A stretch of 64,000 nucleotides of DNA from a plasmid. Where the stretch lies: sequence record NZ_CP049149.1. One strand, written 5' to 3'. How positions within the stretch are numbered: the stretch's first letter is position 1; the number at the start of each line of letters is the position of its first letter. The position numbers were made by a program, and so were the translations under genes. The notes beneath the pieces are model-generated. The model was not told where the DNA came from. It worked only from the letters and a program-made list of their open reading frames with translations, and did not search any database. This document shows positions 1 to 64,000 of this stretch, in pieces.

Positions 1-1
1 G

Positions 2-1534
2 GAAGAGAGCCTCAACAGCCTGGACGAAAAGCTGACGGCGGCAGATCAGCGTCTGGAGGAAGCCCAGAACAGCCTTAAGACTGAGGTCGCTGGCACGCTG
101 GACAAGGTGGGGCAGGCATTACAACAGGTTGAAGGCTCCAACGCGGCGCTGGTTGAGTTGCAGAATACCGTTTCTGAGCAGGGTAAATCAGTGGCTGGTG
201 TTGTGGAAGCGGCTAACGCGGCGCTCGACAAGGCATCAGCACTGATAGCCGAAGAGCGCGAGGCGCGAGTCGAGGCTGACCTGGCCAACGCCAAACAAAT
301 TGACGCGATGAAATCCTCTGTAGATGACAGTGTGGCGGCCGTCGAAGAGATGAAGAGGACTGTGGCGGGCGTCGAGCAGGCCAGTACCGAAGTGACCACC
401 AGCTTAGAGGCGCTGGCGAAGGCCAATATCGATCTTGCACTCCGGCAGGACGAAGACCAGTACAAGCAGAGTGTCACTAACGCGAAAATCTCAACCACGC
501 AAAAGACGTTTGCCGACGATATATCGGCAATGGCTTCTAAGGTGGAAGAGATCCGCGCAGAAATCGGCGACAACATTCGGGCTTCCATCACCGAGGAGAC
601 AACCTCTCGCGTGGAAGCTGACAAAGCCATCGCTTCGCAAATTACCAGGCTTGAAGCCCGGTTAAACGACGATATCGCCGCGGCGCTAACGGAGGAGCAG
701 CAGGCGAGAGCGACAGCCGATGAGACGCTTTCGCGACAGATTACCTCGATGAAGGCTCAGACCGATGAGAATGTGAAAGCGGCGATTTCCGTGGAAACAA
801 AGGCGCGAACGGATGCCGACAGTGCGCTGGCCACGCAAATTAGCACGCTGAAATCCCAGACTGCGCAGGATATTCAGGCTGCGGTGGCCGCCGAGACCAA
901 AGCCAGAACTGACGCTGATTCTGCGTTGTCCGGGCAAATCACCAGTCTTCAAGCCCAGACAAAAGACATCAGTGCGGCAGTTACTTCCGAGTCTAATGCG
1001 AGAGCGAATGCTGATGGTGCATTGGGCAGCCGAATCGACACATTGAAAGCCTCAGTTGATGGGCATACGGCGACGATCCAACAGCAGGCACAGGCCATCG
1101 CCGATACCAACAAGAAGGTCTCTACCGCCTGGACATTGAAAATGGAAACCGCGGCCAGCGGTGGCCAACGATACGTTGCCGGTATCGCGTTGGGCATCGA
1201 CACTACGGGGTTATCTCAGTTTCTGGTGCAGGCAGACCGCTTTGGTTTGGTGAACTCGGTCAATGGCCAGATCACTACGCCCTTCGTGATCGAAAACGGT
1301 GTGGCGTATATGAATGGCGCCTATATCAAAGACGGCACCATTACCAATGCCAAAGTTGGCGATCTCCAGTCGACTAACTTTGTTTCTGGCCGTTCCGGCT
1401 GGCGGTTAGGGAAAAATGGCGTTCTGGAGATTAACGGCAGCAGCGGCGGCTACGGCCGTCTTGTGATTACCGGTCAGCGTATTGACGTGTATGACGACAA
1501 CAATGTGCTGCGGGTAAGGCTGGGACAGCTCTGA
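2..1534 (+). CDS. Tail fiber protein, 5'-partial (continues upstream of the window)
   Basis: The reading frame is open from window position 2. The protein is rich in coiled-coil repeats (TKARTDADSAL..QI(T/S)SLK). The C-terminus resembles the distal region of lambda J / side-tail-fibre proteins (GVAYMNGAYIKDGTITNAKVGDL). Confidence 0.55.
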   Translation, partial: EESLNSLDEKLTAADQRLEEAQNSLKTEVAGTLDKVGQALQQVEGSNAALVELQNTVSEQGKSVAGVVEAANAALDKASALIAEEREARVEADLANAKQIDAMKSSVDDSVAAVEEMKRTVAGVEQASTEVTTSLEALAKANIDLALRQDEDQYKQSVTNAKISTTQKTFADDISAMASKVEEIRAEIGDNIRASITEETTSRVEADKAIASQITRLEARLNDDIAAALTEEQQARATADETLSRQITSMKAQTDENVKAAISVETKARTDADSALATQISTLKSQTAQDIQAAVAAETKARTDADSALSGQITSLQAQTKDISAAVTSESNARANADGALGSRIDTLKASVDGHTATIQQQAQAIADTNKKVSTAWTLKMETAASGGQRYVAGIALGIDTTGLSQFLVQADRFGLVNSVNGQITTPFVIENGVAYMNGAYIKDGTITNAKVGDLQSTNFVSGRSGWRLGKNGVLEINGSSGGYGRLVITGQRIDVYDDNNVLRVRLGQL

Positions 1535-1645
1535 TGAGCTGTGGGGCGTTCGAGTTGCTCACAAGAATGCCCCATCCCTTTACAATAAATAGGCTATTTA
1601 TCAATAGGTTAAATAGTTAAATTATAGTGCATTAATGTTTTGTAG

Positions 1646-1933
1646 ATGGGTTTGGTTATTGGTATGAGTAAACAATTTGTTTATCCACTTATGATGGCGC
1701 TTTCGCTTACGGGTTGTGCGACAAGCAATGTAGAGAAAGTCGACTGTGTCGCGAAATACACCACCGGAACATGGCCATCGGAACAGCGTGTTGTTCAGAT
1801 TACCGAGCGTCGTGTTGATCGGGTTGGCAACGTCTGGGTTCATCCAAAAAGCGACCTGATTTTGCATTTTCATGGCCGCTGGCAGAAAGAGGATTTGTTC
1901 ACGGATTATCAGTGCAGAGATACGGTTAAATAA
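1646..1933 (+). CDS. Small lipoprotein, candidate superinfection-exclusion protein (Llp/Cor-like position)
   Basis: Signal peptide followed by the lipobox LTGC (MSKQFVYPLMMALSLTGC). 95 aa. Lies immediately downstream of a tail fibre / receptor-binding-protein gene, as T5 llp does. A terminator follows. Confidence 0.45.
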   Translation: MGLVIGMSKQFVYPLMMALSLTGCATSNVEKVDCVAKYTTGTWPSEQRVVQITERRVDRVGNVWVHPKSDLILHFHGRWQKEDLFTDYQCRDTVK

Positions 1934-1939
1934 TAAGTA

Positions 1940-1965
1940 AAGGGCGTCATATGACGCCCTTTTTA
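1940..1965 (+). terminator. Rho-independent terminator
   Basis: aagggcgtcatatgacgccctttttag: GC stem followed by a T-run. Confidence 0.5.
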
Positions 1966-2317
1966 GTAAGTATGTGAATACTTACTTTTTTGTGGTTTTA
2001 TGTTACAGTTCCCTGACTATCAAGGATGATACAGGGGGGCAATTTTGGCTTTTGGTGGAAGAGTGTGGAGCGAGAAGGGGACGAGCTGGGTCGACCTTGT
2101 CCAGCCAACCTGGGTTCTCGATTTCCGACACGGCATGTCAGGAAGAGGATCGTTGAAGTATGCCATAGACACTTCATTGTTTCATTTAAAAGTCGTGGTG
2201 CTTAATTACACCGTTGAGAGGAAACAGTCACAGCCGTCGTTCTCCATATCGGGCGGCACCGTCTCTTACTCTCTGCCGTCAAGTTGCACTTTCCTCGTTT
2301 GCATGGAGGCAAACTAA

Positions 2318-2965
2318 ATGGCGTATGGCATCAAAATAGTTAACAGCAACGGTAAGATATTCGCGACGCCGGAAACGCCGTTTATGCACATGGCGTACAA
2401 AAAGTCTTTCAGTGTGGGAGACATGGCCTTAGGCAACAAAGCAGTGGCCTACAACACAGGTATTCCTGCTAATGTGCGCATACTCTGCTATGCCAGATGC
2501 AGCACGCAGACGTTGTTTTTTGTCACCCCTTACCAGTCCGGGGGAACATGGTGGTTCAAAATCAACTCCTCCAAAGCCGTATCAGGGACATTTTACTTTT
2601 TTACCAATGAGATCCCCCCATCGTCAGGCGGCTGGGGTCTGGATATGTTTAATGCTTCCGGGCAGCGGGTATATTCAACTTCAACCAAGCCGTTGCAAAA
2701 TTTACAGACGTCGCTGAGCCGCAATGGGGTAAAAACCTTTCAGGCGGGCTTTCCAACAGCTGCCATAGCGACGCCTTGCGAGTATTGGGTGCAGCCCATC
2801 AAAGGCGGGCTTGAGGTGCAGCTTTTCGTCGCTGCGCCATGTGCGACCGGAAACCAGCTCGATCTTACAGCCGTGGGAACGGGGATTATGCCCTCTTCGG
2901 AAGGGTTTAGCTTTACGGCGTTTGGTGGGGTGGTTAACTACATCAACGCCTCTTTGTATGACTGA
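2318..2965 (+). CDS. Hypothetical protein, probably tail fibre associated
   Basis: 215-aa ORF between two tail fibre genes. RBS ggaggcaaactaaATG. Beta-rich composition. Confidence 0.4.
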   Translation: MAYGIKIVNSNGKIFATPETPFMHMAYKKSFSVGDMALGNKAVAYNTGIPANVRILCYARCSTQTLFFVTPYQSGGTWWFKINSSKAVSGTFYFFTNEIPPSSGGWGLDMFNASGQRVYSTSTKPLQNLQTSLSRNGVKTFQAGFPTAAIATPCEYWVQPIKGGLEVQLFVAAPCATGNQLDLTAVGTGIMPSSEGFSFTAFGGVVNYINASLYD

Positions 2966-3036
2966 TGCTGTAGGTAATGGACTGCCTACAAGTTTGTGTG
3001 AGTAAGCGAGCCTGGCTCGTGTAAAAAGGAGAAACT

Positions 3037-5565
3037 ATGTGGTACAGGGAAGGTACTATCACGTTTACGCAGGGAAGTAATATCCTAACCGGCACCGGTA
3101 CGTTCTGGAACGTCACCGCGAATGGCGTACTGCCTGGCATGATTGTTGTCGGCCCAGACAACAAGCTCTATGAAATTAAGCACGTTCTGGACGACACCCA
3201 TTTAACACTGGTAGAGCCGTATTCCGGCGAAACCCAGACAGATGTCCCGTGCCGCATTATCACCACTTATGAAGGCGATCTGACGCAGTTCAGTGCGCGA
3301 TTTGCAGCGCTCATGACCCGCATGTATGCGGATTCAAAATCGATGAGGGGTTGGCTGACCGCTCTTGATGCTGTCACCATTGAGCGAGAAGACGGTACAG
3401 AGGTAACTGTTAAGCCGCTTATGCAGATCGTCAATGAGCACAATGCCAACCTTGAGTGGTACAAGGAAAACAAGGAAATCCTTGACGCCTCGGCTGCCGG
3501 TGCCAAGAAATCAGCGGAAAGCGCAGCAGCAAGTGCGGCAGATGCTGCCGGGAGTTCCAGGCAATCAGCTGCGAGTGCTTCATTGGCTTCAGAGAAAGCG
3601 AATGCGGCTGACGCTAGTGCAGCCGCAGCTAAGTCGTCGGAAACGGTTGTCTCTGAGAAAGCTGACGCGGCAGAAGGTGCAAAACTGGCTGCGCAGACAG
3701 CTGAATCTAATGCTGGTAAGCAAGCAAACGCTGCCGCGGGAAGTGCCACGCAAGCCCAGCAATATGCCACCAATGCAAAGAGAGAAGCAGATCGGGCACA
3801 GACAATCTCGAATGAGATTAACTCAACAGTTGACAAATTCCTTCAGAAAGATCAGAACCTGGCCGACATCACCAACCCCGGCGCCGCTCGTGTAAGTCTC
3901 GGTGTTGAGCGTGTCACGCAAGGCCCGACATCGACCGCGCTTGGAAAATCTGGAGGCTCTCGCCTGTTTGTGTTCGATAACGGTACATGGGGTGCTCTGA
4001 ACGGTTCTGACGCCTATATTCCGCTTGGCGTGGCGCAGGGAGGAACTGGTGCTAATAATACAGCTGGAGCAAGGTCCAATCTCGGCGTAGACAGACTTGA
4101 AAATGCATCAGAAACCAGGACTGTACTTAGAACAACATCTGATGGGTCTTACTTGCAACTTGAAGCCGCTGGGCGTTGGGGGGTGTACAAGCCGGACTCA
4201 GGCTGGATTCCGCTGGCAATAGGTAACGGCGGTACAGGTGCCACAGATGTCAACGGTGCTCGCACCAACCTGATGGTTGACCGTATTGAGCAAGCGCCTC
4301 TTGAAACCCGCCTAAAAAACCAGGATGGGACGAAGTACCTGGTAACGACCAACAGCGGAGAATGGGGGGCGTACAACCGTGGCACTAACCCCGGCTGGAT
4401 TCCTCTCGGCATTGCGCAGGGTGGCACAGGCGCTAAGGATGTGGAGGAAGCCCGAGCAAATCTCGGTCTCGGTTCTACCAACAGTGTTGAATTTAATATG
4501 ATTAAAGGTCGTAGCGACATTGCCACAAGCAAGGTGTCGGATGACGCGGTTCGAAGTAATGCAATCTACACCAATATTGTCGGAAGTGATGGTACTGTTA
4601 AATCGCAGGCCGAACTGTGGTGCGACAGTGTCAACGGGGTTGTGTCACTCGTTAACCGAAATCCGAGCGGGCCGCGATTCTTTACCATTCGGTCTACCGG
4701 TGAGGTTGAGCCGTCTGGTCGCATTATGTCTGGCTATGGTGCTGAGTTTAAGCATAACGGTGAAGTTTTAACACTTCGGCCATCGGGTGATAATCAGGCC
4801 ACTTACATGCTTATACGTGCTAATGACGGTTCCAACGTTATGCTTATTGGAAAGCCTGGCGGAAATGATGACACGGTTCTTTATAACTACAAGCATGGAA
4901 CAAACATCTATATGCAGTCGTCATGGGGCGGCTGCAATAAAAACTGGTACGGGGCTACAGTAGAGTCAAGGAGTGGTTATCTGAACTCAAAAACCTCGGC
5001 ATCAAACGCCAACGCTCACGTCTACTTTATCAATAGCGATGGGCGAAATCGTGGCGTGATTTATGCACAGCCAATTGAGGTAAGTCAGTCGATCGTAATC
5101 AGGTCGGACAATAGCGCTACAGGTGCGGCTGGTCAGTATTTTTTATTCAATGGAGACACCGGAGAGGCAAGAGCGGCCAAGTTTACCGCGACCTCAGATG
5201 AACGTGCAAAATTCTGGATCAAGCCTGTTACCGGAGCGCTGGATAAGATTTGCCAGCTTAAAGGCGTAACTTATTCAATGCACACCACAATCCAGAACAC
5301 GGTGAGAAATGCTGGTTTGATTGCTCAGGATGTACAAAAGGTACTGCCTGAAGCCGTGTCTGTTGGGCAGACTGGAAGCACGCTTGATAAGAATTGCTTT
5401 GAGGTTGAAAACCCATTAACCCTCGACTACAACGCTCTGTCTGCGCTGTACGTGGAGGCATTTAAGGAGGTCAAAACCGAGATGGCGTCCATGAAAACAG
5501 AGATTGAAGCATTGAGGGCTGAAATCGCCGCGCTTAAAGGGGAAACCGGGACGCCTTCTGCTTAA
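3037..5565 (+). CDS. Tail fibre / tailspike protein with C-terminal intramolecular chaperone (peptidase S74-like) domain
   Basis: 842 aa. Ala-rich coiled region, repeated GGTGA..AR.NLG tail-fibre repeats, and a C-terminal TSDERAKFWIKPV...AGLIAQDVQKVLPEAV region matching the S-D-x-R-x-K autoproteolytic chaperone motif of the K1F endosialidase / T5 pb1 family. Confidence 0.65.
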   Translation: MWYREGTITFTQGSNILTGTGTFWNVTANGVLPGMIVVGPDNKLYEIKHVLDDTHLTLVEPYSGETQTDVPCRIITTYEGDLTQFSARFAALMTRMYADSKSMRGWLTALDAVTIEREDGTEVTVKPLMQIVNEHNANLEWYKENKEILDASAAGAKKSAESAAASAADAAGSSRQSAASASLASEKANAADASAAAAKSSETVVSEKADAAEGAKLAAQTAESNAGKQANAAAGSATQAQQYATNAKREADRAQTISNEINSTVDKFLQKDQNLADITNPGAARVSLGVERVTQGPTSTALGKSGGSRLFVFDNGTWGALNGSDAYIPLGVAQGGTGANNTAGARSNLGVDRLENASETRTVLRTTSDGSYLQLEAAGRWGVYKPDSGWIPLAIGNGGTGATDVNGARTNLMVDRIEQAPLETRLKNQDGTKYLVTTNSGEWGAYNRGTNPGWIPLGIAQGGTGAKDVEEARANLGLGSTNSVEFNMIKGRSDIATSKVSDDAVRSNAIYTNIVGSDGTVKSQAELWCDSVNGVVSLVNRNPSGPRFFTIRSTGEVEPSGRIMSGYGAEFKHNGEVLTLRPSGDNQATYMLIRANDGSNVMLIGKPGGNDDTVLYNYKHGTNIYMQSSWGGCNKNWYGATVESRSGYLNSKTSASNANAHVYFINSDGRNRGVIYAQPIEVSQSIVIRSDNSATGAAGQYFLFNGDTGEARAAKFTATSDERAKFWIKPVTGALDKICQLKGVTYSMHTTIQNTVRNAGLIAQDVQKVLPEAVSVGQTGSTLDKNCFEVENPLTLDYNALSALYVEAFKEVKTEMASMKTEIEALRAEIAALKGETGTPSA

Positions 5566-5654
5566 AATGAAGAGTAAGTAACAACTTACCTACTAAAGAT
5601 GGTTATGTTGTGATATAAATCTGCCATCCGATTTGACTATTCATGGAGGAAATA

Positions 5655-5978
5655 ATGTCGATCGAGATGGCAGGCGTAACGCCTGAGCAGGTTGAACGCA
5701 TCGCCGCTATTGTTGCGCGTGAAGTCGTTGGCAAATTAGGTAAAGAACTTCGGGAAGAAATTGGCCAGGAGGTCAATGATCAGCTCAAAACCTACTTTGG
5801 TGATATGACTCCAGCGCAACATAGCATCCAGCATTCCAACCTGGACAAACTTCTAAACCGGCTTGACGCGCTTTCCAGCGGGTTCTTTGGTGGCATTGTC
5901 TCAAAGATAACGTCGTTCCTGATTACCGCGCTGTTGCTGGGTCTTGCCGCTTATGGCGTTAAAAATGGACTTCAATAA
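5655..5978 (+). CDS. Putative holin (single C-terminal transmembrane segment)
   Basis: RBS ggagg 5 nt upstream of the ATG at 5655. C-terminal hydrophobic segment ITSFLITALLLGLAAYGV. Position directly upstream of the endolysin and spanin genes. Confidence 0.35.
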   Translation: MSIEMAGVTPEQVERIAAIVAREVVGKLGKELREEIGQEVNDQLKTYFGDMTPAQHSIQHSNLDKLLNRLDALSSGFFGGIVSKITSFLITALLLGLAAYGVKNGLQ

Positions 5979-5989
5979 GGAGAGCAAGG

Positions 5990-6682
5990 ATGAAAACTCC
6001 GAGAGGTATTCGCAATAACAACCCAGGCAACCTCGACCGAGGCTCGCCGTGGCAGGGTTTGGTAAACAACCATTCTGAGCCGCGTTTCTGTACGTTCAAA
6101 GACCCTGTGTGGGGAATCCGGGCGCTGGCAGTAACGCTCATCACCTATCACGACAAGCGCCGCGCCAAAGATGGCTCAAGCATCGATACGATCCGCGAAG
6201 TCATCGAGCGCTGGGCACCGCCGAACGAGAACGACACCGCTGCTTACATTCGCGAGGTCGCTAAAGCCGTTGGCGTCACCCCGGACATGGTTATCGATCT
6301 GCATGACTATGACACTCTGCGCCCGCTGGTGGAGGCAATCATTCGTCACGAGAACGGCCGCGGTCCACTAAAAACCCTGAACAGCTGGTACACATCCGAA
6401 GTCATCGAGGAAGGCCTGCGCCGTGCCGGGGTTGTTAAGGCTGTTAAGGCGGTCAAAGCCCTTCCTGTCACCAAAGAGACGGCTGGTGCCACCGTCACTG
6501 CCGGCATCGGTCTCGCGCAGCTGGCAGAGGTGATACCGCAAATCTCCGCAGCGATGGATAAAGCACAGGGCAACATCACCAGTGGAGACACGGTGCGCGT
6601 CATCTTCGGCATTGCCACCATCCTTGTGGCGGGGTTCATCGCCTGGTCGCAGGTGTGCAAATACAAGAAGGGGATAGCCTGA
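5990..6682 (+). CDS. Putative endolysin (muramidase-like) with C-terminal hydrophobic segment
   Basis: RBS aaggag. Conserved N-terminal RNNNPGNL motif. Lies between the holin and the spanins. C-terminal TM-like segment VIFGIATILVAGFIAW. Confidence 0.4.
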   Translation: MKTPRGIRNNNPGNLDRGSPWQGLVNNHSEPRFCTFKDPVWGIRALAVTLITYHDKRRAKDGSSIDTIREVIERWAPPNENDTAAYIREVAKAVGVTPDMVIDLHDYDTLRPLVEAIIRHENGRGPLKTLNSWYTSEVIEEGLRRAGVVKAVKAVKALPVTKETAGATVTAGIGLAQLAEVIPQISAAMDKAQGNITSGDTVRVIFGIATILVAGFIAWSQVCKYKKGIA

Positions 6683-6683
6683 T

Positions 6684-6935
6684 ATGTTCGGCAGCCTGTT
6701 TTTAAAGCTCAAAATTGCTCTGATTACTCTGGCTGCCGTTCTTCTGGTGCTTGTCGGCGCATACACAATGGGGGGACTCGCGGCCAGACGAGCGCTGGAA
6801 GAGAAGGCCAAGCAAGACGATAAAAAACGGCTTCAAAGCACGGTGGACGTCAAAAATGAGACTTTTAATGAAGTGCGACAAAAGGATGCTTCTGCTGTTC
6901 ATCGCGAGCTGCATGATAAGTGGCTGCGTGATTGA
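6684..6935 (+). CDS. i-spanin (Rz-like)
   Basis: ATGA start overlaps the endolysin stop. N-terminal TM (LKIALITLAAVLLVLVGA) followed by a charged periplasmic coiled-coil. Confidence 0.55.
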   Translation: MFGSLFLKLKIALITLAAVLLVLVGAYTMGGLAARRALEEKAKQDDKKRLQSTVDVKNETFNEVRQKDASAVHRELHDKWLRD

Positions 6936-7071
6936 CGCCCCGAAAACAGGGGTGTTGTTCTGCGATGGAGCAAATCCTATCTATGTCAGCAAAGAGGACT
7001 TCATGACGGAAGAAACGGAACGGGAGATCCTCTTACATAACACGATTGGCGAACGGTTGTGTAAATGGTAG
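6855..7071 (+). CDS. o-spanin (Rz1-like lipoprotein), overlapping the i-spanin gene in the +1 frame
   Basis: Lipoprotein signal with lipobox ISGC (MLLLFIASCMISGC). The ORF starts inside the i-spanin gene and extends beyond it. Confidence 0.55.
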
Positions 7072-7076
7072 TAGTA

Positions 7077-7102
7077 AATGAGCGCGTCAGCGCTCATTGT
7101 TT
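7077..7102. terminator. Bidirectional hairpin terminator between the lysis cassette and the convergent HEPN-like gene
   Basis: aatgagcgcgtcagcgctcatt: perfect 9-bp palindromic stem with T-rich flanks on both strands. Confidence 0.4.
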
Positions 7103-8298
7103 TCCATAAGGTAAGATAGTTCTTTGCTAATTGCGCGTTTGAGATATTTCATCGCTTTTATGCATAAAGCTCTATCTTGTGTGCTAATTTTGTTCATTCG
7201 GCCATGAACTAACTTAGATCTCAATTGATAGATGGCTTTAAATTCTTTTTTTATTTCGGCACGTTCTGCCATACCTTTACCAATGAGATATGCACAACGA
7301 TCCGTAAGCGTTAACGTTAGGCCAGCATCATTAGTGTTATCACCTAAAAGTGCCTCCAGCCCCATGCATATTTGCAAGAAACTCATTGTTTTATCATGGT
7401 TTATTTCTGACTGTATGCACCAGTCAATAGCGGAGACAATATTTTGAGCCTCATCTGAGGTGTCATCCAATAGTCTTGTTGCTTCTTCGAGAGCTTCTAA
7501 AGTTAAATTTCTAAGTTCATCTTCGTGCATTCCGCTGACCATCTCTAGTTCTTCCAAATACATGGCAGTAGGAATAGAAAAAGAATGTTCATCGATGCTT
7601 TGCGGATAGTCATTATTGATTATTTTCGCCCATAATTCAGTAATGTATTGTTTCCTATCAAAAATAGGCGACCAGTTTATTGTACGTTGAACTGATTTGT
7701 TGTAATTCCTCTCTATTACATTTTTTGCGCGTAAAGAGTAAATCAGTACATTAAGAACTATAGTAGCCTCCTTCATGAAGTAATCTTTTTCATAAATATT
7801 GTAATATCCGATAGAAGGTACGCAAATATTTGTTTGCGCCACTTCTGACTCACCAGACAAGGCAAATCCCATGGACGCTTTAGATTTTATCTTATGTTCA
7901 ATGGAAAATCTTTTGCAATCAGAAAAGGAAGGTAAAGAAAGATTGTTTAATGGGATGGTGATTTCATAAGAAAAAGGGATTGATAGTAAATAATTGCATG
8001 AGAAATCTACAAGATTATCTTTCTCTTTTGGTTGCAAATCTTGACAGGAGGTTTCTTCTTGGTCAAAACATCGTATGTGTTTGCCGTAATATTTTATGGA
8101 GTCGAGATAGGCAAACATTGCTGATATTTCATCGAACTGGTAACTTTTGTTTTTAGAAAGCTCCACTGCCAGTTTCTTAATATCATTACCTATATTTTTT
8201 GAAAAACAGGCGATACCATTTATCAAATCCGTGCCATCCACCAAAATGCGGATTTTATTCTTGAGGTTTTCTATTTTCCCTGGGTGATTATTCGCCAT
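7087..8298 (-). CDS. HEPN-domain-like protein (candidate abortive-infection / defence effector) in an AT-rich island
   Basis: 403 aa and about 33% GC, against about 50% for the flanking DNA. C-terminal helical region ends in YQLRSKLVHG (R-x4-HG, the HEPN RNase signature as in Abi/Apea-type HEPN). The N-terminal ~250 aa have no recognisable domain. Confidence 0.4.
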   Translation of the reverse strand: MANNHPGKIENLKNKIRILVDGTDLINGIACFSKNIGNDIKKLAVELSKNKSYQFDEISAMFAYLDSIKYYGKHIRCFDQEETSCQDLQPKEKDNLVDFSCNYLLSIPFSYEITIPLNNLSLPSFSDCKRFSIEHKIKSKASMGFALSGESEVAQTNICVPSIGYYNIYEKDYFMKEATIVLNVLIYSLRAKNVIERNYNKSVQRTINWSPIFDRKQYITELWAKIINNDYPQSIDEHSFSIPTAMYLEELEMVSGMHEDELRNLTLEALEEATRLLDDTSDEAQNIVSAIDWCIQSEINHDKTMSFLQICMGLEALLGDNTNDAGLTLTLTDRCAYLIGKGMAERAEIKKEFKAIYQLRSKLVHGRMNKISTQDRALCIKAMKYLKRAISKELSYLMENNER

Positions 8299-8436
8299 TT
8301 TTGCTCCAGCCAGCGGTTTATCTTTGTTTTTGTAAACACTTTCAGCTCTTATGTTATGCCATCCTCAGTCTACGGCAAAGCCTGTGATTAACACTTTACA
8401 CCGCAGCCGTAGGCATTTAGGCTATATCGCATATAA

Positions 8437-8451
8437 GAAAACAAGTTGTTT
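8437..8451. promoter_or_regulatory. Palindromic motif GAAAACAAGTTGTTT upstream of parA
   Basis: Member of the recurrent AAAACAAnTTGTTT family (see findings). Confidence 0.35.
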
Positions 8452-8487
8452 CATACGACAATAATTCACGCAAAGGGACTCTCTCCA

Positions 8488-9153
8488 ATGACCAAAATCA
8501 TTGTGGTTGGCGGCACCAAAGGCGGCCCAGGCAAATCGACCGTTGCCCAGCAAATTGCGGTGTGCCTAAAAGTTAAGAAGAAAAAGAAAACGCAGGTCAC
8601 TGACATTGATATTCAGCGCACCACGACGAGCTGGTGCGAAGACCGTCGCCAAAATGAAGACCTTGACCTTATCCCCTTCGCCTACGTTCAGGATGACATC
8701 GTTAAGCACCTTAAATCGCTTCAGGGGCGCGTCGACTATGTTGTAGTGGATGCTGGTGGCTTTGACTCCGAAATCCAGCGACAAGCGATGCTGATGGCTG
8801 ATGTCATCATTATCCCTCTGCGTCCTAAGCGTCGTGATTTGAAATCGCTGCGCGACATCGACCCGATTGTCGACAATGTGCGCACTGTGAACCACAAAGT
8901 GAAGATTCGCGCGGTCATCAACCAGTGTCCGTCTCTGCCTTCACAGGTATCACGTATTCTGGCCGCCAAAGAGATTGTCGAGACATTCGGCATCGAGGCT
9001 GCGCCGGTTAACCTGTACAACCGTAACGTTTATGACGACGCGGAAGAGGCAGGTCGTTCTATATTTGAAATGACTGGCGCTGAACGCGATAAGAAGGCAG
9101 AAGCCGAGTTCGAAGAGTTTGTAGATTACATCATGAGTCTGGAGGAAGAATAA
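8488..9153 (+). CDS. parA: ParA partition ATPase (small, type Ib)
   Basis: Deviant Walker A GGTKGGPGKST. About 220 aa. Followed by a small centromere-binding-protein gene with an ATGA overlap. Confidence 0.75.
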   Translation: MTKIIVVGGTKGGPGKSTVAQQIAVCLKVKKKKKTQVTDIDIQRTTTSWCEDRRQNEDLDLIPFAYVQDDIVKHLKSLQGRVDYVVVDAGGFDSEIQRQAMLMADVIIIPLRPKRRDLKSLRDIDPIVDNVRTVNHKVKIRAVINQCPSLPSQVSRILAAKEIVETFGIEAAPVNLYNRNVYDDAEEAGRSIFEMTGAERDKKAEAEFEEFVDYIMSLEEE

Positions 9154-9512
9154 TGTCCATGAGAATGGGAGACCTTGCAAAGCGCAAAGATCCGGAAGAA
9201 CCGGTAAAAAGCAGCACCCCAATGCGCCAGCCAGTCAGACCGCAGGGGCGTCCGACTCGTGGGAAAGAGAAGATTAAGAGCCGCACAATGTCGCTGGAAG
9301 ACGAGTACTTCGATCTGCTGGAGATGATGAAGTTCATCCCTCGTTTCGAGAAATTCACCCGTTCTGACGTGATTCGTGCAGCCATTTTCCATCTGGCAGA
9401 GAAGTCACCGCAGGAAATCGAGGACATCGTGAAACTGAACGAGGCGATCACCGCTGCCGACGTCACTATGCGCACCGATGAAATTAAGCGTGAGTTGATG
9501 AAAAAAAGTTAA
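9153..9512 (+). CDS. ParG/ParB-like small centromere-binding protein (ribbon-helix-helix)
   Basis: 119 aa with a basic disordered N-terminus and a C-terminal RHH-like segment (MSLEDEYFDLLEMM...). Translationally coupled to parA. Confidence 0.4.
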   Translation: MSMRMGDLAKRKDPEEPVKSSTPMRQPVRPQGRPTRGKEKIKSRTMSLEDEYFDLLEMMKFIPRFEKFTRSDVIRAAIFHLAEKSPQEIEDIVKLNEAITAADVTMRTDEIKRELMKKS

Positions 9513-9515
9513 TTA

Positions 9516-9544
9516 CAGGGGGTGCTTTGCACCCCCTGTTTTAT
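9516..9544 (+). terminator. Rho-independent terminator
   Basis: cagggggtgctttgcaccccctgtttt. Confidence 0.55.
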
Positions 9545-9589
9545 TGTGCTGACAATTACACCAATAAGGCTAATCGAGAAATATCAACC

Positions 9590-10369
9590 ATGGATTCGAT
9601 AACTGTCATTATAACATTGTTTCTTAGTGTTCTATCCTCGTTGGTAGAGAAAATTACTGACTATTTTTCTAGCGGAGTTAGAAGAAAGGATGTAGAAAGA
9701 AAGATTAAAGAATTAGAAGAACAAAGAAATAAAGCCTTGTATTATCACATCAGAAATATAAGATCGCATTCGACTTATGAAGCACTGAATAAATCGTTAG
9801 GAAGTGAGCTTACACATAAAATTATAATTGATACCATGCTGAAGAACGATGAGGTGATTACAAAATGGCAACAGTTGGATTACCTCGTTCAAGAAGATAG
9901 TAAACTCGATAAACTAACCTACGAAGAGTTAAGAGGCTTTATTCTGATTGAGAGAACTATGCGAGAGCGGTTAGAGGCCAAAAAGAAAAACAAAAATGAG
10001 ACCGTGGTTAATTTGTTTTTATTAAGTGAAAAAAACAAAATGCTAAAAACAAAGACCATTTCAGTTCTTACCATGATCCTGAGTGCGGTTGCGGTTGCGT
10101 TTCTTGGGTTACCAATCTGGACAATGTGCATAGGATTGGTGATCTTTCTTCTGGCAGAACTGAAGGATCAGATCGTGAGTTTTCGGGTATCCCGAGGTTT
10201 CTTTGGTACTACCACATCTGAGGCTATTCAGTTAATTAAATTTATCAGAGAAAACTCAGATAAGTTCGATTCCAACAACGGTGATGGGAGACGCAGGAAG
10301 ATTCTTAATCCGGAAAGATTAAACACGAAAGGCGTAAAAGAGGCTGATGGAGGTCTGCAAAATGTTTAA
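9590..10369 (+). CDS. Membrane protein (N-terminal TM, coiled-coil, two C-terminal TMs) in AT-rich island
   Basis: Start ATG at 9590 (MDSITVIITLF...). About 37% GC. Hydrophobic segments at the N-terminus and at ISVLTMILSAVAVAFLGLPIWTMCIGLVIFLL. Confidence 0.4.
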   Translation: MDSITVIITLFLSVLSSLVEKITDYFSSGVRRKDVERKIKELEEQRNKALYYHIRNIRSHSTYEALNKSLGSELTHKIIIDTMLKNDEVITKWQQLDYLVQEDSKLDKLTYEELRGFILIERTMRERLEAKKKNKNETVVNLFLLSEKNKMLKTKTISVLTMILSAVAVAFLGLPIWTMCIGLVIFLLAELKDQIVSFRVSRGFFGTTTSEAIQLIKFIRENSDKFDSNNGDGRRRKILNPERLNTKGVKEADGGLQNV

Positions 10370-10772
10370 TGCAGATACTATATCAAAACGAGTTAGTCAG
10401 TGTCTTGATATTCTATTTTTGAGACAACCATTACGCACCGCTTTCGGTTTTCTTGTGGGTTTTATTATTTATACCTGTGTATATTCATTTCGATTGATTA
10501 TTGCGGCAAACTGGTTTGAGGTTGACACGGTTCATTACACTGCATGTTTCGTGCTTGGCATCTTGCTGGTACACGGCAGGACGCTTGTTGATGTATATCG
10601 TGGTACTGCTATTGACGAAGAAATAAATACTCTTCTTAACGCTATAAGCCGACGTACAGATTTGTCAAAAGAGCAGAAAAGAATGATGATTGCGGAGGTT
10701 CTCCAGTCGGAAATTTCTAAGTTAGGCAAGAAAGGATTAGAACAGGTTGCCCAAAGTGTAGTTGAAAAGTAG
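10362..10772 (+). CDS. Small two-TM membrane protein, translationally coupled to the preceding gene
   Basis: RBS gatggagg. Overlaps the upstream stop codon. TM segments FGFLVGFIIYTCVYSF and ACFVLGILLV. Confidence 0.4.
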   Translation: MFNADTISKRVSQCLDILFLRQPLRTAFGFLVGFIIYTCVYSFRLIIAANWFEVDTVHYTACFVLGILLVHGRTLVDVYRGTAIDEEINTLLNAISRRTDLSKEQKRMMIAEVLQSEISKLGKKGLEQVAQSVVEK

Positions 10773-10790
10773 ATTTTCGATTCATTCAAG

Positions 10791-10850
10791 GACCTGCTTC
10801 TATATATATAAATACTAAGTTACTTATTATTATTTATACGGAAGCAGGTC
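10791..10850 (+). repeat. Large hairpin (10-bp GC stem, 40-nt AT loop containing TATAAATA) followed by a T-run; one of two related elements
   Basis: gacctgcttc...tatatatataaatactaagttacttattattatttatacg...gaagcaggtc ttttt. Related copy at 62250-62306. Confidence 0.4.
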
Positions 10851-10958
10851 TTTTTCTGTGCCAACTTCCCAGACACATTCCCTTCAGTTGCCACTTCCAA
10901 AAGCTGTCTCCAGTCGCTATGATTCGCCCACTATGATAAGTAAGTATCTACCTATCGA

Positions 10959-11693
10959 GTGGAGCACATGAGCCAGATCTTCTTTAAAACTATTAACAAC
11001 GACCAGTACGACTTCATGACCGAGTGGGACACCACAGTCATGGACAAGTGGGTGGCCGAGAATATTGGGATGTCACGCTGCAAGGATGAGGCGGAGCTGT
11101 TCGAGACAAAGTGGTTTGATTACCGCGACATGCACCCGCTTATGGCCACATGCCTCTTCACTGAGGCATACAAGCGCCAGTACTCATACATCATGCTGTC
11201 GCATGGCCGCGAACATTATGAGACGGCCCAATTCACTACCGGTTTGAAACGTGTGCCGTATCAGGAGCTGTCGACGGCCAACAAAACGTCTCTCTGGAAA
11301 GCACGCCAGTTTGCCGATCAGTACTGCTGCTCTTATGACTACTTCATTTCTACCGTTCTTTCCGCAGCTGCACGCCGTCTGTGGGACAAATTACCTCGCC
11401 CCCAGCATCTGTGGCAGCCCGAGCTGATCGAGATATTCGAAGAGAAGTTAGCCAAACGCGCTGTAACCCGTCTGGATGACTCTCTGGTGAGTTTTAAGCA
11501 TCTGGGAGACATGCAGCACGACCCGATTCAAGAACGCTATTTTGAGTGGGTTCTGGAGCGTCTGCGTGGCATTACCCGAGACAAACGTGTCCGCATCATC
11601 TTCTCCGCTGTCTGGTTGATGGAAATCGTGCCTGAGCGTGTGATTTACGCGCACTTTCCGGAAGAACTGGAAGAAGCACGGCGATTCTGTTGA
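10959..11693 (+). CDS. Hypothetical protein
   Basis: 244-aa ORF with good coding statistics. No recognisable motif. Confidence 0.45.
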   Translation: MEHMSQIFFKTINNDQYDFMTEWDTTVMDKWVAENIGMSRCKDEAELFETKWFDYRDMHPLMATCLFTEAYKRQYSYIMLSHGREHYETAQFTTGLKRVPYQELSTANKTSLWKARQFADQYCCSYDYFISTVLSAAARRLWDKLPRPQHLWQPELIEIFEEKLAKRAVTRLDDSLVSFKHLGDMQHDPIQERYFEWVLERLRGITRDKRVRIIFSAVWLMEIVPERVIYAHFPEELEEARRFC

Positions 11694-11719
11694 TCCCCTA
11701 TTTGGCTTTTTTATTATTA

Positions 11720-11734
11720 GAAAACAAATTGTTT
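11720..11734. promoter_or_regulatory. Palindromic motif GAAAACAAATTGTTT, 20 nt upstream of the helicase start
   Basis: AAAACAAnTTGTTT family. Confidence 0.35.
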
Positions 11735-11753
11735 AAGCACCAAAGGAAAGCAC

Positions 11754-13094
11754 ATGACCGAACTTTGCCACACAGGACGAGGGTTGTCTGAAGAGTTCGA
11801 CGACGACTTCCAGAATCGACTCGCAGCCTACTTCTGTCGCGACCATGAATTTCTGACTCGCGCCGGTGATCTGGTTGCGCCAAACCAGTTCTCCAATGCG
11901 GCCAACGCCATTCTGGTGAACATGGTGTCGGGCTACTACAGAATGTATAAGAGCGCACCTTCGTCGTCGGCCATCCTCGACATGCTCAAACGCGCCAAAC
12001 GCGATAAGACGATCCGCGAAGAGCTGTTCCCCGATGTTGTAGAGGCGTTTAAGCGGATTCTCGCTGAGAAGCTGTCAGACACGGCGTACATGGTCGACCA
12101 GGTGGCCACATTCGCAAAAAGCGTAGCTTTCGACGACGCGCTGATTAAAGCGGCCGAAATGAAGGAGAAGGGCGATTTTCAGGGCGCGATGGCGATCATG
12201 GCCAAAGTTCAGCAGATTGGCTCGAACGAAGCCACCGGCATCTACGACTACTTCACCGCGGCCGGGGAGCGATACAAAGCGCGCGAGTATGAAGCCTCTG
12301 ATGATTATGTGCCAAACAGCATCACTACCGGTCTCCCACTGCTCGACAAATTGCTTTATCAGAAAGGCTGGGCGAAGCGTGAAATGGTTCTTTTTATGGG
12401 ATTCGCCAAGTCGGGCAAGTCAACGGCTATGGGGGAGTTCTCCATTAACGCCACGCTGGCGGGTTACAACGTGCTTTACCTGTCACTGGAGGTTCACACA
12501 TCAATCCTCTCTGACCGTTTCGACGCCCGTCTGTCAGAAACCGAAATGTCCAGACTGGTTGAACGCCGCGACGATGTGCATCGTAAGCTGGCAGAGCTGG
12601 GCGCGACCAAAGGCATCGGGAGCTTGTGGATTGTCGAGCGCCCGTCCGGAAGCATGTCGCCGGCAGATCTGGATCGTATGCTGGGCAGTATGAAGGCCAA
12701 TGGCATGATCCCCGATATGGTGGTGGTGGACTATGCCGACCTGATGCGCGCCAGCTACGACCTCCGCGATGACCGCGCCAATATCCGCAGCATCTACACA
12801 GATCTGCGTGCGCTCTATGACAAGCACAACGTGGCCGGTATTACCGCGTCCCAGACGAACAGGGAGGGTGGCGCCTCTGAGGTCGCAACAATGATGCACG
12901 CAGCTGACAACATCGAGAAGGTTCGTATCGCTGACCTTGTCATTACGATTAACAAAACCGAAGAAGAGGAGGCTAAAGGCGAAGCGCGGCTGTTTTTCGC
13001 TGGCTCACGTAACCAGAGAGGTGGGGTGAGTATTCGCGTTAAGCAGAACCTGGAGCAAATGCGCTTTATTGAACGCATTATGGATGTGATTTAA
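11754..13094 (+). CDS. DnaB-like replicative helicase
   Basis: Walker A GFAKSGKST and Walker B VVVDYADLM. RecA-like C-terminal domain with the arginine-finger region. 446 aa. Confidence 0.7.
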   Translation: MTELCHTGRGLSEEFDDDFQNRLAAYFCRDHEFLTRAGDLVAPNQFSNAANAILVNMVSGYYRMYKSAPSSSAILDMLKRAKRDKTIREELFPDVVEAFKRILAEKLSDTAYMVDQVATFAKSVAFDDALIKAAEMKEKGDFQGAMAIMAKVQQIGSNEATGIYDYFTAAGERYKAREYEASDDYVPNSITTGLPLLDKLLYQKGWAKREMVLFMGFAKSGKSTAMGEFSINATLAGYNVLYLSLEVHTSILSDRFDARLSETEMSRLVERRDDVHRKLAELGATKGIGSLWIVERPSGSMSPADLDRMLGSMKANGMIPDMVVVDYADLMRASYDLRDDRANIRSIYTDLRALYDKHNVAGITASQTNREGGASEVATMMHAADNIEKVRIADLVITINKTEEEEAKGEARLFFAGSRNQRGGVSIRVKQNLEQMRFIERIMDVI

Positions 13095-13270
13095 GGATCA
13101 AAAAGGAAAAGCGTGGAGAGGCATTCGAACCACGCCCCTTCTCAACAGAGAAGTCACAGAGCAAAACTTCGCTGATTCCACCTGAGTGAAAACAGAGGGA
13201 TTTAATGGTATGCAAAAGGTAGGGGTTTTCAACATGTTGGTTTGTATGGCTTTGAAAAATACTGTAAAAA

Positions 13271-14386
13271 ATGAGCGATCTTAAAGAACTGCTAACCGAG
13301 CTGGATTTTGAACAATGGCTCGATACAGAAGGTGTGGTTTATCGTCGTGGCGGGATCAGCGCACGAGGAAGAGAAGTTAATATCAAAGAGTGCCCTGTTT
13401 GCGGTAGTTCTAACTGGAAAGTGTATTTCAACCTCACCCATAGCGTTGGAAAATGCTTTGCTGGCGACCACCCCGAAGAGATTCAATTCAACAAGCTGGT
13501 CTTCCTCAAGCATTACAGCGGCAAATCTCGCCGTGATTTTGAAGAGTACGTCCAGAACGCACTCATCTCGCAGGGCTGGGCACCAAAGAAAGAAGAGGTT
13601 GTGCTTGCCAGTACTGTAGAGCTGGAGGGGCCGGTTGCTCTTCCGCGACATTATGAGCTTCCTGTCGATGGGCGTCTCCCTGATTATCTGGTCGAACGTC
13701 AGGTCTCCGCTGAGATGGCCAGGTATTTTGATTTGCGTTATTGCGTTGAGGGTAAACACGCCTATGTCGACCCATACACCGACCAGGTCAAAGGACAGGT
13801 TTTTGATATGCGTATCCTGTTACCGGTTTATGATCTGGATGGCGTAATGAAGACGTTTCAGGGGCGCGATGTCACCGGAACCGCAGAACGTCGCTATCTC
13901 TTCCCCATGCAGCTGCCAGCATCCGGTAAGTTTCTCTACAACGGCCATAACGCTGTGGGGAAACAGACGGTCGTGGTGTGTGAAGGGGCGTTTGACGTGA
14001 TGGGCGTGAAGCGCGCCATCTTCGAAGAAGAGACGCTGCGGGATTACGTGGAGCCTATTGGCACGTTCGGGATGCACTTGTCCGGAAACACCACTGAGGA
14101 TGCTGAAGATCAGCTTGGCGCATTCCTGACGCTTAAAGCGCGTGGACTGCGCAACGTCATCATGATGTGGGATAGCGAAAAACAAGCGATCCGCAACACA
14201 ATGTCGGCAGCCAGACGACTTACCAGTCTTGGGTTAAACGTCAAAGTGGCTTGTCTTGGCGAGGAAGGATTAGACCCTGGCGATGCTACGCCAGAGCAGA
14301 TCCTGAAGGCCTATTACCGCGCCAAACCGTACACACGGCAGCTTGAGCTGAAAAGCAAAGTAATGGGGATTCAGGCGTTGTTATAA
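13271..14386 (+). CDS. DNA primase (zinc-binding domain plus TOPRIM)
   Basis: N-terminal CPVCGSS..KC..GDH zinc ribbon. TOPRIM VVVCEGAFDVMG. Acidic motif MMWDSEK. Confidence 0.6.
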   Translation: MSDLKELLTELDFEQWLDTEGVVYRRGGISARGREVNIKECPVCGSSNWKVYFNLTHSVGKCFAGDHPEEIQFNKLVFLKHYSGKSRRDFEEYVQNALISQGWAPKKEEVVLASTVELEGPVALPRHYELPVDGRLPDYLVERQVSAEMARYFDLRYCVEGKHAYVDPYTDQVKGQVFDMRILLPVYDLDGVMKTFQGRDVTGTAERRYLFPMQLPASGKFLYNGHNAVGKQTVVVCEGAFDVMGVKRAIFEEETLRDYVEPIGTFGMHLSGNTTEDAEDQLGAFLTLKARGLRNVIMMWDSEKQAIRNTMSAARRLTSLGLNVKVACLGEEGLDPGDATPEQILKAYYRAKPYTRQLELKSKVMGIQALL

Positions 14387-14418
14387 CTCAATAGTTAACA
14401 GAGTTCTTGGACTACAAC

Positions 14419-14835
14419 ATGAGCAAAAAGATATTTATTGCTGCCGCTTCTATATCAATGGCCTTTATGCTTTCTGGTTGCCAACCGAGTGATTCAAAGG
14501 CCATAAGCTTAGGTCAAAAGGAAATCACCTATGCGATGAAAGACCCCACGTCGGTGATATTCAGGAATGATAAGTTTGTCGGCCGCAAAGAGCACGATGA
14601 TGGCAAAGTCACAGGATATGTTTGCGGGGAAGTTAACGCCAAAAACGCTTTCGGGGCATACGCTGGCTTTTCCTCATATGTTGTTGAGCTTGAAATGAGA
14701 CCCAAAGACTATTCCCCCATCGGCGTAAACTACAAAGTAATAATGATGAGTATCGCGCCATCAGAGCCGCACGAGCTGCAACGATACAAGCAGTACTACA
14801 GAGAAATCTGCCAGGCAGAAGCCATCCGCATGTAA
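14419..14835 (+). CDS. Lipoprotein, hypothetical
   Basis: Signal peptide plus lipobox LSGC (MSKKIFIAAASISMAFMLSGC). Confidence 0.45.
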   Translation: MSKKIFIAAASISMAFMLSGCQPSDSKAISLGQKEITYAMKDPTSVIFRNDKFVGRKEHDDGKVTGYVCGEVNAKNAFGAYAGFSSYVVELEMRPKDYSPIGVNYKVIMMSIAPSEPHELQRYKQYYREICQAEAIRM

Positions 14836-14841
14836 CCCGCC

Positions 14842-14875
14842 CAGCCCGGTCTCGTGAAGATGCCGGGCTTCTTTT
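14842..14875 (+). terminator. Rho-independent terminator
   Basis: agcccggtctcgtgaagatgccgggcttctttt. Confidence 0.45.
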
Positions 14876-14962
14876 AGCCATTCTCCACTCTCGCCGATAA
14901 ATGTAAGTAGATACATACTTATTTTTTTGTAAAATATGCGCATTGGTGATTGAGGAAGACCG

Positions 14963-15757
14963 ATGAAAGAAGAAATCCAAAAAGCTGTCCTGGAACTGAT
15001 CAGCAAGTCAGCTGTAGAAATTGACAATGCAGATCGTCAAACCATCGTCGATGAGGCCATTCGCACCGCTCTGGAGCACATCGCAGAAACCGTTAACACA
15101 GTACCGCTGGCAAAAGGCTCGCCCTATATGAACATATGGGTTCGCTTCGGAATGTCACCGGAGCTGCCGGGCGTTGGGCAAAAGCGTGCTGCGATGGTGG
15201 CCTTTACCTCTAAAAATCAGGAGGGCATGAAGGTTATGAGAGCGGGTGCCTGGTATAACGGCCGCATCATCTTCACAAACGCCATTATGTGCCGACCGGA
15301 AGAGGAGCTGGAAAATTCCATCAACCTGACCATCAAATCTATAGCCAAAAGAGCAGACGTTGAAGATGACGCGGCGTGCGCAGCCCTCGTCAGCATTATG
15401 GAACAAGACGACCTTGAAGTGCGTACCACCGATCTGATTACGCCACCGGGTATTCTCGATCTGGTGGCCAGCGGCGAAACCAATAAAGCCATAGCGCGCA
15501 TCCGGGAGATGGAGTACGGCACCATTTGCGACATGTGCCGCAGCGATCTGGATCTGGTGCGTATCGTCGTTGATGCAGGCCAGGCCTGCGACGGTGTGAT
15601 GGCGAACTTCTCCTCGATGATTTCCCGCCTGGCCAACAACCTCCCAATGATTAAGCAGGAGGCAAAATCCTACGCCGTTCACCACGCAAACGAGCTACTG
15701 GCTCCGTACCGGTTTGAGGCCGCACAGGACAAGATGACCGGCTGGGCAACCTGGTAA
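14963..15757 (+). CDS. Hypothetical protein
   Basis: 264-aa ORF. RBS gaggaag. Confidence 0.45.
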   Translation: MKEEIQKAVLELISKSAVEIDNADRQTIVDEAIRTALEHIAETVNTVPLAKGSPYMNIWVRFGMSPELPGVGQKRAAMVAFTSKNQEGMKVMRAGAWYNGRIIFTNAIMCRPEEELENSINLTIKSIAKRADVEDDAACAALVSIMEQDDLEVRTTDLITPPGILDLVASGETNKAIARIREMEYGTICDMCRSDLDLVRIVVDAGQACDGVMANFSSMISRLANNLPMIKQEAKSYAVHHANELLAPYRFEAAQDKMTGWATW

Positions 15758-15838
15758 GCCTGAACAAATCTCTTAGCCCCCGCGTGGGGCTTTTTTAAAC
15801 TTTTCTCGTTAAGTAAGTACACGATTACGGTTTGAAAT

Positions 15839-16303
15839 ATGGCTTCAAAAACAGACTTTACGAAAATCCCCTCTATCTCCGGAAACAATGGCTACTCGCT
15901 GCGCTGTCCGGAAGTAAAAATTCAGGGGCAGGACGCGTATTGCAGCTACACCGTCTGTCAGCACACCATCCTTGCCTACAAAGAGAACCGCTTGCCCGTG
16001 ACTTCTTTCACATCCTGCGCCACTGCTATCGCAGCCGGGAAATGCCAGGCGCTCAAGATGATGGTGGAAGAGATCCGCAAAGGCGAGTCGATTTATTACA
16101 TCGATATGCCAGCGCTCATCCGAGAAATCGAAGAGCGCAACCTAAACGCCACCTCTCTCTCCCGCAAGCGCGAAGCCACCACGATAAGCAATCTGGTTCA
16201 GCGCGTGAAGAAGAAACCAGAAACCACATCCCCCGATTCGCTCGCGCCTGTCACTGACGTGTACGCGGCGCTGGTGGAAGCAGCAGTAAAAGAAAGCACA
16301 TGA
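15839..16303 (+). CDS. Hypothetical Cys-rich protein
   Basis: 154-aa ORF. A terminator at 15784-15806 precedes it. Confidence 0.4.
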   Translation: MASKTDFTKIPSISGNNGYSLRCPEVKIQGQDAYCSYTVCQHTILAYKENRLPVTSFTSCATAIAAGKCQALKMMVEEIRKGESIYYIDMPALIREIEERNLNATSLSRKREATTISNLVQRVKKKPETTSPDSLAPVTDVYAALVEAAVKEST

Positions 16304-16337
16304 GAACTCCTGATTGACCAGTGGAGGTTAACAAAAA

Positions 16338-17660
16338 ATGGAAAAACTAATCGTTTTAAAGCACAAGCTGGATGACATAAAGCCAATGGGAACCAACGCC
16401 AAACGAGAGGCGCTGGCCAATATGGATGACTTCGAGCAAAGCATGGTTGCTCTGATGCTCAACCCGTTCATTCGATTCGGGGTGAAAAAGTACAAAGTGG
16501 CCGCACCGCTTGAAGCGTCTGTGCCCAGCGATCAGACGGTCGTTGAGCTTCTCGAAAAGCTGGCCTCTCGTGAACTAACCGGCAACGCCGCCATTACTGC
16601 GGTCGAGTCTTTGGTTGCCTCAATGTGCGCGGATGGGCAGGACGTATTTCGTCGCTTTCTGCTGAAAGATCCGAAAGCCGGCTTCGGCATTAGCCTCTGC
16701 AACAAGGTTTTCAGGACGCCCATCCCCAAGTTCGAGGTACAGCTGGCGTCTGCGTATAAGGAGAAAGGCGATAAGTACCCTTTCAAGCCAAACCCCAAAG
16801 CCAGATGGCCAATGATTGGGAGCCTTAAACTCGATGGTCTTCGTGTGATCTGCGAAGTCATTGTGGATGAGGAAGAGGTTAACTTTCTGTCACGCACCGG
16901 CAATCCGATTACATCACTGGATCACCTGAAACCAGCCATGCTGGAGCTAGGCAGACTTTCTGGCCACAAACACATCTTTTTTGATGGCGAGGGCACAGCT
17001 GGCTCCTTCAATGAATCGGTGTCGGCGCTGCGGAAGAAAAACGTGAAGGCAATTGGCGCGGTCTACCACGTCTTCGACTTTTTCCTTCCGGAGTGGCGCG
17101 CGATGGCCAAGTCCAAAGAGTACCTGAAGACGGGCATGAAGCTTAAAGAACGTCTGGCTCGCCTGGTGGAGTGGTTCCGCAATACCCGCGGTGAGGACTA
17201 CGCGCCAGATATCCATCTACACCCTTTCTACATCATCCACAGCCATGAAGAGTTCATCGAGCGTTTCATGAAGCGCCTGGATGCGAACGAAGAAGGCGAG
17301 ATGGGCAAAGATCCGGATTCTGTCTATGAGTTCAAGCGCACCCGCAGCTGGTGGAAGTTAAAGGATGAGGATTCCGAAGATGGCGAGATTATTGACTTTG
17401 AGGCAGGCGATCCGGATTCTGGCTTTGCGCATACGCTCGGCAAAATCGTGATTCGTCTGGAGAACGGCGTAGAGGTACGCGCCAGCGGCATTAAGCACAA
17501 GTATCTGGATGAAATCTGGAACAACCAGGGCAAATACCTCGGTCGCATCGTTGAGGTTCACTGCCACGAGAAAACGCCAGACGGAAGCCTGCGCCACCCG
17601 CGTCTGAAATGGCCGAATTGTCTGCGCGATACCGAAGATCGGATTGGAGATAAAGACTGA
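16338..17660 (+). CDS. ATP-dependent DNA ligase
   Basis: Adenylation motif I SLKLDGLRV (KxDG). 440 aa. RBS ggagg. Confidence 0.65.
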   Translation: MEKLIVLKHKLDDIKPMGTNAKREALANMDDFEQSMVALMLNPFIRFGVKKYKVAAPLEASVPSDQTVVELLEKLASRELTGNAAITAVESLVASMCADGQDVFRRFLLKDPKAGFGISLCNKVFRTPIPKFEVQLASAYKEKGDKYPFKPNPKARWPMIGSLKLDGLRVICEVIVDEEEVNFLSRTGNPITSLDHLKPAMLELGRLSGHKHIFFDGEGTAGSFNESVSALRKKNVKAIGAVYHVFDFFLPEWRAMAKSKEYLKTGMKLKERLARLVEWFRNTRGEDYAPDIHLHPFYIIHSHEEFIERFMKRLDANEEGEMGKDPDSVYEFKRTRSWWKLKDEDSEDGEIIDFEAGDPDSGFAHTLGKIVIRLENGVEVRASGIKHKYLDEIWNNQGKYLGRIVEVHCHEKTPDGSLRHPRLKWPNCLRDTEDRIGDKD

Positions 17661-17836
17661 TGCTCGGCTGGATGCTGCTGTATTTGCTCATTGGCATCAT
17701 CATTGGCGGCCTCATTATGGCTGACCGCATCAGCGATTACGTGAAAGCGGGAGTGATGGAGAGAAGAGGGCGTATTTATCGCATCGTCGATGTGACTGAC
17801 ACGTTTAAGGAGATAAAGGATGATCATGTTAAGTAA
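17660..17836 (+). CDS. Small single-TM protein (58 aa), paralogue of 18032-18184
   Basis: ATGA overlap with the ligase stop codon. MLGWMLLYLLIGIIIGGLIM... ending in RIYRIVDVTD. Not in the ORF track because it is shorter than 60 aa. Confidence 0.35.
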   Translation: MLGWMLLYLLIGIIIGGLIMADRISDYVKAGVMERRGRIYRIVDVTDTFKEIKDDHVK

Positions 17837-18035
17837 ACGAGAAAGGGAAACACTAAGAGAAATCAGCAAATGGTCGCGCTTCTATGCGCACTGGCAACCA
17901 AAAACGCGCGCCAAACTGGAGCGGATGAACCTGGTGGCCAACGTAGAGCCGAACGGCAAACCCGAGAACTACCAGCTGACCAATAAAGGACGCCAGCTGC
18001 TGCAACAACTTATCGAGGCGGGGGTATACGCATGA
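17820..18035 (+). CDS. Hypothetical small protein
   Basis: RBS aaggag. 71 aa, basic. Confidence 0.35.
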   Translation: MIMLSKRERETLREISKWSRFYAHWQPKTRAKLERMNLVANVEPNGKPENYQLTNKGRQLLQQLIEAGVYA

Positions 18036-18184
18036 TTCCATACATCGTGTTGTCTTTTGCAATCGGCGCCGCCCTCGGCTTCATCATCTGTCATGACATG
18101 GTCAAGCAGGAACTGAAAACCAAAACGCTGCGCATCGGAAACCGAGTCTACCGCGTAGTTCACGAAACAGGAGTTAAAAAATGA
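18032..18184 (+). CDS. Small single-TM protein (50 aa), paralogue of 17660-17836
   Basis: MIPYIVLSFAIGAALGFIICHDM... ending in RVYRVVHETG. ATGA overlaps with both neighbouring genes. Confidence 0.35.
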   Translation: MIPYIVLSFAIGAALGFIICHDMVKQELKTKTLRIGNRVYRVVHETGVKK

Positions 18185-18381
18185 GTGAGACATCAACGCT
18201 GGATTTCTGCCTGGCAACTTATTTGATCGCTTCCGGCATCGCTGTAGCCGCAACCATCGGCCAATATATCGTTAAGTTGCTTCTCATAAAGTTCGCCAGC
18301 CATAAGCGAATTGAAGACACTCTGTGGCGTCTCGGCTCGTTACTGGAGTTGCGTTTTGGCGAGCTGAAAGAGGGTAAGTAA
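18181..18381 (+). CDS. Small membrane protein
   Basis: 66 aa. Hydrophobic N-terminus LATYLIASGIAVAATIG. Confidence 0.35.
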   Translation: MSETSTLDFCLATYLIASGIAVAATIGQYIVKLLLIKFASHKRIEDTLWRLGSLLELRFGELKEGK

Positions 18382-19230
18382 ATCACGATTCGGGCTAAGC
18401 GTTTTACGGCCACGTTCACCCGCACAGTGGAAGACAAGCCGGGGCTGATCAAAAAAATAGCAAATGAATGTTTAAACAAAAAATAAGTATTTACTTACTT
18501 ATTTTAGATGTATAAGATTGGCTTGTTTTCGTTGAGACGCGACTGTTTGAACGTTTAAAGATAACTGCAAACGACAATCAGTACCTGGCAGTAGCTTAAG
18601 AGGCCAAACACCAGCGAGGTCAGTTTCCAGCCTCGTCACCAAAGTGGAACACACTGAGCGAGTGTGATTACAGAACGCAGGAGAGGGCATGATACGGCAC
18701 CACCCATGCCCTCTCCGATGAAGTAACAGGATGGGCGGTTGGTTTCCTCATTCCATTCACCATCCCGGTTTCAACTATCGACCGTCCATCCTGTTACGTC
18801 ATTTTCATTACTTATGTCGTTTTGGCTTGGGTTAAAAGCGGCGACGTAGCCCGGCTGGCATGGTTAGCCAGCGCACAACGTTGAGGCCACTGTGTTCTTT
18901 CAATCACATAGGCGAATCAACAGAGGCTTGATAACTGATACGACATGTCGGGTATTCTTTATCGGTTCAGTGGCCTCACCGTTGTGAAATTAGGTTCAGT
19001 ACTCTCTGGTGAAACCGTTGTTGTCTATGTAGAGCCTGGTTTCACAACACTAATGATTCCATACATCCAATAGGATCGAAGAATCTAGCGGCCATCAGCC
19101 GCCGTGAAGAATTCCAGATCTTCGCTCTATGTGAGCAAGCCACAAGCCTCGTCTGGCACTAACGTAAAGTGCAAGTAGCGGGAAAATTCTTGGTTGCCTG
19201 GTTGTCCACGAACAAGTACCGCCGCGAAAA

Positions 19231-19305
19231 TGATGGTGTAGCTCAGTGGTAGAGCGGTTGACTGTTAATCAACTGGTCGGTGGTTCGAATCCACCCACCA
19301 TCGCC
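19231..19305 (+). tRNA. tRNA-Asn (anticodon GTT), CCA encoded
   Basis: Cloverleaf folds manually. Acceptor GATGGTG/CACCATC, D-arm GCTC-AGTGGTA-GAGC, anticodon stem GTTGA/TCAAC with loop CTGTTAA, T-arm GGTGG-TTCGAAT-CCACC, discriminator G, then CCA. Confidence 0.85.
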
Positions 19306-19753
19306 ACAACGGTAAGAGCATTTGGACGACAGCGAGGAAGGCGCGCTCTTTAGCTGCTAGCGACGGATCTGATTCCCTGAATGCTCTTACCGTTGTGATG
19401 AATTGCAGCTCTTTGAAGCAACCAGAAGATAATCACCTGGCGTCACAACAAGCTAAATTTTGAGGCACACCGCTGAACGGTTTGGTTTTCCATTCAACTG
19501 AAAGACTCCGCTAACGTCTCCAGACCGTTAAACGCTGTGATAGACATTACGGCAGACGTTCTTAACCATAGTGCTTCTTAGCATCGTAGTAACACTTTTT
19601 TCAGCGCAAAAATCAAAGGGGCTTCGGCCCCTTTTTTGCTATATTGTCTCTCCGTAAAATATCAAGGAGATCGCAGATGTTTTGACCTGCTCCCCGTTGA
19701 TTAATACACCGTGATGTTAGTAATGTCTTCATAAGCCACATGAGGACATCCCC

Positions 19754-20017
19754 ATGAAGAAGCGTTTTTCCGACGAACAGATCATCTGTATTCTCCGCGA
19801 GGCCGAAGCCGGCGTTTCTGCCCGTGAGCTCTGCCGTAAGCACGCCATTTCCGACGCCACCTTTTACACATGGCGTAAGAAGTATGGCGGTATGGAGGTG
19901 CCTGAGGTTAAGCGCCTGAAGTCGCTTGAGGAAGAGAACGCCAGACTCAAGAAGCTGCTTGCTGAAGCCATGCTGGATAAGGAGGCGCTTCAGGTGGCTC
20001 TTGGGCGAAAGTACTGA
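19754..20017 (+). CDS. IS3-family transposase OrfA (HTH)
   Basis: [44 protein letters not shown]: typical IS3 OrfA with helix-turn-helix and leucine zipper. Confidence 0.85.
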
Positions 20018-20040
20018 CGACAGACCAGAAGCGGGAAGCC

Positions 20041-20874
20041 GTGGAAGTCATGTGCGAGGCTAAGGGTCTGTCGCAACGTCGTGCCTGCAGGCTGGCAGGT
20101 CTGTCCCTGTCAACCTGCCGATATTCGGCTCAGCGTCCGGCTGCTGACGCGCAGCTGTCTCTACGCATCACAGAGCTGGCACTTGAACGCCGCCGTTTTG
20201 GTTACCGGCGTATCTGGCAGCTTCTGCGACGTGAAGGTCTTTGCGTTAACCACAAGCGGGTTTACCGCATCTATCAACTTAATGGCCTGAGTGTAAAACG
20301 CAGACGACGTCGTAAAGGGCTGGCAACAGAACGTCTGCCGCTGCTCCGCCCGATGGCGCCCAATCTGACCTGGTCAATGGATTTCGTCATGGACGCACTG
20401 GCCACAGGTCGCAGGATCAAGTGCCTGACCTGCGTGGATGATTTCACAAAGGAATGCCTGACGGTCACTGTTGCCTTCGGGATTTCAGGCGTGCAGGTCA
20501 CGCGTATTCTGGACAGCATTGCGCTGTTTCGCGGCTATCCGGCTACGATAAGAACCGATCAGGGCCCGGAGTTTACCTGCCGCGCACTCGATCAGTGGGC
20601 TTTTGAGCATGGTGTGGAGCTGCGACTTATCCAGCCCGGCAAGCCAACGCAGAACGGATTTATTGAGAGTTTTAACGGACGCTTTCGTGATGAATGCCTG
20701 AATGAGCACTGGTTCAGCGATATTGTTCACGCCAGGAAGATCATTAATGACTGGCGACTGGATTATAACGAGTGTCGACCACATTCATCACTGAATTACC
20801 TGACGCCGGCTGAATTTGCAGCGGGCTGGCGAAACGGGAAATATGAAGAAAAACCAACCGACATTACTAACTGA
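20041..20874 (+). CDS. IS3-family transposase OrfB (DDE integrase domain), -1 frame relative to orfA
   Basis: DDE catalytic region (..WSMDFV.., TDQGPEF, ..[12 protein letters not shown]). Its frame runs back into the orfA 3' end. Confidence 0.85.
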
Positions 20875-20903
20875 AGGTTGTATCTAACTCTGGGGGCAGG
20901 TCA

Positions 20904-21215
20904 GTGCCATTGCTGTTAATTGCAATATTTCTAATTACAATAATCCCTGGTTTTGTCGCAATGCTTTTCTCACCTTTAACAAAGCTGACGGCAAAGATTT
21001 TTGATATTAAAACTAGCAATTTACTTTGCCGCCTGTTTTCATTCTTATATTTCCTCTTGTACTGGTTTATAACACTAGCAGCATTTCATATTATAATTAG
21101 GTATGTATTAAATGTACATCCGATAGAAGATGGTATGAAACTTTGCTTTGCTATTGGATGCTTTATTGTTGCAGTAGTACAAACTAGAAGATTTTACTCT
21201 TTACTAATTAAGTAA
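20904..21215 (+). pseudogene. AT-rich small membrane-protein gene whose first two codons (19677-19682) are separated from its body by the IS
   Basis: RBS aaggagatcgcagATGTTT lies immediately 5' of the IS left end. The remainder of the ORF continues in frame from the first base after the IS right end (GTGCCATTG...). About 32% GC, three predicted TMs. Confidence 0.4.
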
Positions 21216-21279
21216 TTGAATATGCCCCGATAACATGAACTGTACAATACATTGGCCGTCCATGTATAGGGGCATTTTG

Positions 21280-21534
21280 TTAGAATGGTAGCTCTTCTTG
21301 CCCGCAGAACCAATCATCACCATTTTGTTCAAGCACACGTTGTTCAGCATGTAGATAGCTCACAGCGTCCAATACATCTTTGAATGGCGTTTCGCTAATC
21401 AGTACAAAACAATCCCTTTCAACCGTTCCCAGCCAGAACACCCCGCCTACAGAACCTTCAAATATCACACGATCCCTATCGTAGCAAGTATGCTTACGAA
21501 GCATTAAAGAGGACAATCGTGAAATCAAAACCAA
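21280..21534 (-). CDS. Hypothetical protein (AT-rich region)
   Basis: 84-aa ORF. Weak support. Confidence 0.3.
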   Translation of the reverse strand: MVLISRLSSLMLRKHTCYDRDRVIFEGSVGGVFWLGTVERDCFVLISETPFKDVLDAVSYLHAEQRVLEQNGDDWFCGQEELPF

Positions 21535-21629
21535 GAGGCAAGGTAGACAAGACTATTTCATGGTAGGTAATGACCTACTTATTTTTTTAATGTATAGTTC
21601 TTTCGGTTACTCACTTGAAAGGACTCAAT

Positions 21630-22403
21630 ATGGGAAACAAACGTAAACAGGCACGTCGCGCAGCTCGTCAGGCACTAAAGTCAAAATCACGTATCCACGG
21701 CTACGAAATTGACACAATCATCGTTGACGAGCTGGCCGACGCCCCTGCTCTGCCACAAAAACCTAAGCGCGACAACTCTCCCATCGAAGCGCGTAACGAG
21801 GCCCAGGCCCACTATCTTATCTCCCTCGATACTAAACCTCTGACGTTCGCCACTGATGAAGCCGGCTGCGGCAAAACTTACCTGGCTGCGGCCGTCGCAG
21901 CGCAGCGTCTGCTGGATAAGGAAGTCGGGAAGATCATCGTGACGCGTCCGGTATTGCAAGCAGAAGAAGATCTGGGTTTCCTTCCGGGTGACATGAGCGA
22001 GAAGTTCGCCCCGTTCTTTCGGCCCGTCTATGACGTACTACAGAAGCGTTTGGGTGGCTCATTCCTTGAATATTGCTTAAAGCCAGAAGTGGCCAAAGTA
22101 GAGATTGCCCCCTTCGCTTACATGCGTGGGCGCACGTTCGAGAACGCGGTAGTCATTCTGGATGAGGCGCAAAACGTTACAGCATCACAAATGAAAATGT
22201 TCCTGACTCGTATGGGCGAGAACGTAACCGTCATTGTTAACGGGGATGTGACGCAATGCGACCTACCAAGCAATGTTAAGTCTGGTCTGGAAGATGCACT
22301 GGAACGTTTTAAACCTTCGTCCCATGTTGGCTTTATTGAGTTTGCGACCGAAGACTGCGTGCGTTCTAAGCTATGCAAAGTCGCACTGGAAGCCTATCAG
22401 TAA
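21630..22403 (+). CDS. phoH: PhoH-like ATPase
   Basis: Walker A GCGKTYLA and the conserved PhoH core (IIVTRPVLQAEEDLGFLPGD..., VILDEAQN). Confidence 0.75.
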   Translation: MGNKRKQARRAARQALKSKSRIHGYEIDTIIVDELADAPALPQKPKRDNSPIEARNEAQAHYLISLDTKPLTFATDEAGCGKTYLAAAVAAQRLLDKEVGKIIVTRPVLQAEEDLGFLPGDMSEKFAPFFRPVYDVLQKRLGGSFLEYCLKPEVAKVEIAPFAYMRGRTFENAVVILDEAQNVTASQMKMFLTRMGENVTVIVNGDVTQCDLPSNVKSGLEDALERFKPSSHVGFIEFATEDCVRSKLCKVALEAYQ

Positions 22404-22414
22404 GAGACAGCCAA

Positions 22415-22572
22415 TGACCAAAGAGTACCTGCCACACCATAAACGTGTCATGGATGAACACGAAGAACTGTGTGGCCGCATCAAAAAACTGGAGGCGTAC
22501 ATTACCGCGACGAGTTTACTCGCCAGCTGTATGTCGACTGCATCATCCTCATTAAGCAGCTGGACACGATGA
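22415..22572 (+). pseudogene. Small ORF with an apparent frameshift near 22500
   Basis: The N-terminus (MTKEYLPHHKRVMDEHEELCGRIKKLEAY) reads well in one frame. Just after an AAAAAA run, the protein-like continuation (HYRDEFTRQLYVDCIILIKQLDTMKAYDLIPRARLARF) is in another frame. Confidence 0.25.
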
Positions 22573-22631
22573 AGGCTTATGACCTGATCCCTCGTGCCCG
22601 GCTCGCTCGTTTTTAACGTAAGGAAACCAAA

Positions 22632-22997
22632 ATGACCGATATGGATATCGAAAAAGAGATTGTGGCCAAAGGCAAAACGGCCGCGCGCGTTACCCCGGAA
22701 CGCATTGAAGCCGTTATCTCAGGCGAGTTTTACTTTACCGGCGCGGATGGATATCGCAGCTCCCCGTTATGGTTGAAGCAGGAAGAGCCTGAACCGGCCC
22801 CGCAATCACTCGAACTGCTGGCATTCTGCGTTCTCCTGCTGGAGAACGGCTTTACCGTAACCGGCGAGTCTGCGTGCGCAAGTCCGGAGAACTTTGATCT
22901 GGAGATCGGGCGTAAAATTGCACGCCAGAACGCGCTTGCCAAAATCTGGCCCCTGGAAGGCTATCTTCTCAAGCAGCAACTGCACGAGGTGAAGTGA
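22632..22997 (+). CDS. Hypothetical protein
   Basis: 121-aa ORF. RBS aggaaaccaaaATG. Confidence 0.4.
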   Translation: MTDMDIEKEIVAKGKTAARVTPERIEAVISGEFYFTGADGYRSSPLWLKQEEPEPAPQSLELLAFCVLLLENGFTVTGESACASPENFDLEIGRKIARQNALAKIWPLEGYLLKQQLHEVK

Positions 22998-23242
22998 TGA
23001 AGGTCGTTATCTACGGACGCGATAATTGCTCATTCTGCAAACGTGCGGTCGAGCTTGCGAAGCAGCTGCACGGTCACGGCTTTGGTGATTACGAATACAT
23101 TGACATCATGGCGGCCGGGATCGACAAAGAGAAGTTGACCGACCTGGTTGGCAAGCCGGTGGAAACCATCCCGCAGGTGTTCGTAAATGATGAGCCTATC
23201 GGGGGTTATACAGAATTTGCGACACTGGTGAGTACGCTATAA
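22997..23242 (+). CDS. Glutaredoxin / NrdH-like redoxin (T4 nrdC-like)
   Basis: CSFC active site in MKVVIYGRDNCSFCKRAVELAK. About 81 aa. Confidence 0.6.
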   Translation: MKVVIYGRDNCSFCKRAVELAKQLHGHGFGDYEYIDIMAAGIDKEKLTDLVGKPVETIPQVFVNDEPIGGYTEFATLVSTL

Positions 23243-23248
23243 AGAGAA

Positions 23249-23272
23249 AAGGCCGCATTAGCGGCCTTTTTC
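23249..23272. terminator. Bidirectional rho-independent terminator
   Basis: aaaaggccgcattagcggccttttt lying between convergent genes. Confidence 0.55.
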
Positions 23273-23284
23273 ATGAGAATCAGC

Positions 23285-23515
23285 TTAGATCTCGTTGAGT
23301 TCGCGAACAATGTGACCTTTCAGTTTTCTACGCAACATGGTCGCAGAAGAACGTTTTTTGGCCGACATTAAATTAGTTTTCAGAACCTCAACTTTGGTTT
23401 CCAGGTTCGCTGAATGAGCGATACGCTCGGAATTAATCAGAGTCTGAAACGCTTTCTTCTCACCGGCATTGGGGGTGAGAAGCGCGGAACGTTGCTGTTT
23501 ATTACAGTACTGCAT
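23285..23515 (-). CDS. Small basic hypothetical protein
   Basis: 76 aa. Overlaps the upstream gene by 14 nt. Confidence 0.35.
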   Translation of the reverse strand: MQYCNKQQRSALLTPNAGEKKAFQTLINSERIAHSANLETKVEVLKTNLMSAKKRSSATMLRRKLKGHIVRELNEI

Positions 23516-24068
23516 AGTTGGCCCTCCCCTCTATAACTGTTTTGTATGCACGTAAGTCTTCCGGCAATAATGAGCGTGGAGCTTTCTTATACATACCCGT
23601 GCGTTCATTATAGCGTGGTTCACTTTTTAACCCAAGTAAATAGTCATAGGTCTCTTCCAATGACACACGACGCCCGACATCGACGGCACCACCGGCAGCC
23701 GCCTGAAAAACAAACCCTCCCACGTCGAATTTTTCATAATGAGCGATGAGTGCCAGCGATACCTTTTGAAGAACTACCGCACTGCCGAGACCAGCAAAAG
23801 GAACATGATGAAAATCGCCTAAGTTGCCCATGCCGTCATATACGTCAAAGTAAACTTCGGCCATACCGTTTGGTGGAAACGGCACACCTTCTGGCAACTC
23901 GTATCCAATTTTCGTGAAAGTTCTCTCATCAACCAAGCTACCGATTATAACGATGTAAACTTCCTGACCGGCCGCGAAAATGTAGCCATGATGAATGCGA
24001 TGATCATATTCGAATTTTTTACGCCGTAAGCCGTAATCATCGAGGTATACAACTTCTTCGTCGCTCAC
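23502..24068 (-). CDS. Hypothetical protein
   Basis: 188-aa ORF. No recognisable motif. Confidence 0.4.
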   Translation of the reverse strand: MSDEEVVYLDDYGLRRKKFEYDHRIHHGYIFAAGQEVYIVIIGSLVDERTFTKIGYELPEGVPFPPNGMAEVYFDVYDGMGNLGDFHHVPFAGLGSAVVLQKVSLALIAHYEKFDVGGFVFQAAAGGAVDVGRRVSLEETYDYLLGLKSEPRYNERTGMYKKAPRSLLPEDLRAYKTVIEGRANYAVL

Positions 24069-24146
24069 TTACTGTCCTTAAAGGAGAATTAAATTATCTT
24101 GGAGATTATTGTCCTTCAGTTAAAAGAATCCGTCAAATCGCGCCTA

Positions 24147-24179
24147 AATGATTCCATACCTATTAAGTATGGAATCATT
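24147..24179. promoter_or_regulatory. lox/FRT-like recombination core site: perfect 13-bp inverted arms around a 7-bp spacer
   Basis: AATGATTCCATAC-ctattaa-GTATGGAATCATT, about 100 bp upstream of the tyrosine recombinase gene. Confidence 0.4.
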
Positions 24180-24230
24180 AGTAAAAACCCGCTATTTTGG
24201 TGTTGATCCTATAAAAATTTGTGCCTAATA

Positions 24231-24250
24231 TACTGTACAAACATACAGTT
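24231..24250. promoter_or_regulatory. LexA-box-like sequence (CTGT-N8-ACAG) upstream of the recombinase gene
   Basis: taCTGTacaaacatACAGtt, 28 nt upstream of the ATG at 24276. Confidence 0.3.
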
Positions 24251-24275
24251 AAAGGCGTCACTCAGAGAGTGAGCG

Positions 24276-25379
24276 ATGAAAAACACCTTTGATAAAGCAC
24301 GCGCAGCCGAAAACACCTCACGCGAGGCCATTGCTTATCTCGAACGGGCAGCAGGCCTGACGGCGGTATCGACCATTAACCTGGATGGGGACATGCGGTT
24401 CTCATCGGCATTCATGTTATTCACTCGCTTATCTTTATTGATAACGAGACGTCGACCGGAGATAGCCGTCCATTGTGTTTTGATACATGTTATGCCACAC
24501 ATTGCTGATGTTAAGGTAAGTGACATCAATAGGGTACTGGTCAACCAGCTGGTAAACCCGCTGATCCTGGAGGGCAAGATTGTCCAGGGCAGACGTGTGT
24601 TCTCGCTGATGAAGCAGTTTCTTGGCTGGTGTGCATTTCAGGGTGTAATTGAAACCTCTCCGCTTAATGACATCTCTCTGAACAAAGTCGCCGGTGGCGC
24701 TAAGCCTGTGCCGCGGGAACGGAAGCTGACAGATGCCGAAGTGTGGGTGTTCTGGAACGTCTGGGATTACTTCAACGTTTGCGAAGGGACGAAATGGGCT
24801 GCCAGACTCTGTCTTGTAGCTGCCAGACGCCCTGATGAAGTGCTCCGCGCGAAGAAGAGCGAGTTTAACCTTCAGCGTGATGTATGGAATCAAGGCACCC
24901 GCAACAAATCGGGCCGACAGCACAGTCTCCCGTTAAGCCCCTTAATGCGGCAATGTGTTGAGAAACTGTTTGAGTACGGAAAGGGGAGCCAATGGCTTGT
25001 CCCGTCGAACAAGAAGCGCGGCGAGGATGTGCCAATGTCTAAGGTGGCCATAGCGCAGTCATTGCGTAGGATTCTGGAGCGTCCTGAAATGATGGAGTTA
25101 GAGCCGTTCACCCCACGCGATTTGCGAAGAACCGCGCGCAGCTACTTTCCGGCTCTAGGGATCAGTCAGGAAGTCGCTCGTAAGATAATGAACCACAGCC
25201 TTGAGGGAATCGACCGTGTCTACGACCGCCACGACTATATTGAGGAGATGCGAGACGCCTTAGACAGTTTCTCGGCGCACATCGCATCCATCGTGGAACA
25301 GCCAGACCTGGACGAAATTGACCACAAATTTAAAGGTGATCGTCTTGCCACTGAGCTTATTCGCGTGAATTTCTCATAG
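24276..25379 (+). CDS. Tyrosine site-specific recombinase (Cre/XerD-like; probable dimer resolvase or integrase)
   Basis: C-terminal catalytic R..H-x-x-R..Y pattern (PRDLRRTARSYF, HSLEGIDRVYDRHDY). 367 aa. Confidence 0.7.
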   Translation: MKNTFDKARAAENTSREAIAYLERAAGLTAVSTINLDGDMRFSSAFMLFTRLSLLITRRRPEIAVHCVLIHVMPHIADVKVSDINRVLVNQLVNPLILEGKIVQGRRVFSLMKQFLGWCAFQGVIETSPLNDISLNKVAGGAKPVPRERKLTDAEVWVFWNVWDYFNVCEGTKWAARLCLVAARRPDEVLRAKKSEFNLQRDVWNQGTRNKSGRQHSLPLSPLMRQCVEKLFEYGKGSQWLVPSNKKRGEDVPMSKVAIAQSLRRILERPEMMELEPFTPRDLRRTARSYFPALGISQEVARKIMNHSLEGIDRVYDRHDYIEEMRDALDSFSAHIASIVEQPDLDEIDHKFKGDRLATELIRVNFS

Positions 25380-25760
25380 AGACTTGATGGCCTCAACAAC
25401 CTTCTCTGAAGCCCCTTGCTGGCCATCGAAACGCTTGCGGAAAGCCTCTAATACGAGTTTCTCATCTGCGGTTAGCGGAGCTGTGCCTTCTTCGCGGAAG
25501 AACTGGAGGAGTTCAGGCTGGCGTTCTTCCAGAACCATCAACATCAGTCGAACCGGGTCTGCGTCAAGCGCGTTCGCCAAAAGACGAACCTTGTCAATTG
25601 GCAATGGGATTTTGCCGCTTTTTATAAGTGAAAGGTTATTGGGGTTTTTGTATCCAATTTCTTTCGCGATCACTGCCTGACTTTTGGGGGAAATTGTAAT
25701 CAGTGAGTCAATGTATGCCGCGTAGCGGCTTACTTTCGCTTCGGTTTCGTTGGTAGCCAT
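25374..25760 (-). CDS. XRE-family HTH transcriptional regulator (candidate prophage repressor)
   Basis: HTH in SPKSQAVIAKEIGYKNPNNLSLIKSGK. 128 aa. A divergent AT-rich control region lies upstream at 25761-26017. Confidence 0.55.
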   Translation of the reverse strand: MATNETEAKVSRYAAYIDSLITISPKSQAVIAKEIGYKNPNNLSLIKSGKIPLPIDKVRLLANALDADPVRLMLMVLEERQPELLQFFREEGTAPLTADEKLVLEAFRKRFDGQQGASEKVVEAIKSL

Positions 25761-26017
25761 GTTTTTCGACCTTGCGTGTTTTGATTTTCTCTGGTAAGTG
25801 CTTATCGATATTACAGCAAAGGTTAGGGTTGTAAAGACTTATCTATCCTTTTTACAAGGCGCTTTCGTAAATTTAATCAGGCATTACAGTGCGTTGCGAT
25901 AATCTCTTCTTCCTAACCACAAAATATTTTAAGTTATTTCTGATACAGAACTGTTCCGTATTGATACACTAGGTAGTAATATTGTGAGCTTCAAACGTGA
26001 TAATTGGATAATGCCAA

Positions 26018-26230
26018 ATGAAAAAAATAGCTTCTAATTTGACCGCTCTTGATATTGGTGATGCCTATGTGATGGAAGAGGATGGTGCTGCAAAAATCTT
26101 AACTGAACTATCAACTAAGCAACTCGATTTTAGTCTCAAGGATGCCACCGCGTTCAGCTTTACACTCGACAGTATGCACTTCACTTTATTCAACACCGGC
26201 TCCGGCTCCTTCGCTGTCCGTACCATTTAA
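26018..26230 (+). CDS. Small hypothetical protein, divergent from the regulator
   Basis: 70-aa ORF after an AT-rich intergenic region. Possibly a Cro/Coi-like partner, but no HTH is evident. Confidence 0.3.
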   Translation: MKKIASNLTALDIGDAYVMEEDGAAKILTELSTKQLDFSLKDATAFSFTLDSMHFTLFNTGSGSFAVRTI

Positions 26231-26302
26231 GCCTCAATACCTCTTCTTGCCTGTACGAGCAGCTTAGCTCCCTGTTCGTACAGTGATAATTTATAAGCAT
26301 CA

Positions 26303-26318
26303 GAAAACAAATTGTTTT
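26303..26318. promoter_or_regulatory. Palindromic motif GAAAACAAATTGTTTT upstream of the cobT-like gene
   Basis: AAAACAAnTTGTTT family. Confidence 0.35.
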
Positions 26319-26336
26319 AACAAACAAGGGATACTC

Positions 26337-28667
26337 ATGTCTAAACCCCACAAAAGAGCTGTACTGAAGGAGGTACAGGATTTTCGCGACTGTGTTAAAC
26401 GAGTGGTGGCAATGCTCTCTGGCAAAAGAATTCCTGTCGCTGAACGAGGCAATGAAGCGTTTGTTCGCTACAACAAACGTGGGGAGCCAGTACTCGTTAA
26501 CATTCCCTCCATTCCTGACGACGCCACTCCGACGCTCATGAATGCGGTACGCGGCTTCCTTGACCATGAGGTAGCCCATATCCTGTTTACTGATCCCAAA
26601 GTCGCCATGAACATGCGTAACAAGGGCAAAGCCCCATCGACAGGCCTGTGGAACGCGCTGGAGGATGTTTTTATTGAGCGCAAGATGGGGCAGGTGTTTG
26701 GCGGAACACGCCGCAATCTGCTGGCGACGCAGAAGCTGATCATTGAGAAATACTTCCAAACCAACGTGGCCAAAGCAGTAGCCGTCTGCAAAGGCGATCA
26801 GCGTGATTTGTTCCTGAAATTCTTTCTGTGCCCCGTCGTTCGAGCCTGGGATGGCCAAAGCCCTTTTGTTGAGTTTATGGAAGACCATTGGCATTACATC
26901 GCCAAGCCTGTAGCGCTGCTTAAAGAGCATGGTATTGATGTAGCGGTACGCAACATGTCCTGTACTGAGGATTGCGTAAAAGTGGCCGCAGCCATCGCTC
27001 TGCTCATGAAAGACCTGAAAGAAGAGACGGAAGGAAAGCTTCCGGAGAAAAAGTCTTCGGCCAAGAAACCATCTGGCAGCAAGGAAAAAGACGATGAGCC
27101 CGGACGTGAAGATGGCAACCCAGCAAGCCCGGAAAGCGATGACGAAGAGCCAGAAAATGGAGAAGATGAGCTGGGCGCAGCCGACCATAAAAGCGAGCCG
27201 AAGGATGATGAGTCTGGGGAGTTTGATGCGCCAAAATCATTAGATAAGTACTTACCTACTGACGATAAAAATATAAGTGATACAGATATTAATAATACGG
27301 AAGCAGGCTCTGATGGCATAAAAAACTCGCCAGATGAGGATTGTGGCGGTTCAGATGGTGAACATGACCAGAACGAGGAGAGCGCGCCAGCGCCGGGCGA
27401 TGGGATTCGCGAGGATGCAGACGAATCGGACGGATATGGCAGCGGCGAGGGTGATGCGTCAGAAGATGATCGTTCGGCCACAGGTGGTGGAAGCGATGGC
27501 GAGCCAGACAAAGACGGTGAAGAATCGGGTGAAGGAAGCGAGACGGAGGAAGGTGCCGAAGACTCACAGGATGACGACTCCGGGTGTGTGGCTTCTCCGG
27601 ACGATATGACGCTTGACGATGCACTCAAGGCACTGGACGAGGTTGAAGATGAGGTCGGGGAAGTAACAGAAGACGCGCTCTCTTCGACAATCAGCAGCGA
27701 ACTGAAAAGAACCTCTCTTGAGGAATATCGCCCATACGACCGCTCTTACGACTTTATCGGTCCAATCGACGAGGCAGAAGACCACATCAGGCGTACCAAA
27801 AAAGTCTTTGGAGCCATTCCGATGTACTCACCCATTGACCGTTATCGCATGGTTCCGGAAGGTCGCAAGCTGTTTGAGTTGTCCATCGAGCGACACCTGT
27901 CGGCCGGTGTATCTGCAACCCTCGCCAAAGATCTGGAGCGTGCGATTGCCAGCAGAAACCGGGTGCAGTTTATACCGGGTCAGCGTCGTGGCCGCATTCA
28001 TGGCTCCAGTCTTTATCGCCTGGCGATGAACGATGATCGCGTATTCCGTCGCAAGGAAGATCACCGTGCAGTTAACGCGTGCGTCCAGCAGGTTATCGAC
28101 TTATCAGGTTCAATGAGCGGCAAAAAGATTCACCTGGCACTGGCCAGCGCATACACCATCGCCGATGCACTCGACCGCATTAACGTGCCGAACATCATCA
28201 CCGGCTTCACCACGTTCGGAAATCCGGACTACTCGACAATGTCGAAAGCAGGGTTCTCACGTTTTGAAGCGCTGATGCTGCCAATCATCAAGAACTGGAA
28301 TGAGAAAGCGAACTCTCCGGAGATCCGCGCTCGTATGGGTTGTGTGGGCGAGACGTTCCCCCTGCTCAACAACGTTGATGGCGAGAGTATCGCGCAGCTG
28401 GCATCACTGTTTTCGGGGCGCATGGAGGACAAGAAAATCATGATGGTCATGAGCGATGGCGCGCCGTGTGCTGCTGGCGATGGGTTTGCTCCACATTTGA
28501 GATCTGTCACTAACGAGATCGAGACCTTAAGCGACATTGATCTCATGGCCATAGGCATCCTTACTGACGCTCCGAGACGCTATTACAAAAACTACGCCCT
28601 CGTGAACAGCGTTGAGCAAATCGGGCCATCGGTCGTTAAAGAGCTGTCTCGTATCATTCTCGGGTAA
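26337..28667 (+). CDS. CobT-like vWA-domain protein with long acidic linker
   Basis: C-terminal vWA MIDAS motif DLSGSMSG. Very acidic, low-complexity central region (D/E/S/G-rich). RBS aaggga. Confidence 0.6.
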   Translation: MSKPHKRAVLKEVQDFRDCVKRVVAMLSGKRIPVAERGNEAFVRYNKRGEPVLVNIPSIPDDATPTLMNAVRGFLDHEVAHILFTDPKVAMNMRNKGKAPSTGLWNALEDVFIERKMGQVFGGTRRNLLATQKLIIEKYFQTNVAKAVAVCKGDQRDLFLKFFLCPVVRAWDGQSPFVEFMEDHWHYIAKPVALLKEHGIDVAVRNMSCTEDCVKVAAAIALLMKDLKEETEGKLPEKKSSAKKPSGSKEKDDEPGREDGNPASPESDDEEPENGEDELGAADHKSEPKDDESGEFDAPKSLDKYLPTDDKNISDTDINNTEAGSDGIKNSPDEDCGGSDGEHDQNEESAPAPGDGIREDADESDGYGSGEGDASEDDRSATGGGSDGEPDKDGEESGEGSETEEGAEDSQDDDSGCVASPDDMTLDDALKALDEVEDEVGEVTEDALSSTISSELKRTSLEEYRPYDRSYDFIGPIDEAEDHIRRTKKVFGAIPMYSPIDRYRMVPEGRKLFELSIERHLSAGVSATLAKDLERAIASRNRVQFIPGQRRGRIHGSSLYRLAMNDDRVFRRKEDHRAVNACVQQVIDLSGSMSGKKIHLALASAYTIADALDRINVPNIITGFTTFGNPDYSTMSKAGFSRFEALMLPIIKNWNEKANSPEIRARMGCVGETFPLLNNVDGESIAQLASLFSGRMEDKKIMMVMSDGAPCAAGDGFAPHLRSVTNEIETLSDIDLMAIGILTDAPRRYYKNYALVNSVEQIGPSVVKELSRIILG

Positions 28668-28761
28668 AAATTTACCCGATAAAATAAGTAATCACTTACT
28701 ATACACCCTAATATATTTATATAAGATATACGCCACTAACGACAACGAGTAAGGAAAGCAC

Positions 28762-29997
28762 ATGGCCGCTAATGCACTGAATCAAGAACAGCAACTGCCT
28801 GAAACCATCGTCTGCAAATGGTGTGGCAAATCCTTTCACCACCTCAAATCTCACATTTCTATGGGGCGCTGCGAAAACCTTCCGGAAGCAGCGAAAGGCC
28901 TGGATGTCGATGAGGTGGTGAAGATGTACACCACGGAGTTTCCGGACGAACCGACCATTTCCAGCACCGCGCTGGCCAAACTCAAAGAGAAGCGTGCCGA
29001 ACTGCATACCGGAGATAGCAAAGTCGCGGAGATCAGCGCGCACCCAGGCTATGTGGGTTCTGTTGAGTACAAGACGGAGCTGGTAGCCGCGCACGAGCTG
29101 CTTGGCGTAACGCTGAAAGAGCTGGGAACGCCACGAGGCAGACCCCTGCAGGTAACGGTGAACGTCAATACGCCATACCCGGAGTTCATACCGGAAGTGA
29201 AGAAGAACTATGTGTATGGCGATTTCGATCTGATTAAAGACGTCTTCATGATGCTGGAGATTGGCATCCCTGGCTATCTCTGGGGTCACGCTGGCACCGG
29301 CAAATCCTCACTGCCAACGCAGCTCTGTGCTCTGCTCAATCGCCCGCTTATCCGCGCACAGCACACCGCTTCGATGGAGGAAAGCCATGTAACGGGTCAG
29401 ATCCTCGCGCGCGACGGCTCCACCTACTTTGAGCCTGGGCTGCTGGCGCTGGCCATGAAAAACGGTTGGGTTTACCTGGCTGACGAATACGACTTCGCTT
29501 TCCCGCAGATTCTTGGCGTGTACCAGCCGGTACTGGAAGGAGAGCCGCTCATCGTTAAAGAGGCGACTCCGGACTGGCGCCGCATTACGCCACATAAGCG
29601 CTTCGCCTTCATCGGAACAGGTAACACCAACGGATCTGGCGACGAAACCGGTCTCTATCAAGGCACGAACATCCAGAACGCCGCGAACTTCTCACGCTTT
29701 GGCATCGTGTCCAACGTGAAATACATGAGTCCGGAGGCAGAAACAAACATGTTGGTTCAGGCGGGCATCATTCGCGAGTACGCCGAGAAAATAGTGAAGT
29801 TCGCCAATCTCGTTCGCGAAGGGTACGAACAGCACCTCATCAGTCAGCCTATCGGTCCTCGTGAACTGCTGCTGGCTTCAAAAATCGGAATGATGCGCGG
29901 CGACTTTGCTGCTGGCATCGAGAAGGCGTTCATCAACAAGCTGCCATCCACGTCTGCCCAGGCTTCACGTGAGGTGGTTCAGAAGATCTTCGGTTAA
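28762..29997 (+). CDS. CobS/MoxR-like AAA+ ATPase
   Basis: Walker A GHAGTGKSSL and Walker B VYLADEYD. Paired with the vWA protein, as in CobS/CobT-like phage gene pairs. Confidence 0.65.
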   Translation: MAANALNQEQQLPETIVCKWCGKSFHHLKSHISMGRCENLPEAAKGLDVDEVVKMYTTEFPDEPTISSTALAKLKEKRAELHTGDSKVAEISAHPGYVGSVEYKTELVAAHELLGVTLKELGTPRGRPLQVTVNVNTPYPEFIPEVKKNYVYGDFDLIKDVFMMLEIGIPGYLWGHAGTGKSSLPTQLCALLNRPLIRAQHTASMEESHVTGQILARDGSTYFEPGLLALAMKNGWVYLADEYDFAFPQILGVYQPVLEGEPLIVKEATPDWRRITPHKRFAFIGTGNTNGSGDETGLYQGTNIQNAANFSRFGIVSNVKYMSPEAETNMLVQAGIIREYAEKIVKFANLVREGYEQHLISQPIGPRELLLASKIGMMRGDFAAGIEKAFINKLPSTSAQASREVVQKIFG

Positions 29998-30177
29998 TCG
30001 TGCGTAAAGGATGCTTTGGCTCACTTATCGCAGCGTCTGAAACTGGCCGGGCTTGCTCAATGTGTCCTGAGAAGCCCGCGTGCCATGCGGCAGCCAGAGA
30101 GGTTGCGATTTCGCTGTATGGGAAGTTCGTAGGCTTCCCCAATGACAAAATCAAAAAAACCAGAAAGGTAAAAACAC

Positions 30178-32541
30178 ATGAAGGCTCTGATGGTCAGAAC
30201 TGACTTCTCGCTGGGGGAGTCAGCGCTAAAAGCAGAAAAGGCGGTCAAAATTGCAAAGGAAGCTGGCTATACCGCTGTCATTTCCGCTGACAGCATGAAT
30301 ATTGCCAGTGTCATCCCCCTCCAGCGCGCCGCGGGTGACGATATGGCGGTGATCTGTGGTGTTAAGCTGAATATTGTCGACGACCCCACATACGAGCACC
30401 GCGCCCGAATGGCGAAAGAGTCTGATAGATGTATGGAATCATTGGTGCGTGACCGTAGTTACAGCTTCACTGCACTCATCAAAAATGAGCAAGGTTATCG
30501 CGATGTTTGCGAGCTGATGACCTTAGCGAACAAGCGCGAGCAATTTTACTTCGTACCACGTCTGGCTCTCGACCAGCTGGCTACCGTTTATGCCAAAGGC
30601 AACATCATCCTGCTGACGTCCGACATGGGCAGCGTATTCCAGCGCCGCGACTTCGCGAAGATCATTAGCACGTTGGTTTCTGCGGGTGGGCGCGACAACT
30701 TCTACAGCGTGGTTTATCCGCACCCTACGCCATTCTACGACCAGATTAACGTCCGGGCGATGAAAGTGGCGAGCGCATTGAAAATCGAGCCAGTGGCGTT
30801 CTATCCCGCTTATTACGAAGCTGTCGAGGATGCAGACATTAAAGACATTGCGCACATGGTGACGAACAACATCAAGATCGACCAGCCGCATCGTCTCCGT
30901 ATTCCCCACCAGCGTGACAACGCCATCAATGGGCGCCGGCATCTGCTTGAGGCGCTCAAAGCATTCTCCGTTCGGATGGGTGTACCAGTGACGGCGGCTA
31001 TGGTATCGACGACACAGGACGCGATCATCGAAGCCTGCACCTGGCGCTGGCACGAACTGCCACCGGCATTACCAAAGATGGCCGAAGACGAACCTGCTGC
31101 ACTGATGAAACTTGCGGTTGCTGGCCTGCGCAAGCGTCTCACCACCAAAGAGTTTGGCTATACGCCACCAGCGTCTGAGCACCGTGTATATGTTGATCGT
31201 CTCAAGTATGAAATGGATACGCTGACCCGCCTGGGCTTCTGCGGTTACTTTCTGATGGTGCGCGATTTGATGAATCACAGTCGCGAAACCGGTATTCCAG
31301 TTGGCCCCGGTCGTGGTTCATCTGCTGGCTCTCTGGTGGCCTGGTGTATCGGCATCACCAACGTTGACCCAATCCGCCACGGTCTTCTGTTTGAGCGTTT
31401 CATTAACCCTGAGCGTCTCGACCTTCCGGATGCAGATCTGGACTTTAGCCAGGCACGTCGCCATGAGGTGATCGAGTATCTGAATGAGCGCTATGGCGAG
31501 GACTATGTTGCCGGTATTCCTAACTTCACTTATCTGGGCGCGGCTTCCGCGCTGCGCGATACCGCTCGTATTTATGGCGTCGACGCCGCGGATATGGCGG
31601 TGTCCAAAGAGTTCAAGAATCTGGAAGACGATAGCCTGTCACTGGAAGAACTGCGCGAGCAGCTGGCCAGCCTGGACAAATACGCTAACAAAAACCCGGA
31701 AGCGTTTAAGGCGGCGTGCAAGCTGCAAAGTCTGATGCGTGGCTTCGGCCGCCACGCTGCGGGCATGATTGTCGCTGGCGTACCACTGGTTGAGCGCACG
31801 CCCGTAGAGCTGCGGGGTAATGCGCGCTGCATTGCGTTCGATAAGCGTTACTGCGAGGCAATGGGGCTGATTAAGCTGGACGTACTCGGTCTGGCCACGC
31901 TCGATCTGCTGGATAGCGCAAAGCGTTACATCAAAGAGAGCACTGGCAACGATATCAACCTCGACGCCATTCCACTCGACGACCGCAAAGTTCTGGATGG
32001 TTTCGCAGCTGGCTACACACAGGGCGTCTTCCAGCTGGAATCTGGCCCAATGCGCAAGCTGCTTAAAGATCTGGGTAGCGGTATCGAGCCAATGAGCTTT
32101 AAAACGGTTGTCGCGACCACCGCGCTCTTCCGCCCCGGCCCCATCCAGTCAGGCATGTTGGATGACTACGTTTCTGTGGCCAAAGGCTTCATGCCACCAC
32201 ATTCCTTGCACCCAATGCTAGACGATATATCTCGCGATACAAACGGCGTACTGATTTATCAGGAGCAAATCATGGCTGCTACGCGAATCCTGGCGGGGTT
32301 CTCAATGGCGGAAGCAGACTCGGTCAGGAAAGCGATCGGGAAAAAAGATATGGAAAAAATGAAATCCATTGGTGGCGACTTCATTAAGCGAGCGGAGAAA
32401 GGCTGGGTGACAGTGTCACTTGATGATGGTTCTACGCGGAAAATTCATAAAACGGCACGTTTGCTTTGCGCTGATGGTGAGCGTCGTACTTACGCCGAAG
32501 CAATGGCTGTAAATGCCGACATAACGAGCTTCGATATTTGA
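30178..32541 (+). CDS. dnaE: DNA polymerase III alpha (DnaE-type) N-terminal fragment: PHP and polymerase core
   Basis: PHP domain followed by GSSAGSLVAWCIGIT and catalytic aspartates in RLDLPDADLDF. The fragment ends at ...FIKRAEKG plus a 45-aa unrelated tail, about 25 aa before the conserved FNKSHS motif. Confidence 0.8.
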   Translation: MKALMVRTDFSLGESALKAEKAVKIAKEAGYTAVISADSMNIASVIPLQRAAGDDMAVICGVKLNIVDDPTYEHRARMAKESDRCMESLVRDRSYSFTALIKNEQGYRDVCELMTLANKREQFYFVPRLALDQLATVYAKGNIILLTSDMGSVFQRRDFAKIISTLVSAGGRDNFYSVVYPHPTPFYDQINVRAMKVASALKIEPVAFYPAYYEAVEDADIKDIAHMVTNNIKIDQPHRLRIPHQRDNAINGRRHLLEALKAFSVRMGVPVTAAMVSTTQDAIIEACTWRWHELPPALPKMAEDEPAALMKLAVAGLRKRLTTKEFGYTPPASEHRVYVDRLKYEMDTLTRLGFCGYFLMVRDLMNHSRETGIPVGPGRGSSAGSLVAWCIGITNVDPIRHGLLFERFINPERLDLPDADLDFSQARRHEVIEYLNERYGEDYVAGIPNFTYLGAASALRDTARIYGVDAADMAVSKEFKNLEDDSLSLEELREQLASLDKYANKNPEAFKAACKLQSLMRGFGRHAAGMIVAGVPLVERTPVELRGNARCIAFDKRYCEAMGLIKLDVLGLATLDLLDSAKRYIKESTGNDINLDAIPLDDRKVLDGFAAGYTQGVFQLESGPMRKLLKDLGSGIEPMSFKTVVATTALFRPGPIQSGMLDDYVSVAKGFMPPHSLHPMLDDISRDTNGVLIYQEQIMAATRILAGFSMAEADSVRKAIGKKDMEKMKSIGGDFIKRAEKGWVTVSLDDGSTRKIHKTARLLCADGERRTYAEAMAVNADITSFDI

Positions 32542-32560
32542 TATTTAATTTATAAGATAA

Positions 32561-32575
32561 GAAAACAATTTGTTT
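32561..32575. promoter_or_regulatory. Palindromic motif GAAAACAATTTGTTT upstream of the HNH endonuclease gene
   Basis: AAAACAAnTTGTTT family, lying inside the dnaE split. Confidence 0.35.
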
Positions 32576-32589
32576 AGTGAGTTTAAGTA

Positions 32590-33324
32590 ATGCCGGGTAC
32601 GAAGTACAAAATCACAGAAGAATGGTTACGTCAGCGTTACATGGTTGACCTGATGAGAAAAGAAGACATTGCAGCCGAAGCTGGTTGCAGCAAGGCAAAT
32701 ATTGACCGCCTATTGGCCAAGTGGGGGATTAGACGCGGGAGCGCTCGGATATCCGCTACCCCAGCTTGGAACCAAGGCAAAAATAAAAACAACGACGAAC
32801 GCATGAAGCGACTCTCCGAAGCCCGGACTGGCGCTGGCAACCCTATGTATGGGAAGACCGCGTGGAATACTGGTCTGCGTGCTGATACCGATGAGCGAGT
32901 GTCCGCCGTATCGAAAAAACTGCTCGGCAAAACAATCAGTGCGGATACGAAGGAAAAGCTTGCGGCTGCCAAACGCGGAAAGTTGGGTGATGAAGCGAAC
33001 AACTATAAAGGTGGCGTCATCTTAAAAACTAACGGCTATCTGATGCGGCTGGTTGGTAACAACGGCGTTTCGCAATACGAATACGTTCATCGGTTGATAG
33101 CGAAAGAACGGCTCGGCCGAGCGCTACGTGACAATGAACATGTACACCACATTAACCGCAATACGGTAGACAACGCTCCTGGGAATCTGGTGGCACTTCC
33201 AGAAGACGCCCACATTCGCCTGCATCATGACATGCGTGATGAGGTATGGAGCTGGGAGCGTCAGCGAGAATGGCTCATCGCCAATGGGTATGAGTTCGTG
33301 AAGATTGATGAGGTGACTGCATGA
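32590..33324 (+). CDS. Free-standing HNH homing endonuclease inserted within dnaE
   Basis: HNH motif HHINRNTVDNAPGNLVALPEDAHIRLHH. In the same frame as dnaE-N but separated from it by two stop codons. Has its own RBS (agtttaagtaATG). Confidence 0.75.
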   Translation: MPGTKYKITEEWLRQRYMVDLMRKEDIAAEAGCSKANIDRLLAKWGIRRGSARISATPAWNQGKNKNNDERMKRLSEARTGAGNPMYGKTAWNTGLRADTDERVSAVSKKLLGKTISADTKEKLAAAKRGKLGDEANNYKGGVILKTNGYLMRLVGNNGVSQYEYVHRLIAKERLGRALRDNEHVHHINRNTVDNAPGNLVALPEDAHIRLHHDMRDEVWSWERQREWLIANGYEFVKIDEVTA

Positions 33325-34490
33325 AAATTACCGGTGTTGTTGAAGAGAGTAATGGCCTGACGCATGAACGAGCCGAAGAAATCTGGAATATGTTTGAAAA
33401 ATCCGGCGCGTATGCCTTTAACAAATCGCACTCTGTTGCTTATTCTTTAATCAGCTATCAGTCCATGTGGCTAAAAACGCACTACCCGGCTGAGTTTTTT
33501 GCTGCTGCGCTCACCATTCTGGGCGAGGACAAACATCAGGGGCTTGTGAAGGATGCGCTGACCTATGGCATTCGCGTACTGCCACCAGATGTGAACATAT
33601 CGTCTAATCGCATTGAGATCCGCACGCTGGAAGATGGCAGCCAGGTTCTTTACGCGCCCTTCTCTGCCATCAAAGGATGCTCTGAGAATGGTTGCCAGGC
33701 CATCATGCGAGCACGAGAAAAGGTCGGTGGCGCATTCGAGTCACTGGCGCAGTTTGAAGAAGCGGTAGAGAAGCGTGCCTGCAATAGCCGAGTACGTGAA
33801 TCGCTGGACAAAGTTGGGGCGTTTGCATCCATTGATCCGGGCAGCTTGCCAGCCACCGCTCCGGAACGTCTGCGCGACCAGGCGGAGCTGATGGGCAATC
33901 TGGTAATCGACGCAGTGAAAGCCTCACGTCCGTTTGAAATGAACCCCAAGCGCTCTGCTGAGGTCAATTTGCTTATGACGCGCATGGCGGCCGAAATGGG
34001 CTTAGGAGATGAGCTGATCCGCCCAAGCATCGGCATTAAACCGAAAATCATGGTCATTCTGGATAACGCGAACGGCAATGATGGGCGTACCGGTTACTTC
34101 ATGGAGAACGGCTATGACGACTTCAAGGCCAAACTGCTTACTGCAGGCGACTTACGCATGGGCGATCTGTATGTCACCGGCGTATGTAAAAAGGTGAAGG
34201 ACAAAGAGAAAGACTACACCAAAGATGAAATCGGCCAGTTCACCGACTTCATGCGTGAAGAGATAAACCTGGTACGTCCGACTTATGTGCTGACGTGTGG
34301 CAGCCGGGCGACATCACTCTTCAATAACAAGAGCAAACCGTCAGATCTGGTTGGTCGTAAAGAGTATCTGCCGGAGCTGGATGTCACCGTCTTCTACGGG
34401 TTTAACCCGAACATTTTGTACTTCCGTCCAGAGGAAGGAGAAAAGCTGGAAGCGATTCTGGCAGAGGTAGCGGAGACTATTAACAAATGA
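33321..34490 (+). CDS. dnaE: DNA polymerase III alpha (DnaE-type) C-terminal fragment
   Basis: Begins ...ERAEEIWNMFEKSGAYAFNKSHSVAYSLISYQSMWLKTHYPAEFFAA, matching E. coli DnaE around the FNKSHS motif. ATGA overlap with the HNH stop codon. Different frame from the N-fragment. Confidence 0.7.
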   Translation: MKITGVVEESNGLTHERAEEIWNMFEKSGAYAFNKSHSVAYSLISYQSMWLKTHYPAEFFAAALTILGEDKHQGLVKDALTYGIRVLPPDVNISSNRIEIRTLEDGSQVLYAPFSAIKGCSENGCQAIMRAREKVGGAFESLAQFEEAVEKRACNSRVRESLDKVGAFASIDPGSLPATAPERLRDQAELMGNLVIDAVKASRPFEMNPKRSAEVNLLMTRMAAEMGLGDELIRPSIGIKPKIMVILDNANGNDGRTGYFMENGYDDFKAKLLTAGDLRMGDLYVTGVCKKVKDKEKDYTKDEIGQFTDFMREEINLVRPTYVLTCGSRATSLFNNKSKPSDLVGRKEYLPELDVTVFYGFNPNILYFRPEEGEKLEAILAEVAETINK

Positions 34491-34930
34491 GCAAAGACAC
34501 CACCATGAACGAGGCACAGAAGATTGCACAAGAGCTGGCGAGCATCCCAGATGAGTTTCGAGATAAAGCAGTGGCGGCCACGCTGAAGTCGCAGTTCTGG
34601 GAAATTATTGATTGCCCGGTCACGTTAGATCTGGCGCTCGCGTTCGCCAGACTGGATGGGGTCGACAACACCAGCCGCTTGCGTAAATGCGCCAGAGCTT
34701 TGGCGCTAAAAACACAAGATCCCAAAGCGTGCGGTTATCTGCTGGCGATATACGAAGCTGACGATCCGCAGACGCAGCTGGAAGCATTCAAAACGTTCCG
34801 CGACCGCCTGGTACTTAAGGTGGCCAAAGAGTTTAAGGAGGTGAACAAGATTGGAGATGTACGGCAGTACAGATTAAAACGCCAAACTAGGGTAACTCTG
34901 TCGAATATTTTCGGTAGGAAAGTAGCATAA
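34487..34930 (+). CDS. Hypothetical protein
   Basis: 147-aa ORF coupled to dnaE-C. A bidirectional terminator at about 34927-34950 follows. Confidence 0.4.
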   Translation: MSKDTTMNEAQKIAQELASIPDEFRDKAVAATLKSQFWEIIDCPVTLDLALAFARLDGVDNTSRLRKCARALALKTQDPKACGYLLAIYEADDPQTQLEAFKTFRDRLVLKVAKEFKEVNKIGDVRQYRLKRQTRVTLSNIFGRKVA

Positions 34931-34957
34931 AGAAAAACCCGCCAAATGGCGGGTTCT

Positions 34958-35539
34958 TTATGCGTAAACTTCTTCTTCGTGGTCATGCGGGCGAAGGAGT
35001 GAGTGCGCGATTGACTCCACTTCCTGAATGTCGCCAAATGCTCTTAAACGCAGGGCAAGGTTCCACTTGTTCAATGTGTACGCGTTACGCACCAGCTCTT
35101 CCCGCGCTTTTGCGTCTTTGCTGTCGAGACGACCGCAATCATTCAACCATTTAGCGACGTCTGACCAGTCCCAGAGTGGAGACTGACCGCTGATGCGCTG
35201 AATTGGGCAAGGGAAATCACCTTTGCCACGTAAACCGTCTTTAAGCAGAGTGATAGCCTGGCGAGTTAAGCCGGAGAGTTGAGCAATATCACTCAAGCCT
35301 ACCAGTGCTGAATCTACTGATTCAACCACTGCGCCGATACCTGCTGTTTCAATATTATCGATCGCCGATTTAATTGCCTCATCTAAAGATTCGGCTTCTC
35401 GGTCAAATTCTACATACACTGAGCTGCCGTAATAACAGATGAGCGCGTCATCGCAACCGTTGGTGTACAGCGCGTCTGCAAGACCTTCAGTCTCCATCTG
35501 CACACCCGATAATGTCAGTGTAAAATTATAGAGTTCCAT
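34958..35539 (-). CDS. HicB-like antitoxin candidate
   Basis: Downstream partner of a HicA-like small gene. N-terminus YNFTLTLSGVQMETEGLADALYTNGCDDALICYYGSSVYVEFD loosely resembles the HicB RNase-H-like fold. Weak. Confidence 0.3.
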   Translation of the reverse strand: MELYNFTLTLSGVQMETEGLADALYTNGCDDALICYYGSSVYVEFDREAESLDEAIKSAIDNIETAGIGAVVESVDSALVGLSDIAQLSGLTRQAITLLKDGLRGKGDFPCPIQRISGQSPLWDWSDVAKWLNDCGRLDSKDAKAREELVRNAYTLNKWNLALRLRAFGDIQEVESIAHSLLRPHDHEEEVYA

Positions 35540-35591
35540 TTGGATCTCCTCGTCAAAAAGGCGGTTGCCCGCCTTGGCTAAAACTCCCGAA

Positions 35592-35828
35592 TCAGTCCTT
35601 TCTTGATTTCGGGTTACAGCGGTCGACCAGTCTGCGGATCTGCTTTGCGTGCGTCCCCGGGTCTTTAGGCGTGCTGTTTACGCTCATGGCGTGAGTACGT
35701 CCATGTTCGGCAATTCCGCATTTGATGGTACAGAATGGATGCCCTGTCGCTTCTTCAACGATCCAGCCTTTTTCTTCTGCATAGCGGAGTGCTTCACGTA
35801 CTTCTTTATTAGGGTGCTTCTTGCTCAT
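35592..35828 (-). CDS. HicA-like mRNA-interferase toxin candidate
   Basis: 78 aa and basic. Contains GWIVEEATGHPF...HAMSVNSTPKDPGTHAKQIRRLV, resembling the HicA (YcfA) GSHH...P.H...gtl..I pattern. It is the first gene of a two-gene minus-strand operon. Confidence 0.35.
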   Translation of the reverse strand: MSKKHPNKEVREALRYAEEKGWIVEEATGHPFCTIKCGIAEHGRTHAMSVNSTPKDPGTHAKQIRRLVDRCNPKSRKD

Positions 35829-36041
35829 CAGCCTCCTAGTGCGCTAATAATAGACAGGGTGTTAACACGAGTCAACACTCTTTGACGATGCCGAGTGTGA
35901 CGGATTAACACCCCCATACAGGCGCATCTACGGCTACGCAGTACTGACATTAGGTTATCAGATTAATCCTCGTTTTTTGTCACTTGCCACCCGACAAACC
36001 TTGTTTTTCTTGTGTCATAAATTTCTGCGCCTGAACGCTTC

Positions 36042-36515
36042 ATGGTAAAATTGATACAAAATAGTAAGCAGGCAATTAACACTATGAGCACCGAAATCTA
36101 CGAAAAAATCATGTCCGATCTGGAGTTTGACCGGGACAATCTTGAAGACGTCTGGCGTCAGCAACCACGCCTTTTAATGGAGTACGGCTCCAGACTCGCC
36201 CAGGCAGAGCGAGAGGTGGCTGATGCGAAGCTGTCACTGGACGCTATTGAGGCAAAGATTTACGACAACGAGCGTAAGAACCTGAGTATGAACGGCATTA
36301 AGTTTAATGAGTCCGTGCTGGAGGCGAAGGTCAGAACCAACCCACAGTATCTTTCCAAACGTCAGAAACTGGATGATGCGCGGTATAAAGCAGACCTTTA
36401 TAAGCACGCTGTGGCCGCCTTTTCACACCGCCGTGACATGATCATCCAGGCATCGAAAATGGCCATCATGGAAATTGAGCGGCTGGGTGCCGAACGCTTC
36501 CACTCTCCCCGTTAA
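36042..36515 (+). CDS. UvsY-like recombination mediator candidate
   Basis: Helical protein of about 150 aa immediately upstream of the gp32-like SSB gene. Loose collinear similarity to T4 UvsY. Confidence 0.3.
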   Translation: MVKLIQNSKQAINTMSTEIYEKIMSDLEFDRDNLEDVWRQQPRLLMEYGSRLAQAEREVADAKLSLDAIEAKIYDNERKNLSMNGIKFNESVLEAKVRTNPQYLSKRQKLDDARYKADLYKHAVAAFSHRRDMIIQASKMAIMEIERLGAERFHSPR

Positions 36516-36634
36516 TTTATGCTGGATCGTAAGTAAGTACCGATCTATCATTCATCTCGCTCGAAAGAGCCACGAACAAACGAACGCCCAAAGCGCACAG
36601 CGCCAATGGCCACATAAACAACAAGGAGAAATAC

Positions 36635-37645
36635 ATGTCTAAGTCATTACTTGATCTGCTTAACAAGACTCGTGGCGATATTGCTTCCAAACGTGGCAAT
36701 AACGTTGACCTGACCCGTCTGAAAGACGGCAACAACTTTCTGCGCATTTTTCCGAACAAGGATGACCCGAACGGGGTGTTCTTCCAGACTTTCGGTATGC
36801 ACTACGTTAAGCATCAGAATGAGGAAGGCAAAGAAGTTACCACTGCTTATGTCTGCGAACAGCACACCCACGGCCGCGCTTGCCAACTGTGTGAGATGGT
36901 GATGGAAGGTCGTGTCCGCCACAAAGGCAACAAGGCGATGGAAGAGCGCATTAACTCCATGCGTGCTACCCCGCGTTATCTGGTGAATGGTGTACTGTCT
37001 GCCCGCGAAGACTTTGGCGATGCAGAGAAATGCCAGCTGATCGAGCTGCCGTCCACCGTCTTCGATGACATCTGCAAAGTCATGTCCGAAGACATTGCAG
37101 ACGACATCGGCAACCCGCTGAGCAAGGAAGAAGGCTACGCGTTCCTGATTAAGCGCACCGGCTCTGGTCGTGATACCAAATATGACGTATCGCCGAAGCG
37201 CAAAGTCTACAAAGGCGACATCGCTGAGAAACTCTGGACTACCCAGCATGATCTGATCGCATACGCGAACCAGGCCGACGAGACCCGTCTGCTCTCTACC
37301 GCGCGCACGATGGGTCGCCTGATTGGCATCGCAGCGCCAGCTGCCACCATGTCTGCACCGGCGATTTCGTCTTCTGCTAAATCCGCTGCCGCCGCCCTGC
37401 CGGGTTTCGGCTCCATCACTGGCCATACGGAAGGCGCCGCTGCTGTCGCTACAGCACACACCCCAGCGCCGGAATCCTCCAGCCTGGTTGATGAAGAAAT
37501 TCTGCGTGCCGCGGAAGCTGAGTTTAAGCCAGAACCCGAAGCGGCTAAGGCACCGGAAGCAGCGATCGAACCGACTGCTTCCGCCACCGCTGCTCCGGCC
37601 GAAGAAGGTCTCGATGACCTGCTGGCTGAACTGGACGCTCTGTAA
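36635..37645 (+). CDS. ssDNA-binding protein, T4 gp32-like
   Basis: TRLKDGNNFLRIFPNKDDPNGVFF aligns with T4 gp32 [26 protein letters not shown]. His/Cys zinc ligands (HTHGRACQLC). Acidic C-terminal tail LDDLLAELDAL. Confidence 0.65.
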   Translation: MSKSLLDLLNKTRGDIASKRGNNVDLTRLKDGNNFLRIFPNKDDPNGVFFQTFGMHYVKHQNEEGKEVTTAYVCEQHTHGRACQLCEMVMEGRVRHKGNKAMEERINSMRATPRYLVNGVLSAREDFGDAEKCQLIELPSTVFDDICKVMSEDIADDIGNPLSKEEGYAFLIKRTGSGRDTKYDVSPKRKVYKGDIAEKLWTTQHDLIAYANQADETRLLSTARTMGRLIGIAAPAATMSAPAISSSAKSAAAALPGFGSITGHTEGAAAVATAHTPAPESSSLVDEEILRAAEAEFKPEPEAAKAPEAAIEPTASATAAPAEEGLDDLLAELDAL

Positions 37646-37663
37646 TCCCATCTCGTAACCAAT

Positions 37664-37690
37664 AAGGCGTCTACGGACGCCTTACTTTTT
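37664..37690 (+). terminator. Rho-independent terminator
   Basis: aaggcgtctacggacgccttacttttt. Confidence 0.5.
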
Positions 37691-37705
37691 GGAAGGAGTG
37701 TACCG

Positions 37706-38650
37706 GTGAATTATCTCTTAGTGGACGGTAACAGCCTGGGCTATTACCACCAACAATCAGACAAGTTGCACAACGGCGAAATGGAAGTTCAGGCAGCGTT
37801 TGGCTTCGTGAAAAACGTTCGTCGTTACGCATCCATCCTACATGCCAGACCGATGATTCTGTGGGATGGCTTTAGCGACAAGCGTCGTGATTTTTATCCG
37901 GAATACAAAGCGAACCGCGATGACGATCCGGATATGAAGAAGATGAAAGAGGGCTTCGCTCTCCAGAAGCCTTACATCATGAAAATGATGACCGCGCTGG
38001 GCGTTAACCAGCTCGTTGCGAAAGACGCAGAAGCGGATGACCTGGCTGGAATGCTGGTCTCGCGCCTGGCTCCGCAGCCCACTGTCGACCACATCTACTT
38101 ACTGACAGGTGATGGCGACTGGCTCCAGCTGGTGCGCGAAAACGTGAGCTGGGTAAGCCTTCGTGAAGACGCCAAGCACAAACAGGTGAACTTCGAACAA
38201 TTCGCAGAGCTAACCGGTCTGCCAACGCCTCGCGCATTTCTGGAAGCGAAAGCGTTACAGGGTGACACATCGGACAACATCAAGGGTGTCGGTGGTATTG
38301 GCGACGGCGGCGCTAAAGAGTTGCTGCATGAATGGGGAAGCGTGGCCGCAATGGTACGCGGTATCAATGACGGCTCCATCGTCATCGACAAAGGCCGCTA
38401 TAAGACCGCATTCAACAAGCTGGCAAAGAACGCGTTTAACGAAAAGACGGGCTGCCGAATGCTGGAGGCGTTCAAACGCAACATGACACTGATGAACCTC
38501 ATCGAAACGAAATTTCCGCCCAGCGAAATCGAGTCCATTAAAGGCGCGCGCGATGTTAAGGCGTTCGAACAGCTTTGCTACGAACTGAACTTCCGCTCGT
38601 TTCTGGAAGACCTGGACGTGTTCATCCTGCCATTTGAAAGGTACTGCTGA
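37706..38650 (+). CDS. 5'-3' exonuclease / flap endonuclease (T4 RNase H / T5 D15-like)
   Basis: LLVDGNSLGYY (PIN-like N-terminus) and GDTSDNIKGVGGIG (helix-hairpin-helix motif). Confidence 0.7.
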   Translation: MNYLLVDGNSLGYYHQQSDKLHNGEMEVQAAFGFVKNVRRYASILHARPMILWDGFSDKRRDFYPEYKANRDDDPDMKKMKEGFALQKPYIMKMMTALGVNQLVAKDAEADDLAGMLVSRLAPQPTVDHIYLLTGDGDWLQLVRENVSWVSLREDAKHKQVNFEQFAELTGLPTPRAFLEAKALQGDTSDNIKGVGGIGDGGAKELLHEWGSVAAMVRGINDGSIVIDKGRYKTAFNKLAKNAFNEKTGCRMLEAFKRNMTLMNLIETKFPPSEIESIKGARDVKAFEQLCYELNFRSFLEDLDVFILPFERYC

Positions 38651-38916
38651 TGCTGAAATCCATTATCAACGGTGGCGCTACCACCCCAACCATGCTGGCT
38701 AAAGAGATCGTGTTTTGCCACGGCGAGCACGCTGTTGTAGCGCTGCGCAGCATTCTGGGTACTGCCGGTATTTCTGCCACTGAACGTGAGTATGCGTTGT
38801 TGAGTGAGCAGGTTGTGAAAATCCTTGCTCGTATCGCAAAGCACCTCAACCACGACGTAATCAATTTTGACGAAGCCGCTGCTTCGAAGCGTATTAACGA
38901 AACTAAAGGAATCTGA
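38650..38916 (+). CDS. Hypothetical protein
   Basis: 88-aa ORF. ATGA coupling to the exonuclease gene. Confidence 0.35.
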   Translation: MLKSIINGGATTPTMLAKEIVFCHGEHAVVALRSILGTAGISATEREYALLSEQVVKILARIAKHLNHDVINFDEAAASKRINETKGI

Positions 38917-38918
38917 TC

Positions 38919-41264
38919 ATGGCAAAAGGAAAATCCGCTCTTGCGCTGGCACTGAAAAAGAAAATTGGCAGCAACGACGAAATTCAGAAGGTCACGCACT
39001 GGATTGACAGTGGCTACCCTCCGCTGAATAAAGCGATCTCCGGACGTTTCGACGGCGGCTTCCCATGTGGGCGCATCGTTGAGGTATTTGGGCCACCAAG
39101 CGCGGGGAAATGTGTTACCGCAGACACCATGCTGCTGACGGAGCGTGGAATGGTAACAGTGAAAGAACTGTTTGAGATTGAGGGGCACAAAGCAACATGC
39201 ACTACTCGCGATGTAGAGCATAACGTTGGACTCATCAATGAAAATGGCGTGATAGAGAAGACCTCACACCTGACATGGAACAACCGTCGCAAATTCAAGC
39301 GCATTAAGCTGGCATCAGGGGGTTACATCGAGGCTACGTTCCGTCACCCAATTCGTGTGGTTGACGACTTAGGCAATATCGTCTGGCGGTATGCTGAAAA
39401 AATCAGTGTAGGCGACACGATTCCTTCAATGGTTGGCACACATCAATTCGGCGATCAGCACTTGGACGCCAATATCGCAAAACTGATGGGCTATTTAATT
39501 GCTGACGGATACGTGGCCTCTGAAAATTCTGTGCATTTTTCTAACACAGATCCATTCATCAAGGATGAGTACTACCGCCTCATTTCGCTGGTATCAGACA
39601 AGATGCCAGTTACGAGAAAACATAACGGCTCGGAAGACCATGTGCTGTTTAGCAAAGAGGTGCGTTCGCTGCTTTTTAAAGAATATGGTCTGGAGTATGA
39701 GAAAGCTGCTGGCAAGCAGGTTCCGTTGAGTGTGCGTCGCGCCAATAGCGAGGCTCAAATTGCATTCCTTCGCGGCTACTTTGAGCTGGAATGCCACGTC
39801 AATGATGGTCGCTGCATTGAGGTTGTGAGCGCGAGTGGGCTGCTGCTACAGCAAATTCGCCTCATGCTCCTGAATCTGGGGATTACGTCAACTATCTCTG
39901 AAAAACACGTCGCAGGTTATAAAAACATATATTACCGGCTGTCATTCAGTGGCTCTAACTACGACCTTTTCCTGTCAACGATTGGGTTCGAGTCTCCGGC
40001 TCGTTTAGCAGTGGCAACCAAACGGGACATTAGTTTTGACCGCACTTATTTAGGCTACGTTCCGCACATCAGCGGCTTAGTGAAATCACTCTACGAGTCA
40101 CTCACCAAGACCTCTCGTAAAGACTACGTTCTGGTAGATCACGTTATTGGCCGCGGCGATCGTGTCGGAATAGACAAACTACGAGAAATCTATGTCTCCT
40201 TCATTGGCAGAAAGAATCGTTTTAACGAGCATCTGTTTGCACAACTGGCAGCGGTAATTGACTCTAACTTGTTCTACGACGAAGTCGTGGCTATTGAGGA
40301 AGGTGAAGCACCAACGTTCGACGTAGCGATGCCGGAAACACACTCTTTCTGGTCTAACGGGATTATCAGCCACAACACATTCCTCGCGACGGCTGCAATG
40401 GTGTCAGCACAGAAACAGGATGGTCTGGCCGTATTCCTCGACCACGAAAACAGTTTTGACGTTGGCCTGGCAGTGGCTAACGGTCTGAACGCAGATGAAG
40501 ATGACGGCCAGTGGGTCTACAAACAGCCTGACACCTTCGAAGATTCGGTTGAGCTTATTGGCACCATCCTCAAGCTGGTGCGCGATGAAGAGTTAATTCC
40601 GGAAGACGCACCAATTTGTATCGTGGCCGACTCGCTGGCGTCTATGGTGCCGAACTCCAAAGCCGAGAAGTTCGACAAGATGGCGGATGGCACCGCGAAG
40701 GACAAAGACCAGCTGAATATGAACGACAATACGGCGCTGGCGCGCGCGACGAGTGCGAACTTCCCTACTCTGGCGCTCTGGGCGAGAAAATATAACGCCT
40801 GCATCATTTTCTTGAATCAGGTGCGTACAAAGATTGGTGTGATGTTTGGCGATCCGACAACGTCTCCGGGCGGCGACTCGCCAAAGTTTTACGCGTCAGT
40901 GCGCATCCGTCTGGGTGCATCTGTCATGAAGGACGGCAAAGACAAGATTGGGCAAGACGTGGGTGCCGAGTGCATCAAAAACAAAGTGGCGACGCCATAC
41001 GGCAAATGCTCATGGAAGTTTTACTTCGACCCGAGCCGCGGTCTCGACGTCATCGAGTCTTTAGTTGAGTACATGCTGGAAGAAGGATACCTGCCAAAGA
41101 ACGCCAGCGGCCGAGTAGAGATTGGCGACAAGAAGTTCACCAAATCGCAGATCGTCGACATGTACCGCGAGAAGCCCCTTTCGGAGATCATCGCAGCGCT
41201 GCAAGCGATTGACGAAAGACGTGCCAAAGAAACGGCACCAGAAATCGAAGAAGAAGTTGAGTAA
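38919..41264 (+). CDS. RecA/UvsX-like recombinase containing an intein in the P-loop
   Basis: The exteins reconstitute the Walker A motif GPPSAGK|TFLATA. Total extein length is about 359 aa. The C-extein carries the RecA-fold core (..IFLNQVRTKIGVMFGDPTTSPGG..). Confidence 0.75.
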   Translation: MAKGKSALALALKKKIGSNDEIQKVTHWIDSGYPPLNKAISGRFDGGFPCGRIVEVFGPPSAGKCVTADTMLLTERGMVTVKELFEIEGHKATCTTRDVEHNVGLINENGVIEKTSHLTWNNRRKFKRIKLASGGYIEATFRHPIRVVDDLGNIVWRYAEKISVGDTIPSMVGTHQFGDQHLDANIAKLMGYLIADGYVASENSVHFSNTDPFIKDEYYRLISLVSDKMPVTRKHNGSEDHVLFSKEVRSLLFKEYGLEYEKAAGKQVPLSVRRANSEAQIAFLRGYFELECHVNDGRCIEVVSASGLLLQQIRLMLLNLGITSTISEKHVAGYKNIYYRLSFSGSNYDLFLSTIGFESPARLAVATKRDISFDRTYLGYVPHISGLVKSLYESLTKTSRKDYVLVDHVIGRGDRVGIDKLREIYVSFIGRKNRFNEHLFAQLAAVIDSNLFYDEVVAIEEGEAPTFDVAMPETHSFWSNGIISHNTFLATAAMVSAQKQDGLAVFLDHENSFDVGLAVANGLNADEDDGQWVYKQPDTFEDSVELIGTILKLVRDEELIPEDAPICIVADSLASMVPNSKAEKFDKMADGTAKDKDQLNMNDNTALARATSANFPTLALWARKYNACIIFLNQVRTKIGVMFGDPTTSPGGDSPKFYASVRIRLGASVMKDGKDKIGQDVGAECIKNKVATPYGKCSWKFYFDPSRGLDVIESLVEYMLEEGYLPKNASGRVEIGDKKFTKSQIVDMYREKPLSEIIAALQAIDERRAKETAPEIEEEVE
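39111..40376 (+). mobile_element. Intein (422 aa) with LAGLIDADG homing-endonuclease domain
   Basis: Starts with Cys immediately after GPPSAGK and ends with ...IISHN followed by Thr. Contains LAGLIDADG motifs LMGYLIADGYV and LRGYFELECHV. Confidence 0.7.
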
Positions 41265-41267
41265 ACA

Positions 41268-41296
41268 AAGGGCGTCCAATGGACGCCTTTTTATTT
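41268..41296 (+). terminator. Rho-independent terminator
   Basis: aagggcgtccaatggacgcctttttatttt. Confidence 0.55.
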
Positions 41297-41315
41297 TCAT
41301 TATTATCACCATTAA

Positions 41316-41331
41316 GAAAACAATTTGTTTT
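41316..41331. promoter_or_regulatory. Palindromic motif GAAAACAATTTGTTTT
   Basis: AAAACAAnTTGTTT family, 70 nt upstream of the ATG at 41401. Confidence 0.35.
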
Positions 41332-41400
41332 CTAACTCAAAAGACAAAGTGACAGTGCAACGCCACCAGTGGCGACCCGCTGTAAATCAGGACAAAAGCA

Positions 41401-41820
41401 ATGAAGAACGTGAAAAAGCTATATATCGCGGCAAACGCTGCGCTGGACGTAGTTGATAAGGAGATTGCAGAGGGTTATGCGCAGCCAGATTGGGCGCATC
41501 AGTTAAGAGAGGCGATAGCGGAAATGAATACGCCGGAGCCAGCGGAAGATGAAGCTGACTGGCAGCGATTTATTCGAATGTATGCAGAAGAGATTGGCCC
41601 GACTCCTACAGCGGAGCAGGCGATGTTGCTTAAGTACTTTAAAGAAGCTGGCGACGAACTGCCGGTGGACGATACCCCGTACTGGTTTCACGCCGCCTGG
41701 CGAAAAACAGACGTGCTCTTCAGCCGGTCGCTGGGCAGCAAAGACATGGTTGTCTGGCACCTGATGCACATCGATGAGGCCATTGACCGCACGCTGGAGA
41801 AGTTCTTTCAACCAACCTGA
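41401..41820 (+). CDS. Hypothetical protein
   Basis: 139-aa acidic ORF. Confidence 0.4.
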   Translation: MKNVKKLYIAANAALDVVDKEIAEGYAQPDWAHQLREAIAEMNTPEPAEDEADWQRFIRMYAEEIGPTPTAEQAMLLKYFKEAGDELPVDDTPYWFHAAWRKTDVLFSRSLGSKDMVVWHLMHIDEAIDRTLEKFFQPT

Positions 41821-41886
41821 ACAGGATGTTGTGCGCCGCATGGCGCACGTTAAAATAGATAATCACTTACCAACAAGGAGGAGCAC

Positions 41887-42162
41887 ATGAGAATTTTGGT
41901 TCGCATCTCAGCCAGTACTGACTATGACGTTTATCCTTTGTTTATGGTTAGGTGCGACGGTTTGAACGACGAAGAGATTCAGGCGGCTATACAGCGAAAC
42001 CTTGTCGAATATACCGGTCAGTCAGCGGAAACTGTGTTTGTGGATGAAGATGGGATCTGCTGGCATGACGGCTGCTGCTGGTACATCGATGAGACAAGAG
42101 CCATCAGCGACGACGATGCTGCCCACCTTGAGCGCATATTGGGCATCAGCACGTTTGACTAA
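41887..42162 (+). CDS. Hypothetical protein
   Basis: 91-aa ORF. RBS aaggaggagcacATG. Confidence 0.35.
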   Translation: MRILVRISASTDYDVYPLFMVRCDGLNDEEIQAAIQRNLVEYTGQSAETVFVDEDGICWHDGCCWYIDETRAISDDDAAHLERILGISTFD

Positions 42163-42202
42163 TATTTACAGGTTCATTTGTATAAGTTAGCATTTACCTA
42201 TT

Positions 42203-42382
42203 ATGAGCAATTTAACAAACACCCTTTTACTTATCGTGTCGGTCTCTTTTTTGGTCGACTGTCTTTTCATCGGAGCCATCAGAAAGGCATTAGCCCCTGT
42301 TAATGGCACGGTGGTTAAAATGCTGGCGATCATGCTTGCCTTTGACTCGGCGCTTGATGTAATCAGTGGAGTGGCAGCATGA
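42203..42382 (+). CDS. Small two-TM membrane protein (about 59 aa), not in the ORF track
   Basis: MSNLTNTLLLIVSVSFLVDCLFIGAIRKALAPVNGTVVKMLAIMLAFDSALDVISGVAA. ATGA-coupled to the next gene. Confidence 0.3.
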   Translation: MSNLTNTLLLIVSVSFLVDCLFIGAIRKALAPVNGTVVKMLAIMLAFDSALDVISGVAA

Positions 42383-42717
42383 AAACACGGCTTGCTCTGG
42401 CTGTTTTGCTCTTATCCCATTCCATTTCTGCTGACACTCGCATTTATGAGTGCGAGATGTCTGTGGCCGAAACAAAAAAAGACACGCTGACAAACGTCGT
42501 TAAAGCGCCCTATGGAGCGATGGTTGTGGATAGCGGGGAGCAATTTTACATCGTTCGCGATGACCGCGTTTTGTCCTCTCCTTACCTTACAAGACGCGAC
42601 AACAAACTGACCGGCGTCGGTGAGGACAAGCTTGTTTACAACAAATCAGGTGATAGCTACGGCGTTCACGCAAAGGACGCCAGTTACCTTTTCGATGACT
42701 GCAAGGAGGTTGGTTAA
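42379..42717 (+). CDS. Secreted hypothetical protein (signal peptide)
   Basis: MKTRLALAVLLLSHSISA signal peptide. 112 aa. Confidence 0.4.
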   Translation: MKTRLALAVLLLSHSISADTRIYECEMSVAETKKDTLTNVVKAPYGAMVVDSGEQFYIVRDDRVLSSPYLTRRDNKLTGVGEDKLVYNKSGDSYGVHAKDASYLFDDCKEVG

Positions 42718-42929
42718 TGGCGATGACACTGACAGGTCTGGAAATCGAAAAAACGAGCGGCTACTGGCGCGCCAAAGGATTCAGAAAGTCCGATGTGATG
42801 GAGCGCCTGGAGCGTGAAGACGGCTTTATAGTCCACCAGCGTCGCGAATGGCGCATGTACGATCCGGAAAGCGGAAAGCTCACATCCAAAGCACAAACCC
42901 TCTGGGGGCTGCTGAAAAAAATCATCTGA
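42717..42929 (+). CDS. Hypothetical protein
   Basis: 70-aa ORF coupled by ATGA. Confidence 0.3.
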   Translation: MAMTLTGLEIEKTSGYWRAKGFRKSDVMERLEREDGFIVHQRREWRMYDPESGKLTSKAQTLWGLLKKII

Positions 42930-43001
42930 TCCATTATCCACTATGGGAAGAACCACTTCCCATAGTGGTTATCTTGCCCGTAATAGCAACATCATAGCGC
43001 C

Positions 43002-43165
43002 TACCGCTGACAGCATACGTTTGTCTAAATTCGCCCCATTTTTACCGCTGACAGCATATCTTTTAGTCGCTCAATTTACCGCTGACAGCATACGTTATGA
43101 CCACAAGACAAGGTTTACCGCTCACAGCATATCCAAACATCACCTCATACCGCTGGCAGCATATC
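43002..43165. repeat. Iteron array (5 copies of the 18-bp TACCGCTGACAGCATA(T/C)(C/G) unit, 32-41-bp spacing): distal copy-control (incA-like) repeats
   Basis: Copies begin at about 43002, 43043, 43077, 43116 and 43148. Confidence 0.7.
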
Positions 43166-43369
43166 GACGTTTTTCGCCTCTGTGGGCGCTCTATCAGGAC
43201 GAGAAAAACAATCAAGTTAGTGAGTGCAAACCCTTATTTCATGCGGCTTGCGGGGTTAGTGACCACTGGGGAAGTTGTCGCGGGAAATGGGATCGAAGAG
43301 GCGCGCAGACCAGATAACGGCGGGCTAATGAGCAAAATCGCCCGCTGATATCATACATTTTCTAAAAAT

Positions 43370-43481
43370 TACCGCTCACAGCATATCTTTTTGCCGCTGA
43401 CAGCATACTTAATGTGAAAAATACCGCTGACAGCATATCTTGTACCGCTGGTAGCATACGTTTTACCGCTGACAGCATATC
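43370..43481. repeat. Iteron array (5 copies, 21-30-bp spacing) immediately 3' of repA (incA-like)
   Basis: Copies begin at about 43370, 43392, 43422, 43443 and 43464. The last copy overlaps the repA stop codon. Confidence 0.75.
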
Positions 43482-44580
43482 AAAGGAGTTTCAGGCTGTT
43501 GGAGAGAATCTCGATCAGCTTGATGTTTTCGGGCGTCAGGTTCTGCGATAACTCGGTGATTTTGTTCACGAGGTTTTGTTTTGCATCGACACCAGAAGAC
43601 GTGCTCTCGACCGGCTTATCCGGAAGCGCGGGCATTTCCTCTTTGACCGAAGAGGCTTTGAGCTTGGGATTGCGGCTGTGGATCTGAATGTAAATCGAGC
43701 GGCCACGCTTAATCTCGCTGTATTCGAGATAGCCCAATTCCTCCAGCGTTTTTAAGCCGTTGCGGATGGTCTGATTCTGCGAGCTGACGTTACGACTACT
43801 CAAATTAAGTCTGGCTCGAAGCCTTGCCAGCGATACTGGTGCCGGTTTGGCTGGAAGACTTTCGATGAACGTATACAGCGCCTGGGCGGTCTCTTTGCGC
43901 GGCAGCTTGTTAATGACTTTTAGCTGGAGCAGCACTTTGTGGTCGAAGCGATAGAGTTCGGCCAGCTTCGGCTCTGCGTGAAAGATGATGGAGTCTTTTT
44001 GCTCGTTGTAATCGACGCTGTTCACCAGGTGAACCATCAGGAGCGAGATTTTGTTCGAGCCGTCGACGTTCTTTTCTTCATACGTGCGCTGGAAAGAGAG
44101 CGTGGTGCGCATGATCTTCAGGAGGCTGTTGGTGAGCCTGTCACGCAGCGTCTTGCGGATCTGCGACGACGGATAGCCGCAGAATTTGGCGAACTTGGTA
44201 ATGCTCAACTCGACGCGGCCACTCGGCTCCCCGTACTCGGCCAGAGAGCGAACGACGCCGACCCACGTTTTAAAATCGTGATCCATATCCAGGCGTGGAC
44301 CTGTTATCTTGATGTCGGAATACCCTTCTGAACGAGCAACCTCCAGCTGAACCAGTTCTTTTGAGGCGTCGATCTCATTAGGTCTGTTCCGCTTGCTGTT
44401 CTTTGTTCCCTTTAGCGTGGGCACGAACAAACCAAGCCTCATCAACGCTATAGGCTGAACAGTATTGTTGCTGTTTGGAACAAGATCGCCTGTGTATAGT
44501 TCGAGGGATTCTTCTTCAAAATTATCTATACTGTCGTCTAACACATTGTTTTTGGTTTCTTTTTTCTTTCGAGTGGGCAT
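43480..44580 (-). CDS. repA: RepA replication initiator (P1 RepA / RepFIB-like)
   Basis: Flanked on both sides by iterons. By recollection of P1 RepA, NSNNTVQPIALMRLGLFVP...DIKITGPRLDMD...YTFIESLP...HSRNPKLK correspond to P1 RepA segments. Start taken as MPTRKKK (44580). Confidence 0.75.
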   Translation of the reverse strand: MPTRKKKETKNNVLDDSIDNFEEESLELYTGDLVPNSNNTVQPIALMRLGLFVPTLKGTKNSKRNRPNEIDASKELVQLEVARSEGYSDIKITGPRLDMDHDFKTWVGVVRSLAEYGEPSGRVELSITKFAKFCGYPSSQIRKTLRDRLTNSLLKIMRTTLSFQRTYEEKNVDGSNKISLLMVHLVNSVDYNEQKDSIIFHAEPKLAELYRFDHKVLLQLKVINKLPRKETAQALYTFIESLPAKPAPVSLARLRARLNLSSRNVSSQNQTIRNGLKTLEELGYLEYSEIKRGRSIYIQIHSRNPKLKASSVKEEMPALPDKPVESTSSGVDAKQNLVNKITELSQNLTPENIKLIEILSNSLKLL

Positions 44581-44600
44581 GTTGACACCTTTCCGCTTCC

Positions 44601-44704
44601 AACCGCTGACAGCATACGTTATTTGCCGTTGGCAGCATACCAAAAACAGATGGCAGCATATCGCTTACCGCTGACAGCATATCGCTTACCGCTGACAGCA
44701 TACG
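44601..44704. repeat. Origin iterons (5 copies, about 21-23-bp spacing) upstream of repA
   Basis: AACCGCTGACAGCATACG, a degenerate TTGCCGTTGGCAGCATACC, a degenerate GATGGCAGCATATCG, then TACCGCTGACAGCATATC and TACCGCTGACAGCATACG. Confidence 0.75.
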
Positions 44705-44743
44705 CGAATACCCGTTGAGGCCAGGCGTGGCGCGGTCTGCGAG

Positions 44744-44816
44744 GATCGGGGATCTCTTTTGATCTATATAGGGATCTATACGGGATCTAATTAATAGGAT
44801 CTACCCTGTGGATAAT
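44744..44816. promoter_or_regulatory. Origin-associated GATC cluster (six GATC in about 55 bp as (G)GATCT(A) heptamer-like repeats) followed by a consensus DnaA box TGTGGATAA
   Basis: ggatcggggatctcttttgatctatatagggatctatacgggatctaattaataggatctaccctgTGTGGATAAtg. The layout parallels P1 oriR. Confidence 0.6.
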
Positions 44817-44902
44817 GTGAATAACTAAAACAGGCGTTTGCGAACATTGCCGTACTTCATGCGCTATGTTTGCGGCGAGCAACAATAACGTGAATTAAGA
44901 AT

Positions 44903-45547
44903 ATGGATCTAAAACGCACACGCTGGGTACGCCGCCTTGAGGATGGCTCCTACACCATTGAGTCAAACACCAACCTGAACAAGCAGAAGCTCCTCTGTGA
45001 ACTGTGTGGCATTGCTTCCAAATGTCCGATTAACGAAGCGCGCATAAAACTACATGAGGCAGGCGCCCACTTTCACCTGAATAGCTGCATCAGATACGTG
45101 CCTCTGCTGGCATTTCGCAAACCGATCATCGGATTAGACGCGCCCTACTTCAACACGCTGCGCTCTGGCGTGACATGGCGAGACCGCGTCGAACCAGGAA
45201 AGCTTGTTTGTCTGGTGGAGGCTGATACTGGAAAGATCATCCGGTTTGGCAAAGTGGACAAGGTCTATTCCGGGCCGGTGGATGAGATGCTGCGTAAACA
45301 CAGCCGGTTCAACCATCTGTGTATGGGCGGAGAGAAGATCGAGAAGGTGAGCGAAGTTATCCGCAAATCTTACGGACACTTTCTCAAAGACGACAGCCTG
45401 CTGACGGCCATTTACGTCAAACACCTCGACCGGGAGTTCGACACCGAATATCACAGCGAGGAAGAGCTACATCTCGTTGACCCACGTCCAAAAGCAGGGG
45501 TGATCGACATCAACATAGCGCGTCAGAAGCCCTCAGAGACGATTTAA
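44903..45547 (+). CDS. Hypothetical protein
   Basis: 214-aa ORF with a CxxC pair. The first gene after the origin. Confidence 0.4.
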   Translation: MDLKRTRWVRRLEDGSYTIESNTNLNKQKLLCELCGIASKCPINEARIKLHEAGAHFHLNSCIRYVPLLAFRKPIIGLDAPYFNTLRSGVTWRDRVEPGKLVCLVEADTGKIIRFGKVDKVYSGPVDEMLRKHSRFNHLCMGGEKIEKVSEVIRKSYGHFLKDDSLLTAIYVKHLDREFDTEYHSEEELHLVDPRPKAGVIDINIARQKPSETI

Positions 45548-46157
45548 TTACAAAGCCATGTCTTTGGGTGGCAAGAAAACATCGCGTCTCACAGAAGCGT
45601 TTAGCGCTACGGGAATTTGAAACGGGAGCAACCCATACGGGTTGCCCTGAAACTTTAATCGCAGGTGGTTTTGCCAGTTCCATCGGGATAGGTGATGGCT
45701 TCACAAGATTTGCCATTAAAAAGCTGTAGCTCCGAATCGTTCCGTCAGGGTCTCTTTCCGTATAGGACTCCAGTTTTTTCGGATCAGCGTTCCTGCGGCG
45801 CGCTTCTTTCAGTCTGTATTGTGCCTTGTACATCTCCTTGTAGGCTTGTTCTGTGCGCTTCATCTTGATCTCATATGCCTCTTTACTGCCGAGATAAGCG
45901 GCCATTTCGAGGTCACAGTTGAAGCTAATTTTTGGATCTGGTGAGGCATATTTGCCCAGCACTTCCTTTAAGTCATTGTCGTTAGAGACAAAGTAGGCAT
46001 GGCTTCCACACAATTTGTCGGCTCTGTCCTGGGCAATGGCGACGCTTGAAGTGGAATAAATATCGACATTGCCACCAATGTACTTCTGATCTTTCGGTGG
46101 TGTGGACGCGCACCCAGCCAACCCGATTGCCAGTGTCGCCAAAATCACGCGTTTCAT
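45510..46157 (-). CDS. Lipoprotein, hypothetical
   Basis: RBS aaggag. MKRVILATLAIGLAGC lipobox. Confidence 0.45.
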   Translation of the reverse strand: MKRVILATLAIGLAGCASTPPKDQKYIGGNVDIYSTSSVAIAQDRADKLCGSHAYFVSNDNDLKEVLGKYASPDPKISFNCDLEMAAYLGSKEAYEIKMKRTEQAYKEMYKAQYRLKEARRRNADPKKLESYTERDPDGTIRSYSFLMANLVKPSPIPMELAKPPAIKVSGQPVWVAPVSNSRSAKRFCETRCFLATQRHGFVIKSSLRASDALC

Positions 46158-46382
46158 TGTTCTTCTCCTTGTTTCCATCAGCTTTGCTGAATGGCTGCGA
46201 TTATAGAGTGCGCTTTAACGGATATGAATGTTTGATACCATGTAAAAATAGGTATGTAATTACTTATATCTTTTGCGATAATCATGCGCCTATACATTTC
46301 CTTATGTGCCGTGCTGACCAGATTGTTCGCCTCTCAAGCACGCTTAGAATTTGTATCAAAACAACCACAAAGGAAAAGACAC

Positions 46383-47468
46383 ATGACTGTTCCATACGGG
46401 GTGATTTCAGATCCCCATTATCATCGTTGGGATGCTTTTGCGACAACTAACTCTGACGGTCTGAACTCCAGACTGGAGATTCAACTCGACGCAACCAAAG
46501 AAGCGGCGAGAGCCATGAAAGCGGCAGGATGCCAGTACATGCTGGTGGCTGGCGACACGTTCCATGTACGAGGCGCAGTATCACCTTCCGTTCTGCACTT
46601 TGTCACAGAAACCTACGAGTGGATCATCAAAGAGCTTGGCCTTGAAGTGGCTATGCTGGCCGGGAACCACGACCTCGAAACTAACGACTCTGTCTACAGC
46701 GCCAACGCTGCGGCGTCGTTGCGCTCGATTGGCGTGGAGATCGTCTGCGGCAAGCGTGCCCACTCCATCAAAATGGGTGACGTTACCGTTCATATGATGA
46801 GCTGGCGCAACAACCACGCGGAGCTTATCAGCGACCTCAAGACACTGCGTTCCGGGCTGTCTGGCGACAAGCATGACGTTGTAGTGCATACCTCGATCAA
46901 CAAAGCAATCCCAACGATGCCAGATGTGGGCATCGATGCGCAGGAGCTGAAAGACATTGGCTTCCGCCTGCTCTTGTCTGGCCATTACCACAATCACAAA
47001 GAAGTGCTGCCGGGTGTGGTGAGCATCGGCGCTCTGACACATCAGAATTGGGGCGATGTGGGGTCGCTGGCCGGTTTCATGATCGTGAACCCAGACGGCA
47101 CTTTCACCCACCACGAAACCTCGGCGCCCAAGTTCGTGAACCTGGAAGACGACGTCGACGATTCGCTGATCCGCGGCAACTACGTGCGCTTCCGCGCCGT
47201 CGTCGAAAGTGATGAAGAAGGCATCAAAATCCAGAACGTCCTTAAAACGATGGGAGCCAAAGGCGTCGTATGCAACTTCATCCGCAAGGCCTCAATGATG
47301 GAAGGCACTGCCAGCACCGCAGAGACCAGCAAGATTGACAGCCTGGGCGAGTCCGTTGCGGCCTACTGCAAGATCGTCCACGACACAGACGGCGGCTTCG
47401 ACCTGAGCAAACTGGACATGTTGTGTCAGGAAATCCTGACCGAAGCAGAGAGTGCGGAGGCAGTGTGA
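46383..47468 (+). CDS. SbcD/Mre11-like nuclease (T4 gp47-like)
   Basis: Calcineurin-like phosphoesterase motifs DPHYH, GDTFH and GNHD. Confidence 0.7.
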   Translation: MTVPYGVISDPHYHRWDAFATTNSDGLNSRLEIQLDATKEAARAMKAAGCQYMLVAGDTFHVRGAVSPSVLHFVTETYEWIIKELGLEVAMLAGNHDLETNDSVYSANAAASLRSIGVEIVCGKRAHSIKMGDVTVHMMSWRNNHAELISDLKTLRSGLSGDKHDVVVHTSINKAIPTMPDVGIDAQELKDIGFRLLLSGHYHNHKEVLPGVVSIGALTHQNWGDVGSLAGFMIVNPDGTFTHHETSAPKFVNLEDDVDDSLIRGNYVRFRAVVESDEEGIKIQNVLKTMGAKGVVCNFIRKASMMEGTASTAETSKIDSLGESVAAYCKIVHDTDGGFDLSKLDMLCQEILTEAESAEAV

Positions 47469-47701
47469 TGACGACCGGTTCTGCGGGCTTTTACGACTAT
47501 GCGAGCGCAATGGAGAGGCTTGCTCGTGGGCAGACCGTGATGGTTCACAAGCCCTACCCGTCTGGTGGGAATCCCCTGGCGTTTTATCTGGGAAGACTGA
47601 CAGAACAAGGTGTGTTGAAGCGCCAGTCTTTTCCGGCTCACACAGAGTTCAGATTACAAAAAGGTCAAAAACTGACGCGTAAGATCAGAGGCGTTAAATG
47701 A
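47468..47701 (+). CDS. Small hypothetical protein between sbcD and sbcC
   Basis: 77-aa ORF with ATGA overlaps at both ends. Confidence 0.3.
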   Translation: MTTGSAGFYDYASAMERLARGQTVMVHKPYPSGGNPLAFYLGRLTEQGVLKRQSFPAHTEFRLQKGQKLTRKIRGVK

Positions 47702-49614
47702 AATTTTTAAAGCTCACCGTTGAGAATTTTATGGCGCTGGCCATCGCCGAAGTCGAACTGGATCAGCGCGGGCTGGTGCTCATCCAGGGCGTTAACAGCG
47801 GCGACTCTTCCGCAGCCAGCAATGGCGCGGGCAAATCGACCCTGATGAACAGCTTGATGTGGTGTCTTTATGGCGAAACAGCGCATGGCGTAAAGGGTGA
47901 CGATGTGCTGTCGACGGGGCATGAGAAAAACTGTCGAGTCATGGTCACAATCGAAGACGAGGGTAAGCGTTACGCCATCATTCGTCATCGCAAACACAAA
48001 GAGTTCAAAAACCGGCTGATCGTGCGTGGCGAAGACGGCGACATGACCAAAGGCAAGGATACGCTGACGCAGGAGTTTGTAGAGCGTCTGATTGGCGCGT
48101 CAAAAGAGGTCTTCATGGCTTCCATATACGCCAGTCAGGAAGCCATGCCAGATCTGCCAGGCATGTCCGATAAAAACCTCAAAACCATCGTGGAGGAAGC
48201 TGCTGGTGTCGACCGCCTGACTCGGGCCTATGCCATCGCTCGCGAACGTGCCAACGCGGCCGCAGCGCGCATGGACGTCACCAAATCCAAAATGGATGCC
48301 TGTCTCACACTTATTGAGACGGCGCAGGCGGAAATTGAATCTGCCAAAACCTCATCTGAAAGCTGGGAGCGTGAGCGTGGCGAACGTCTGGATAAGGCTC
48401 GCGTCGACTTGGCCGGTGCGGAAGTCACGCTGGCCGAGGTCGTGATGGAAATGCGCACGCTGCCAGAGCAAATTCGCGATACAGAAAACGCTATCGCCAC
48501 CGAACGAGAGAAGCTGGCCTCTAAAGAAGAGCATGATGCGAAGCTACTGAAGGTGCGTGGCGCTGTCACTGAGATCCGCGCCAATATCCGCACAGCAGAG
48601 GCCGCACAAAATGACGCCATGAGTCGTGCTCGTGCATTCAAAACCAAAGCGGAGGAGGTTAACACCAAAGTTGGAGCGCCCTGCTCTACGTGTGGCAAAC
48701 CTTACTGCGAAGAAGATTTATCAACCGTGAAGGAGGGGTTAATTGAACAGGCTCGCAATGAGATCAGCCAGGCGCAGGCATTTGCAACGGCAGTGGCTCA
48801 ACACAAAACGCGTCTTGAAAAGGCGCTCGGAATCGAATCCGCTCTTGTCGCAGCAACCCCCGACGTGTCTGCCATCATTGCCAAAATCGAACGACTGACA
48901 AATGAGCTGAGTGCATTACGCCATCGCGAACGCGAACTGTCGGCTGTTGAAGCGCTGGTCGCGAGAGCGCGCAATGAGGTCAATCGCATTATCGCTGAAG
49001 CCAACCCATTCATTGCGGTCATTAAACGCCATGAAGAGAACCTGGCTGCCAATAAATCTAATTATGCAGTACTTAAAACTGAGTTAAATAATATTCAGGA
49101 GCAGGCTTTGCTGTTAGAGAAAGCTCGCCAGGTTTACTCACCAGCTGGCGTTCGCTCTCACATCCTGACCTCCGTCACGCCTTTCCTGAACGTCAGGACA
49201 GCGGAATACCTCAACACGCTTTCAGACGGCAATATCGTGGCTGAATGGTCAACGATGGAGACAACCAAGAAAGGTGAATATCGCGACAAGTTCAATATCA
49301 GCGTGACGAAAACAGGTTCCAGCAAATCCTTCCAGACACTATCAGGTGGCGAAAAACGTAAGGTGCGCATTGCGTGCTCGCTGGCTCTGCAAGATCTGGT
49401 TGCCAGTCGCGCGAGCAAGAGCATAGAGCTGTTTATCGGCGACGAGATCGACGACGCGCTCGATACAGCGGGGCTGGAGCGTCTCATGGGGATTCTGGAG
49501 TCCAAAGCGCGCGAGCGCGGCACAGTCATGATTATCTCGCACAAAGAGATGAAGTCCTGGTTCCGGGAAACCATTACTGTCGAAGTGAAAGAGGGGCGCA
49601 GCTATGTCGTTTAA
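47698..49614 (+). CDS. SbcC/Rad50-like ATPase (T4 gp46-like)
   Basis: Walker A NGAGKSTLMNSL. Coiled-coil with a CxxC zinc hook (CSTCGKPYC). Signature LSGGEKRKV. Walker B DEIDDALD. Confidence 0.7.
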   Translation: MKFLKLTVENFMALAIAEVELDQRGLVLIQGVNSGDSSAASNGAGKSTLMNSLMWCLYGETAHGVKGDDVLSTGHEKNCRVMVTIEDEGKRYAIIRHRKHKEFKNRLIVRGEDGDMTKGKDTLTQEFVERLIGASKEVFMASIYASQEAMPDLPGMSDKNLKTIVEEAAGVDRLTRAYAIARERANAAAARMDVTKSKMDACLTLIETAQAEIESAKTSSESWERERGERLDKARVDLAGAEVTLAEVVMEMRTLPEQIRDTENAIATEREKLASKEEHDAKLLKVRGAVTEIRANIRTAEAAQNDAMSRARAFKTKAEEVNTKVGAPCSTCGKPYCEEDLSTVKEGLIEQARNEISQAQAFATAVAQHKTRLEKALGIESALVAATPDVSAIIAKIERLTNELSALRHRERELSAVEALVARARNEVNRIIAEANPFIAVIKRHEENLAANKSNYAVLKTELNNIQEQALLLEKARQVYSPAGVRSHILTSVTPFLNVRTAEYLNTLSDGNIVAEWSTMETTKKGEYRDKFNISVTKTGSSKSFQTLSGGEKRKVRIACSLALQDLVASRASKSIELFIGDEIDDALDTAGLERLMGILESKARERGTVMIISHKEMKSWFRETITVEVKEGRSYVV

Positions 49615-50350
49615 TCTGAGCCGCTCGCAGTTCCTGCAAATGTTCGCTGTGATGCAGTCGATTAAGCTGATAAACAGCCACACCGCGATAAACAGGCCGC
49701 TGGGGCTTTGCTGGCAAAACAGCAATATCAGTGAAGAGCAGTTCTCGGCACTGGTAGATCTGCTGTCGAGAACGCCGGTGATGCCAAATCTTGATGAGCT
49801 GCCGTCAGGAAGCACAGCCCCAATCCTCATCAACCCATTCGCGGAAGGTGGATACCTTCCGCACACAGGGCCAGGTTTTGTGGTTATCCCTGAAACTGAT
49901 GGTCTGAACATCACAGAGAATGCGCTCTTCGGGGCGATAGCGGCGCACATTAGCACTGCCTTCGCCAACATGACACGTTACGTCAATATGCGCGCAACGC
50001 ACATCACCATGCCTGGTGAGGCGTTTTCCAGCTTCGACATTGAGCTGGACACCTCTCACCCTGTAGTGGGGAGCGCCAGGCTATGTTTTGGCTGTGAGGA
50101 TGGCAGTGTCGCAGCGGTGGAAGTTGTGCTGCCCTATGTGTTTCAAGCGAACAAAGAGGATGCGCGCCAGCTCATCGATATCATGCGCCATTTTATCGGG
50201 CAGAGCATGATCGACTCTGATATTGCTGCCGGTGTGCTGACCAGTGACAGCGTTAGTGTGATGGGTGGTGTTTATGAGCCTGTTCGTCGTGAACCGGTAA
50301 AGACTCTTGAGCAGAAGTTAATGGAATGCCCTATGTGGGCAACATGGTAA
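49604..50350 (+). CDS. Hypothetical protein
   Basis: 248-aa ORF. Confidence 0.4.
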   Translation: MSFNLSRSQFLQMFAVMQSIKLINSHTAINRPLGLCWQNSNISEEQFSALVDLLSRTPVMPNLDELPSGSTAPILINPFAEGGYLPHTGPGFVVIPETDGLNITENALFGAIAAHISTAFANMTRYVNMRATHITMPGEAFSSFDIELDTSHPVVGSARLCFGCEDGSVAAVEVVLPYVFQANKEDARQLIDIMRHFIGQSMIDSDIAAGVLTSDSVSVMGGVYEPVRREPVKTLEQKLMECPMWATW

Positions 50351-50359
50351 GGAGACTAA

Positions 50360-50929
50360 ATGAGTAAAGTGATTCGCGTGGTCGGTGTCGACCCGTCAAT
50401 GAGCAACTTCGGCCTGGCGGTTGGCACGCTGGATCTGGAAACAGACAAGCTCAACATTCACGGCCTGACGCTGGTAGAAACCAAAGCTGGCGGCAACAAA
50501 AAGACCGTTCGCGTTAACAGTGACGATCTGCGCCGCGCCAATGAAATCTGGCGCACAGCCAAGCCCATCATTGAGCAGGCGCATATGGTGTTCTGTGAGC
50601 TGCCGGTTGGCAGTCAATCCTCGCGCGCCCAGACCTCATACGGTGTCTGTATTGGCGTGCTGGCGTGCGTGGATAAGCCGCTGATTCAGGTTACGCCAAA
50701 CGAGATCAAGCACTACGTGGGCAACAAGCTGACCACGTCTAAAGAGGAAATCATTCAGTGGGCGGTTCAGCAGCAGCCAGACGCCCCGTGGCTCCGCAGA
50801 AAGCAATCTGGCAGGGATGTCATGGTCGCCAAAAACGAACATCTTGCGGATGCCGTCGCTGCGATCTACACCGGTATGCAGACCGATCAGTTTCGTCAGG
50901 TTCGTGATGTTCTCTCCGGCATTTTATAA
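50360..50929 (+). CDS. RuvC-like Holliday junction resolvase candidate
   Basis: N-terminus VIRVVGVDPSMSNFGLAV resembles the RuvC ILGIDPG..GYGV motif. 189 aa. Confidence 0.45.
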   Translation: MSKVIRVVGVDPSMSNFGLAVGTLDLETDKLNIHGLTLVETKAGGNKKTVRVNSDDLRRANEIWRTAKPIIEQAHMVFCELPVGSQSSRAQTSYGVCIGVLACVDKPLIQVTPNEIKHYVGNKLTTSKEEIIQWAVQQQPDAPWLRRKQSGRDVMVAKNEHLADAVAAIYTGMQTDQFRQVRDVLSGIL

Positions 50930-50967
50930 GTCCGATATTGATAGATAAGTGCTTATCTAATAACATT

Positions 50968-50998
50968 AAGCCACTACATATAGTGGCTTTTTTTTTTG
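50968..50998 (+). terminator. Rho-independent terminator
   Basis: aagccactacatatagtggcttttttttttgg. Confidence 0.55.
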
Positions 50999-51006
50999 GA
51001 GGACAC

Positions 51007-53355
51007 ATGATAACCATCGTTAAACGTAACGGTTCAACTGAGCCGCTGTCAGAGGAAAAATATAATCGCGTTGTGATGTGGGGCGTAGAGAACATTCGCA
51101 ACGTTAGCGCGTCTGCCATCGCTATGGGCGCAGCCGCAAGCATTTTTGATGGTATGACCACCAGCCAGCTGCATGAGGCTCTGGTGAAGTCAGCTGCCGA
51201 TTTAATCTCTAAAGAGACTCCGAACTATTCCCAGGTTGCGGCGCGTCTGAGCCTGTTCAAGATCCGCAAAGATGCGTTCGGCCAGTACGCTTACCCACAC
51301 TTCTATCACCACATTGTGAGCAACGTTAGCCGCAGTGTTTATGATGAAGAGCTGCTGAAATCCTACACTCGTGAGGAAATCGACGAGCTGGGTGCCTACA
51401 TCAAGCCTATGCGCGACGAGTTTTTCAGCTATGCCGCCACCGTTCAGCTGGCCAGCAAGTACCTTGTTCAGAACCGCGTTACTGGTCAGGTTTATGAGGC
51501 GCCGCAGCAGCTCTATATGCTGGTGGCCATGTGCCTGTTCCAGAATTGGGAAGATGGCTGTGCGGGCAAATCTCGACTGGAGATGGTCAAAGGCTTCTAT
51601 GACGTCACCAGTACCTTCAAACTCTCTCTGCCAACACCCATCATGGCCGGTGCTCGTACTCCGACTCGCCAGTTCTCCAGCTGTGTGCTGATTGAGGCAG
51701 AAGACAGCCTGAAAGGGGTTAGCGCTGCATCTGCTGCGATTATTGACTATGTATCGCGCCGTGCAGGTATTGGCATCGGCTTTGGTCGTCTGCGTGCGCT
51801 GGGCAGTGAGATCCGCAATGGCGAAGCTATCCACACTGGCGTTATCCCGTTCCTGAAACATTTCCAGACCGCAGTGAAGTCTTGCTCCCAGGGCGGCGTT
51901 CGTGGCGGCGCGGCGACAGCGTACTACCCAATCTGGCACCTCGAAGTTGAGAGCCTTTTGGTAGTGAAAAACAACCGGGGTGTTGAGGAAAACCGCGTCC
52001 GTCACCTGGACTATGGCGTGATGATAAACCGTCTGATGTATCGCCGTCTGGTACGCAACGAAAACATCACTCTTTTCAGCCCACATGATGTACCGGACCT
52101 GTACGATGCGTTTTTTGCCGATCAGGACAAATTTGAAGAGCTGTATGCACAGTACGAAGCAGATGAGAGCATTCGTAAGAAGTCGATTCCGGCTGTGGAA
52201 CTGTTCTCTACGCTGTTGCAGGAACGTGCTTCTACTGGCCGCGTGTATATCGCCAACGTTGACCATATGAACGAGCACGGGTCTTTCGATCCGGAAGTTG
52301 CGCCGGTTCGCCAGTCCAACCTCTGCGCGGAGATCACGCTGCCAACCAAACCGCTGGCTTACACTGACGATCCGAATGGTGAAATCGCGCTTTGCACCCT
52401 GTCTGCCTTTAACCTCGGGGCAATCGACTCTCTGGACAGCCTGAAAGATGTCGCGTTCTATGCGGTTGCGGCTCTGGATTCACTGCTGGACTATCAGGAC
52501 TACCCGCTGGCTGCTGCCGAAGTTCCGGCAAAAGCACGTCGTAGCCTCGGCATCGGCGTAACCAACTTCGCCTACTATCTGGCCAAGAACGGCTTCAACT
52601 ACTCCGACGCCGCTGGCAACCAGCTGGTGCATGAGACGTTTGAAGCGATCCAGTATTACCTCCTCGATGCAAGCTGCCGCCTGGCTGAAGCCAAAGGCGC
52701 GTGTGAGTGGTTCTCCCACACCAAGTATGCGAAGGGGCTGCTGCCTGTAGACCATTACCGCAAGACGCTGGACGCCAATCCAGAAACGTCCTTCGAACTG
52801 AAAATGCCGTGGGAAGAGCTGCGTGGCCGCATTCTCAAGCATGGTCTGCGTAACTCGACGCTGTCTGCCCAGATGCCTTGCGAGACTTCCAGCCAGATCA
52901 CCAACTCCACCAATGGCATCGAGCCGCCGCGCGGTCCGGTTTCCGTCAAGTCTTCAAAAGACGGCATTGTGAAGATGGTTGTTCCGGATTTCGAGCAGCT
53001 GAAAGACCAGTACGAGTACCTCTGGGATATGCCGGACAACCACGGCTATCTGACGAAGGTGGCAATCATCCAGAAGTTCTTCGATCAGTCTATCTCGGCC
53101 AACACCAACTATGACCCGACTCGCTTCCCTGGCGACAAGGTTCCAATGATGAAGCTGCTTGAAGACTTGCTCTACGCGTACCAGCAGGGCGTCAAGTCCC
53201 TCTACTACCACAATACGCGTGATGGCGCTGGCAAGCGCGACGATGAAGAGTCTGCCTCTCCGGAGCCGACTGTGGTGGTCAAGCCCGAACCAGTGGCTGA
53301 ACCAGAACCCGTTGTTGAGCGAGAAGAAGAATACGACTGCGGTTGCAAGATCTGA
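51007..53355 (+). CDS. nrdA: Ribonucleotide reductase class Ia alpha subunit
   Basis: N-terminal ATP cone (MITIVKRNGSTEPL). Catalytic core (NLCAEI, PCETSS). C-terminal CxxC (YDCGC). RBS ggagg. Confidence 0.85.
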   Translation: MITIVKRNGSTEPLSEEKYNRVVMWGVENIRNVSASAIAMGAAASIFDGMTTSQLHEALVKSAADLISKETPNYSQVAARLSLFKIRKDAFGQYAYPHFYHHIVSNVSRSVYDEELLKSYTREEIDELGAYIKPMRDEFFSYAATVQLASKYLVQNRVTGQVYEAPQQLYMLVAMCLFQNWEDGCAGKSRLEMVKGFYDVTSTFKLSLPTPIMAGARTPTRQFSSCVLIEAEDSLKGVSAASAAIIDYVSRRAGIGIGFGRLRALGSEIRNGEAIHTGVIPFLKHFQTAVKSCSQGGVRGGAATAYYPIWHLEVESLLVVKNNRGVEENRVRHLDYGVMINRLMYRRLVRNENITLFSPHDVPDLYDAFFADQDKFEELYAQYEADESIRKKSIPAVELFSTLLQERASTGRVYIANVDHMNEHGSFDPEVAPVRQSNLCAEITLPTKPLAYTDDPNGEIALCTLSAFNLGAIDSLDSLKDVAFYAVAALDSLLDYQDYPLAAAEVPAKARRSLGIGVTNFAYYLAKNGFNYSDAAGNQLVHETFEAIQYYLLDASCRLAEAKGACEWFSHTKYAKGLLPVDHYRKTLDANPETSFELKMPWEELRGRILKHGLRNSTLSAQMPCETSSQITNSTNGIEPPRGPVSVKSSKDGIVKMVVPDFEQLKDQYEYLWDMPDNHGYLTKVAIIQKFFDQSISANTNYDPTRFPGDKVPMMKLLEDLLYAYQQGVKSLYYHNTRDGAGKRDDEESASPEPTVVVKPEPVAEPEPVVEREEEYDCGCKI

Positions 53356-53416
53356 TAAGCGTGGGGAGAAATCCCCACTTTTTCATTTTGTTGCACGCCT
53401 TATTTTCACCAATAAG

Positions 53417-53458
53417 ATAACAACTTGTTTTGATAGTCATTAAAACAAATTGTTAAAA
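53417..53458. promoter_or_regulatory. Two tandem copies of the palindromic motif (GATAACAACTTGTTTTGA and TAAAACAAATTGTTAAAA) upstream of nrdB
   Basis: AAAACAAnTTGTTT family. Confidence 0.35.
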
Positions 53459-53486
53459 CCATTCGATAACATTCAAAGGGAAACAC

Positions 53487-54629
53487 ATGAGCTATTCCAC
53501 TTTCCGTTTGGGCGCTAACGACGCAACAAAAGAGCCAATGTTCCTCGGGCAGTCCGTGAACGTGGCGCGCTACGATCAGCAGAAATACCGTGACTTCGAA
53601 AAGCTGATTGAAAAACAGCTCTCTTTCTTCTGGCGTCCTGAAGAGGTCGATATCACCACTGACCGCATCGACTTCAACAATAAGCTGCAAGAGCACGAGC
53701 GTCATATTTTTCTGAGCAACCTGCGTTACCAAACGCTTCTGGACTCCGTTCAGGGTCGCAGCCCAAACGCGACTCTGCTGCCGCTGATCTCCATTCCTGA
53801 GCTGGAAACGTGGGTTGAGACCTGGTCGTTCTCTGAAACTATTCACAGCCGTAGCTATACGCACATCATCCGCGGCATGGTGGACGATCCGAGCACCGTC
53901 TTCGATGGCATAGTGGCTGATGAAGAGATTATCAGCCGGGCTATCAGCATCTCTTCCGAGTATGACAAGCTCTATGACATGACCTGCGCGCGCCAGCATC
54001 TCGGCGAGGATGAGTTCGAGCGCCTGTATGCTGCGGATTTCGACGGAAAGCCCTACCCTCTTCACCGTCAGCTGTTCCGTACACTGGTCTCCATCAATTC
54101 GCTTGAGGCGATCCGCTTCTATGTGAGCTTCGCGTGTACGTTCGCTTTTGGCGAGCGAAAACTGCTGGAAGGTAACACCAAAATCATGCGCTTCATTGCG
54201 CGCGATGAGGCACTTCACTGTGAAGGTACTGAGCGTATGCTCCGCTTCATGCGCACCGGCCGTGAGGGGCTGCTGTGGAAGCAAATCGCTGCTGAGGAGG
54301 AGAATTACATCTATCAGACCATGATGGATGTGGCAGGACAGGAAATGCGCTGGGCTGACTATCTGTTCAAAGATGGTTCGATGATTGGTCTGAACGCGGA
54401 AATCCTCAAGACCTATGTAAAATACCGCACCAACCTGGCAATGCGTCGCCTGGGTCTGAACCCACTGTTCCCGGAAATCAAAGACGATCCGCTGGTGTGG
54501 ATGAACAAATGGCTGTTCTCCGACACGCTGCAAATTGCCCCGCAGGAAGCAGAGCAAAGCACCTATCTCGTTGGTCAGATTGACTCGACTGTCGACCGCG
54601 CAGGTCTGAACCAGTTCGCTGACCTTTAA
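53487..54629 (+). CDS. nrdB: Ribonucleotide reductase class Ia beta subunit
   Basis: Di-iron ligands and tyrosyl radical region (...[19 protein letters not shown]..., ...RDEALHCEG...). 380 aa. Confidence 0.85.
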
Positions 54630-54710
54630 AATCCGCTCTCATCGTTTTGTGGCCTGGCTGAGCTGGGTCACAATCCATGCATCAAATGAAGTTCTAAGGA
54701 AAGAAAAGAC

Positions 54711-55586
54711 ATGACATTCACGAATCTGACCGATCATCTTAAGCTTGCTGCCGACAAACTGGTCGGCTTCAAACCTGAGCCTTATGAATTGAATCCGGGC
54801 TACGCTATGGCGACAGAAAGCATCTACAAGATGGTTGACCAGTTCCACGAGCTGTTTCAGCACCCGCGTCGTGCCATGCCGGAGCCGTCGTTACTGCGTC
54901 TGCGCGCCAAGCTGATCCACGAAGAAGCTGTCACTGAAGGCATCCCAGCTGCCAGGAACGGCGACATGACTGCTCTGCTGGATGCGATGGCTGACTTTCT
55001 GTATGTGGGCATCGGCTCAATGGTGGCGATCAAAGGCGGCATTTCTACCGGGATGAGCTATTACACCCAGGAACAAAGCGTAGATCGCTTCTTCGAAACC
55101 ATCATGGTTCCGGGCAACACCGTCTTTGACGATATGGCCATTCCGTTCCGGGAAGCAGAAGAAGCGGTCGACATGCTGAATGCGCTGGCAGACAGACTGG
55201 TAAAAACGAAAGTCAGTGATGCCGAACTCATTCAGGCGCTGCGCCGCGTAATGAACAAAATTTATGTGGCCTGCATGATGACCTACCGCCTTGCAGACTT
55301 TCTGGGTATCGATGTCGTCGAGCTGGTGGCTGAGATCCACCGTTCAAATATGACGAAGCTGTGGCCAGCTGATGCCGAGGAGCGTCGTGTAGCGGTAGAG
55401 AACTGCAAGTACGACAAAAATGATCTGGGCTTCCGTCATGCAGACGGCACCGAGATGATGATCGGCTTCCGTTTGTCCGATGGGAAGATCCTCAAATCCC
55501 CCACCTACAGCGATGTTGACCTGACTCCCTTCGTTGAAAAGGCAAAAACTTCTGCATTGTACGAAGTGGTTAAAAATCATTTGTAA
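54711..55586 (+). CDS. MazG-like NTP pyrophosphohydrolase candidate (two tandem helical repeats)
   Basis: Two EE..E...D..AD.L(Y/V) segments (IHEEAVTEG...DAMADFLYV and EEAVDMLNALADRL). Confidence 0.3.
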   Translation: MTFTNLTDHLKLAADKLVGFKPEPYELNPGYAMATESIYKMVDQFHELFQHPRRAMPEPSLLRLRAKLIHEEAVTEGIPAARNGDMTALLDAMADFLYVGIGSMVAIKGGISTGMSYYTQEQSVDRFFETIMVPGNTVFDDMAIPFREAEEAVDMLNALADRLVKTKVSDAELIQALRRVMNKIYVACMMTYRLADFLGIDVVELVAEIHRSNMTKLWPADAEERRVAVENCKYDKNDLGFRHADGTEMMIGFRLSDGKILKSPTYSDVDLTPFVEKAKTSALYEVVKNHL

Positions 55587-55654
55587 GTACAAGCTTATCA
55601 AGTTATATTGACTGGGCGTGTTTTATTGTCCAAGTTCTTAATATCTTTTCCTGT

Positions 55655-55682
55655 GGTGGCCTCTGTGCCACCATTTTTTTTG
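55655..55682 (+). terminator. Rho-independent terminator
   Basis: ggtggcctctgtgccaccattttttttg. Confidence 0.55.
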
Positions 55683-55767
55683 CCCCAATTTCTAGCGTTG
55701 AAGGCTTCTGCCGGATAAACTTGCATAAGTAGATATGTATGTACTTACCTATTAATGCGAGGTTGAT

Positions 55768-56871
55768 TTGTCTCTTTTACTGAATCGTGAGCATACCAAC
55801 GGTCAACTTACCAGTACGTCGTATGCCAAAATTGTTGAAACCGTACTCAAAACTGGCGTCCATGCGGGTGATCGCACCGGCACCGGCACGATGAGTGTCT
55901 CTTATGTCCCGTCTTACTACATGCTGACGGGTGGCTCTGTGCCGCTGATCTCCGGCAAGTCCGTTAATCTCAAACCGCTGCTGGTAGAGCTGGAGTGGTA
56001 TCTGAAAGGAACCGGCAACATCCAGTTCCTGAAAGACCACGGTGTAAAAATCTGGGATGCATGGGCTGATGAAAATGGCGATTTAGGCCCGGTGTATGGC
56101 AAGCAGTGGCGTCGCTGGAACGACACCCGCATCGTTGCGCACAGCGACTATCTGCGCCAAATCGACACCTTTCGCGAACGAGGCTACAAGGTTGAGGGCT
56201 ATCTGGGCGTTGAAGAAGATCGGGTGGTTTTATCCCGCGAAATTGACCAGCTACAGCGCATTGTCGACAAGCTCCGCACCAACCCTACCGATCGTCGAAT
56301 CCTGCTGAATGCCTGGAACGTCGGCGAGCTGGAGGACATGAAGCTTCCACCCTGCCACTTTGTCTTCTCACTATGGAGTCGCGAGCTGGACTTTGAAACC
56401 CGTCTGGCAATGGCAACCGAGATTGGCGTGCAGCATAACCGTCACGGCCATGAGTCTGTTTACACACAGATGCTCTGCATTCTGGAACAAGATGGCGGCA
56501 TTACCGAAAGCGTGCTGGACGCGTTGGGCATCCCGAAACGCATCCTGAACTCTTGTCTGGTGCAGCGCAGCGTGGACACCTTCGTTGGGCTTCCCTTCAA
56601 CATTGCAGGCTACGGCATCCTCACCCATTTCCTCGCGAAGATCACCGGCCATATGGCTGGCGCCTTTGTGCATTTTGGCTTTGACGTTCACCTCTACGAC
56701 AACCACATGGACGGCGTTAATGAGCTGATGGGGCGTGAAGTGCCGGCACATTCCGATCCTGTCGTCATTTTCCCGCATGAGTGGGCAGAGCTGGATGATT
56801 TTAAGTGGGAAGGGGTGCAGGTCTGCGGCTATGACCCGCTTCCGTGGATCAAGGTTCCAGTGGCGGTGTGA
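55768..56871 (+). CDS. thyA: Thymidylate synthase (ThyA family), probable TTG start
   Basis: DRTGTGT near the N-terminus, WADENGDLGPVYGKQWRRW, active-site LPPCHFVFSLW, and GLPFNIA. Contains an insertion of about 45 aa relative to E. coli ThyA. Confidence 0.8.
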   Translation: MSLLLNREHTNGQLTSTSYAKIVETVLKTGVHAGDRTGTGTMSVSYVPSYYMLTGGSVPLISGKSVNLKPLLVELEWYLKGTGNIQFLKDHGVKIWDAWADENGDLGPVYGKQWRRWNDTRIVAHSDYLRQIDTFRERGYKVEGYLGVEEDRVVLSREIDQLQRIVDKLRTNPTDRRILLNAWNVGELEDMKLPPCHFVFSLWSRELDFETRLAMATEIGVQHNRHGHESVYTQMLCILEQDGGITESVLDALGIPKRILNSCLVQRSVDTFVGLPFNIAGYGILTHFLAKITGHMAGAFVHFGFDVHLYDNHMDGVNELMGREVPAHSDPVVIFPHEWAELDDFKWEGVQVCGYDPLPWIKVPVAV

Positions 56872-56872
56872 T

Positions 56873-57286
56873 ATGGCCAGAGGAATGTATGTGCTGTGTG
56901 AAATCGAAGGTGTGCTGGCGCGGGCCAGCCATCGTGAATCGGTGTCTGATGCAGATGCAGGCGCTCTCATTGCAGGTGACGAACTCATCTTTTCCACCAG
57001 CCGCATGTTGCGCGGTTTTGCTCGCTCCGGCGCTGAAGTGGTGCTTATCAGCAGCCGCCCGGAGACGCTTGAAGAGCCGACCAAACGCTGGTTGATAGAT
57101 TTTGGGATTGATTACGACTGGCTGCACCTGGCTCCGCGGGGTGTCAGCTTCGATACCCACGTCAAACGCACGTTGGCGGCGCACAAAGGCGACTTACTCA
57201 TCGCCGCGCTGATACACGACCCAAGATTGCGTGCCGTTCTGGCAGAGTCCCATCAGCGACCGACGATTTATGAGGTGAGCCAATGA
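56873..57286 (+). CDS. Hypothetical protein
   Basis: 137-aa ORF between thyA and the DHFR gene, coupled at both ends. Confidence 0.35.
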   Translation: MARGMYVLCEIEGVLARASHRESVSDADAGALIAGDELIFSTSRMLRGFARSGAEVVLISSRPETLEEPTKRWLIDFGIDYDWLHLAPRGVSFDTHVKRTLAAHKGDLLIAALIHDPRLRAVLAESHQRPTIYEVSQ

Positions 57287-57759
57287 AGATGATTGCAGCT
57301 GTCGGCCGCAATTATGAGATCGGCATTGGCAATGATCTCCCCTGGCGCTGCCCGGCCGATTTGAAGCTGTTCAAACAGCTCACCAGAAACGCCACCGTCG
57401 TGATGGGGCGTAAGACGATGGAAAGTCTCAAGCGCCCGCTTCCGGAGCGCCACAATCTCGTTTTGACGCGTTCTCGTGGCTATATGCCCAATGGGTTTTA
57501 CCCCGCGAGCGTGGAGGATGTGCTGGCGTTGCCAGATCCGGTGTGGGTTATTGGCGGCGGCCAGATTTACTCCGTGATGATGCCGCATGTGGAAGAAATT
57601 TGGCTCTCACACATTGGCGTGGACGTGCCAGAGGCTGACGCGTTCTTCCCGGCGCAGATGATGCGCGCTTTAGGCTTTGTGCCCGTGGATACGGCTTATA
57701 CCCAACGTGCGAGTGAGGATGAGCCTGGCTTTTTGCAGATCGTTTACAGAAGGTCGTAA
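57283..57759 (+). CDS. folA: Dihydrofolate reductase
   Basis: MKMIAAVGRNYEIGIGNDLPWRCPADLKLFKQLT..VVMGRKTMESL aligns with E. coli FolA. 158 aa. Confidence 0.8.
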   Translation: MKMIAAVGRNYEIGIGNDLPWRCPADLKLFKQLTRNATVVMGRKTMESLKRPLPERHNLVLTRSRGYMPNGFYPASVEDVLALPDPVWVIGGGQIYSVMMPHVEEIWLSHIGVDVPEADAFFPAQMMRALGFVPVDTAYTQRASEDEPGFLQIVYRRS

Positions 57760-58403
57760 TGGATTACCGGATTGGGATCACTGGTGCCCAGGGCAGTGGA
57801 AAAACAACCTTGGCCAATTTTATCGATCGGCATTACGGCATCCCCTATGTGGATGCCGGTGTCGGCAAGCTGATGAGCGAGCTTGGCGTAAAAGTGGGAG
57901 AGCAGCTGCCGCTTTACGAACGCCTGCAAGTGCAAATGGAGATTGCCAAACATATCGAGCTGATTACCCGCGGCATGGAAGGCTTCGTGATTGACCGCAC
58001 ACCGCTGGATGTCGTGGCTTACACGTTAGATCTGGCAGGCCAGACCAATGAAGAGCGCTGCATCGAGCTGGCACTTGAAATCGAGCGGTTTTGCCACCGT
58101 GCTGCCGTCAGCAACTTCAACGCGATTGTCGGGCTTCGACCCGGCGTGGCATTGAGCAATGCCGATCGAAGCCGGGAGCAGCGTGCTTCTCTTGACCGAC
58201 TCTATGTTGCGCGTATCGATGCGCTGATGTGTGGCGAACTCACCAAGATTAACGCCATGCCCAGAATTGGCGACCTGCAAGTCTTCGTCATCTCAGAGAA
58301 ATGCAAAACGATAGATGCTCGGGCCAGGTCTGTTATGCGCGTGCTGGATGGTGCCGTCGAGCGGATCGAGCGCCGTGCTATTGGGCGAGTTACCTATCAC
58401 TGA
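57759..58403 (+). CDS. P-loop kinase, probable (deoxy)nucleoside monophosphate kinase
   Basis: Walker A IGITGAQGSGKTTLA. Lies in a thyA / DHFR nucleotide-metabolism operon. Confidence 0.4.
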   Translation: MDYRIGITGAQGSGKTTLANFIDRHYGIPYVDAGVGKLMSELGVKVGEQLPLYERLQVQMEIAKHIELITRGMEGFVIDRTPLDVVAYTLDLAGQTNEERCIELALEIERFCHRAAVSNFNAIVGLRPGVALSNADRSREQRASLDRLYVARIDALMCGELTKINAMPRIGDLQVFVISEKCKTIDARARSVMRVLDGAVERIERRAIGRVTYH

Positions 58404-58466
58404 AACTTGCTCGCCTGTTACGCGATGCGACAATCCACCACGCAGAATCATTTCAGGAAAAACAGC

Positions 58467-58886
58467 ATGATAGATGAACTACCCCTGACTGATGAGTTAG
58501 ATCGCAAAGTTGTCGAAGCGCTGATCCGCATTGCGGATGAACAGGATCGCTCACTCATGACAGAGCGCGAAGCGCGGCTGGCAATCCGCGCTATTTTCGA
58601 GTCAGCGCAGGGTCTTGTTGGGGAGGAAGTTGGCGAGGCCATTAACGTGGCCATGTCGCAATTTAACCACGGCACCAAACGCCCGCTCTTTCCTCTGCAT
58701 CTCCAGTTGGCTGGCGGATCGGTGCTCTATGTCTCCGTCTGCCTCGAAACGAACCAGATTAACGTCCTCAATACCACGACGGGTGAATGGCGAGCGCCAG
58801 TCGTCTGTGAAAGTGGTGAGGAAGCCTTGAAGAAGGCCGCTCAGTTTGTGCGTGGCGCACTGCTGAAAGGCGCGAAGAAGCTGTAA
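58467..58886 (+). CDS. Hypothetical protein
   Basis: About 139-aa ORF. Confidence 0.35.
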   Translation: MIDELPLTDELDRKVVEALIRIADEQDRSLMTEREARLAIRAIFESAQGLVGEEVGEAINVAMSQFNHGTKRPLFPLHLQLAGGSVLYVSVCLETNQINVLNTTTGEWRAPVVCESGEEALKKAAQFVRGALLKGAKKL

Positions 58887-58895
58887 GGAGTAGCA

Positions 58896-59453
58896 ATGAC
58901 CACGATTGTCGGTGGTATCGATATCGAGTCCACAGGGCTGGATTTCACATCCGGCCATAAAATCATTGAAATCGCCATTACGCGTTACGATCTGGACACC
59001 CAGACCCACATCGACAGCCTTGAAATGCGTTTCAATCCACGCCGCAGTATCGACCCAAAAGCCCAGGCGGTGCATGGCATTTCGCTGGAGGCGCTGGCCG
59101 CGGAGCCGCTGTTGTCTGACCATGCCAAAGAGATTGCTGCCTACATGGGCGCGTGCAGTGTATGGGTGGCGCACAACGGCGAAGCTTTCGATATTCCGTT
59201 CATCCGCCACGAGTTCGCCGGGTATGGGGTGACACTGCCAGATGTGCCGCTGGTGGATTCCATGTTATCAGGCCTCTGGGCGACCGAAGACGGCAAACGC
59301 CCACGTCTGGAAGAGCTGGCGTTCTCTCTGGGCTTCGTATATGACCGAGAGAAGGCGCACAGCGCGCTCTACGATACAGAACTCATGATGCAATGCTTCT
59401 TCAAAGCGCGTGAAAAATACGGCTTCTTTAAACTCCCCTTCGAAAGCGCCTGA
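58896..59453 (+). CDS. DnaQ-like 3'-5' exonuclease (Pol III epsilon-like proofreader)
   Basis: Exo I GIDIESTG, Exo II HNGEAFDIPF, Exo III HSALYDTE. Confidence 0.65.
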   Translation: MTTIVGGIDIESTGLDFTSGHKIIEIAITRYDLDTQTHIDSLEMRFNPRRSIDPKAQAVHGISLEALAAEPLLSDHAKEIAAYMGACSVWVAHNGEAFDIPFIRHEFAGYGVTLPDVPLVDSMLSGLWATEDGKRPRLEELAFSLGFVYDREKAHSALYDTELMMQCFFKAREKYGFFKLPFESA

Positions 59454-59574
59454 TGGCGCTTTCTTTTTCCCTCAAGTCATTCTAACTGCCTGCATTTATC
59501 TCTTTTCCGCCTAATAGGTCTTGTCAAAATACGCTCATCAAAACGCAGTACGCGATTAACGAAAGGAGATAAAC

Positions 59575-60378
59575 ATGAGCACTATTAATAACGCAGTTAA
59601 GAACGATGACCTGGACGAACTGACCGCCATGCTCCAGTCACTGGATGAGCCAGTGGCAAAAGCGGCGAAGTCGAGCGGCAGCGATGACATTGACGATCTG
59701 CTGGCTGGTCTGGATGACCATATCACTCGTCCGGTTGAAGCTGTTGCGGATGAGGTTATGCATAGCGTGGCAAATGACGACATGAGCAGCGTCTTTGAAG
59801 AGCTGGAGGTAGAGCACGAGTCCGTAAAGGTTGTTGAGACGGCGCACGATATGGCATCCGAGCCAGCAACTGAAAACGAACCTGTGATTGAAGCGCACAA
59901 CAATGAGTTTAAAGGGACCGATCCAACTCCTGCGCCTGAAGTGCAAACGGCCAAAACAGAGCGGGCGCCAGCCAAGCCTCGCTTCACTCTGGAAGGCAAG
60001 GGTGAAGAGTTCTTTAGCAGTGCGGGTCTGGATCGCGAGGCTTTTACCAGTGCCTTCGAGAAGGCGCCTGTGAAAGCGAAGGATAAGATCTTAAACCTTC
60101 TCAACTGGTTCAGTGGCGGTCCGGAAATTAGCGTTTATACGGTGATTGCTGTGCGCCACATTCTTGAAACCAAGACGGTGACCAGTAACAGCATCAAGCT
60201 GGCACTGATGAGCAATCCGGAAAAGCCGTATCCGCTGAACACTGCCTCAACACAGGCTGGTCAGATGATGGCGCTGTTTCCTGCTGTCGGCATCGCGACG
60301 CGTGATGGTGGAACGCTGACGCTGAACGAAGCGTCCCCGATCATCAAGAAATTTGTAACGGAGTACACTATTGGATGA
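59575..60378 (+). CDS. Acidic hypothetical protein
   Basis: 267-aa ORF. A terminator precedes it at 59445-59469. Confidence 0.4.
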   Translation: MSTINNAVKNDDLDELTAMLQSLDEPVAKAAKSSGSDDIDDLLAGLDDHITRPVEAVADEVMHSVANDDMSSVFEELEVEHESVKVVETAHDMASEPATENEPVIEAHNNEFKGTDPTPAPEVQTAKTERAPAKPRFTLEGKGEEFFSSAGLDREAFTSAFEKAPVKAKDKILNLLNWFSGGPEISVYTVIAVRHILETKTVTSNSIKLALMSNPEKPYPLNTASTQAGQMMALFPAVGIATRDGGTLTLNEASPIIKKFVTEYTIG

Positions 60379-60498
60379 CCTCTTCCAGCCTAAAGAAGAG
60401 TCCTTTCTAAGATTAAACTGTATACCGCTGTTGATTTGGGCGATTTTAGCCATATCGCCCAAATCGTTGTGCAGGCCTGTCTTGGAGTTCACGCGGAT

Positions 60499-60741
60499 TT
60501 AGATATTCCGATCCTGTTTCGCGCTATTCCCCTTCACAAGGTCGGCCGCCCAGGCGACGAGGTAAGCCAGAGCAAAAAAACCGACGAAACCGGCTAGTTT
60601 CATCAACCATCCATCGAGGATAAAAAGGCAACCAAAAGCCGCAAAAGCGCATAGACAGGTTGAAACCGCTTCGACCATATTTGCCGAATAAACCCTCAGG
60701 GATTTGAAAATACTATTTCGCGAGGAGTTTGCAGATTTCAT
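60499..60741 (-). CDS. Small two-TM membrane protein (downstream gene of a low-GC two-gene cassette)
   Basis: AVSTCLCAFAAFGCLFILDGW and LAGFVGFFALAYLVAWAA. Overlaps the upstream gene. Confidence 0.35.
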   Translation of the reverse strand: MKSANSSRNSIFKSLRVYSANMVEAVSTCLCAFAAFGCLFILDGWLMKLAGFVGFFALAYLVAWAADLVKGNSAKQDRNI

Positions 60742-61357
60742 TTTCAATCCCTTTGCACTGAACCGGATGGCTTTCAATATACATTAGATAAGGTTCAAGT
60801 TCACTTTCAACGAGAAAGTAAACCATATCCAGATTCATGTAGACGACCTTATAATAGGTAATCGGGTATTTTTGCTGCATACGTCGAGATGCTCTTGCAG
60901 CTTCTTCGATCAGGCCTTGTATCATAACGATGTTGAGAGTAAAGGCTGACGCTACGCGAGTGACACGCATCATGATGTCGCTCATTTTTACCCGATTTAT
61001 TATACGTTTAGCAATATACTGGGAGATGAACGCGTTTGCGCCCATACGGCTGCCCAACTTTGCATCTGAGTAATGAAGCTTATCGTTAATCGCTTTCTTA
61101 CCCGCATCATCTAGTTTCTCATAGAAATCACTGATCACCATCGTAACCAGTTTCCTGACCGGTTCTTCATTCGATGCAAGATCTTTGAACGCTCTCATAA
61201 ATCGCTCGGTTTCATACTCATTACGTACTTTCATCTCGCGACCAAAGGCGCCTGACCCTTCAGCCGTTCTTACAATGGTTAAATAAAGCCCTTGTGGAAC
61301 AGCCGCCAGCCCGTCAACAATTCCTTTAGCTACTAGTTTTGCATCCATAAAATCCAT
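60713..61357 (-). CDS. Hypothetical cytoplasmic protein (upstream gene of the low-GC cassette)
   Basis: About 215 aa and about 42% GC. No recognisable motif. Confidence 0.35.
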   Translation of the reverse strand: MDFMDAKLVAKGIVDGLAAVPQGLYLTIVRTAEGSGAFGREMKVRNEYETERFMRAFKDLASNEEPVRKLVTMVISDFYEKLDDAGKKAINDKLHYSDAKLGSRMGANAFISQYIAKRIINRVKMSDIMMRVTRVASAFTLNIVMIQGLIEEAARASRRMQQKYPITYYKVVYMNLDMVYFLVESELEPYLMYIESHPVQCKGIENEICKLLAK

Positions 61358-61524
61358 CTCACGAAATATGCCGATTTTGTAGGTTATCAAAACTGTATTG
61401 CTGAATAGCTAACCATCATTCTATTTCAGAAAATTCCCAGATCGTTGAACTAAGCAGTGTAGATTTTAATGACTCTGAGTGTTTAATACGCTACATAAGA
61501 CCATCCATAACCAGCACCCAAAAA

Positions 61525-61572
61525 ACGCGTCAGAATGCATTTCCTTTGCAAATTCTGGCGCGTTTTCTTTTG
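61525..61572 (+). terminator. Long-stem hairpin terminator
   Basis: aacgcgtcagaatgcatttcctttgcaaattctggcgcgttttctttt. Confidence 0.45.
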
Positions 61573-61619
61573 TTTGCGATTTGCTGTGCCAAATGAAACA
61601 ATAGGTAAGCAGTTACCTA

Positions 61620-62225
61620 ATGGAAAGAGCAATGATTGCAGCTGAAAAAATCAAAAAGCGAGAGCGAGATGCCTCTCTTCGAGACCTTTGGCGCACTCCC
61701 AAATGGTTGTTTATCGCCATCCAACGATATATAGGCGCCGAGTTCGATGTGGACGTCGCCTGCAACAAGGATAACGCGTTACTGCCCAACTACATCGGCG
61801 TTGAACGTGATGCCCTGAAAAGCAGCTGGGGTGAGCCTGGCACCGTGGCATTTCTAAACCCGCCCTACTCCCGGATATCTCCTTGGATCGACGCGGCCAT
61901 TCGGGAGCAGGCGCGTGGCGTAACGACAGTCATGCTGATCCCACAGTCCCTCGATACCCAATGGTATGAACGCGCCACTGAGTGCGCCAACGAGACCGTT
62001 ATTCTGTCTGGCGGCCGTGTGGCGTTTGTGGAGCCGGATGTCGAGCTGGGGCTGGTGGAGGTCAACGTGAATCCCGGTGGCAGTATGCTGGTCATCTTCC
62101 GTGGGTTTTGTCAGGAAGCTGGGCATGTCATCAGCAAGATACCGCTGGCGGTGATGAAAAAGCTGGGTGGTTATGATCCTGCCAATGTCATCAGAAAGAA
62201 AAGACCAGTTAAGAAGGCAGCTTGA
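61620..62225 (+). CDS. dam: Phage-type DNA N6-adenine methyltransferase (Dam family)
   Basis: FLNPPYS (N/DPPY catalytic motif). About 200 aa, typical of the phage Dam family. Coordinates are taken from the ORF track; counting sequence lines by hand puts the ATG at 61621, one base later than the track, which I could not reconcile. Confidence 0.6.
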   Translation: MERAMIAAEKIKKRERDASLRDLWRTPKWLFIAIQRYIGAEFDVDVACNKDNALLPNYIGVERDALKSSWGEPGTVAFLNPPYSRISPWIDAAIREQARGVTTVMLIPQSLDTQWYERATECANETVILSGGRVAFVEPDVELGLVEVNVNPGGSMLVIFRGFCQEAGHVISKIPLAVMKKLGGYDPANVIRKKRPVKKAA

Positions 62226-62249
62226 TACCAGTCTGAGAGTGTTTCAGAA

Positions 62250-62306
62250 CCTGCTTCCGTATATATAAATAACTAAGTACTAATTATTAATATATACAGA
62301 AACAGG
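62250..62306 (+). repeat. Second copy of the TATAAATA-loop hairpin element
   Basis: cctgcttccgtatatataaataactaagtactaattattaatatatacagaaacagg. About 75% identical to 10797-10848. Confidence 0.35.
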
Positions 62307-62424
62307 CTTTTAAAGTCTGTGTTTCTGAACCCACTCCCAGACCGATTTACACCTCCAGAACTCTCTGGAACCCCTCTCCAGACGCTCTAGAATCGTTTTT
62401 AAAGACACAGTAAGGAAAACTATC

Positions 62425-62655
62425 ATGGCATACCCGACGAACGTCGTAGCGCTCGTTGAGAGCGATTTTCTGGCCAAAGCCCGTGACATGATGAAAGATC
62501 GCGAAAAGGCTTTCAGTCTGTACGAATGGTCACTCAAATGCCTGCACGCAGGCGAGCATCGCGAGTTGCTGGAGCAGCTCTTAGGCGAACTTATCAATGA
62601 GGTGTTTGCACTCAATGTCCAGCTTCATGGGCGAGATAATAACCAAACAGTTTAA
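62425..62655 (+). CDS. Hypothetical protein
   Basis: 76-aa ORF. Confidence 0.35.
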   Translation: MAYPTNVVALVESDFLAKARDMMKDREKAFSLYEWSLKCLHAGEHRELLEQLLGELINEVFALNVQLHGRDNNQTV

Positions 62656-63240
62656 TAGGTAAGTACAAACTATTTTAAGCCGTGATCGCCAGTGATAAAA
62701 TCTCCGCGCTGGCAGATGTATCTGCCAGCTCGACCTGATGGGTGGGGGATAGCGTCACTGGCGTCAGGTTTAAAAAAGCCCACTACCAGCGTAGAACCGG
62801 CACCGTTTAGGGGTTGGGGAAGGGGGAACCAAAGTGGGCAGAGACAAGGGTCACTTTATGATTGTCGAGTCTGGGATGTTTCGAGAGGTTGAATCCAGTA
62901 CTCCCCTTCATAGAGTGTGGGAAGATCTCGGTTCTGGGGTGCTGTCATCCATAACTTCCCAAGCCTAAGCTGGCAGTAGACTTAGGTCATAACTTTTCAG
63001 GTTATGTAACGACCAGGTTGGTGAGGAATTTTTGTACTCACCTCCCTGGGAGAGTATTACCTGAAAAGACAACCTCTCACTTCGTTCGAGGTGAACTTCA
63101 CTCACTTCGTTCGTTCAGTTCAGGGGATTTAACCCCTGTTCTGGGAAGTAAGTTTTTTTATTAATTTAAATACTTTACACGCACGCGTGCGCACACGCGC
63201 GAGGAAAAAAATCGTCGCGGCGCGCGTTTCTGGAGCCACC

Positions 63241-63834
63241 ATGACGACGAAGACACCAGCCCGACAAAAAACTGGCTGCCGGCCAAAGTCCAAACGAAAC
63301 CATCCCCAGACCCGATTCAAAACTCCCGCAGTCGACTTCAATCCCCAGCTTAAAACCGTAAAAGTGTTCAGTGACGGCTCCTGCCTCAAAAATCCGGGCG
63401 GGCCTGGTGGCTACGGCATTGTTCTCCAGTATCGCGATGAAGAGCGCGAGCTTTCTGATGGCTTCCACAGCACCACCAACAACCGCATGGAAATGATGGG
63501 CGCGCTGATGGCTCTGGAGCGGCTCAAGTACCCCTGTAACGTCATTCTGTATTCGGACAGCCAGTATCTCAAAAACGGCATGACGCTCTGGATGAAAGGC
63601 TGGAAGCGCAACGGCTGGGTGACGTCAGAGAAGAAGCCAGTGAAGAATGTTGATTTGTGGAAACGACTCGATGCAGCGGCCAGTCGACATAACGTTCGCT
63701 GGCAATGGGTCAAAGGCCATGCCGGACATCGCGAGAATGAGATCTGCGACCGGCTGGCAAAGATAGCTGCTTTCGCCGCAGCGGATACCCCACACAAACG
63801 AGATATCGGTTTTTTGGCTCAAAATGATAAGTAG
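63241..63834 (+). CDS. rnhA: Ribonuclease HI with basic N-terminal extension
   Basis: [73 protein letters not shown] matches E. coli RnhA almost collinearly. Confidence 0.8.
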
Positions 63835-64000
63835 GTATTTACCTATCATATTAAATCAGGTATCTTATCCATCGTCAGGATGACGAAGCGTCGGTAAGGC
63901 GCTGTTCCACGGATGGAACGCCCAAAGGCGGCTGGCAATGCCAGCCGCAACTCTTTCTGACATTGAATGGATTTCACATGGCACACCAAACGCCTCTCAC

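Follow-up and report, generated by a model that had tools for sequence, protein, structure and literature searches.

The window analysed here is a stretch of 64,000 nucleotides (NZ_CP049149.1) from an SSU5-like phage-plasmid of Cronobacter sakazakii. Its minus strand carries an open reading frame that starts with ATG, encodes 403 amino acids and has its stop codon within the coordinates listed in Table 1. The GC content of this gene is 35.9% (GC3 34.4%), compared with a window mean of 50.6% and a standard deviation of 3.7% among windows of 1212 bp. At a scale of 1.2 kb it is the GC minimum of the whole 64 kb, about 4 standard deviations under the mean. The ORF list and the GC scan bear out the first-pass annotation, which had described a 403-aa reading frame inside an AT-rich island. 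Its figure of roughly 50% GC for the backbone also stands, but the 33% that it gave for the gene is too low, as values down to 32.8% are reached only in local windows of 400 bp.

The gene lies, as had been proposed, between the lysis cassette and the partition locus. The holin, endolysin, Rz and Rz1 genes together span 5643-7071 on the plus strand and are convergent with it, and parA is divergent from it. A perfect hairpin covers the stop codon of the gene and is likely to be a bidirectional terminator. At the other end, a Shine-Dalgarno sequence (GGAG, 8304-8307) is present 5 nt upstream of the ATG. WP_175299785 from the C. sakazakii plasmid pCsaCS931a is 99% identical to the 403-aa protein and is labelled 'HEPN domain-containing protein' in RefSeq. 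The flanking DNA matches Salmonella phage SSU5, Escherichia phage Cyrano and Klebsiella phage-plasmids at 80-87%.

Table 1. Coordinates of the features at and around the locus, numbered from the first nucleotide of the window
Feature	Position	Strand	Basis or remark
Holin	5643-5978	+	
Endolysin	5990-6682	+	
Rz	6684-6935	+	
Rz1-like lipoprotein ORF; end of lysis cassette, left slot boundary	6751-7071	+	ORF list; SSU5 and Cyrano annotations of homologous region
Cargo cassette, from Rz1 to the control region of parA; relatives have different cargo here	~7072-8393	.	Homology breaks and identity drop
Perfect 9-bp hairpin over the stop codon of the 403-aa gene, between convergent Rz1 and that gene	7077-7098	.	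Terminator-like scan
Two-domain protein CDS, 403 aa	7087-8298	-	ORF list; 99% identical to WP_175299785
HEPN core, residues ~282-403	7090-7455	-	Predicted structure
Catalytic signature R360-S-K-L-V-H365-G366 (Rx4H), C-terminal end of helix 3	7201-7221	-	Sequence; invariant R, H, G; fits HEPN definition in PMC3710099
E315, conserved acidic residue of helix 2 (GLEALLGD)	7354-7356	-	Invariant or at least 90% conserved; in helix 303-318
N-terminal alpha/beta domain, residues 1-255; fold-orphan, fast-evolving	7534-8298	-	
Upstream region belonging to the cassette	8299-8393	-	Swaps along with the gene
parA; right slot boundary falls within its control region	8488-9153	+	99.5% aa identity to WP_029590320 (MipZ/ParA)
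ORF of second island, 280 aa	9527-10369	+	
ORF of second island, 141 aa, hydrophobic	10347-10772	+	

The structure predicted for the C-terminal part of the protein is a four-helix up-and-down bundle, as the HEPN superfamily requires. The four helices are at residues 282-299 (H1), 303-318 (H2), 343-364 (H3) and 373-402 (H4). Between H2 and H3 is an insert that consists of a low-confidence loop (319-326) and a helix (327-339), with conserved residues T328, L331, D333, R334 and C335. The sequence YQLRSKLVHG occupies residues 357-366 (R360 codon, 7219-7221; H365 codon, 7204-7206), and in the model R360 to H365 are at the end of H3, followed by a loop (365-372) and H4. The first-pass annotation had described a helical C-terminal domain ending in this motif. 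The motif is where it was said to be, but the domain extends past it, since the 30-residue helix H4 comes after.

The motif was found in the form R-[SGC]-x-x-x-H-G in 173 of 176 family representatives, the remaining three being C-terminally truncated fragments, and is therefore not a chance match. R360, H365 and G366 are invariant in an alignment of 137 sequences with a mean column identity of 21%, and E315, S361, R334 and R346 are invariant or at least 90% conserved in the same alignment. Helix 2 of HEPN families usually carries an acidic residue, in most cases as part of an Ex3[KR] motif (PMC3710099). E315 is followed at +4 by G319 and not by K or R, so that it does not have this canonical form. 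The residue after R360, S361, is polar, and as a serine it lies outside the typical N/D/H set. The closest structural matches of the predicted domain (scores in brackets) were AF0298 (9.8), the HEPN protein 4nqf (9.5) and YutE (9.1), followed by HepT toxins (9.0, 8.8 and 8.1), TTHA0636, HI0074 and the sacsin HEPN domain (8.2-8.5) and AbiA (8.1). AbiV, Las1 and Csx1 scored slightly lower. The lack of a HEPN fold had been named beforehand as one finding that would refute the idea of a HEPN effector, but the predicted structure has the fold, with R and H correctly placed. Because the model matches the HEPN features and R, H and G are invariant, we take both the HEPN fold and the integrity of the catalytic site to be established as far as structure prediction and alignment can show, and assign the protein to the HEPN superfamily. 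We infer that the domain has RNase activity.

Several HEPN families are non-catalytic (PMC3710099), and it is conceivable, though very improbable, that the domain is a mere binding or dimerisation module here or that the gene is a silenced remnant without function. Its strong AT bias would favour H-NS-type silencing, and a consensus scan of 8299-8393 gave no promoter above its threshold, so that a convincing sigma-70 promoter was not detected upstream. However, non-catalytic HEPN domains have lost Rx4-6H (PMC3710099), whereas in this family, with its 3,710 clusters at 50% identity, neither R, H and G nor the glutamate of helix 2 varies. The intact, full-length reading frame found across many phyla, and the good Shine-Dalgarno sequence before the ATG, also argue against non-catalytic or decaying cargo.

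The N-terminal ~250 residues had been left without assignment, and this holds for residues 1-255, which are predicted to form an alpha/beta domain of orphan fold. No CARF or other cOA-binding domain was found in the protein. A profile search with the N-terminal domain only, the sensitivity of which is limited by a word prefilter, returned four proteins, all of them full-length family members. Reuse of this domain with other effectors is therefore unsupported. A search with the HEPN domain only gave mostly fragments of the same family. We regard the N-terminal domain as a putative sensor or regulatory domain.

When the window was compared with relatives that carry other cargo, homology stopped at 7071, 7068 or 7052 and restarted at 8388-8394. 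The left break at 7071 falls exactly on the Rz1 stop codon. These breaks therefore define a cassette of ~7072-8393, which includes about 95 bp of upstream region of its own. The lysis and parA flanks are common to 734 PLSDB plasmids, but only 13 of these, from Cronobacter, Enterobacter and Klebsiella, encode a relative of the 403-aa protein, in each case in the same slot and orientation. Most of the other plasmids that share the flanks have a GNAT toxin and DUF1778 antitoxin in the slot. Cyrano has KacT and an antitoxin, and SSU5 has two genes of no assigned function, SSU5_031 and SSU5_032 (positions 3179-4335 of locus L005), which gave no Pfam or PADLOC match and are further cargo of the same hotspot. 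The gene for the 403-aa protein is absent from both SSU5 and Cyrano. With 13 carriers among 734 plasmids, and a toxin-antitoxin pair or unrelated genes in the slot elsewhere, it is an accessory gene and not a conserved core phage gene, in agreement with the earlier proposal.

This distribution also bears on the possibility that the protein benefits the phage directly, either as an RNase that shuts off host RNA or processes RNA in the lytic cycle, or as an anti-defence enzyme that degrades cyclic-oligonucleotide signals in the manner of some Csm6/Csx1 HEPN domains. The gene is absent from 98% of related elements, SSU5 included, and is therefore dispensable for the life cycle. It runs opposite to the lysis and structural genes, with the hairpin in between, and homologs occur in non-phage chromosomal islets. 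For degradation of cyclic oligonucleotides, the result of the search for CARF and other cOA-binding domains is a further argument against. We consider either form of phage benefit improbable.

A second AT-rich island (9511-10780, GC 0.37-0.39) is located directly downstream of the parA/parB-like operon. Neither of its two open reading frames, of 280 and 141 aa, matched a Pfam or PADLOC model. Relatives are homologous in the backbone up to ~9510 and again from ~10781-10791, and 9511-10780 is therefore a second cargo-swap slot, so that the partition operon is flanked by two.

Comparison of the window with pCsaC105731a showed strong divergence of the cassette between almost identical flanks. The holin and endolysin proteins are 100% identical and ParA is 99.5% identical, while the 403-aa protein is only 68.8% identical (N-terminal domain 61%, HEPN domain 85%). 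At the nucleotide level, identity drops from 97-100% in the flanks to 60-88% between ~6900 and 8400. Within this region it is 82-88% over 7100-7500, which encodes the HEPN domain, and 60-76% over 7500-8400, which contains the N-terminal domain and the upstream region. The internal step at ~7500 (residue ~256) coincides with the domain boundary, and suggests either domain-level recombination or very different evolutionary rates inside one gene. The same gradient between the N-terminal and HEPN domains was seen with the Enterobacter allele (45% and 77%) and the Klebsiella allele (21% and 49%). A gene that is exchanged in an arms race, and in which the recognition module varies while the effector is conserved, would be expected to show this pattern, but the pattern does not prove such a history.

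A profile search of 1.84 billion representatives recovered 3,710 clusters (50% identity) at E <= 1e-3 and 516 at E <= 1e-30, and among the top matches listed most were full length (~380-430 aa). The species-representative genomes in which a scan detected members belong to Gamma-, Beta- and Deltaproteobacteria, Nitrospirota, Nitrospinota, Bacteroidota, Bdellovibrionota and Acidobacteriota. The GC content of the gene is 10-15 points lower than that of its surroundings in Cronobacter, Enterobacter, Klebsiella, E. coli, Trinickia and a metagenomic Burkholderiales-like contig. The Trinickia homolog sits in a prophage. The 140 neighbours found within 3 kb of family members include five phage integrases and two transposases, and several match models of type I, III and IV restriction components, PbeA, RT and PDC-S02; housekeeping genes are also there. 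Counted without a background rate, these neighbours are no more than suggestive of mobile or defence-like surroundings.

Two other homologs also lie in mobile or defence-like contexts. The E. coli homolog (P0016, 63 member sequences) is found in a small chromosomal islet (L007/L008:5983-11806), which has shikimate/MFS genes on one side and an AI-2E transporter gene on the other. Further contents of the islet are an Aca2/YdiL-family gene, integrase fragments (split), an IS (rve) and a PIN_12 protein. A distant homolog (P0033, metagenomic contigs L011-L014) is in a P2-like prophage remnant, where the portal gene and Ogr/Delta flank it, and a BrnT/BrnA toxin-antitoxin pair is found at a distance of ~1.5 kb. 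Its position resembles that of the known P2 defence hotspot.

No conserved partner gene accompanies the family. All-against-all clustering of the open reading frames from 34 loci gave no cluster other than the HEPN protein that was present in more than three loci, and the clusters that reached three were phage-plasmid backbone genes. The cassette has no tandem repeats, its other repeats are short and at chance level, and it gave no Rfam match at E <= 1. A hidden antitoxin, in the form of a small ORF, repeats or an RNA, was therefore rejected, as the ORF clustering, repeat and Rfam searches gave it no support. The HEPN gene is a single-gene unit.

These results are relevant to the question of whether the protein could be a toxin for plasmid maintenance or for competition between elements, which would take over the role of the GNAT/DUF1778 pair beside parAB and would not act against lytic phages. 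A type II toxin-antitoxin pair fills the slot in most of the 734 relatives, KacT and its antitoxin fill it in phage Cyrano, the HEPN gene adjoins the partition operon, and HepT toxins are among its best structural matches. Post-segregational killing requires a labile antidote, however, and none was found among the ORFs of the 34 loci, as tandem repeats, as an Rfam RNA or as an MNT partner. In addition, most family members are chromosomal or prophage-borne rather than plasmid-borne. A maintenance toxin is thus unlikely, although it partly overlaps with a defence function because the toxin-antitoxin pairs in such slots are often defensive.

The protein also differs from HepT toxins and other minimal HEPN proteins. 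HepT of the HepT/MntA system (type VII toxin-antitoxin), AF0298, YutE and TTHA0636 are stand-alone proteins of ~120-150 aa controlled by an adjacent MNT antitoxin. The 403-aa protein has instead a fused N-terminal domain of 255 aa, and no MNT (nucleotidyltransferase) antitoxin gene was found next to the HEPN gene in the 34 loci. It also differs from type III toxin-antitoxin and AbiF-like systems with an RNA antitoxin, in that neither a tandem repeat array nor a structured RNA was found. The KacAT/TacAT-type GNAT and DUF1778 pairs resemble it in position between Rz1 and parA, in orientation and in being exchangeable toxic cargo of SSU5-like phage-plasmids. They are nevertheless two-gene type II systems with an acetyltransferase toxin, and have no sequence or fold kinship to the 403-aa protein.

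ApeA is a protein of ~580 aa with three domains that forms decamers. Its activation goes through a pocket that lies between the N-terminal domain and the HEPN domain, and it cuts tRNA anticodon loops or the genomes of RNA phages. The 403-aa protein resembles it in that it, too, may defend as a single protein, with the HEPN RNase at the C-terminus and, before it, a region without catalytic function that is predicted to pack on the HEPN domain. Ec2ApeA is described, however, as having a helical domain at the N-terminus, a Mid domain and a HEPN domain that is split and has large insertions, whereas the 403-aa protein has an alpha/beta N-terminal domain and a near-minimal HEPN domain. No PADLOC model matched the query at E <= 10, and the PADLOC ApeA models matched none of 28 members. 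Pfam PF18739 (HEPN_Apea) gave a best E value of 0.06-0.075, in 3 of 123 members and far under the gathering score, and ten edge members also failed. One edge member is named 'Apea-like HEPN' by JGI. DARNA/PD-T7-3, DS-11, DS-38, DS-29, Tha and AbiV are similar in combining a sensor or regulatory domain with a HEPN RNase in one polypeptide, and such single-protein HEPN defences are often found on prophages or mobile islands. Their domains differ, in that HEPN is at the N-terminus in DARNA, DS-11 (CBS+HEPN) has a CBS domain and DS-38 has zinc fingers. Inspection of the published sequences showed them to be unrelated to the 403-aa protein, which has no PADLOC match. The protein is not demonstrably a member of ApeA, the architecture of which was compared by description, or of another named family of HEPN proteins or defence system.

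Broader searches gave the same result. The query gave nothing significant against Pfam, NCBIfam, PADLOC and PHROGs, nor did 123 diverse members (28 plus 95) scanned singly or the ten edge members, and PDB sequence searches with full-length and HEPN-only profiles returned only chance matches. The earlier remark that no named system fits was therefore correct. A 375-aa Collimonas protein is listed as 'Predicted novel defense gene' in Table S4 of DefensePredictor, with ApeA as its best remote HHblits match (probability 91.3, 13% coverage; PMC13092281). We found this protein to be a full-length member of the same family as the 403-aa protein (hhalign probability 99.9, 361 columns). As both this listing and the RefSeq label already exist, the idea of a HEPN defence protein is not unprecedented. 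The validated HEPN systems of DefensePredictor (DS-11, DS-28, DS-29, DS-33 and DS-38) were rejected as members of the family, since they have other sequences and architectures, and so was the 'APE1' clone, which is a 176-aa protein. Phage-plasmids of the SSU5 group are known carriers of defence systems of various kinds (10.1101/2025.09.12.675607).

The 403-aa protein is a credible candidate for a single-gene HEPN defence. We think it rather probable that it is a stand-alone abortive-infection or exclusion RNase, with an N-terminal domain that senses or gates and a HEPN domain that dimerises and cuts RNA. Its gene would then be an immune or exclusion gene that is subject to horizontal exchange and travels as cargo on an SSU5-like phage-plasmid. 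The upstream region of the cassette would drive its expression, within the part of the genome that serves plasmid maintenance. The HEPN domain would function as a minimal ribonuclease, with R360 and H365 (end of helix 3), E315 (helix 2) and the conserved D333-R334 (insert helix). The active site may be formed through dimerisation, as in other HEPN enzymes, which are metal-independent RNases with a composite site in the dimer. The 255-aa N-terminal domain would pack on the HEPN domain and keep it inactive until a cue from a competing phage is sensed, which might be a phage protein, a nucleic acid or a small nucleotide. The activated RNase would cut host RNA, phage RNA or both, and by analogy with ApeA, PrrC and DARNA the likeliest targets are tRNA anticodon loops. 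As a consequence of RNA cutting translation would stop and the infection would abort. The phage-plasmid would profit from this putative anti-phage effect in that, on infection by a competing phage, its host would live on or the rest of the clone would be protected.

It is possible, but in our opinion doubtful, that the family represents a widespread class of single-protein immune sensors. The fold-orphan N-terminal domain would then be a new type of sensor, evolving and recombining independently of the HEPN domain and responding to a phage-specific cue unlike those of ApeA, DARNA and Tha. The allele mosaic does break at the domain boundary. If the N-terminal domain senses a new cue, allelic variants on otherwise identical phage-plasmids should therefore give different spectra of phage exclusion.

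If the protein is active, the single-protein HEPN defences would gain a large family (3,710 clusters at 50% identity) and a sensor domain without structural precedent. SSU5-like phage-plasmids, which are common in clinical Enterobacteriaceae, would then swap immune or toxin cargo at two fixed slots flanking parAB. Near-identical elements could differ in the phages that their hosts resist, which bears on phage therapy and on the persistence of the elements. The slot contains a natural allele series, with proteins that are 99%, 69%, 55% and 30% identical, and this makes sensor specificity directly testable. The 69% allele is that of pCsaC105731a and the 55% allele that of pMB2617_2.

Two further observations were made on related plasmids. 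The plasmid with the 99% identical gene, pCsaCS931a (NZ_CP027108.1), is only 51.6 kb in size, compared with 100-110 kb for a normal SSU5-like element, and is probably a deletion derivative that retained parA and the HEPN gene. In a close relative, the Cronobacter malonaticus plasmid NZ_CP141994.1, the holin gene is directly preceded by a gene for an sbmA-like peptide-antibiotic transporter (L044:147-1340). At this position SSU5 has Cor and outer-membrane-protein genes, and the window has the end of the tail-fibre gene. The site upstream of the holin gene may be a third variable position.

Follow-up and report, generated by a model that had tools for sequence, protein, structure and literature searches.

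A conserved 15-bp palindrome at core promoters of SSU5-type phage-plasmids: candidate operator of an element-encoded repressor

Regulons built on dispersed operators are of a known kind. In the plasmid prophage P1, a single short operator is repeated across many promoters, among them that of ban, a DnaB-type helicase gene; operators dispersed in this manner therefore allow one protein, the C1 repressor, to hold both lytic and replication functions off. In the IncP plasmid RK2, KorA and KorB have 12-13-bp palindromic operators at a dozen or so promoters around the replicon, and one global regulator doubles as partition protein, KorB being a ParB-family HTH protein. Omega of the inc18 plasmids (pSM19035) is a ribbon-helix-helix global regulator whose heptads, WATCACW, lie in arrays of 7-10, and T4-type phages carry promoter-early stem-loop (PeSL) cassettes. 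In the phage-plasmid N15, the centromeres are four separate single inverted repeats, IR1-4 (PMC7205306).

The window (the whole stretch of DNA analysed, 64 kb) comes from an SSU5/pHCM2-type phage-plasmid of Cronobacter, and we class its motif 1 set as a new case of this kind. Motif 1 is a 15-bp palindrome, AAAACAA-N-TTGTTTT (AAAACAANTTGTTTT), in which inverted heptads AAAACAA and TTGTTT(T/A) surround one free base, usually with (A/C)AG in front. As in P1, a short word recurs at many separate promoters of a plasmid prophage; however, P1 C1 binds as a monomer to an asymmetric 17-mer, ATTGCTCTAATAAATTT, which was not present when looked for here, whereas motif 1 is a dyad with a candidate repressor only, and its copies in relatives lie directly on the terminase operon. 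The parallel with RK2 lies in short palindromes at promoters around the replicon, but the KorB operator TTTAGCSGCTAAA was absent when searched for here, and in the lysogen the SSU5-like ParB-N-domain genes are silent. Omega offers a 7-bp heptad unit in direct or inverted pairs, and the possibility that a small partner of a ParA-type ATPase could be both centromere-binding protein and multi-promoter repressor. In contrast, motif 1 joins two inverted heptads across a 1-bp spacer and occurs at ~20 promoters, the partner is a putative ribbon-helix-helix protein, and a search here for WATCACW heptad arrays returned none. N15 likewise has isolated palindromes scattered without an array, but its four sites are bound by SopB (ParB-type), whereas SSU5-like elements have ~20 sites on core promoters and a small Walker ParA with a non-ParB partner. 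Near-identical early-gene units recur in SSU5-like relatives as PeSL cassettes do, although PeSL lack operator dyads and the SSU5-like unit includes two palindromes that are putatively protein-binding.

With up to two mismatches allowed, motif 1 matched nine times in the 64-kb window against ~0.4 expected (shuffle mean 0.40, maximum 3; 0 of 100 shuffles reached 9), starting at 1669, 8438, 11721, 16343, 26304, 32562, 41317, 53417 and 53442. The promoter and motif features are as follows.

1669-1683, plus strand: doubtful motif 1 copy TAAACAATTTGTTTA at the 5' end of a lipoprotein ORF, codons 8-13 (motif search)
8395-8423, plus strand: putative sigma-70 promoter of the par operon, TTTACA-17 nt-TAGGCT (footprinting)
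8438-8452, plus strand: motif 1 copy AAAACAAGTTGTTTC in the parA promoter (conserved island in alignment)
8488-9153, plus strand: parA, small Walker-type ParA/MipZ ATPase (Pfam MipZ, AAA_31, CbiA)
11690-11717, plus strand: sigma-70-type promoter TTGATC-16 nt-TATTAT of the helicase gene (promoter scan)
11721-11735, plus strand: motif 1 copy AAAACAAATTGTTTA in the DnaB-like helicase promoter, ATG 18 nt on (motif search)
16343-16357, plus strand: probable chance match AAAACTAATCGTTTT in codons 2-7 of the DNA ligase gene (motif search)
26284-26292, plus strand: extended -10 TGaTAATTT of the cobT promoter, 11 nt ahead of the palindrome (conservation)
26304-26318, plus strand: perfect motif 1 copy AAAACAAATTGTTTT ahead of cobT, ATG at 26337 (motif search, alignment)
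32562-32576, plus strand: motif 1 copy AAAACAATTTGTTTA at the HNH endonuclease gene, ATG at 32590 (motif search, Pfam)
41317-41331, plus strand: perfect motif 1 copy AAAACAATTTGTTTT ahead of the DUF7238 ORF at 41401 (motif search, alignment, Pfam)
53417-53431, plus strand: distal tandem copy ATAACAACTTGTTTT ahead of nrdB (motif search, alignment)
53442-53456, plus strand: proximal tandem copy AAAACAAATTGTTAA, nrdB ATG at 53487 (motif search, alignment)

By annotated start codons, seven of the nine matches are intergenic in a window that is ~88% ORF (binomial P ~1e-5), and they precede six genes: parA, the dnaB-like helicase gene, cobT, the HNH gene splitting dnaE, the DUF7238 ORF and nrdB (two copies). 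A first-pass annotation of this DNA had described a recurrent near-palindrome upstream of at least six genes, and both this and the expected enrichment over shuffled controls are borne out, with 13-21 copies found per relative in addition; its sites are real, with coordinates one lower because a preceding G was counted. Pfam confirmed its gene identities (ParA/MipZ ATPase, DnaB_C helicase, CobT, DnaE split by an HNH_3/NUMOD3 gene, DUF7238 and the ribonucleotide reductase small subunit). A fixed distance to start codons, also considered there, was not found, as the interval from motif end to ATG spreads over 13-69 nt (35 nt at parA, 18 at dnaB, 18 at cobT, 13 at the HNH gene, 69 at ORF 41401, and 30 and 55 at nrdB). 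The copy in the lipoprotein ORF, previously called coincidental, is retained in a 98% identical relative but is doubtful, because it lies within an ORF and a motif 1 search of the SSU5 tail and lysis region yielded no counterpart. The match at 16343, missing from the earlier list, looks like chance because both of its mismatches hit the most informative core positions.

Across related elements, motif 1 was the top genome-wide palindrome, with 20 copies in a Cronobacter relative, 21 in SSU5, 19 in Cyrano, and 20 and 13 in Klebsiella elements, and it is retained at orthologous promoters in five related enterobacterial elements. Footprinting alignment showed the dyad as a conserved island at parA, dnaB, cobT, nrdB and ORF 41401; the parA copy has a variant C at its last base that is kept in SSU5, Cyrano and Klebsiella. 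The tandem nrdB copies lie 25 bp apart, and SSU5 and Cyrano have just one copy there. In 42 SSU5-like viral contigs, the centres of paired copies are spaced 51 bp or 25 bp only, the 25-bp spacing of nrdB being found again at nine loci. Upstream partner copies are inverted with their internal asymmetry unchanged. The early-gene region of relatives contains near-identical units that flank small ORFs and consist of a hairpin, an inverted copy, TGnGATAAT, ACACCAACAAG, a further copy and a ribosome-binding site, and these units look like mobile regulatory cassettes. Elements from Acinetobacter, Aeromonas and Moellerella hosts lack motif 1; in the phage-plasmids of the first two, which are syntenic, promoter spacers hold other palindromes, ~27 copies per element, so that dispersed dyads embedded in promoters are a trait of the family and the position of the dyad relative to the promoter can shift, as that of operators can. 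Collectively, motif 1 is supported as a genuine conserved cis-regulatory dyad at replication, partition and nucleotide-metabolism promoters, the gene functions that the first-pass annotation had named.

Conserved sigma-70 -35/-10 or extended -10 elements precede motif 1 by 3-14 nt (gaps by footprinting of 14, 3-4, 11 and 10 nt), and given this variable gap the dyad is unlikely to be part of a polymerase recognition element. The -10 of the par promoter ends 14 nt ahead of the palindrome, and its TAGGCT is invariant across five genomes, with TTGTCA and an unchanged 17-nt spacing in a divergent Klebsiella element. At the helicase gene, the -35 (TTGAtc) and spacing are kept in five genomes, and the -10 ends 3 nt ahead of the palindrome, so transcription would be expected to start within the left half-site. 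The TGnTAnnTT of cobT is kept in the window, SSU5, Cyrano, Klebsiella and E. coli L016; the HNH-gene copy occupies the 48-nt gap between the dnaE N-terminal part and the HNH endonuclease gene; and a terminator hairpin and a TATTAT -10 element (41301-41306) lie upstream of the 41317 copy. The basis for these promoter assignments is footprinting at a few loci together with paralogous cassettes, and -10 scoring against the mirrored flank was not significant in four of five genomes, owing to AT-richness on both sides. An extra direction-dependent constraint on motif 1 is hinted at by its one-sided AAG flank. Overall, motif 1 is placed as a repressor operator would be and not as an activator site would be; the alternative of an activator of a middle gene class, raised by the first-pass annotation, is disfavoured, as sites lie downstream of the -10 and three copies (dnaB, cobT, HNH) end just 13-18 nt before the ATG, so that no transcription could start downstream of them.

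In RNA-seq of the LF82/Cyrano lysogen (PMC9928086), first genes behind motif 1 copies were at background (TerS 7.1, cobT 7.8, CYRAN_58 5.7, nrdB 12.9, helicase 21; element median 9.8), except for the par operon at 50-89. This silence is equally expected if motif 1 promoters need a missing activator. From the evidence as a whole, we favour, at a probability of about 0.58, the reading that a dimeric DNA-binding repressor, itself a product of the phage-plasmid, uses motif 1 as its operator and holds promoters off in the plasmid state. The copies would then lie within the core of the host sigma-70 promoters from which rightward transcription units are read, namely those for early genes, replication, nucleotide metabolism and partition and, in relatives, also the terminase operon. 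A copy beginning 3-14 nt past the -10 would cover roughly -3 to +22, with a second, inverted copy centred near -38 in early-gene cassettes, and the bound protein may occlude RNA polymerase or block its escape. About 20 dispersed promoters would thus be held off in the plasmid-prophage state, and in a cell without repressor they would fire with unmodified host polymerase.

Other roles for the word are improbable to differing degrees. Copies might form a phage-specific promoter class, (ATAAG)AAAACAANTTGTTTA, read by a phage sigma-like factor, activator or polymerase with the start at its 3' end: the block is ~20 nt long, oriented with the gene, and ends 13-69 nt before start codons in a T7-type-like geometry, an ATAAG-like 5' flank is common to both palindrome families, and the genes behind the copies stay silent in the lysogen, as the lack of a lytic-phase factor would predict. 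We consider this improbable, because sigma-70 -35/-10 elements are conserved upstream at distances that vary, inverted partner copies lie upstream of the same promoters, known promoters do not have near-perfect twofold symmetry, early genes need reading by unmodified host polymerase, and a non-exhaustive check of the annotations of six related genomes showed no RNA polymerase or sigma-like gene. It is similarly doubtful that the copies serve primarily as scattered centromeres for the ParA/partner system, any effect on transcription being secondary. Every enterobacterial genome examined has the parA promoter copy, no repeat array that could be a conventional centromere was seen near the par operon, the partner's conserved segments and presence/absence fit motif 1, N15 provides a precedent, and in the distant Moellerella element the sole AAGAAAACAA/TTGTTTA heptad pair near a conserved gene is upstream of parA. 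However, the latter is one weak match in an AT-rich genome, ~20 sites far exceed partition needs, DNA binding by the partner is putative, and strict placement just past the -10, fixed 25/51-bp pairs and copies before small early ORFs are left unexplained.

FljA of Salmonella reportedly has fliC mRNA as its target. An FljA-family protein (PF03614) is encoded outside the window in all motif 1 genomes and absent from Acinetobacter and Aeromonas, and many copies lie between the putative start and the ribosome-binding site, as an RNA-level 5' UTR element, for example the target of a translational repressor, would. Nevertheless, such an element is very unlikely: single-stranded RNA recognition gives no rationale for exact reverse-complement symmetry, for most copies a hairpin would be negligible to marginal (-0.7 to -1.8 kcal/mol, z about 0), promoters have partner copies on their upstream side, and the expected dnaB start inside the dyad would leave only part of it transcribed. 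A binding site for a host factor common to Enterobacteriaceae would account for an identical motif across Cronobacter, Salmonella, Escherichia and Klebsiella elements and for its absence from the elements of Acinetobacter, Aeromonas and Moellerella, but is highly improbable, since among 2.9 million viral contigs paired copies are almost confined to SSU5-like contigs and none of the compared consensuses (LexA, KorA/B, omega, P1 C1) match; we know of no enterobacterial regulator with the motif 1 consensus.

Under the favoured repressor-operator reading, two proteins encoded in the window come into question as the binder; they are listed here with a palindrome of a second family.

9153-9512, plus strand: ParA partner protein, 119 aa, leading in-window candidate for motif 1 binding (conservation, presence/absence, expression)
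25374-25760, minus strand: XRE-type HTH gene, disfavoured as motif 1 binder
25793-25806, no strand assigned: motif 2 palindrome GGTAAGTGCTTATC directly upstream of XRE, the most conserved block there in four genomes

The first-pass annotation had proposed an operator for the prophage repressor, for example XRE; the operator of an element-encoded regulator stands as the best reading, but XRE is an unlikely binder. That XRE is the lysogeny master repressor acting on motif 1 at all sites would agree with its place among the core genes when family members occur as plasmids (912 PLSDB records), with its well-conserved HTH core among enterobacterial lineages, and with its ~10-fold expression above background in the Cyrano lysogen, where it was termed a putative master repressor (PMC9928086). 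SSU5, isolated as a phage, lacks XRE and is readable as a virulent deletion derivative; yet, without XRE, integrase and orf70, it keeps 21 motif 1 sites at equivalent promoters. That SSU5 keeps the sites without the only annotated lysogeny repressor is also a counterpoint to the repressor reading itself. The XRE helix variants P0017 (KYQNQVSF) and P0033 (NPNILSLIKKGR) and a 44%-identical Klebsiella form all occur with unchanged motif 1, whereas the Acinetobacter element, which lacks motif 1, has a helix (PNVLSMIKSG) almost matching the Klebsiella one. In addition, half-site centres 8 bp apart with continuous 7+7 bp conservation would be unusual for Cro/CI-type HTH dimers. A search of the divergent XRE control region found no motif 1 copy; the conserved palindrome there, directly upstream of XRE, is of the motif 2 family (GGTAAGTGCTTA(C/T)C) and is more likely than motif 1 to be the XRE-associated operator.

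The best candidate, still a tentative one, is the ParA partner protein. It occurs in six of six motif 1 genomes and was undetected in Acinetobacter and Aeromonas, and even in homologues as low as 48% identity its segments SRTMS-EDE and FTRSDVIRAAI do not vary. Searches against Pfam, PDB and Foldseek gave no match and no detectable DNA-binding family membership; we read the protein as a putative ribbon-helix-helix type. Its own operon has a conserved weakened motif 1 copy and is the sole motif 1 operon expressed in the lysogen (partner homologue at 89 against a median of 9.8; PMC9928086), as expected under negative autoregulation by the partner. If the repressor-operator reading is true, a family of phage-plasmids common in gut bacteria would keep its replication, partition and early genes off while it resides as a plasmid.

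A 15-bp dyad, AAAACAA-N-TTGTTTT (motif 1), recurs in the window at a real frequency beyond chance. A search for AAAACAANTTGTTTT with up to two mismatches returned 9 matches in 64 kb, compared with a mean of 0.40 in 100 dinucleotide-preserving shuffles, none of which gave 9, and allowing three mismatches added just three further weak matches. Seven of the copies are intergenic according to the annotated start codons, in a window of which ~88% is ORF, and these promoter-proximal copies present one putative operator sequence recurring at many separate promoters. The first-pass annotation had described a recurrent near-palindrome ahead of at least six genes, and this description is borne out: its coordinates hold with an offset of one base, and Pfam agrees with the neighboring gene identities (ParA/MipZ ATPase, DnaB_C helicase, CobT, DUF7238 and ribonucleotide reductase small subunit) and with an HNH gene inside dnaE.

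Copies of motif 1 in the window (start positions)
1669, within a lipoprotein ORF; doubtful or chance match
8438 (8438-8452), ahead of parA
11721, ahead of the DnaB-like helicase gene
16343, within a ligase gene, two core positions mismatched; doubtful or chance match
26304, ahead of cobT
32562, ahead of the HNH gene inside dnaE
41317, ahead of the DUF7238 ORF at 41401
53417 and 53442, ahead of nrdB

The window is 98-99% identical to ~110-kb Cronobacter plasmids and ~80-83% identical to Salmonella phage SSU5, Escherichia phage Cyrano, and Klebsiella phage-plasmids, and is on this basis assigned to the SSU5/pHCM2-type phage-plasmids. Whole genomes of a Cronobacter relative, SSU5, Cyrano, two Klebsiella elements, and one element each from Acinetobacter, Aeromonas, and Moellerella were compared. 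AAACAA-N-TTGTTT is the top palindrome by a wide margin in each of the enterobacterial genomes, and related enterobacterial genomes contain 13-21 copies of motif 1 each (up to two mismatches). The copies are found at the orthologous promoters of parA, dnaB, cobT, the DUF7238 ORF, and nrdB and, outside the region covered by the window, ahead of many small early ORFs and as a tandem pair ahead of the small terminase gene. Among 2.9 million viral contigs, motif 1 pairs occur at 44 loci, 42 of which are SSU5-like, with only two spacings: a 64-nt span (33 loci, 51 bp from center to center) and a 38-nt span (9 loci, 25 bp). A scan of assembled-genome contigs for AAGAAAACAANTTGTTTA gave nearly exclusively single, chance-like matches in unrelated genomes, and one SSU5-like Kluyvera contig contained two.

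Two genes of the window differ in structure among the relatives. dnaE (30178-34490) is present as two ORFs on either side of a free-standing gene for an HNH_3/NUMOD3 endonuclease (32590-33324), which has its own motif 1; in a 98% identical relative dnaE is intact. A divergent Klebsiella element also has dnaE in two parts, and the gap between them contains a tandem motif 1 pair and no gene annotated as an endonuclease. The recombinase ORF (38919-41264) encodes 781 aa compared with 359 aa in the closest relative, with ~1.4 kb of extra in-frame sequence in place of ~130 nt, perhaps an inserted domain or an intein; a gene of similar length in Cyrano is annotated as RecA.

Within each half-site of motif 1 all seven bases are informative, the central base is free, and most copies read with the downstream gene as (A/C)AG-AAAACAA-N-TTGTTTA. 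Alignment of orthologous upstream regions revealed the dyad as a conserved island in diverged surroundings, and footprinting placed conserved -35/-10 elements 3-14 nt upstream of it at the window sites, with a variable gap between the -10 element and the dyad. In the early-gene cassettes of the relatives, a second, inverted copy lies 51 bp upstream, and the two copies flank an extended -10 element (TGnGATAAT or TATTAT) that is 12-13 nt from the downstream copy. The best -10 match upstream of the copies did not differ significantly from that of the mirrored downstream flank in four of the five genomes, and the promoter assignments are therefore treated as putative and footprinting-based.

Putative promoter elements at window sites, assigned by footprinting
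parA: TTTACA (TTGTCA in the divergent Klebsiella element), 17 nt, TAGGCT; 14 nt to the dyad
dnaB: TTGATC, 16-17 nt, TAnnAT; 3-4 nt to the dyad
cobT: TGnTAnnTT; 11 nt to the dyad
ORF 41401: terminator, then TATTAT; 10 nt to the dyad

Expression values for every gene in the LF82/Cyrano lysogen are available from RNA-seq (PMC9928086). Apart from the par operon, the first genes behind motif 1 are at background level, and the par operon (50-89, versus an element median of 9.8) is the sole motif 1 operon that is clearly expressed. The parA copy (8438-8452) and its orthologs always end in C (TTGTTTC), a conserved change of the last base that would fit a deliberately weakened operator. Genes on the opposite strand are switched on in the same lysogen, including the gene for the XRE-type helix-turn-helix protein (96), RepA (133), a 92-aa protein (114), and toxin-antitoxin pairs (PMC9928086).

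Expression of first genes behind motif 1 in the Cyrano lysogen (PMC9928086)
TerS: 7.1
cobT: 7.8
CYRAN_58: 5.7
nrdB: 12.9
Early ORFs: 6-13
Helicase: 21
Element median: 9.8

These data are best accommodated if motif 1 serves as the operator of a repressor and is set within about 20 sigma-70 promoters, a reading to which we assign a probability of about 0.58. Lysogen silence behind the motif fits repression in the plasmid state, and a missing activator would also fit it. An activator of a middle gene class had indeed been proposed, and the geometry argues against it: three copies stop 13-18 nt short of the ATG, separated from it by nothing but a ribosome-binding site, and the distance from the -10 elements upstream is variable, which therefore places the dyad at or just past the putative transcription start rather than at an upstream activator site. 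None of six related genomes has an annotated phage-type RNA polymerase gene, and none was seen among the window proteins scanned, a check that is not exhaustive. A function as an RNA hairpin was rejected for most copies, at which the hairpin is marginal. Compared with known systems, the repressor-operator reading has functional parallels. The P1 C1 regulon resembles motif 1 in its dispersed operators, a likeness of function and not of membership; the P1 operator ATTGCTCTAATAAATTT has one match in the 64 kb, with 3 mismatches. The omega heptad regulon of inc18 plasmids, the KorA/KorB regulon of RK2 (IncP), and the scattered centromere palindromes of N15 are likewise functional analogs, and the PeSL units of T4-type phages are analogous to the repeated early cassettes of the relatives. 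For the KorA/KorB operators OA and OB, nothing better than 2 mismatches was found and no match fell at a motif 1 site; none of the operator sequences of the compared systems was found in the window.

The window also shows strong enrichment of a second family of palindromes, ATAAGT(A)-N4/N8-(T)ACTTAT (14 observed versus 1.4 expected, and 13 versus 1.2). The members of this family, of ~16-20 bp each, are mostly located 8-15 nt upstream of a -10-like hexamer and are interleaved with motif 1 along common gene clusters; the second family precedes cobS and motif 1 precedes cobT in the window, and in the relatives the same holds for nrdA and nrdB, respectively.

Copies of the second palindrome family in the window
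1966
5574
10936
14903
18483
21563
28684
42182
46248
55733
63827
25793-25806, GGTAAGTGCTTATC, directly upstream of the XRE gene

The syntenic elements Acinetobacter pPB364_1 and Aeromonas pKAM329_1 are devoid of motif 1 and carry ~27 copies of aatCAGTCAsTACTGACT and ~27 copies of gatCAGTAAryryTTACTG, respectively, abutting -10-like TATACT or TATAAT. The half-site of the second family matches these palindromes, which are the sole dispersed ones in both elements, indicating that the whole phage-plasmid family marks rightward promoters with palindromes and that motif 1 was added to this scheme in those elements from Enterobacteriaceae that were examined.

The XRE-type protein (25374-25760, minus strand), previously suggested as the binder of motif 1, is an unlikely fit for this role. 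Its divergent control region (25761-26017) contains no motif 1 within 3 mismatches; SSU5 lacks XRE, the integrase, and orf70 and keeps all of its motif 1 sites; and natural variants of the XRE recognition helix coexist with an unchanged motif. In addition, the Acinetobacter helix is similar to the Klebsiella helix, yet the Acinetobacter element is without motif 1. The most conserved block upstream of XRE in four genomes is a different palindrome of the second family, GGTAAGTGCTTA(C/T)C, and the window copy at 25793-25806 is probably the XRE control site. XRE is a core gene among plasmid-state relatives. It was not recognized in Pfam and PDB sequence searches, and a homolog search beyond the family for operator linkage returned SSU5-like contigs only. 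A LexA-box-like sequence, TACTGTACAAACATACAGTT (24231-24250), with a perfect CTGT-N8-ACAG core lies between a leftward 188-aa gene (23502-24068) and the integrase gene, whose ATG is at 24276. Because the related phage Cyrano is reportedly induced by genotoxic stress, this sequence may provide an SOS input.

The ranking of candidate repressors drew solely on their presence or absence across genomes and on their expression in the lysogen. Five small proteins are present in all motif 1 genomes and undetected in the Acinetobacter and Aeromonas elements.

Small proteins sharing the distribution of motif 1
119-aa ParA partner, 9153-9512, plus strand
71-aa protein, 17820-18035
70-aa Cra-like protein, 42717-42929
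FljA-family protein (PF03614)
92-aa protein

The ParA partner is the best candidate among them, because it is well expressed in the lysogen, has motif 1 in its operon, and contains two segments (SRTMS-EDE and FTRSDVIRAAI) that are invariant down to 48% identity. Its start overlaps the stop codon of parA (8488-9153; ParA/MipZ, 221 aa) by one base, and this order of a small Walker ParA and a small partner is that of a type Ib partition cassette. The pattern SRTMSLEDEY...FTRSDVIRAAI resembles a ribbon-helix-helix protein; a Pfam scan of 14 homologs, a PDB profile search, and Foldseek gave nothing significant in support of this fold, and hhalign against ribbon-helix-helix sequences was non-significant. 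In the AlphaFold model of the monomer, helices span 48-61 and 70-84 and pLDDT averages 65. Upstream of parA there is a single dyad and no nearby repeat array that could serve as both centromere and operator. The Moellerella element has no motif 1 regulon, carries AAGAAAACAA and TTGTTTA heptads upstream of parA, and conserves the strand of the ParA partner, giving a weak hint that the dyad may have begun as a par operator.

Several other proteins were set aside. The 92-aa protein, encoded after a UvsW-like helicase gene outside the window, varies in its presumed DNA-facing residues among genomes that share motif 1, and a HicB/Xis-like 193-aa protein (34958-35539) is missing from both Klebsiella elements. 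An 88-aa winged-helix protein and the ParB-N proteins are of low priority, being silent in the lysogen (5-9.5 for the ParB-N genes; PMC9928086) and occurring in lineages without motif 1. The FljA-family protein (PF03614, E = 2e-70), whose two repeated segments look Sm/Hfq-like, is encoded by all motif 1 elements (39713-40243 in the Cronobacter relative, outside the window; SSU5, Cyrano, and Klebsiella have orthologs). In its place, the Acinetobacter and Aeromonas elements encode Hfq. Upstream of the small terminase gene (Cronobacter relative 47450-47530; SSU5 55-134), the tandem motif 1 pair precedes a terminator-like hairpin, GAGCGCAAGGATGCGCTC, which is itself followed by TGAGTGTTTT, suggesting that the late operon may also be under antitermination control.

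A more inclusive scheme, which we consider unlikely as a whole, would have the ParA partner read motif 1, with the ~20 promoter-embedded dyads serving as both centromeres and operators. The regulon would then have grown in Enterobacteriaceae from one par-operon operator still visible in Moellerella, and the remaining promoters would be controlled by the older XRE-linked palindrome family, which the Acinetobacter and Aeromonas elements share.

The searched literature contained no account of motif 1, of SSU5-group operators, or of the lysis-lysogeny circuitry of this group. Klebsiella, E. coli, Enterobacter, and Salmonella (Typhi included) very commonly carry phage-plasmids of the SSU5/pHCM2/pKpn/pSLy3 type, and the core genes searched match ~800-900 PLSDB records each. 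These elements bear resistance genes. Motif 1 provides a sequence signature for spotting SSU5-type elements in assemblies, and its presence at about 20 promoters offers a bait for the putative repressor, a prediction of the regulon, and a means of testing whether partition and lytic control are coupled. If the ParA partner is the reader of motif 1, one protein would both segregate the plasmid and keep the early lytic and replication program silent.

Follow-up and report, generated by a model that had tools for sequence, protein, structure and literature searches.

A DnaE-type replicative polymerase gene cut into two conserved genes by a mobile HNH endonuclease gene in an SSU5-like Cronobacter phage-plasmid

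In NZ_CP049149.1, an SSU5-like Cronobacter phage-plasmid, a mobile HNH endonuclease gene divides the gene for a DnaE-type replicative DNA polymerase into two genes that are both still conserved. Here, we describe the split locus within the window (the whole 64,000-nucleotide stretch of DNA analyzed; all features are on the plus strand). We read it, with a probability of about 0.8, as a functional two-chain replicative polymerase of the "genes-in-pieces" kind, split via an imported endonuclease cassette and probably clasped by an insert at the break. The enzyme would be made as polypeptides of 787 and 389 amino acids (aa) that reassemble non-covalently.

The divided gene and its junction

The ORF list gives the polymerase gene as two open reading frames (ORFs), 30178 to 32541 (787 aa) and 33321 to 34490 (389 aa), with an HNH ORF between them. 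An earlier sequence-only reading had described exactly these three ORFs, and its claim that a free-standing HNH gene separates the colinear halves of a DnaE-type polymerase is supported. The N-fragment contains the PHP, palm/thumb, and most of the fingers (Pfam PHP, DNA_pol3_alpha, and DNA_pol3_finger) and spans positions 9 to 727 of the 1146-position DnaE profile PRK05673; the exact protein is in databases as [quoted passage not shown] The C-fragment comprises, in order, a mini-domain strand (residues 1 to 12), the FNKSHS part of the fingers, a helix-hairpin-helix, and a UDG-like C-terminal domain. Pfam returned HHH_6 and a weak UDG match for this fragment, and its C-terminal domain (residues ~268 to 386) resembles family-4 UDG (TIGR00758 UDG_fam4, 2.3e-8; TM-score of 0.79 to family-4 UDG structures with Foldseek). 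In its source records, the exact C-fragment protein carries the name "uracil-DNA glycosylase."

No polymerase residue is lost at the break: the N-fragment covers profile positions 9 to 727 and the C-fragment covers 725 to 886; together, the 787 and 389 aa hold every residue of the single chain, and they align end to end with fused alleles of 1168 to 1174 aa. The break maps to a fingers-domain loop, near Escherichia coli DnaE residue 730 to 735. As first read, the N-fragment stops before FNKSHS, but by 32 residues rather than about 25, since FNKSHS begins at C-fragment residue 33. Assembly error was rejected as the cause of the split, given identical endonuclease proteins on 63 contigs and identical C-fragments on 94 (mostly Cronobacter) and the same N-fragment/endonuclease/C-fragment layout in 23 complete plasmids.

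The free-standing HNH homing-endonuclease gene (32590 to 33324; 244 aa) carries NUMOD3 and HNH_3 (Pfam) and matches phrog_21964 (PHROG, 1.3e-144); its endonuclease activity and target site are predictions. An orthologue with 46% identity occupies this site in another polymerase, the C-fragment of which shares only ~40% identity, and dN/dS for the endonuclease is 0.17 to 0.23. The frames were initially said to differ, which is true of the C-fragment; the endonuclease ORF is in the frame of the N-fragment, with four in-frame stops between the two (32539, 32575, 32578, and 32584). Three of these follow the N-fragment's own stop within a 48-nt intercistronic spacer (32542 to 32589), a homologue of which is retained by Buttiauxella p1WJP83, whose split allele has no endonuclease. 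The ribosome-binding site ascribed to the HNH ORF is present but weak.

The spacer holds a palindrome, GAAAACAATTTGTTT (AAACAA-N-TTGTTT), at 32561 to 32575, the motif copy already noticed beside the HNH ORF. A motif count found seven sites in the window, where chance alone would give 0.28, all seven in AT-rich intergenic DNA 8 to 45 nt upstream of plus-strand starts and several directly after terminator-like hairpins, and we regard the motif as a putative genome-wide promoter or operator element. Every enteric allele of the window's cassette type has it, as do both split alleles that lack an endonuclease (two copies in L021), and among the alleles fetched it is absent from NUMOD4 alleles and from fused alleles. 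At the other end, the restart of the C-fragment by an ATGA overlap in a different frame is real (ATG at 33321; endonuclease TGA at 33322 to 33324). The endonuclease ORF contains, in its 3' end, a Shine-Dalgarno sequence for the C-fragment, GAGGTG (33310 to 33315), 5 nt upstream of the ATG; with the stop/start overlap, it suggests that translation of the C-fragment is coupled to that of the endonuclease.

In all split alleles, a beta-rich insert of ~53 aa straddles the break. The insert is missing from 45 of 49 distant fused representatives but is not strictly tied to the split state, since enteric fused alleles have it too. Its N-side (residues 742 to 787; 32401 to 32538), which ends ...NADITSFDI, extends ~46 aa past the canonical DnaE profile (Pfam and NCBIfam) and has a homologue in all split alleles. 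An AlphaFold2 model of an artificial fusion of the two fragments (mean pLDDT, 84.6; 74 to 90 over the junction, residues 741 to 800) placed strands at 743 to 748, 753 to 757, and 762 to 764 and a helix at 772 to 777 in the N-tail (pLDDT, 81 to 90), followed by a C-fragment strand at 790 to 797 of the concatenated chains. Over both fragments, the model matched single-chain Pol III alpha (2HNH; TM-score, 0.77). The insert probably holds the two polymerase halves together, with the N-tail strands and the first C-fragment strand forming the clasp; that the two chains assemble physically is our inference.

Imported cassette and recurrence of the break

Comparison with unsplit dnaE of related elements, as the sequence-only reading had proposed, delimited a conversion tract at 32200 to 33422 (N-fragment 3' end, spacer, endonuclease, and first 34 C-fragment codons), with crossovers between 32173 and 32201 and between 33423 and 33427. 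Outside the tract, identity to an unsplit, endonuclease-free Cronobacter allele (L001) is 99.2% (23 mismatches in 3014 nt); within it, identity to the same allele is 44 to 77% (100-nt windows), and identity to an endonuclease-bearing Enterobacter allele (L003) is ~90%. No cassette donor closer than ~90% identity was found. The import is the window's tract, because the fused Cronobacter cassette and its own flanks show equal divergence from SSU5. Four junction cassettes, with mutual identities of only 55 to 63%, sit on backbones that are 95 to 98% identical.

The tract looks like the product of gene conversion. The endonuclease and the split clearly reached the window together, and the break in this genome was received as a ready-made split cassette rather than made by the window's endonuclease. 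We propose that an SSU5-like dnaE allele of Cronobacter, unsplit until then, received a copy of a mobile cassette, most likely by endonuclease-initiated double-strand-break repair with co-conversion of the flanks. The cassette would have supplied the last ~113 codons of the N-gene, including the 46-aa beta-rich tail and stop codon; the short spacer with its promoter- or operator-like palindrome, followed by the homing-endonuclease gene; and a new Shine-Dalgarno sequence, ATG, and the first ~34 codons of the C-gene.

The same codon is the split point in about 295 of ~815 related plasmids. Between the two genes lies the window's endonuclease (23 complete plasmids), an unrelated NUMOD4-HNH endonuclease (~242 complete plasmids, with the junction position confirmed in the inspected records only), or just a 69- to 70-bp spacer (29 Klebsiella plasmids and one Buttiauxella plasmid). 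The window's endonuclease occurs in only 23 of 785 related plasmids, inside the polymerase gene wherever inspected.

To collect distant relatives, cluster representatives at 50% identity were searched exhaustively with HMMER, which gave 112 full-coverage matches. Stand-alone C-fragments make up 39 of the 112 and start no more than 25 residues from the same point (no more than 1 residue from it in 27); most of them begin MK[IV], and stand-alone C-fragments with a like start are conserved down to ~30% identity. Gene order is conserved at seven distant loci (N-fragment, endonuclease or nothing, C-fragment), six of which have an endonuclease. Split and fused states are scattered on a C-domain tree (23 changes versus 25.5 for shuffled labels), which is a rough neighbor-joining tree of very divergent sequences.

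Selection and alternative readings

Both fragments are under purifying selection. For the window against alleles sharing its cassette, dN/dS is 0.03 to 0.04 for the N-fragment and 0.02 for the C-fragment, and the junction-linked N-tail gives 0.03 to 0.05 at a dS of 0.34 to 0.45. Intact 787- and 389-aa ORFs were found in nine of the nine other split alleles fetched.

The alternative that fares best, though we consider it unlikely, is that the two-gene state, with its mini-domain and regulatory spacer, was selected in its own right and that endonucleases are secondary squatters, moving again and again into the intergenic gap, rather than its cause. This overlaps with the two-chain reading and differs solely in which came first. 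It would account for a single break that holds two unrelated endonuclease families or none, for endonuclease-free split alleles being common in one Klebsiella lineage (the 29 plasmids and a cluster of 383 member sequences), and for a spacer motif that is genome-wide and is kept or even duplicated in endonuclease-free alleles; a review of T4-related phages asks likewise for gene 43 of phage 25 versus 44RR (PMC2988022). However, an endonuclease is present at nearly all of the distant split loci, and in the window, it arrived with the split. The split is also scattered on the tree and lies in recombinant tracts on near-identical backbones, so spread as a mobile element fits better than vertical inheritance.

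The sequence-only reading had offered two outcomes, two assembling polypeptides or a decaying pseudogene, inactivated by endonuclease insertion in an element dependent on host Pol III. The first is favored; the second we hold to be very improbable. Many RefSeq plasmid records have no PGAP protein for the fragments, which suggests pseudogene flags, and SSU5-like elements have plasmid replication functions too. Decay is nevertheless at odds with ORFs that are intact in every split allele examined, with the low dN/dS values, junction-linked flanks included, and with the conserved starts of distant stand-alone C-fragments. The C-fragment moreover keeps a good Shine-Dalgarno sequence, and roughly a third of the family's complete plasmids are split.

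Least probable of all, and hardly credible here, is that the halves are joined after expression, by protein trans-splicing (a split intein) or through RNA splicing of a group I/II intron housing the endonuclease. There are precedents in metagenomic DnaE genes that split inteins fracture and in which a free-standing endonuclease lies between the parts, and in cyanobacterial DnaE, which is split ~30 residues downstream of the present break and trans-spliced, but split-intein N-halves have 88 to 105 residues (PMC2677866), against only ~46 + 8 to 12 non-canonical residues at this break. In L022, a distant relative, pieces of the polymerase give weak matches to inteins. The flanking residues belong to the mature protein, because fused alleles retain them, and endonuclease-free split alleles have merely 69 to 70 nt between the genes. 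The junction was rightly read as not intein-like: N-fragment termini vary (...FDI, ...FGV, ...DTSK, and ...LDTL), C-fragments start MK[IV], neither a conserved nucleophile (Cys, Ser, or Thr) nor His-Asn is present, and Pfam found no Hint or intein domain. No intron was found by Rfam (E up to 10) over 31800 to 34000.

Known split and invaded genes

A DNA polymerase group I intron of Bacillus phages SPO1/SP82 reportedly encodes the HNH endonuclease I-HmuI (Landthaler et al. in 2004). As proposed here, the target is a DNA polymerase gene of a phage, and gene conversion spreads the HNH-family homing endonuclease; I-HmuI is intron encoded, and the mRNA is spliced into one ORF, whereas no intron is detectable at the window's locus. 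Cyanobacterial split DnaE, said to carry a naturally split intein (Wu, Hu and Liu in 1998; Caspi et al. in 2003), is of the same enzyme family, with its break in the same part of the fingers domain. The alignment of PRK07373, which we take to be the model of the cyanobacterial DnaE C-half, begins ~30 residues downstream of the break, at C-fragment residue 31. The cyanobacterial halves lie at separate loci and are trans-spliced covalently, whereas the present genes are adjacent, lack intein halves, and encode chains that would have to stay non-covalent.

"Fractured genes," which have a split intein as well as a free-standing endonuclease and include three DnaE loci (Dassa et al. 2009, PMC2677866), share with this locus the order of N-part, free-standing endonuclease, and C-part, and control elements upstream of the endonuclease that outlast its loss. 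They differ in their split inteins (88 to 105 residues on the N-side), GIY-YIG or Vsr-like endonucleases, and integration points.

Split gene 43 of T4-related Aeromonas phages is, as here, a two-polypeptide replicative polymerase whose gap is a homing-endonuclease gene (seg43(25) in phage 25) or a short intercistronic untranslated sequence (44RR), and its halves co-purify and are active (PMC2988022). It raises the same question, whether the split is the work of the endonuclease or was already there when the endonuclease moved in. Gene 43 encodes a PolB enzyme in virulent T4-like phages, with an endonuclease of an unrelated family, whereas the present split is in DnaE/PolIIIalpha of temperate phage-plasmids of Enterobacterales.

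Split NrdA likewise involves neither intron nor intein and has additional tails (C- and N-terminal) at the break, which occur only in the split form, derive from the homing endonuclease gene, and are essential for assembly and activity (Crona et al. 2011, PMC3045599). It is a class I RNR split with mobE, whereas the window has a C-family DNA polymerase and NUMOD3 or NUMOD4 HNH endonucleases are found at the break; activity and assembly, demonstrated for NrdA, are proposed for the polymerase here. Unlike the NrdA split, the polymerase break is shared by hundreds of plasmids and by many lineages that diverged deeply, and it comes with two endonuclease families or with none. The split is common and old, with a break point that recurs across the polymerase family.

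Layout of the locus and identity of its products

An ORF scan returned the three-gene layout of the sequence-only reading, at exactly its coordinates: the N-fragment of a DnaE-type polymerase (30178–32541, 787 aa; Pfam PHP, DNA_pol3_alpha, and DNA_pol3_finger), an endonuclease (32590–33324, 244 aa; Pfam NUMOD3 and HNH_3), and the C-fragment of the polymerase (33321–34490, 389 aa; Pfam HHH_6 and a weak uracil-DNA glycosylase [UDG] match). By direct reading of the sequence, the N-fragment stop lies at 32539 and is followed by three more in-frame stops before the endonuclease ATG, with a palindrome, GAAAACAATTTGTTT, at 32561–32575. The endonuclease TGA is overlapped by the C-fragment ATG at 33321, and a Shine-Dalgarno sequence (GAGGTG, 33310–33315) stands 5 nt before that ATG. 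A change of frame had been described for this region; it applies to the C-fragment, but the endonuclease shares the frame of the N-fragment. As FNKSHS starts at C-fragment residue 33, the break lies 32 residues upstream of this segment, rather than the roughly 25 first estimated.

The domains of a DnaE-type (C-family) alpha subunit were present (PHP, palm [Pol-beta-like nucleotidyltransferase], thumb, fingers, and helix-hairpin-helix), NCBIfam TIGR00594 scored 511 bits (cutoff, 434), and a model of the concatenated chains matched 2HPI and 2HNH in Foldseek (E values, 1e-46 to 1e-54). The OB fold and tau-binding domain of cellular DnaE were not encountered, and Pfam gave no OB-fold match. The C-terminal 120 to 190 residues match family-4 UDG (TIGR00758, 2.3e-8; Foldseek TM-score of 0.79 to 4ZBX), with the UDG-like domain placed at 34122–34478 (C-fragment residues ~268–386) and all NCBIfam equivalog scores short of their cutoffs. 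Because the polymerase ends in this domain, the free C-fragment is named "uracil-DNA glycosylase" in databases.

The two fragments are colinear with a single polymerase and between them cover the single-chain protein: positions 9–727 of the DnaE profile PRK05673 fall in the N-fragment and positions 725–886 in the C-fragment. Joined, they (1176 aa) align end to end with fused alleles, and nothing is lost at the break, which corresponds to about residue 730–735 of E. coli DnaE. Extra to canonical DnaE are ~46 residues closing the N-fragment and 8 to 12 opening the C-fragment. The alignment with PRK07373, which we take to be a model of the cyanobacterial DnaE C-half, begins only at C-fragment residue 31, ~30 residues downstream of the break.

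The intervening gene encodes an HNH catalytic domain and DNA-binding modules of the sort usual in homing endonucleases (Pfam HNH_3, 4.4e-8; NUMOD3, 6.4e-7; phrog_21964 "HNH endonuclease," 1.3e-144) with an intact His/Asn motif (...HVHHINRN...NL...H). It was confirmed as free-standing, having its own ATG and being separated from the N-fragment by four in-frame stops. A PDB search gave no sequence relative at E values up to 1, and no paralogue of the endonucleases was found elsewhere within the window.

Directly upstream of the polymerase lie a CobT-like protein (26283–28667), with a long acidic low-complexity region and a faint VWA match in one relative (L020), and an AAA_5 (CobS/MoxR-like) ATPase (28762–29997). 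The position of this pair is kept in all relatives, even where the polymerase C-fragment is ~35 to 40% identical. Three proteins of 879 to 1075 aa (P0137, P0210, and P0240) combine the N-part of the polymerase with a RecA domain (PF00154), which suggests that, in some plasmids, deletions have joined dnaE to the recA-like gene lying downstream.

Readings of the break

Decay to a pseudogene, the alternative offered by the sequence-only reading, was rejected on dN/dS ratios and ORF integrity. The window was compared pairwise with five alleles that share its cassette type, four bearing the endonuclease and the fifth from Buttiauxella, giving dN/dS of 0.03–0.04 for the N-fragment and 0.02 for the C-fragment; the endonuclease (four alleles) gave 0.17–0.23. 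Because the final 113 N-fragment codons move together with the split, the divergence seen in them (dS, 0.34–0.45; dN/dS, 0.03–0.05) arose while the gene was already in two parts. Both the 787- and 389-aa ORFs were intact in all nine other split alleles fetched. Purifying selection thus acts on both fragments, and each retains translation signals of its own.

Many RefSeq plasmid records (H4–H23 and H193–H204) lack the polymerase fragments in their protein tables, listing the endonuclease or nothing; the fragments were probably flagged as pseudogenes, though the ORFs are intact in the three RefSeq records checked (L006–L008).

An intein or split intein was rejected: Pfam detected no Hint/intein domain, and the tails at the break are too short and are kept in fused alleles. 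N-fragment termini are variable, C-fragments begin MK[IV] with no conserved nucleophile, and the earlier description of the junction as not intein-like stands. In split alleles free of the endonuclease, the intergenic gap is just 69 to 70 nt. An intron-encoded endonuclease was rejected likewise: an Rfam search for a conserved group I/II intron RNA core (31800–34000; E values up to 10) returned two chance-level matches only, and non-coding DNA amounts to 48 nt here and to 2 and 19 nt in alleles carrying a NUMOD4 endonuclease. Fusion by read-through or frameshifting was ruled out by the four in-frame stops, the 782-nt gap, and the complete endonuclease ORF between the fragments. Assembly error, which the initial reading had allowed for, is excluded, since all three proteins are matched exactly by plasmid proteins of Cronobacter sakazakii and C. 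malonaticus, with dozens of independent contigs encoding them (63 for the endonuclease, 94 for the C-fragment), and the same layout occurs in 23 complete plasmids.

What stands is the principal claim of the sequence-only reading, a DnaE-type polymerase split by a free-standing HNH gene with neither intron nor intein. Very probably, the polymerase works in the form of two chains.

Recurrence of the break and import of the junction cassette

The region matches 785 Enterobacterales plasmid records and 12 phage records, Salmonella phage SSU5 among them. Unsplit alleles (Cronobacter plasmids and SSU5) are single 1172-aa ORFs, and comparison with these SSU5-like relatives, proposed on first reading, defined the break site. 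The split is found in about a third of SSU5/pHCM2/pMT1-like Enterobacterales phage-plasmids in PLSDB, including Klebsiella, E. coli, Enterobacter, and Salmonella plasmids, many of clinical origin. The endonuclease of the window is sporadic at this one site (23 of the 785 plasmids); an unrelated NUMOD4-HNH endonuclease is present in ~242 PLSDB records, with an identical junction (787 plus 389 aa) in those inspected, and the break persists with only a 69-bp spacer in Buttiauxella p1WJP83 and a 70-bp spacer in a Klebsiella lineage (29 plasmids). Among 5426 E. coli RefSeq genomes, 23 have the allele with the endonuclease of the window, always plasmid-borne.

Outside a 1.2-kb tract (~32200–33422), a sliding comparison of the window with the unsplit Cronobacter allele found 23 differences in 3014 positions (99.2% identity); inside it, identity is 44 to 77% to that allele and ~90% to the Enterobacter allele with the same endonuclease. 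Since the Cronobacter fused junction has diverged from SSU5 as much as the remainder of the gene, the tract in the window is the imported piece. Four types of junction cassette (fused SSU5-like, fused E. coli pYLPI6a-like, split NUMOD4, and split NUMOD3, as in the window) are 55 to 63% identical among themselves, on backbones that are 95 to 98% identical. Such divergent cassettes on near-identical backbones are, on these alignments, the mark that gene conversion leaves around a homing endonuclease, and by this route the endonuclease reached the window as part of a junction cassette that was already complete. Over the 200 nt that immediately precede the imported piece (31978–32177), the window is 100% identical to the Enterobacter hormaechei NUMOD4 allele (L004), against 86 to 94% elsewhere, a second recombination patch adjoining the junction.

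Deeper recurrence was assessed by an exhaustive HMMER search with the C-fragment over 50%-identity cluster representatives (112 near-full-length matches); an earlier protein search with the C-fragment gave no fused proteins, an apparent length bias, and was not used as a census. The matches comprised 39 stand-alone C-fragments whose starts lie no more than 25 residues from the break point, 49 fused full-length proteins, and 24 of other lengths, so that about a third of deeply diverged relatives are broken at or near the same point. The start lies within 1 residue of that point in 27 of the 39 stand-alone C-fragments, most of which begin MK[IV]. At seven distant loci the N-fragment is followed by an endonuclease or nothing and then by the C-fragment, within a conserved gene order (CobT, AAA_5, polymerase, gp32, 5'-3' exonuclease, and RecA). 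Three of these carry a NUMOD3/HNH_3-type endonuclease (46% identical to that of the window in L018, the one compared), three a NUMOD4/HNH_3 endonuclease (41% identical to the enteric one in L020, the one compared), and one none. A search with the N-fragment found split (784 to 792 aa) and fused (1168 to 1210 aa) forms throughout the range from 92% to 54% identity, and a neighbor-joining tree of the C-domain required 23 split/fused changes, versus a mean of 25.5 for shuffled labels, so the split/fused state is highly labile or recombining. As read from these comparisons, the split arrangement is ancient, widespread, and polymorphic.

The polymerase gene appears to be targeted by several different mobile elements. 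In a metagenomic relative (L022:1634–7650), no fewer than three pieces (481, 373, and 549 aa) make up the polymerase; between them lie a 339-aa ORF of unknown family and an HNH_3 gene, and the middle piece has weak PT-HINT and Intein_splicing matches. Piece-sized PHROGs families (phrog_13169 and phrog_21652) indicate a second break close to residue 414. Relatives also have mobile elements in further genes of this replication module (L018:572–1393 and L027:6017–7300), where a free-standing GIY-YIG/NUMOD3 gene adjoins the AAA_5 ATPase and a RecA homologue contains an intein and a LAGLIDADG domain.

Palindromic motif, insert, and two-chain model

The motif GAAAACAANTTGTTT occurs at seven sites in the window (1668, 8437, 11720, 26303, 32561, 41316, and 53416; + strand, all intergenic) versus 0.28 expected by chance. 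Each is preceded by an AT-rich stretch (TATAAG/ATTAA) and has a + strand start codon 8 to 45 nt downstream; terminator-like hairpins precede three. Every enteric allele of the window's cassette type has the motif, as do endonuclease-free spacers (once in Buttiauxella, twice in the split allele L021); it was not found in the NUMOD4 or fused alleles fetched. From this placement it looks like the operator or the promoter used by a phage-plasmid regulon, and promoter/operator function is plausible at the spacer; as a sigma-70 scan of the spacer found no consensus promoter (counts at the level of shuffled sequence), that role remains a guess.

The residues extra to canonical DnaE form a beta-rich insert of ~53 aa straddling the break. 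In every split allele, whether closely or remotely related, a homologous N-tail follows the canonical helix (roughly ...G[WYF].EV.L.DG...K.HR...K......T.EE........ and then a stop) and the C-fragment head has the pattern MK[IV]..[IV]..L.DG[ML]. The insert is absent from 45 of the 49 distant fused representatives, which run straight through like E. coli DnaE. Enteric fused alleles contain it, a pattern compatible with secondary re-fusion.

AlphaFold2 modeled the concatenated chains with a mean pLDDT of 84.6 and a pTM of 0.75 (pLDDT, 74 to 90 over residues 741–800), and the model superposes on single-chain Pol III alpha over both fragments (Foldseek; 2HNH, TM-score of 0.77). On the N-side of the break, strands were predicted at 743–748, 753–757, and 762–764 and a helix at 772–777; a further strand (790–797) derives from the C-fragment. 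From this model we infer that strands pair across the break.

A further reading, with a chance of roughly one in three, is that the insert is a portable protein-complementation module traveling with the endonuclease cassette. Gene conversion would install tails and endonuclease together, so that a single event could fracture the polymerase yet leave it working, and enteric fused alleles would descend from split ones that had been joined again. The palindrome, as a putative internal promoter/operator, may also let the C-fragment, with its helix-hairpin-helix and UDG-like domain, be expressed on its own.

The closest analogue of the split is nrdA/mobE of phage Aeh1, where the enzyme cannot work without the tails that the insertion produced (PMC3045599). 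Next closest is the split gene 43 of T4-related phages, with a seg endonuclease in the gap in one phage and intercistronic sequence only in another; its halves co-purify and are active (PMC2988022). In cyanobacterial DnaE, a split intein joins halves from separate loci, and metagenomic "fractured genes," DnaE included, have a split intein around a free-standing endonuclease (PMC2677866); both depend on protein splicing, unlike the locus in the window. The "minimal Pol III" of jumbo phages (PMC7824862) also differs, being encoded by distant genes with no endonuclease; it is the partial exception to our finding no intein-free split of a DnaE-type polymerase in the literature searched. No description of a split SSU5-type dnaE was found in the openly searchable literature.

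With this locus, the rare "genes-in-pieces" solution, seen in RNR and PolB of T4-like phages, extends to a replicative polymerase of the DnaE type. Databases widely give the C-fragment the wrong name, "uracil-DNA glycosylase," or assign it to families of unknown function, and apparent pseudogene flags in many RefSeq records distort pangenome and replication-module analyses. Near-identical backbones carry the gene fused, split around one or the other of two endonucleases, or split with no endonuclease, which makes a tractable system for homing, endonuclease loss, and target-site escape, and the conserved mini-domain at the break is a candidate natural non-covalent split-protein clasp. If the portable-module reading is true, it would be a third way to neutralize mobile-element insertion, besides RNA splicing and protein splicing, at work throughout a polymerase family of phages and phage-plasmids that is both large and ancient.

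Follow-up and report, generated by a model that had tools for sequence, protein, structure and literature searches.

The window analysed here is a 64,000-nucleotide stretch of a plasmid (sequence record NZ_CP049149.1), in which the gene for a RecA-like recombinase is interrupted in frame by an intein. Judged from synteny and nucleotide similarity to phage SSU5, the host element is an SSU5-family phage-plasmid of Cronobacter sakazakii, where our yardstick for the family is phage SSU5 together with non-mobilizable plasmids of about 100-115 kb of the pHCM2 and pMT1 type. Its closest relatives are C. sakazakii plasmids of SSU5 type (about 100-110 kb; 98-99% identity over 22 kb), and SSU5 is an established phage-plasmid type (PMC7969092). 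Genes for a gp32-like SSB, a 5'-3' exonuclease and DnaE lie near the recombinase gene. A group I intron was considered for dnaE, and Rfam gave no match within 32000-33800, even at E <= 1. The recombinase gene and its parts are as follows:

38919..41264, plus strand: precursor gene, intein-containing RecA-like recombinase of 781 aa, 86.9 kDa (open reading frame list; Pfam RecA, LAGLIDADG_3 and Intein_splicing)
38919..39110, plus strand: N-extein, residues 1-64, ending with the first part of Walker A, GPPSAGK (sequence; SSU5 alignment)
39111..40376, plus strand: intein of 422 aa (47.7 kDa), from Cys1 to His421-Asn422 and then Thr+1 (sequence; profiles; gap in the SSU5 alignment)
39336..39347, plus strand: splicing block B, T76-F-R-H79 or TxxH (motif position; aligned with block B of related RecA P-loop inteins)
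39483..39509, plus strand: LAGLIDADG motif 1, LMGYLIADG, intein residues 125-133, putative catalytic Asp132 (aligned to LLGYYVSEG of PI-PkoII)
39765..39794, plus strand: LAGLIDADG motif 2, FLRGYFELEC, intein residues 219-228, putative catalytic Glu227 (aligned to FLEGYFIGDG of PI-PkoII)
40311..40376, plus strand: splicing blocks F and G, PTFDVAMPETHSFWSNGIISHN (homologue alignment; TIGR01443 match)
40377..41264, plus strand: C-extein, residues 487-781, in which Thr487 completes Walker A, with the RecA core and a C-terminal domain (Pfam; SSU5 alignment)

The intein comprises precursor residues 65-486 and sits between Lys64 and Thr487 of the Walker A motif GPPSAGK/T (the slash marks the insertion point), with Cys at residue 65, His-Asn at 485-486 and Thr at 487. 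In an alignment with E. coli RecA, GPPSAGKT of the extein falls on GPESSGKT, and removing the intein in silico leaves a 359-aa protein that reads EVFGPPSAGK/TFLATAAM across the junction. The Pfam RecA match is split into two stretches on the precursor (8e-36, above the gathering score) and becomes a single unbroken stretch on the in-silico spliced protein (residues 27-281, E = 6.5e-42). The first-pass annotation had placed a 422-aa intein at these very positions in a 781-aa frame, which the open reading frame list, the residues and the SSU5 gap confirm to the base, and its expectation of about 359 aa with a canonical P-loop after excision holds as well. It had further described the protein as UvsX/RecA-like; RecA-like it is, although in the PDB it lies far nearer to bacterial RecA (best E about 1e-33) than to UvsX (5e-8). 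The extein matches PHROG 97, 'UvsX-like recombinase', at 2.5e-89, and the precursor, at 130.4 bits, scores under the curated cutoff of 325 for the bacterial RecA equivalog TIGR02012 and is not a member. Judged by these matches, the extein is a RecA-like phage recombinase. The identical 781-aa protein is present in NCBI/UniRef as 'recombinase RecA / LAGLIDADG family homing endonuclease [Cronobacter sakazakii]' and was found on at least 22 contigs. Exact-match scans for a 71-nt extein/intein junction specific to the Cronobacter allele gave no hit in the collections of genome contigs and viral contigs. The exteins are 95% identical in protein to the phage SSU5 orthologue despite about 85% identity in DNA, indicating strong purifying selection on the interrupted gene.

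All of the splicing residues were found in the intein, namely C1, T76xxH79, D404, H411, H421, N422 and T+1, together with a PTFDV...THSF block F. Block B of related RecA P-loop inteins reads T-x-x-H, with the H invariant and the T mostly kept, and blocks F and G form the best-conserved stretch among distant homologues, where E396, P401, T402, D404, V405, P408, S412 and F413 are nearly invariant. Blocks A, B, F and G, by which the first-pass annotation proposed to recognize the intein in an HMM search, are all present, and three profiles score above their cutoffs: Intein_splicing PF14890 (1.8e-11; 44.6 bits against a threshold of 35.8), TIGR01445 intein_Nterm (35.9 bits; cutoff 24.5) and TIGR01443 intein_Cterm (17.8 bits; cutoff 15.6). 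An AlphaFold2 model of the intein (pLDDT 86, pTM 0.88) found as its best Foldseek match the TliVMA intein 7qss (TM 0.75), followed by PI-PfuI, PI-PkoII, PhoVMA and PI-SceI; the predicted model fits TliVMA, PI-PfuI and PI-SceI over the whole length, and the Mxe GyrA mini-intein over the splicing domain. We therefore classify the insert as a class-1 intein whose splicing domain is predicted to adopt the Hint fold. Two other identities, a bacterial intein-like (BIL) domain and a free-standing endonuclease gene, were considered and ruled out: the insert is in frame, lacks its own start and stop codons, and ends in His-Asn followed by Thr. The +1 nucleophile of the intein is Thr, a residue that in some inteins gives slower splicing than Cys or Ser.

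The two LAGLIDADG motifs of the initial description were both found, although only motif 1 is canonical and motif 2 is degenerate, with ELEC replacing DADG/GDG. LAGLIDADG_3 (PF14528) matches in two stretches (4.4e-18, above the gathering score). In the predicted model Asp132 closes helix 120-132 and Glu227 closes helix 213-227, each followed by beta-strands, and Glu227 aligns on the catalytic Asp of PI-PkoII. Estimates of dN/dS were 0.09-0.14 for the whole intein and 0.12-0.16 for the endonuclease region, and stop codons were absent from the 6/6 alleles checked. The domain models, predicted fold and purifying selection, along with the empty sites and homing footprints described below, support the earlier proposal of an active enzyme, that is, a double-motif LAGLIDADG homing endonuclease that is nested in the intein and is probably still active.

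Intein-minus alleles were sought in related elements, as had been suggested, and were readily found. The gap in the alignment with the phage SSU5 orthologue is exactly residues 65-486, and the same residues are absent from three intein-less Cronobacter plasmid alleles. In PLSDB, 246 plasmids carry the intein and 532 have an uninterrupted site, which puts the intein in about 30% of SSU5-type recombinase genes. Empty sites occur, for instance, in Cronobacter pCS1 (NCTC 8155), pHCM2 and Klebsiella alleles, and the intein is absent from the Yersinia pMT1 lineage (63 of 63) and from the Salmonella pHCM2 type. Among E. coli complete genomes it is present in 120 of 5426, and the copies are plasmid-borne in 121/121 cases, with 0 chromosomal. 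The view that inteins are uncommon in phage-plasmid recombinases is contradicted by these counts. The host gene of the intein is a phage-plasmid gene and not chromosomal recA. The phages Cyrano, PhiR41_1 and vB_KpnS_p4727 also carry the intein, whereas SSU5 does not. One copy, in E. albertii (L009), has IS911 inside the C-extein and its CDS is unannotated, and partial copies (H61, H62) occur among the PLSDB matches.

At the DNA level the intein keeps at least 99% identity in 158 plasmids from Escherichia, Klebsiella, Enterobacter and Citrobacter, compared with 80-91% for the flanks. Across four backbones (Cronobacter, Enterobacter, Klebsiella and E. coli) the inteins are 99.8-100% identical and the flanks 82-86% (a difference of 14-18%). 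Within the Cronobacter backbone, alignment of alleles delimits a short tract on either side of the intein:

39095..39110, plus strand: upstream co-conversion tract, with 5 synonymous differences from three Cronobacter alleles that lack the intein (allele alignment)
40377..40419, plus strand: downstream co-conversion tract, with 13 substitutions relative to intein-less Cronobacter alleles (allele alignment)

Against the intein-less Cronobacter malonaticus sequence NZ_CP141994.1 the far flanks of the window are 99.5% identical and the 64 nt adjoining the intein only 72%; these 64 nt match E. coli and Enterobacter intein-plus alleles. Relative to the intein-less sibling, 18 substitutions crowd into the 16 nt before and the 43 nt after the intein (Fisher test, 18/64 near the intein versus 0/472 farther away, p = 2e-18). 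In the upstream tract the window is identical to the Cronobacter alleles at 15/20 positions, as against 172/172 just upstream, and to the Enterobacter and E. coli alleles (Ent_L3, Eco_L5, Eco_L8) at 20/20. The downstream tract, which includes two non-synonymous changes (Ile to Val495 and Asn to Asp501), is identical at 31/44 positions to the Cronobacter alleles, as against 297-300/300 just downstream, and at 42/44 to Ent_L3 and Eco_L5. Substitutions packed beside the intein and matching donor-type alleles are the mark of a co-conversion tract, and on this allele comparison homing into the element is recent and the intein is horizontally mobile. In principle, short tracts of this kind could also be left by ordinary gene conversion among elements that share a cell, with no cut by the endonuclease. 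An Enterobacter allele set against its intein-less sibling from Citrobacter gave the same pattern (99.4% identity far from the intein, 87.5% near it), and a Klebsiella allele gave it more weakly. One identical junction is shared by all of the Cronobacter-type intein-plus copies examined (six loci), so that lineage was invaded a single time, with vertical spread thereafter.

The intein is already known: a 2015 paper gives its exact boundaries and places it in the P-loop, and NCBI has the protein annotated. Table 1 of Topilina, Novikova, Stanger, Banavali & Belfort (2015, NAR 43:6631; PMC4513877) lists a RecA insertion point 'c2 (65-486)' in Enterobacter, E. coli and Salmonella, with the same residue range, the same P-loop position and overlapping host genera, and the Enterobacter, E. 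coli and Klebsiella alleles compared here share 99.8% DNA identity with the window intein. The two are, for practical purposes, the same element. The Cronobacter lineage is absent from that table, no splicing or homing data are reported there, and the host gene as described here belongs to SSU5-type phage-plasmids and phages. The position of the insert also agrees with the literature on the P-loop as an intein hotspot, as the first-pass annotation had noted (PMC4513877, PMC4760082). The Pyrococcus horikoshii RadA mini-intein (c1) occupies the homologous site at the end of Walker A (GK/T) and likewise has Thr at +1 (PMC4513877); unlike the window intein it is about 170 aa long, lacks an endonuclease and comes from a hyperthermophilic archaeon. 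It was judged an independent invasion with little sequence similarity (PMC4513877), and conditional splicing has been shown for it experimentally. PI-MtuI, the M. tuberculosis RecA intein (point a), is also a LAGLIDADG intein in a RecA-family protein, but its site differs (residues 252-691, at the monomer-monomer interface). Membership of NF007072, the M. tuberculosis-type RecA intein, was rejected, with 98.4 bits against a cutoff of 1024 and a different site and intein; PGAP gives some alleles the NF007072 product name.

Similar architecture, a Hint domain with a nested LAGLIDADG endonuclease, is found in TliVMA (7qss), PI-PfuI (1dq3), PI-PkoII (2cw7) and yeast PI-SceI (1vde), which the window intein model matches in Foldseek with E = 2e-25 to 4e-10 and TM up to 0.75. 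There is sequence similarity to these solved inteins in the endonuclease domain, yet identity is only 10-20%, and their hosts differ (V-ATPase, ribonucleotide reductase and DNA polymerase). Relatives in the RecA P-loop of other bacteria and phages (P0004-P0018; 28-45% identity) all have the GK/C...HN/T(T) site and conserved blocks A, B, F and G. Unlike the window extein, their exteins are bona fide RecA with the PF21096 C-terminal domain, and several have a degenerate or deleted endonuclease, as in later stages of the homing cycle.

Taken together, the locus very probably holds a class-1 intein with a LAGLIDADG homing endonuclease in the P-loop of an SSU5-family phage-plasmid RecA-like recombinase, identical with the published RecA 'c2 (65-486)' intein. 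Translation would yield an 87-kDa precursor with Walker A split between Lys64 and Thr487, so that ATP binding should be lost. By the standard route, an N-S acyl shift at Cys65 would open splicing, Thr487 would attack the thioester to form a branched intermediate, and cyclisation of Asn486 followed by an O-N shift would restore the Lys64-Thr487 peptide bond. Splicing would thus leave a 39-kDa recombinase, its GPPSAGKT loop intact, and release the intein as a 48-kDa protein (computed, 39.2 and 47.7 kDa, in line with the about 39 and 47 kDa first predicted). The free intein would then cut the uninterrupted GPPSAGK/T-coding site of an intein-less SSU5-type element in the same cell, and repair off the intein-plus copy would move the intein together with a few tens of flanking bases. 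We infer both splicing, from the intact blocks A, B, F and G and the fold, and DNA cleavage from sequence; our search of the searchable literature found no splicing or DNA-cleavage experiment on a RecA c2-type intein.

Three other readings of the locus deserve consideration. The recombinase gene might be disrupted by an insert that does not splice and be effectively a pseudogene in this element, and indeed some copies are decaying, as the IS911-bearing E. albertii allele and the partial copies illustrate. We regard this as highly improbable, given a frame open over 781 codons, the presence of every splicing residue, extein protein far better conserved relative to SSU5 than the DNA, and the recurrence of the identical protein on its many contigs. 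Alternatively, the intein may splice while its endonuclease is dead, its distribution then reflecting vertical descent and ordinary homologous recombination among co-resident phage-plasmids. The non-canonical motif 2 (FELEC) would fit such a view, as would vertical inheritance of the identical junction at the six Cronobacter-lineage loci and the loss of the endonuclease from distant same-site relatives (P0011, P0015, P0017 and P0018), which indicates that decay does occur at this insertion site. However, both acidic residues are kept and aligned with the PI-PkoII catalytic residues, and the low dN/dS persists across the endonuclease region. Moreover, the recombination junctions lie within about 21 and about 56 nt of the intein although the donor DNA is only about 85% identical, and similarly tight junctions are found in at least two, probably three, independent backbones. 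Junctions so close to the intein in diverged DNA are the pattern expected of break-initiated repair and not of random crossovers, and we consider a dead endonuclease quite unlikely.

The remaining reading grants the intein a function, as a post-translational switch in which conditional splicing (in response to, for example, ssDNA, DNA damage, redox or temperature) activates the recombinase at a particular stage of the life cycle. By analogy, an ATP-blind precursor might be stockpiled during plasmid-like lysogeny and spliced at induction upon a trigger of ssDNA, DNA damage or redox change, a variant we hold to be doubtful. In its favour, the insertion point is that of the P. horikoshii RadA intein, in which the native exteins control splicing (PMC4513877), a precursor interrupted at the P-loop is bound to be inactive, and the intein is kept in about 30% of alleles. 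The sequence data, however, are silent on conditionality, about 70% of related elements manage without the intein, and steric clashes prevented the modelling of a RadA-type intein-extein arrangement in the E. coli-type RecA precursor (PMC4513877). Selfish spread, in turn, fully accounts for the homing footprints, and co-option as a switch is on balance unlikely. A related idea is that the interrupted recombinase could itself repair the homing break.

Relative to the published c2 intein and the existing NCBI annotation, the newer points are modest: the intein interrupts a gene of phage-plasmids and in no case chromosomal recA, and it has left a homing footprint. The 'first E. coli intein' is accordingly one of an SSU5-type phage-plasmid or phage gene and not of bacterial recA. 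Public annotations often label the whole protein 'LAGLIDADG family homing endonuclease', and the recombinase gene is thereby hidden. Searches of the searchable literature for the intein in an SSU5, phage-plasmid, pHCM2 or Cronobacter context, or for homing endonuclease with SSU5, returned nothing relevant by those terms. Alleles with and without the intein number in the hundreds, phages of either kind can be cultivated, and the co-conversion tracts are short and clean, so that the SSU5-type family offers a tractable natural system for intein homing in Enterobacteriaceae.

Translation of the window defined the intein-containing gene and its insert:

38919-41264, + strand, intein-containing recombinase ORF (781 codons, from the ORF list)
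39111-40376, + strand, intein insert (422 aa, by translation)

The coordinates and length proposed for the insert in the first-pass annotation were reproduced exactly, and the translated junctions (...EVFGPPSAGK64/C65VTADT...GIISHN486/T487FLATAAM...) place it, as had been claimed, between the Lys and Thr of GPPSAGK/T. Excision in silico yielded the anticipated RecA-fold protein of 359 aa, in which GPPSAGKT falls on GPESSGKT of E. coli RecA. Indeed, the Pfam RecA match, split in two stretches in the precursor (8e-36), became a single stretch in the spliced protein (residues 27-281, E = 6.5e-42). A profile search for the conserved intein blocks, which the annotation had proposed, was also positive: LAGLIDADG_3 (4.4e-18, two stretches) and Intein_splicing (1.8e-11) exceeded their gathering scores on the precursor, as RecA did, and the NCBIfam intein N-terminal and C-terminal splicing models both passed their cutoffs. 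The original observation and its main interpretation were right.

The splicing residues are present in the intein (Cys1, T76-F-R-H79 of block B, and Thr at +1), and blocks F and G, PTFDVAMPETHSFWSNGIISHN, form the best-conserved stretch among relatives only 28-45% identical to it. Two LAGLIDADG motifs had been claimed, and they correspond to helices ending in Asp132 (LIADG) and Glu227 (FELEC); these catalytic residues are intact, and in the alignment with PI-PkoII they fall on its catalytic acids. An AlphaFold2 model built from an alignment of 12 sequences (mean pLDDT 86, pTM 0.88) predicted a beta-rich Hint half at the N terminus and a second Hint half at the C terminus, separated by two alpha-beta-beta repeats and then a helical linker. 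When this model was searched against the PDB with Foldseek, full-length endonuclease inteins ranked first (TliVMA, E = 2e-25, TM 0.75; also PI-PfuI, PI-PkoII, PhoVMA and PI-SceI); the splicing domain was matched by the Mxe GyrA mini-intein and the endonuclease core by I-DmoI. Divergent intein alleles contained no stop codons and gave whole-intein dN/dS values of 0.14 (96.8% identity) and 0.095 (91.9% identity); the endonuclease region gave 0.12-0.16, which together with the absence of stops argues that the endonuclease is under purifying selection.

The 4 kb around the recombinase gene matched 551 PLSDB plasmids as well as phage SSU5 and three further phage isolates. The plasmids, nearly all non-mobilizable and, among those listed, ~105 to 125 kb in size, belong to Escherichia, Enterobacter, Klebsiella, Yersinia, Salmonella, Citrobacter and Cronobacter. 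The host element is a member of the SSU5 phage-plasmid family, which is established (PMC7969092). Cronobacter sakazakii plasmids were 98-99% identical to the window across 22 kb, and the exact 781-aa protein occurs on at least 22 contigs of ~100-111 kb each under the name 'recombinase RecA / LAGLIDADG family homing endonuclease [Cronobacter sakazakii]'. Immediately upstream of the recombinase gene lie:

36635-37645, gp32-like SSB, a ssDNA-binding protein (Pfam gp32, 2.7e-69)
37706-38650, 5'-3' flap exonuclease
between exonuclease and recombinase, within 36635-38916, conserved 88-aa ORF (phrog_2207, function unknown)

With the recombinase these genes constitute a T4-like recombination module in a phage-plasmid, and the recombinase gene is part of a replication-recombination module. 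At 26283-29997 an AAA_5 (CobS/MoxR-like) ATPase comes after a CobT-like VWA protein of 794 aa, a pair unusual for the replication region of a phage-plasmid. The dnaE-like gene for DNA polymerase III alpha (30178-34490) is split in two:

30178-32541, dnaE piece 1 (787 aa; PHP, polymerase and finger domains)
32590-33324, free-standing HNH/NUMOD3 endonuclease gene (244 aa)
33321-34490, dnaE piece 2 (389 aa; HHH_6)

DnaE of pHCM2 is continuous (1171 aa); the break maps to a locally divergent segment around its residue 780. Of 462 matching plasmids, only 23 extend across the insert. An Rfam search yielded no group I intron at the break. The dnaE insert looks like a second homing element making a 'gene in pieces'.

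Comparison with intein-minus alleles, another check the annotation had proposed, revealed empty sites. In the SSU5 orthologue, of 358 aa, the exteins are 95% identical to those of the window and the alignment gap is at exactly residues 65-486; three Cronobacter plasmids carry an uninterrupted 359-aa recombinase gene. PLSDB contained 532 records with an uninterrupted site and 246 with intein DNA (Escherichia 123, Klebsiella 71, Enterobacter 41, Citrobacter 6, Shigella 2, and Kluyvera, Salmonella and an uncultured source 1 each), and occupancy is thus ~30%; the suggestion that inteins are uncommon in phage-plasmid recombinases was wrong. No PLSDB plasmid from Yersinia or Cronobacter was found to carry the intein. 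Among complete E. coli genomes, 120 of 5426 had it, with all 121 copies on plasmids.

Traces of recent horizontal transfer were evident. The alleles of the window (Cronobacter type), Enterobacter, Klebsiella and E. coli have inteins that are 99.8-100% identical to one another, while the flanking 2.2 kb of these four backbones is 14-18% divergent; in PLSDB, 158 copies match the intein of the window at 99% identity or more. We compared the window with its three nearest intein-less relatives, all Cronobacter plasmids. Identity is complete (172/172 positions) over the N-extein as far as 39090 and complete or nearly so (297-300/300) from 40421 to 40720, but 5 of the 20 nt just upstream of the intein (39095-39107) and 13 of the first 44 nt downstream (40379-40419) differ. 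Over these same 64 positions the window equals the intein-plus alleles of E. coli and Enterobacter in 62. The substitutions are significantly clustered (18/64 near versus 0/472 far, Fisher p = 2e-18), mostly synonymous, with two amino-acid changes carried along (Val495, Asp501), and the footprint of gene-conversion transfer is centred on the insertion site. These clusters form a classic co-conversion tract, with the 5' crossover placed between 39090 and 39094 and the 3' crossover between 40420 and ~40432. Similarly, against an intein-less Citrobacter sibling the Enterobacter allele was 99.4% identical in far flanks and 87.5% in near flanks; the corresponding values for Klebsiella were 98.5% and 95.3%. 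This recurring contrast suggests that recent invasions occurred independently at least twice, and probably three times. In six more Cronobacter-type loci the intein and both junctions were identical to the window; that lineage goes back to a single invasion.

Established intein chemistry predicts that the 87-kDa precursor, its P-loop split, would be inactive and that class-1 splicing would proceed from a Cys1 thioester through Thr+1 attack to Asn cyclisation, releasing the recombinase (39.2 kDa) and the endonuclease (47.7 kDa). The latter would cut empty sites of co-resident SSU5-type elements, and repair templated by the intein-plus copy would transfer the intein with short flanks. The invaded Cronobacter site differs from the donor flanks at 18 positions, mostly wobble; invasion despite these mismatches would be in keeping with the tolerance that LAGLIDADG enzymes are known to show for synonymous variation.

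Distant relatives (28-45% identity) all lie at GK/C...HN/T(T) of other RecA proteins, and in some the endonuclease is decayed or deleted. For example, four distant intein-bearing RecA proteins (P0011, P0015, P0017 and P0018; one from a 550-kb contig), interrupted at the same GK/T point, have lost either LAGLIDADG motif 1 or almost the entire endonuclease, leaving mini-inteins of ~230 aa. Such loss represents later stages of the expected homing cycle. Escherichia albertii NZ_CP034165.1 (locus 2309-5256) has the intein allele that diverges most (91.9% identity). Its intein reading frame remains intact, but an IS911-family transposase lies inside the recombinase C-extein, where no CDS is annotated, and the copy seems to be decaying. 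Assignment to the M. tuberculosis-type RecA intein (NF007072, 98 bits versus a cutoff of 1024) was rejected, as was the extein as a bona fide RecA equivalog (TIGR02012, 130 bits versus 325).

A survey of RadA/RecA inteins defined five insertion points (Topilina et al. 2015, PMC4513877). Its 'c2 (65-486)', judged there an independent invasion, was listed (Table 1) in Enterobacter cloacae BWH 29, Enterobacter sp. MGH 26, eight E. coli strains and Salmonella enterica 557928. The matching residue numbers and host genera, and the 99.8% identity of alleles from those genera to the window, identify the window's intein as the c2 intein, which is already known. That study makes no mention of a plasmid or phage location, and we found no publication in the searchable literature linking any intein to SSU5, pHCM2 or phage-plasmids. 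Our analysis adds the true genomic placement, a phage-plasmid gene and never chromosomal recA, and a clean homing footprint with strong statistics. PGAP names for the alleles vary ('intein-containing recombinase RecA', 'LAGLIDADG family homing endonuclease', 'recombinase RecA'), the 779-781-aa protein is entered as 'Protein RecA' in some records, and PHROG 9666 is the intein-containing recombinase itself, yet is labelled 'unknown function'. Surveys of SSU5-type gene content may therefore overlook the recombinase in intein-plus members.
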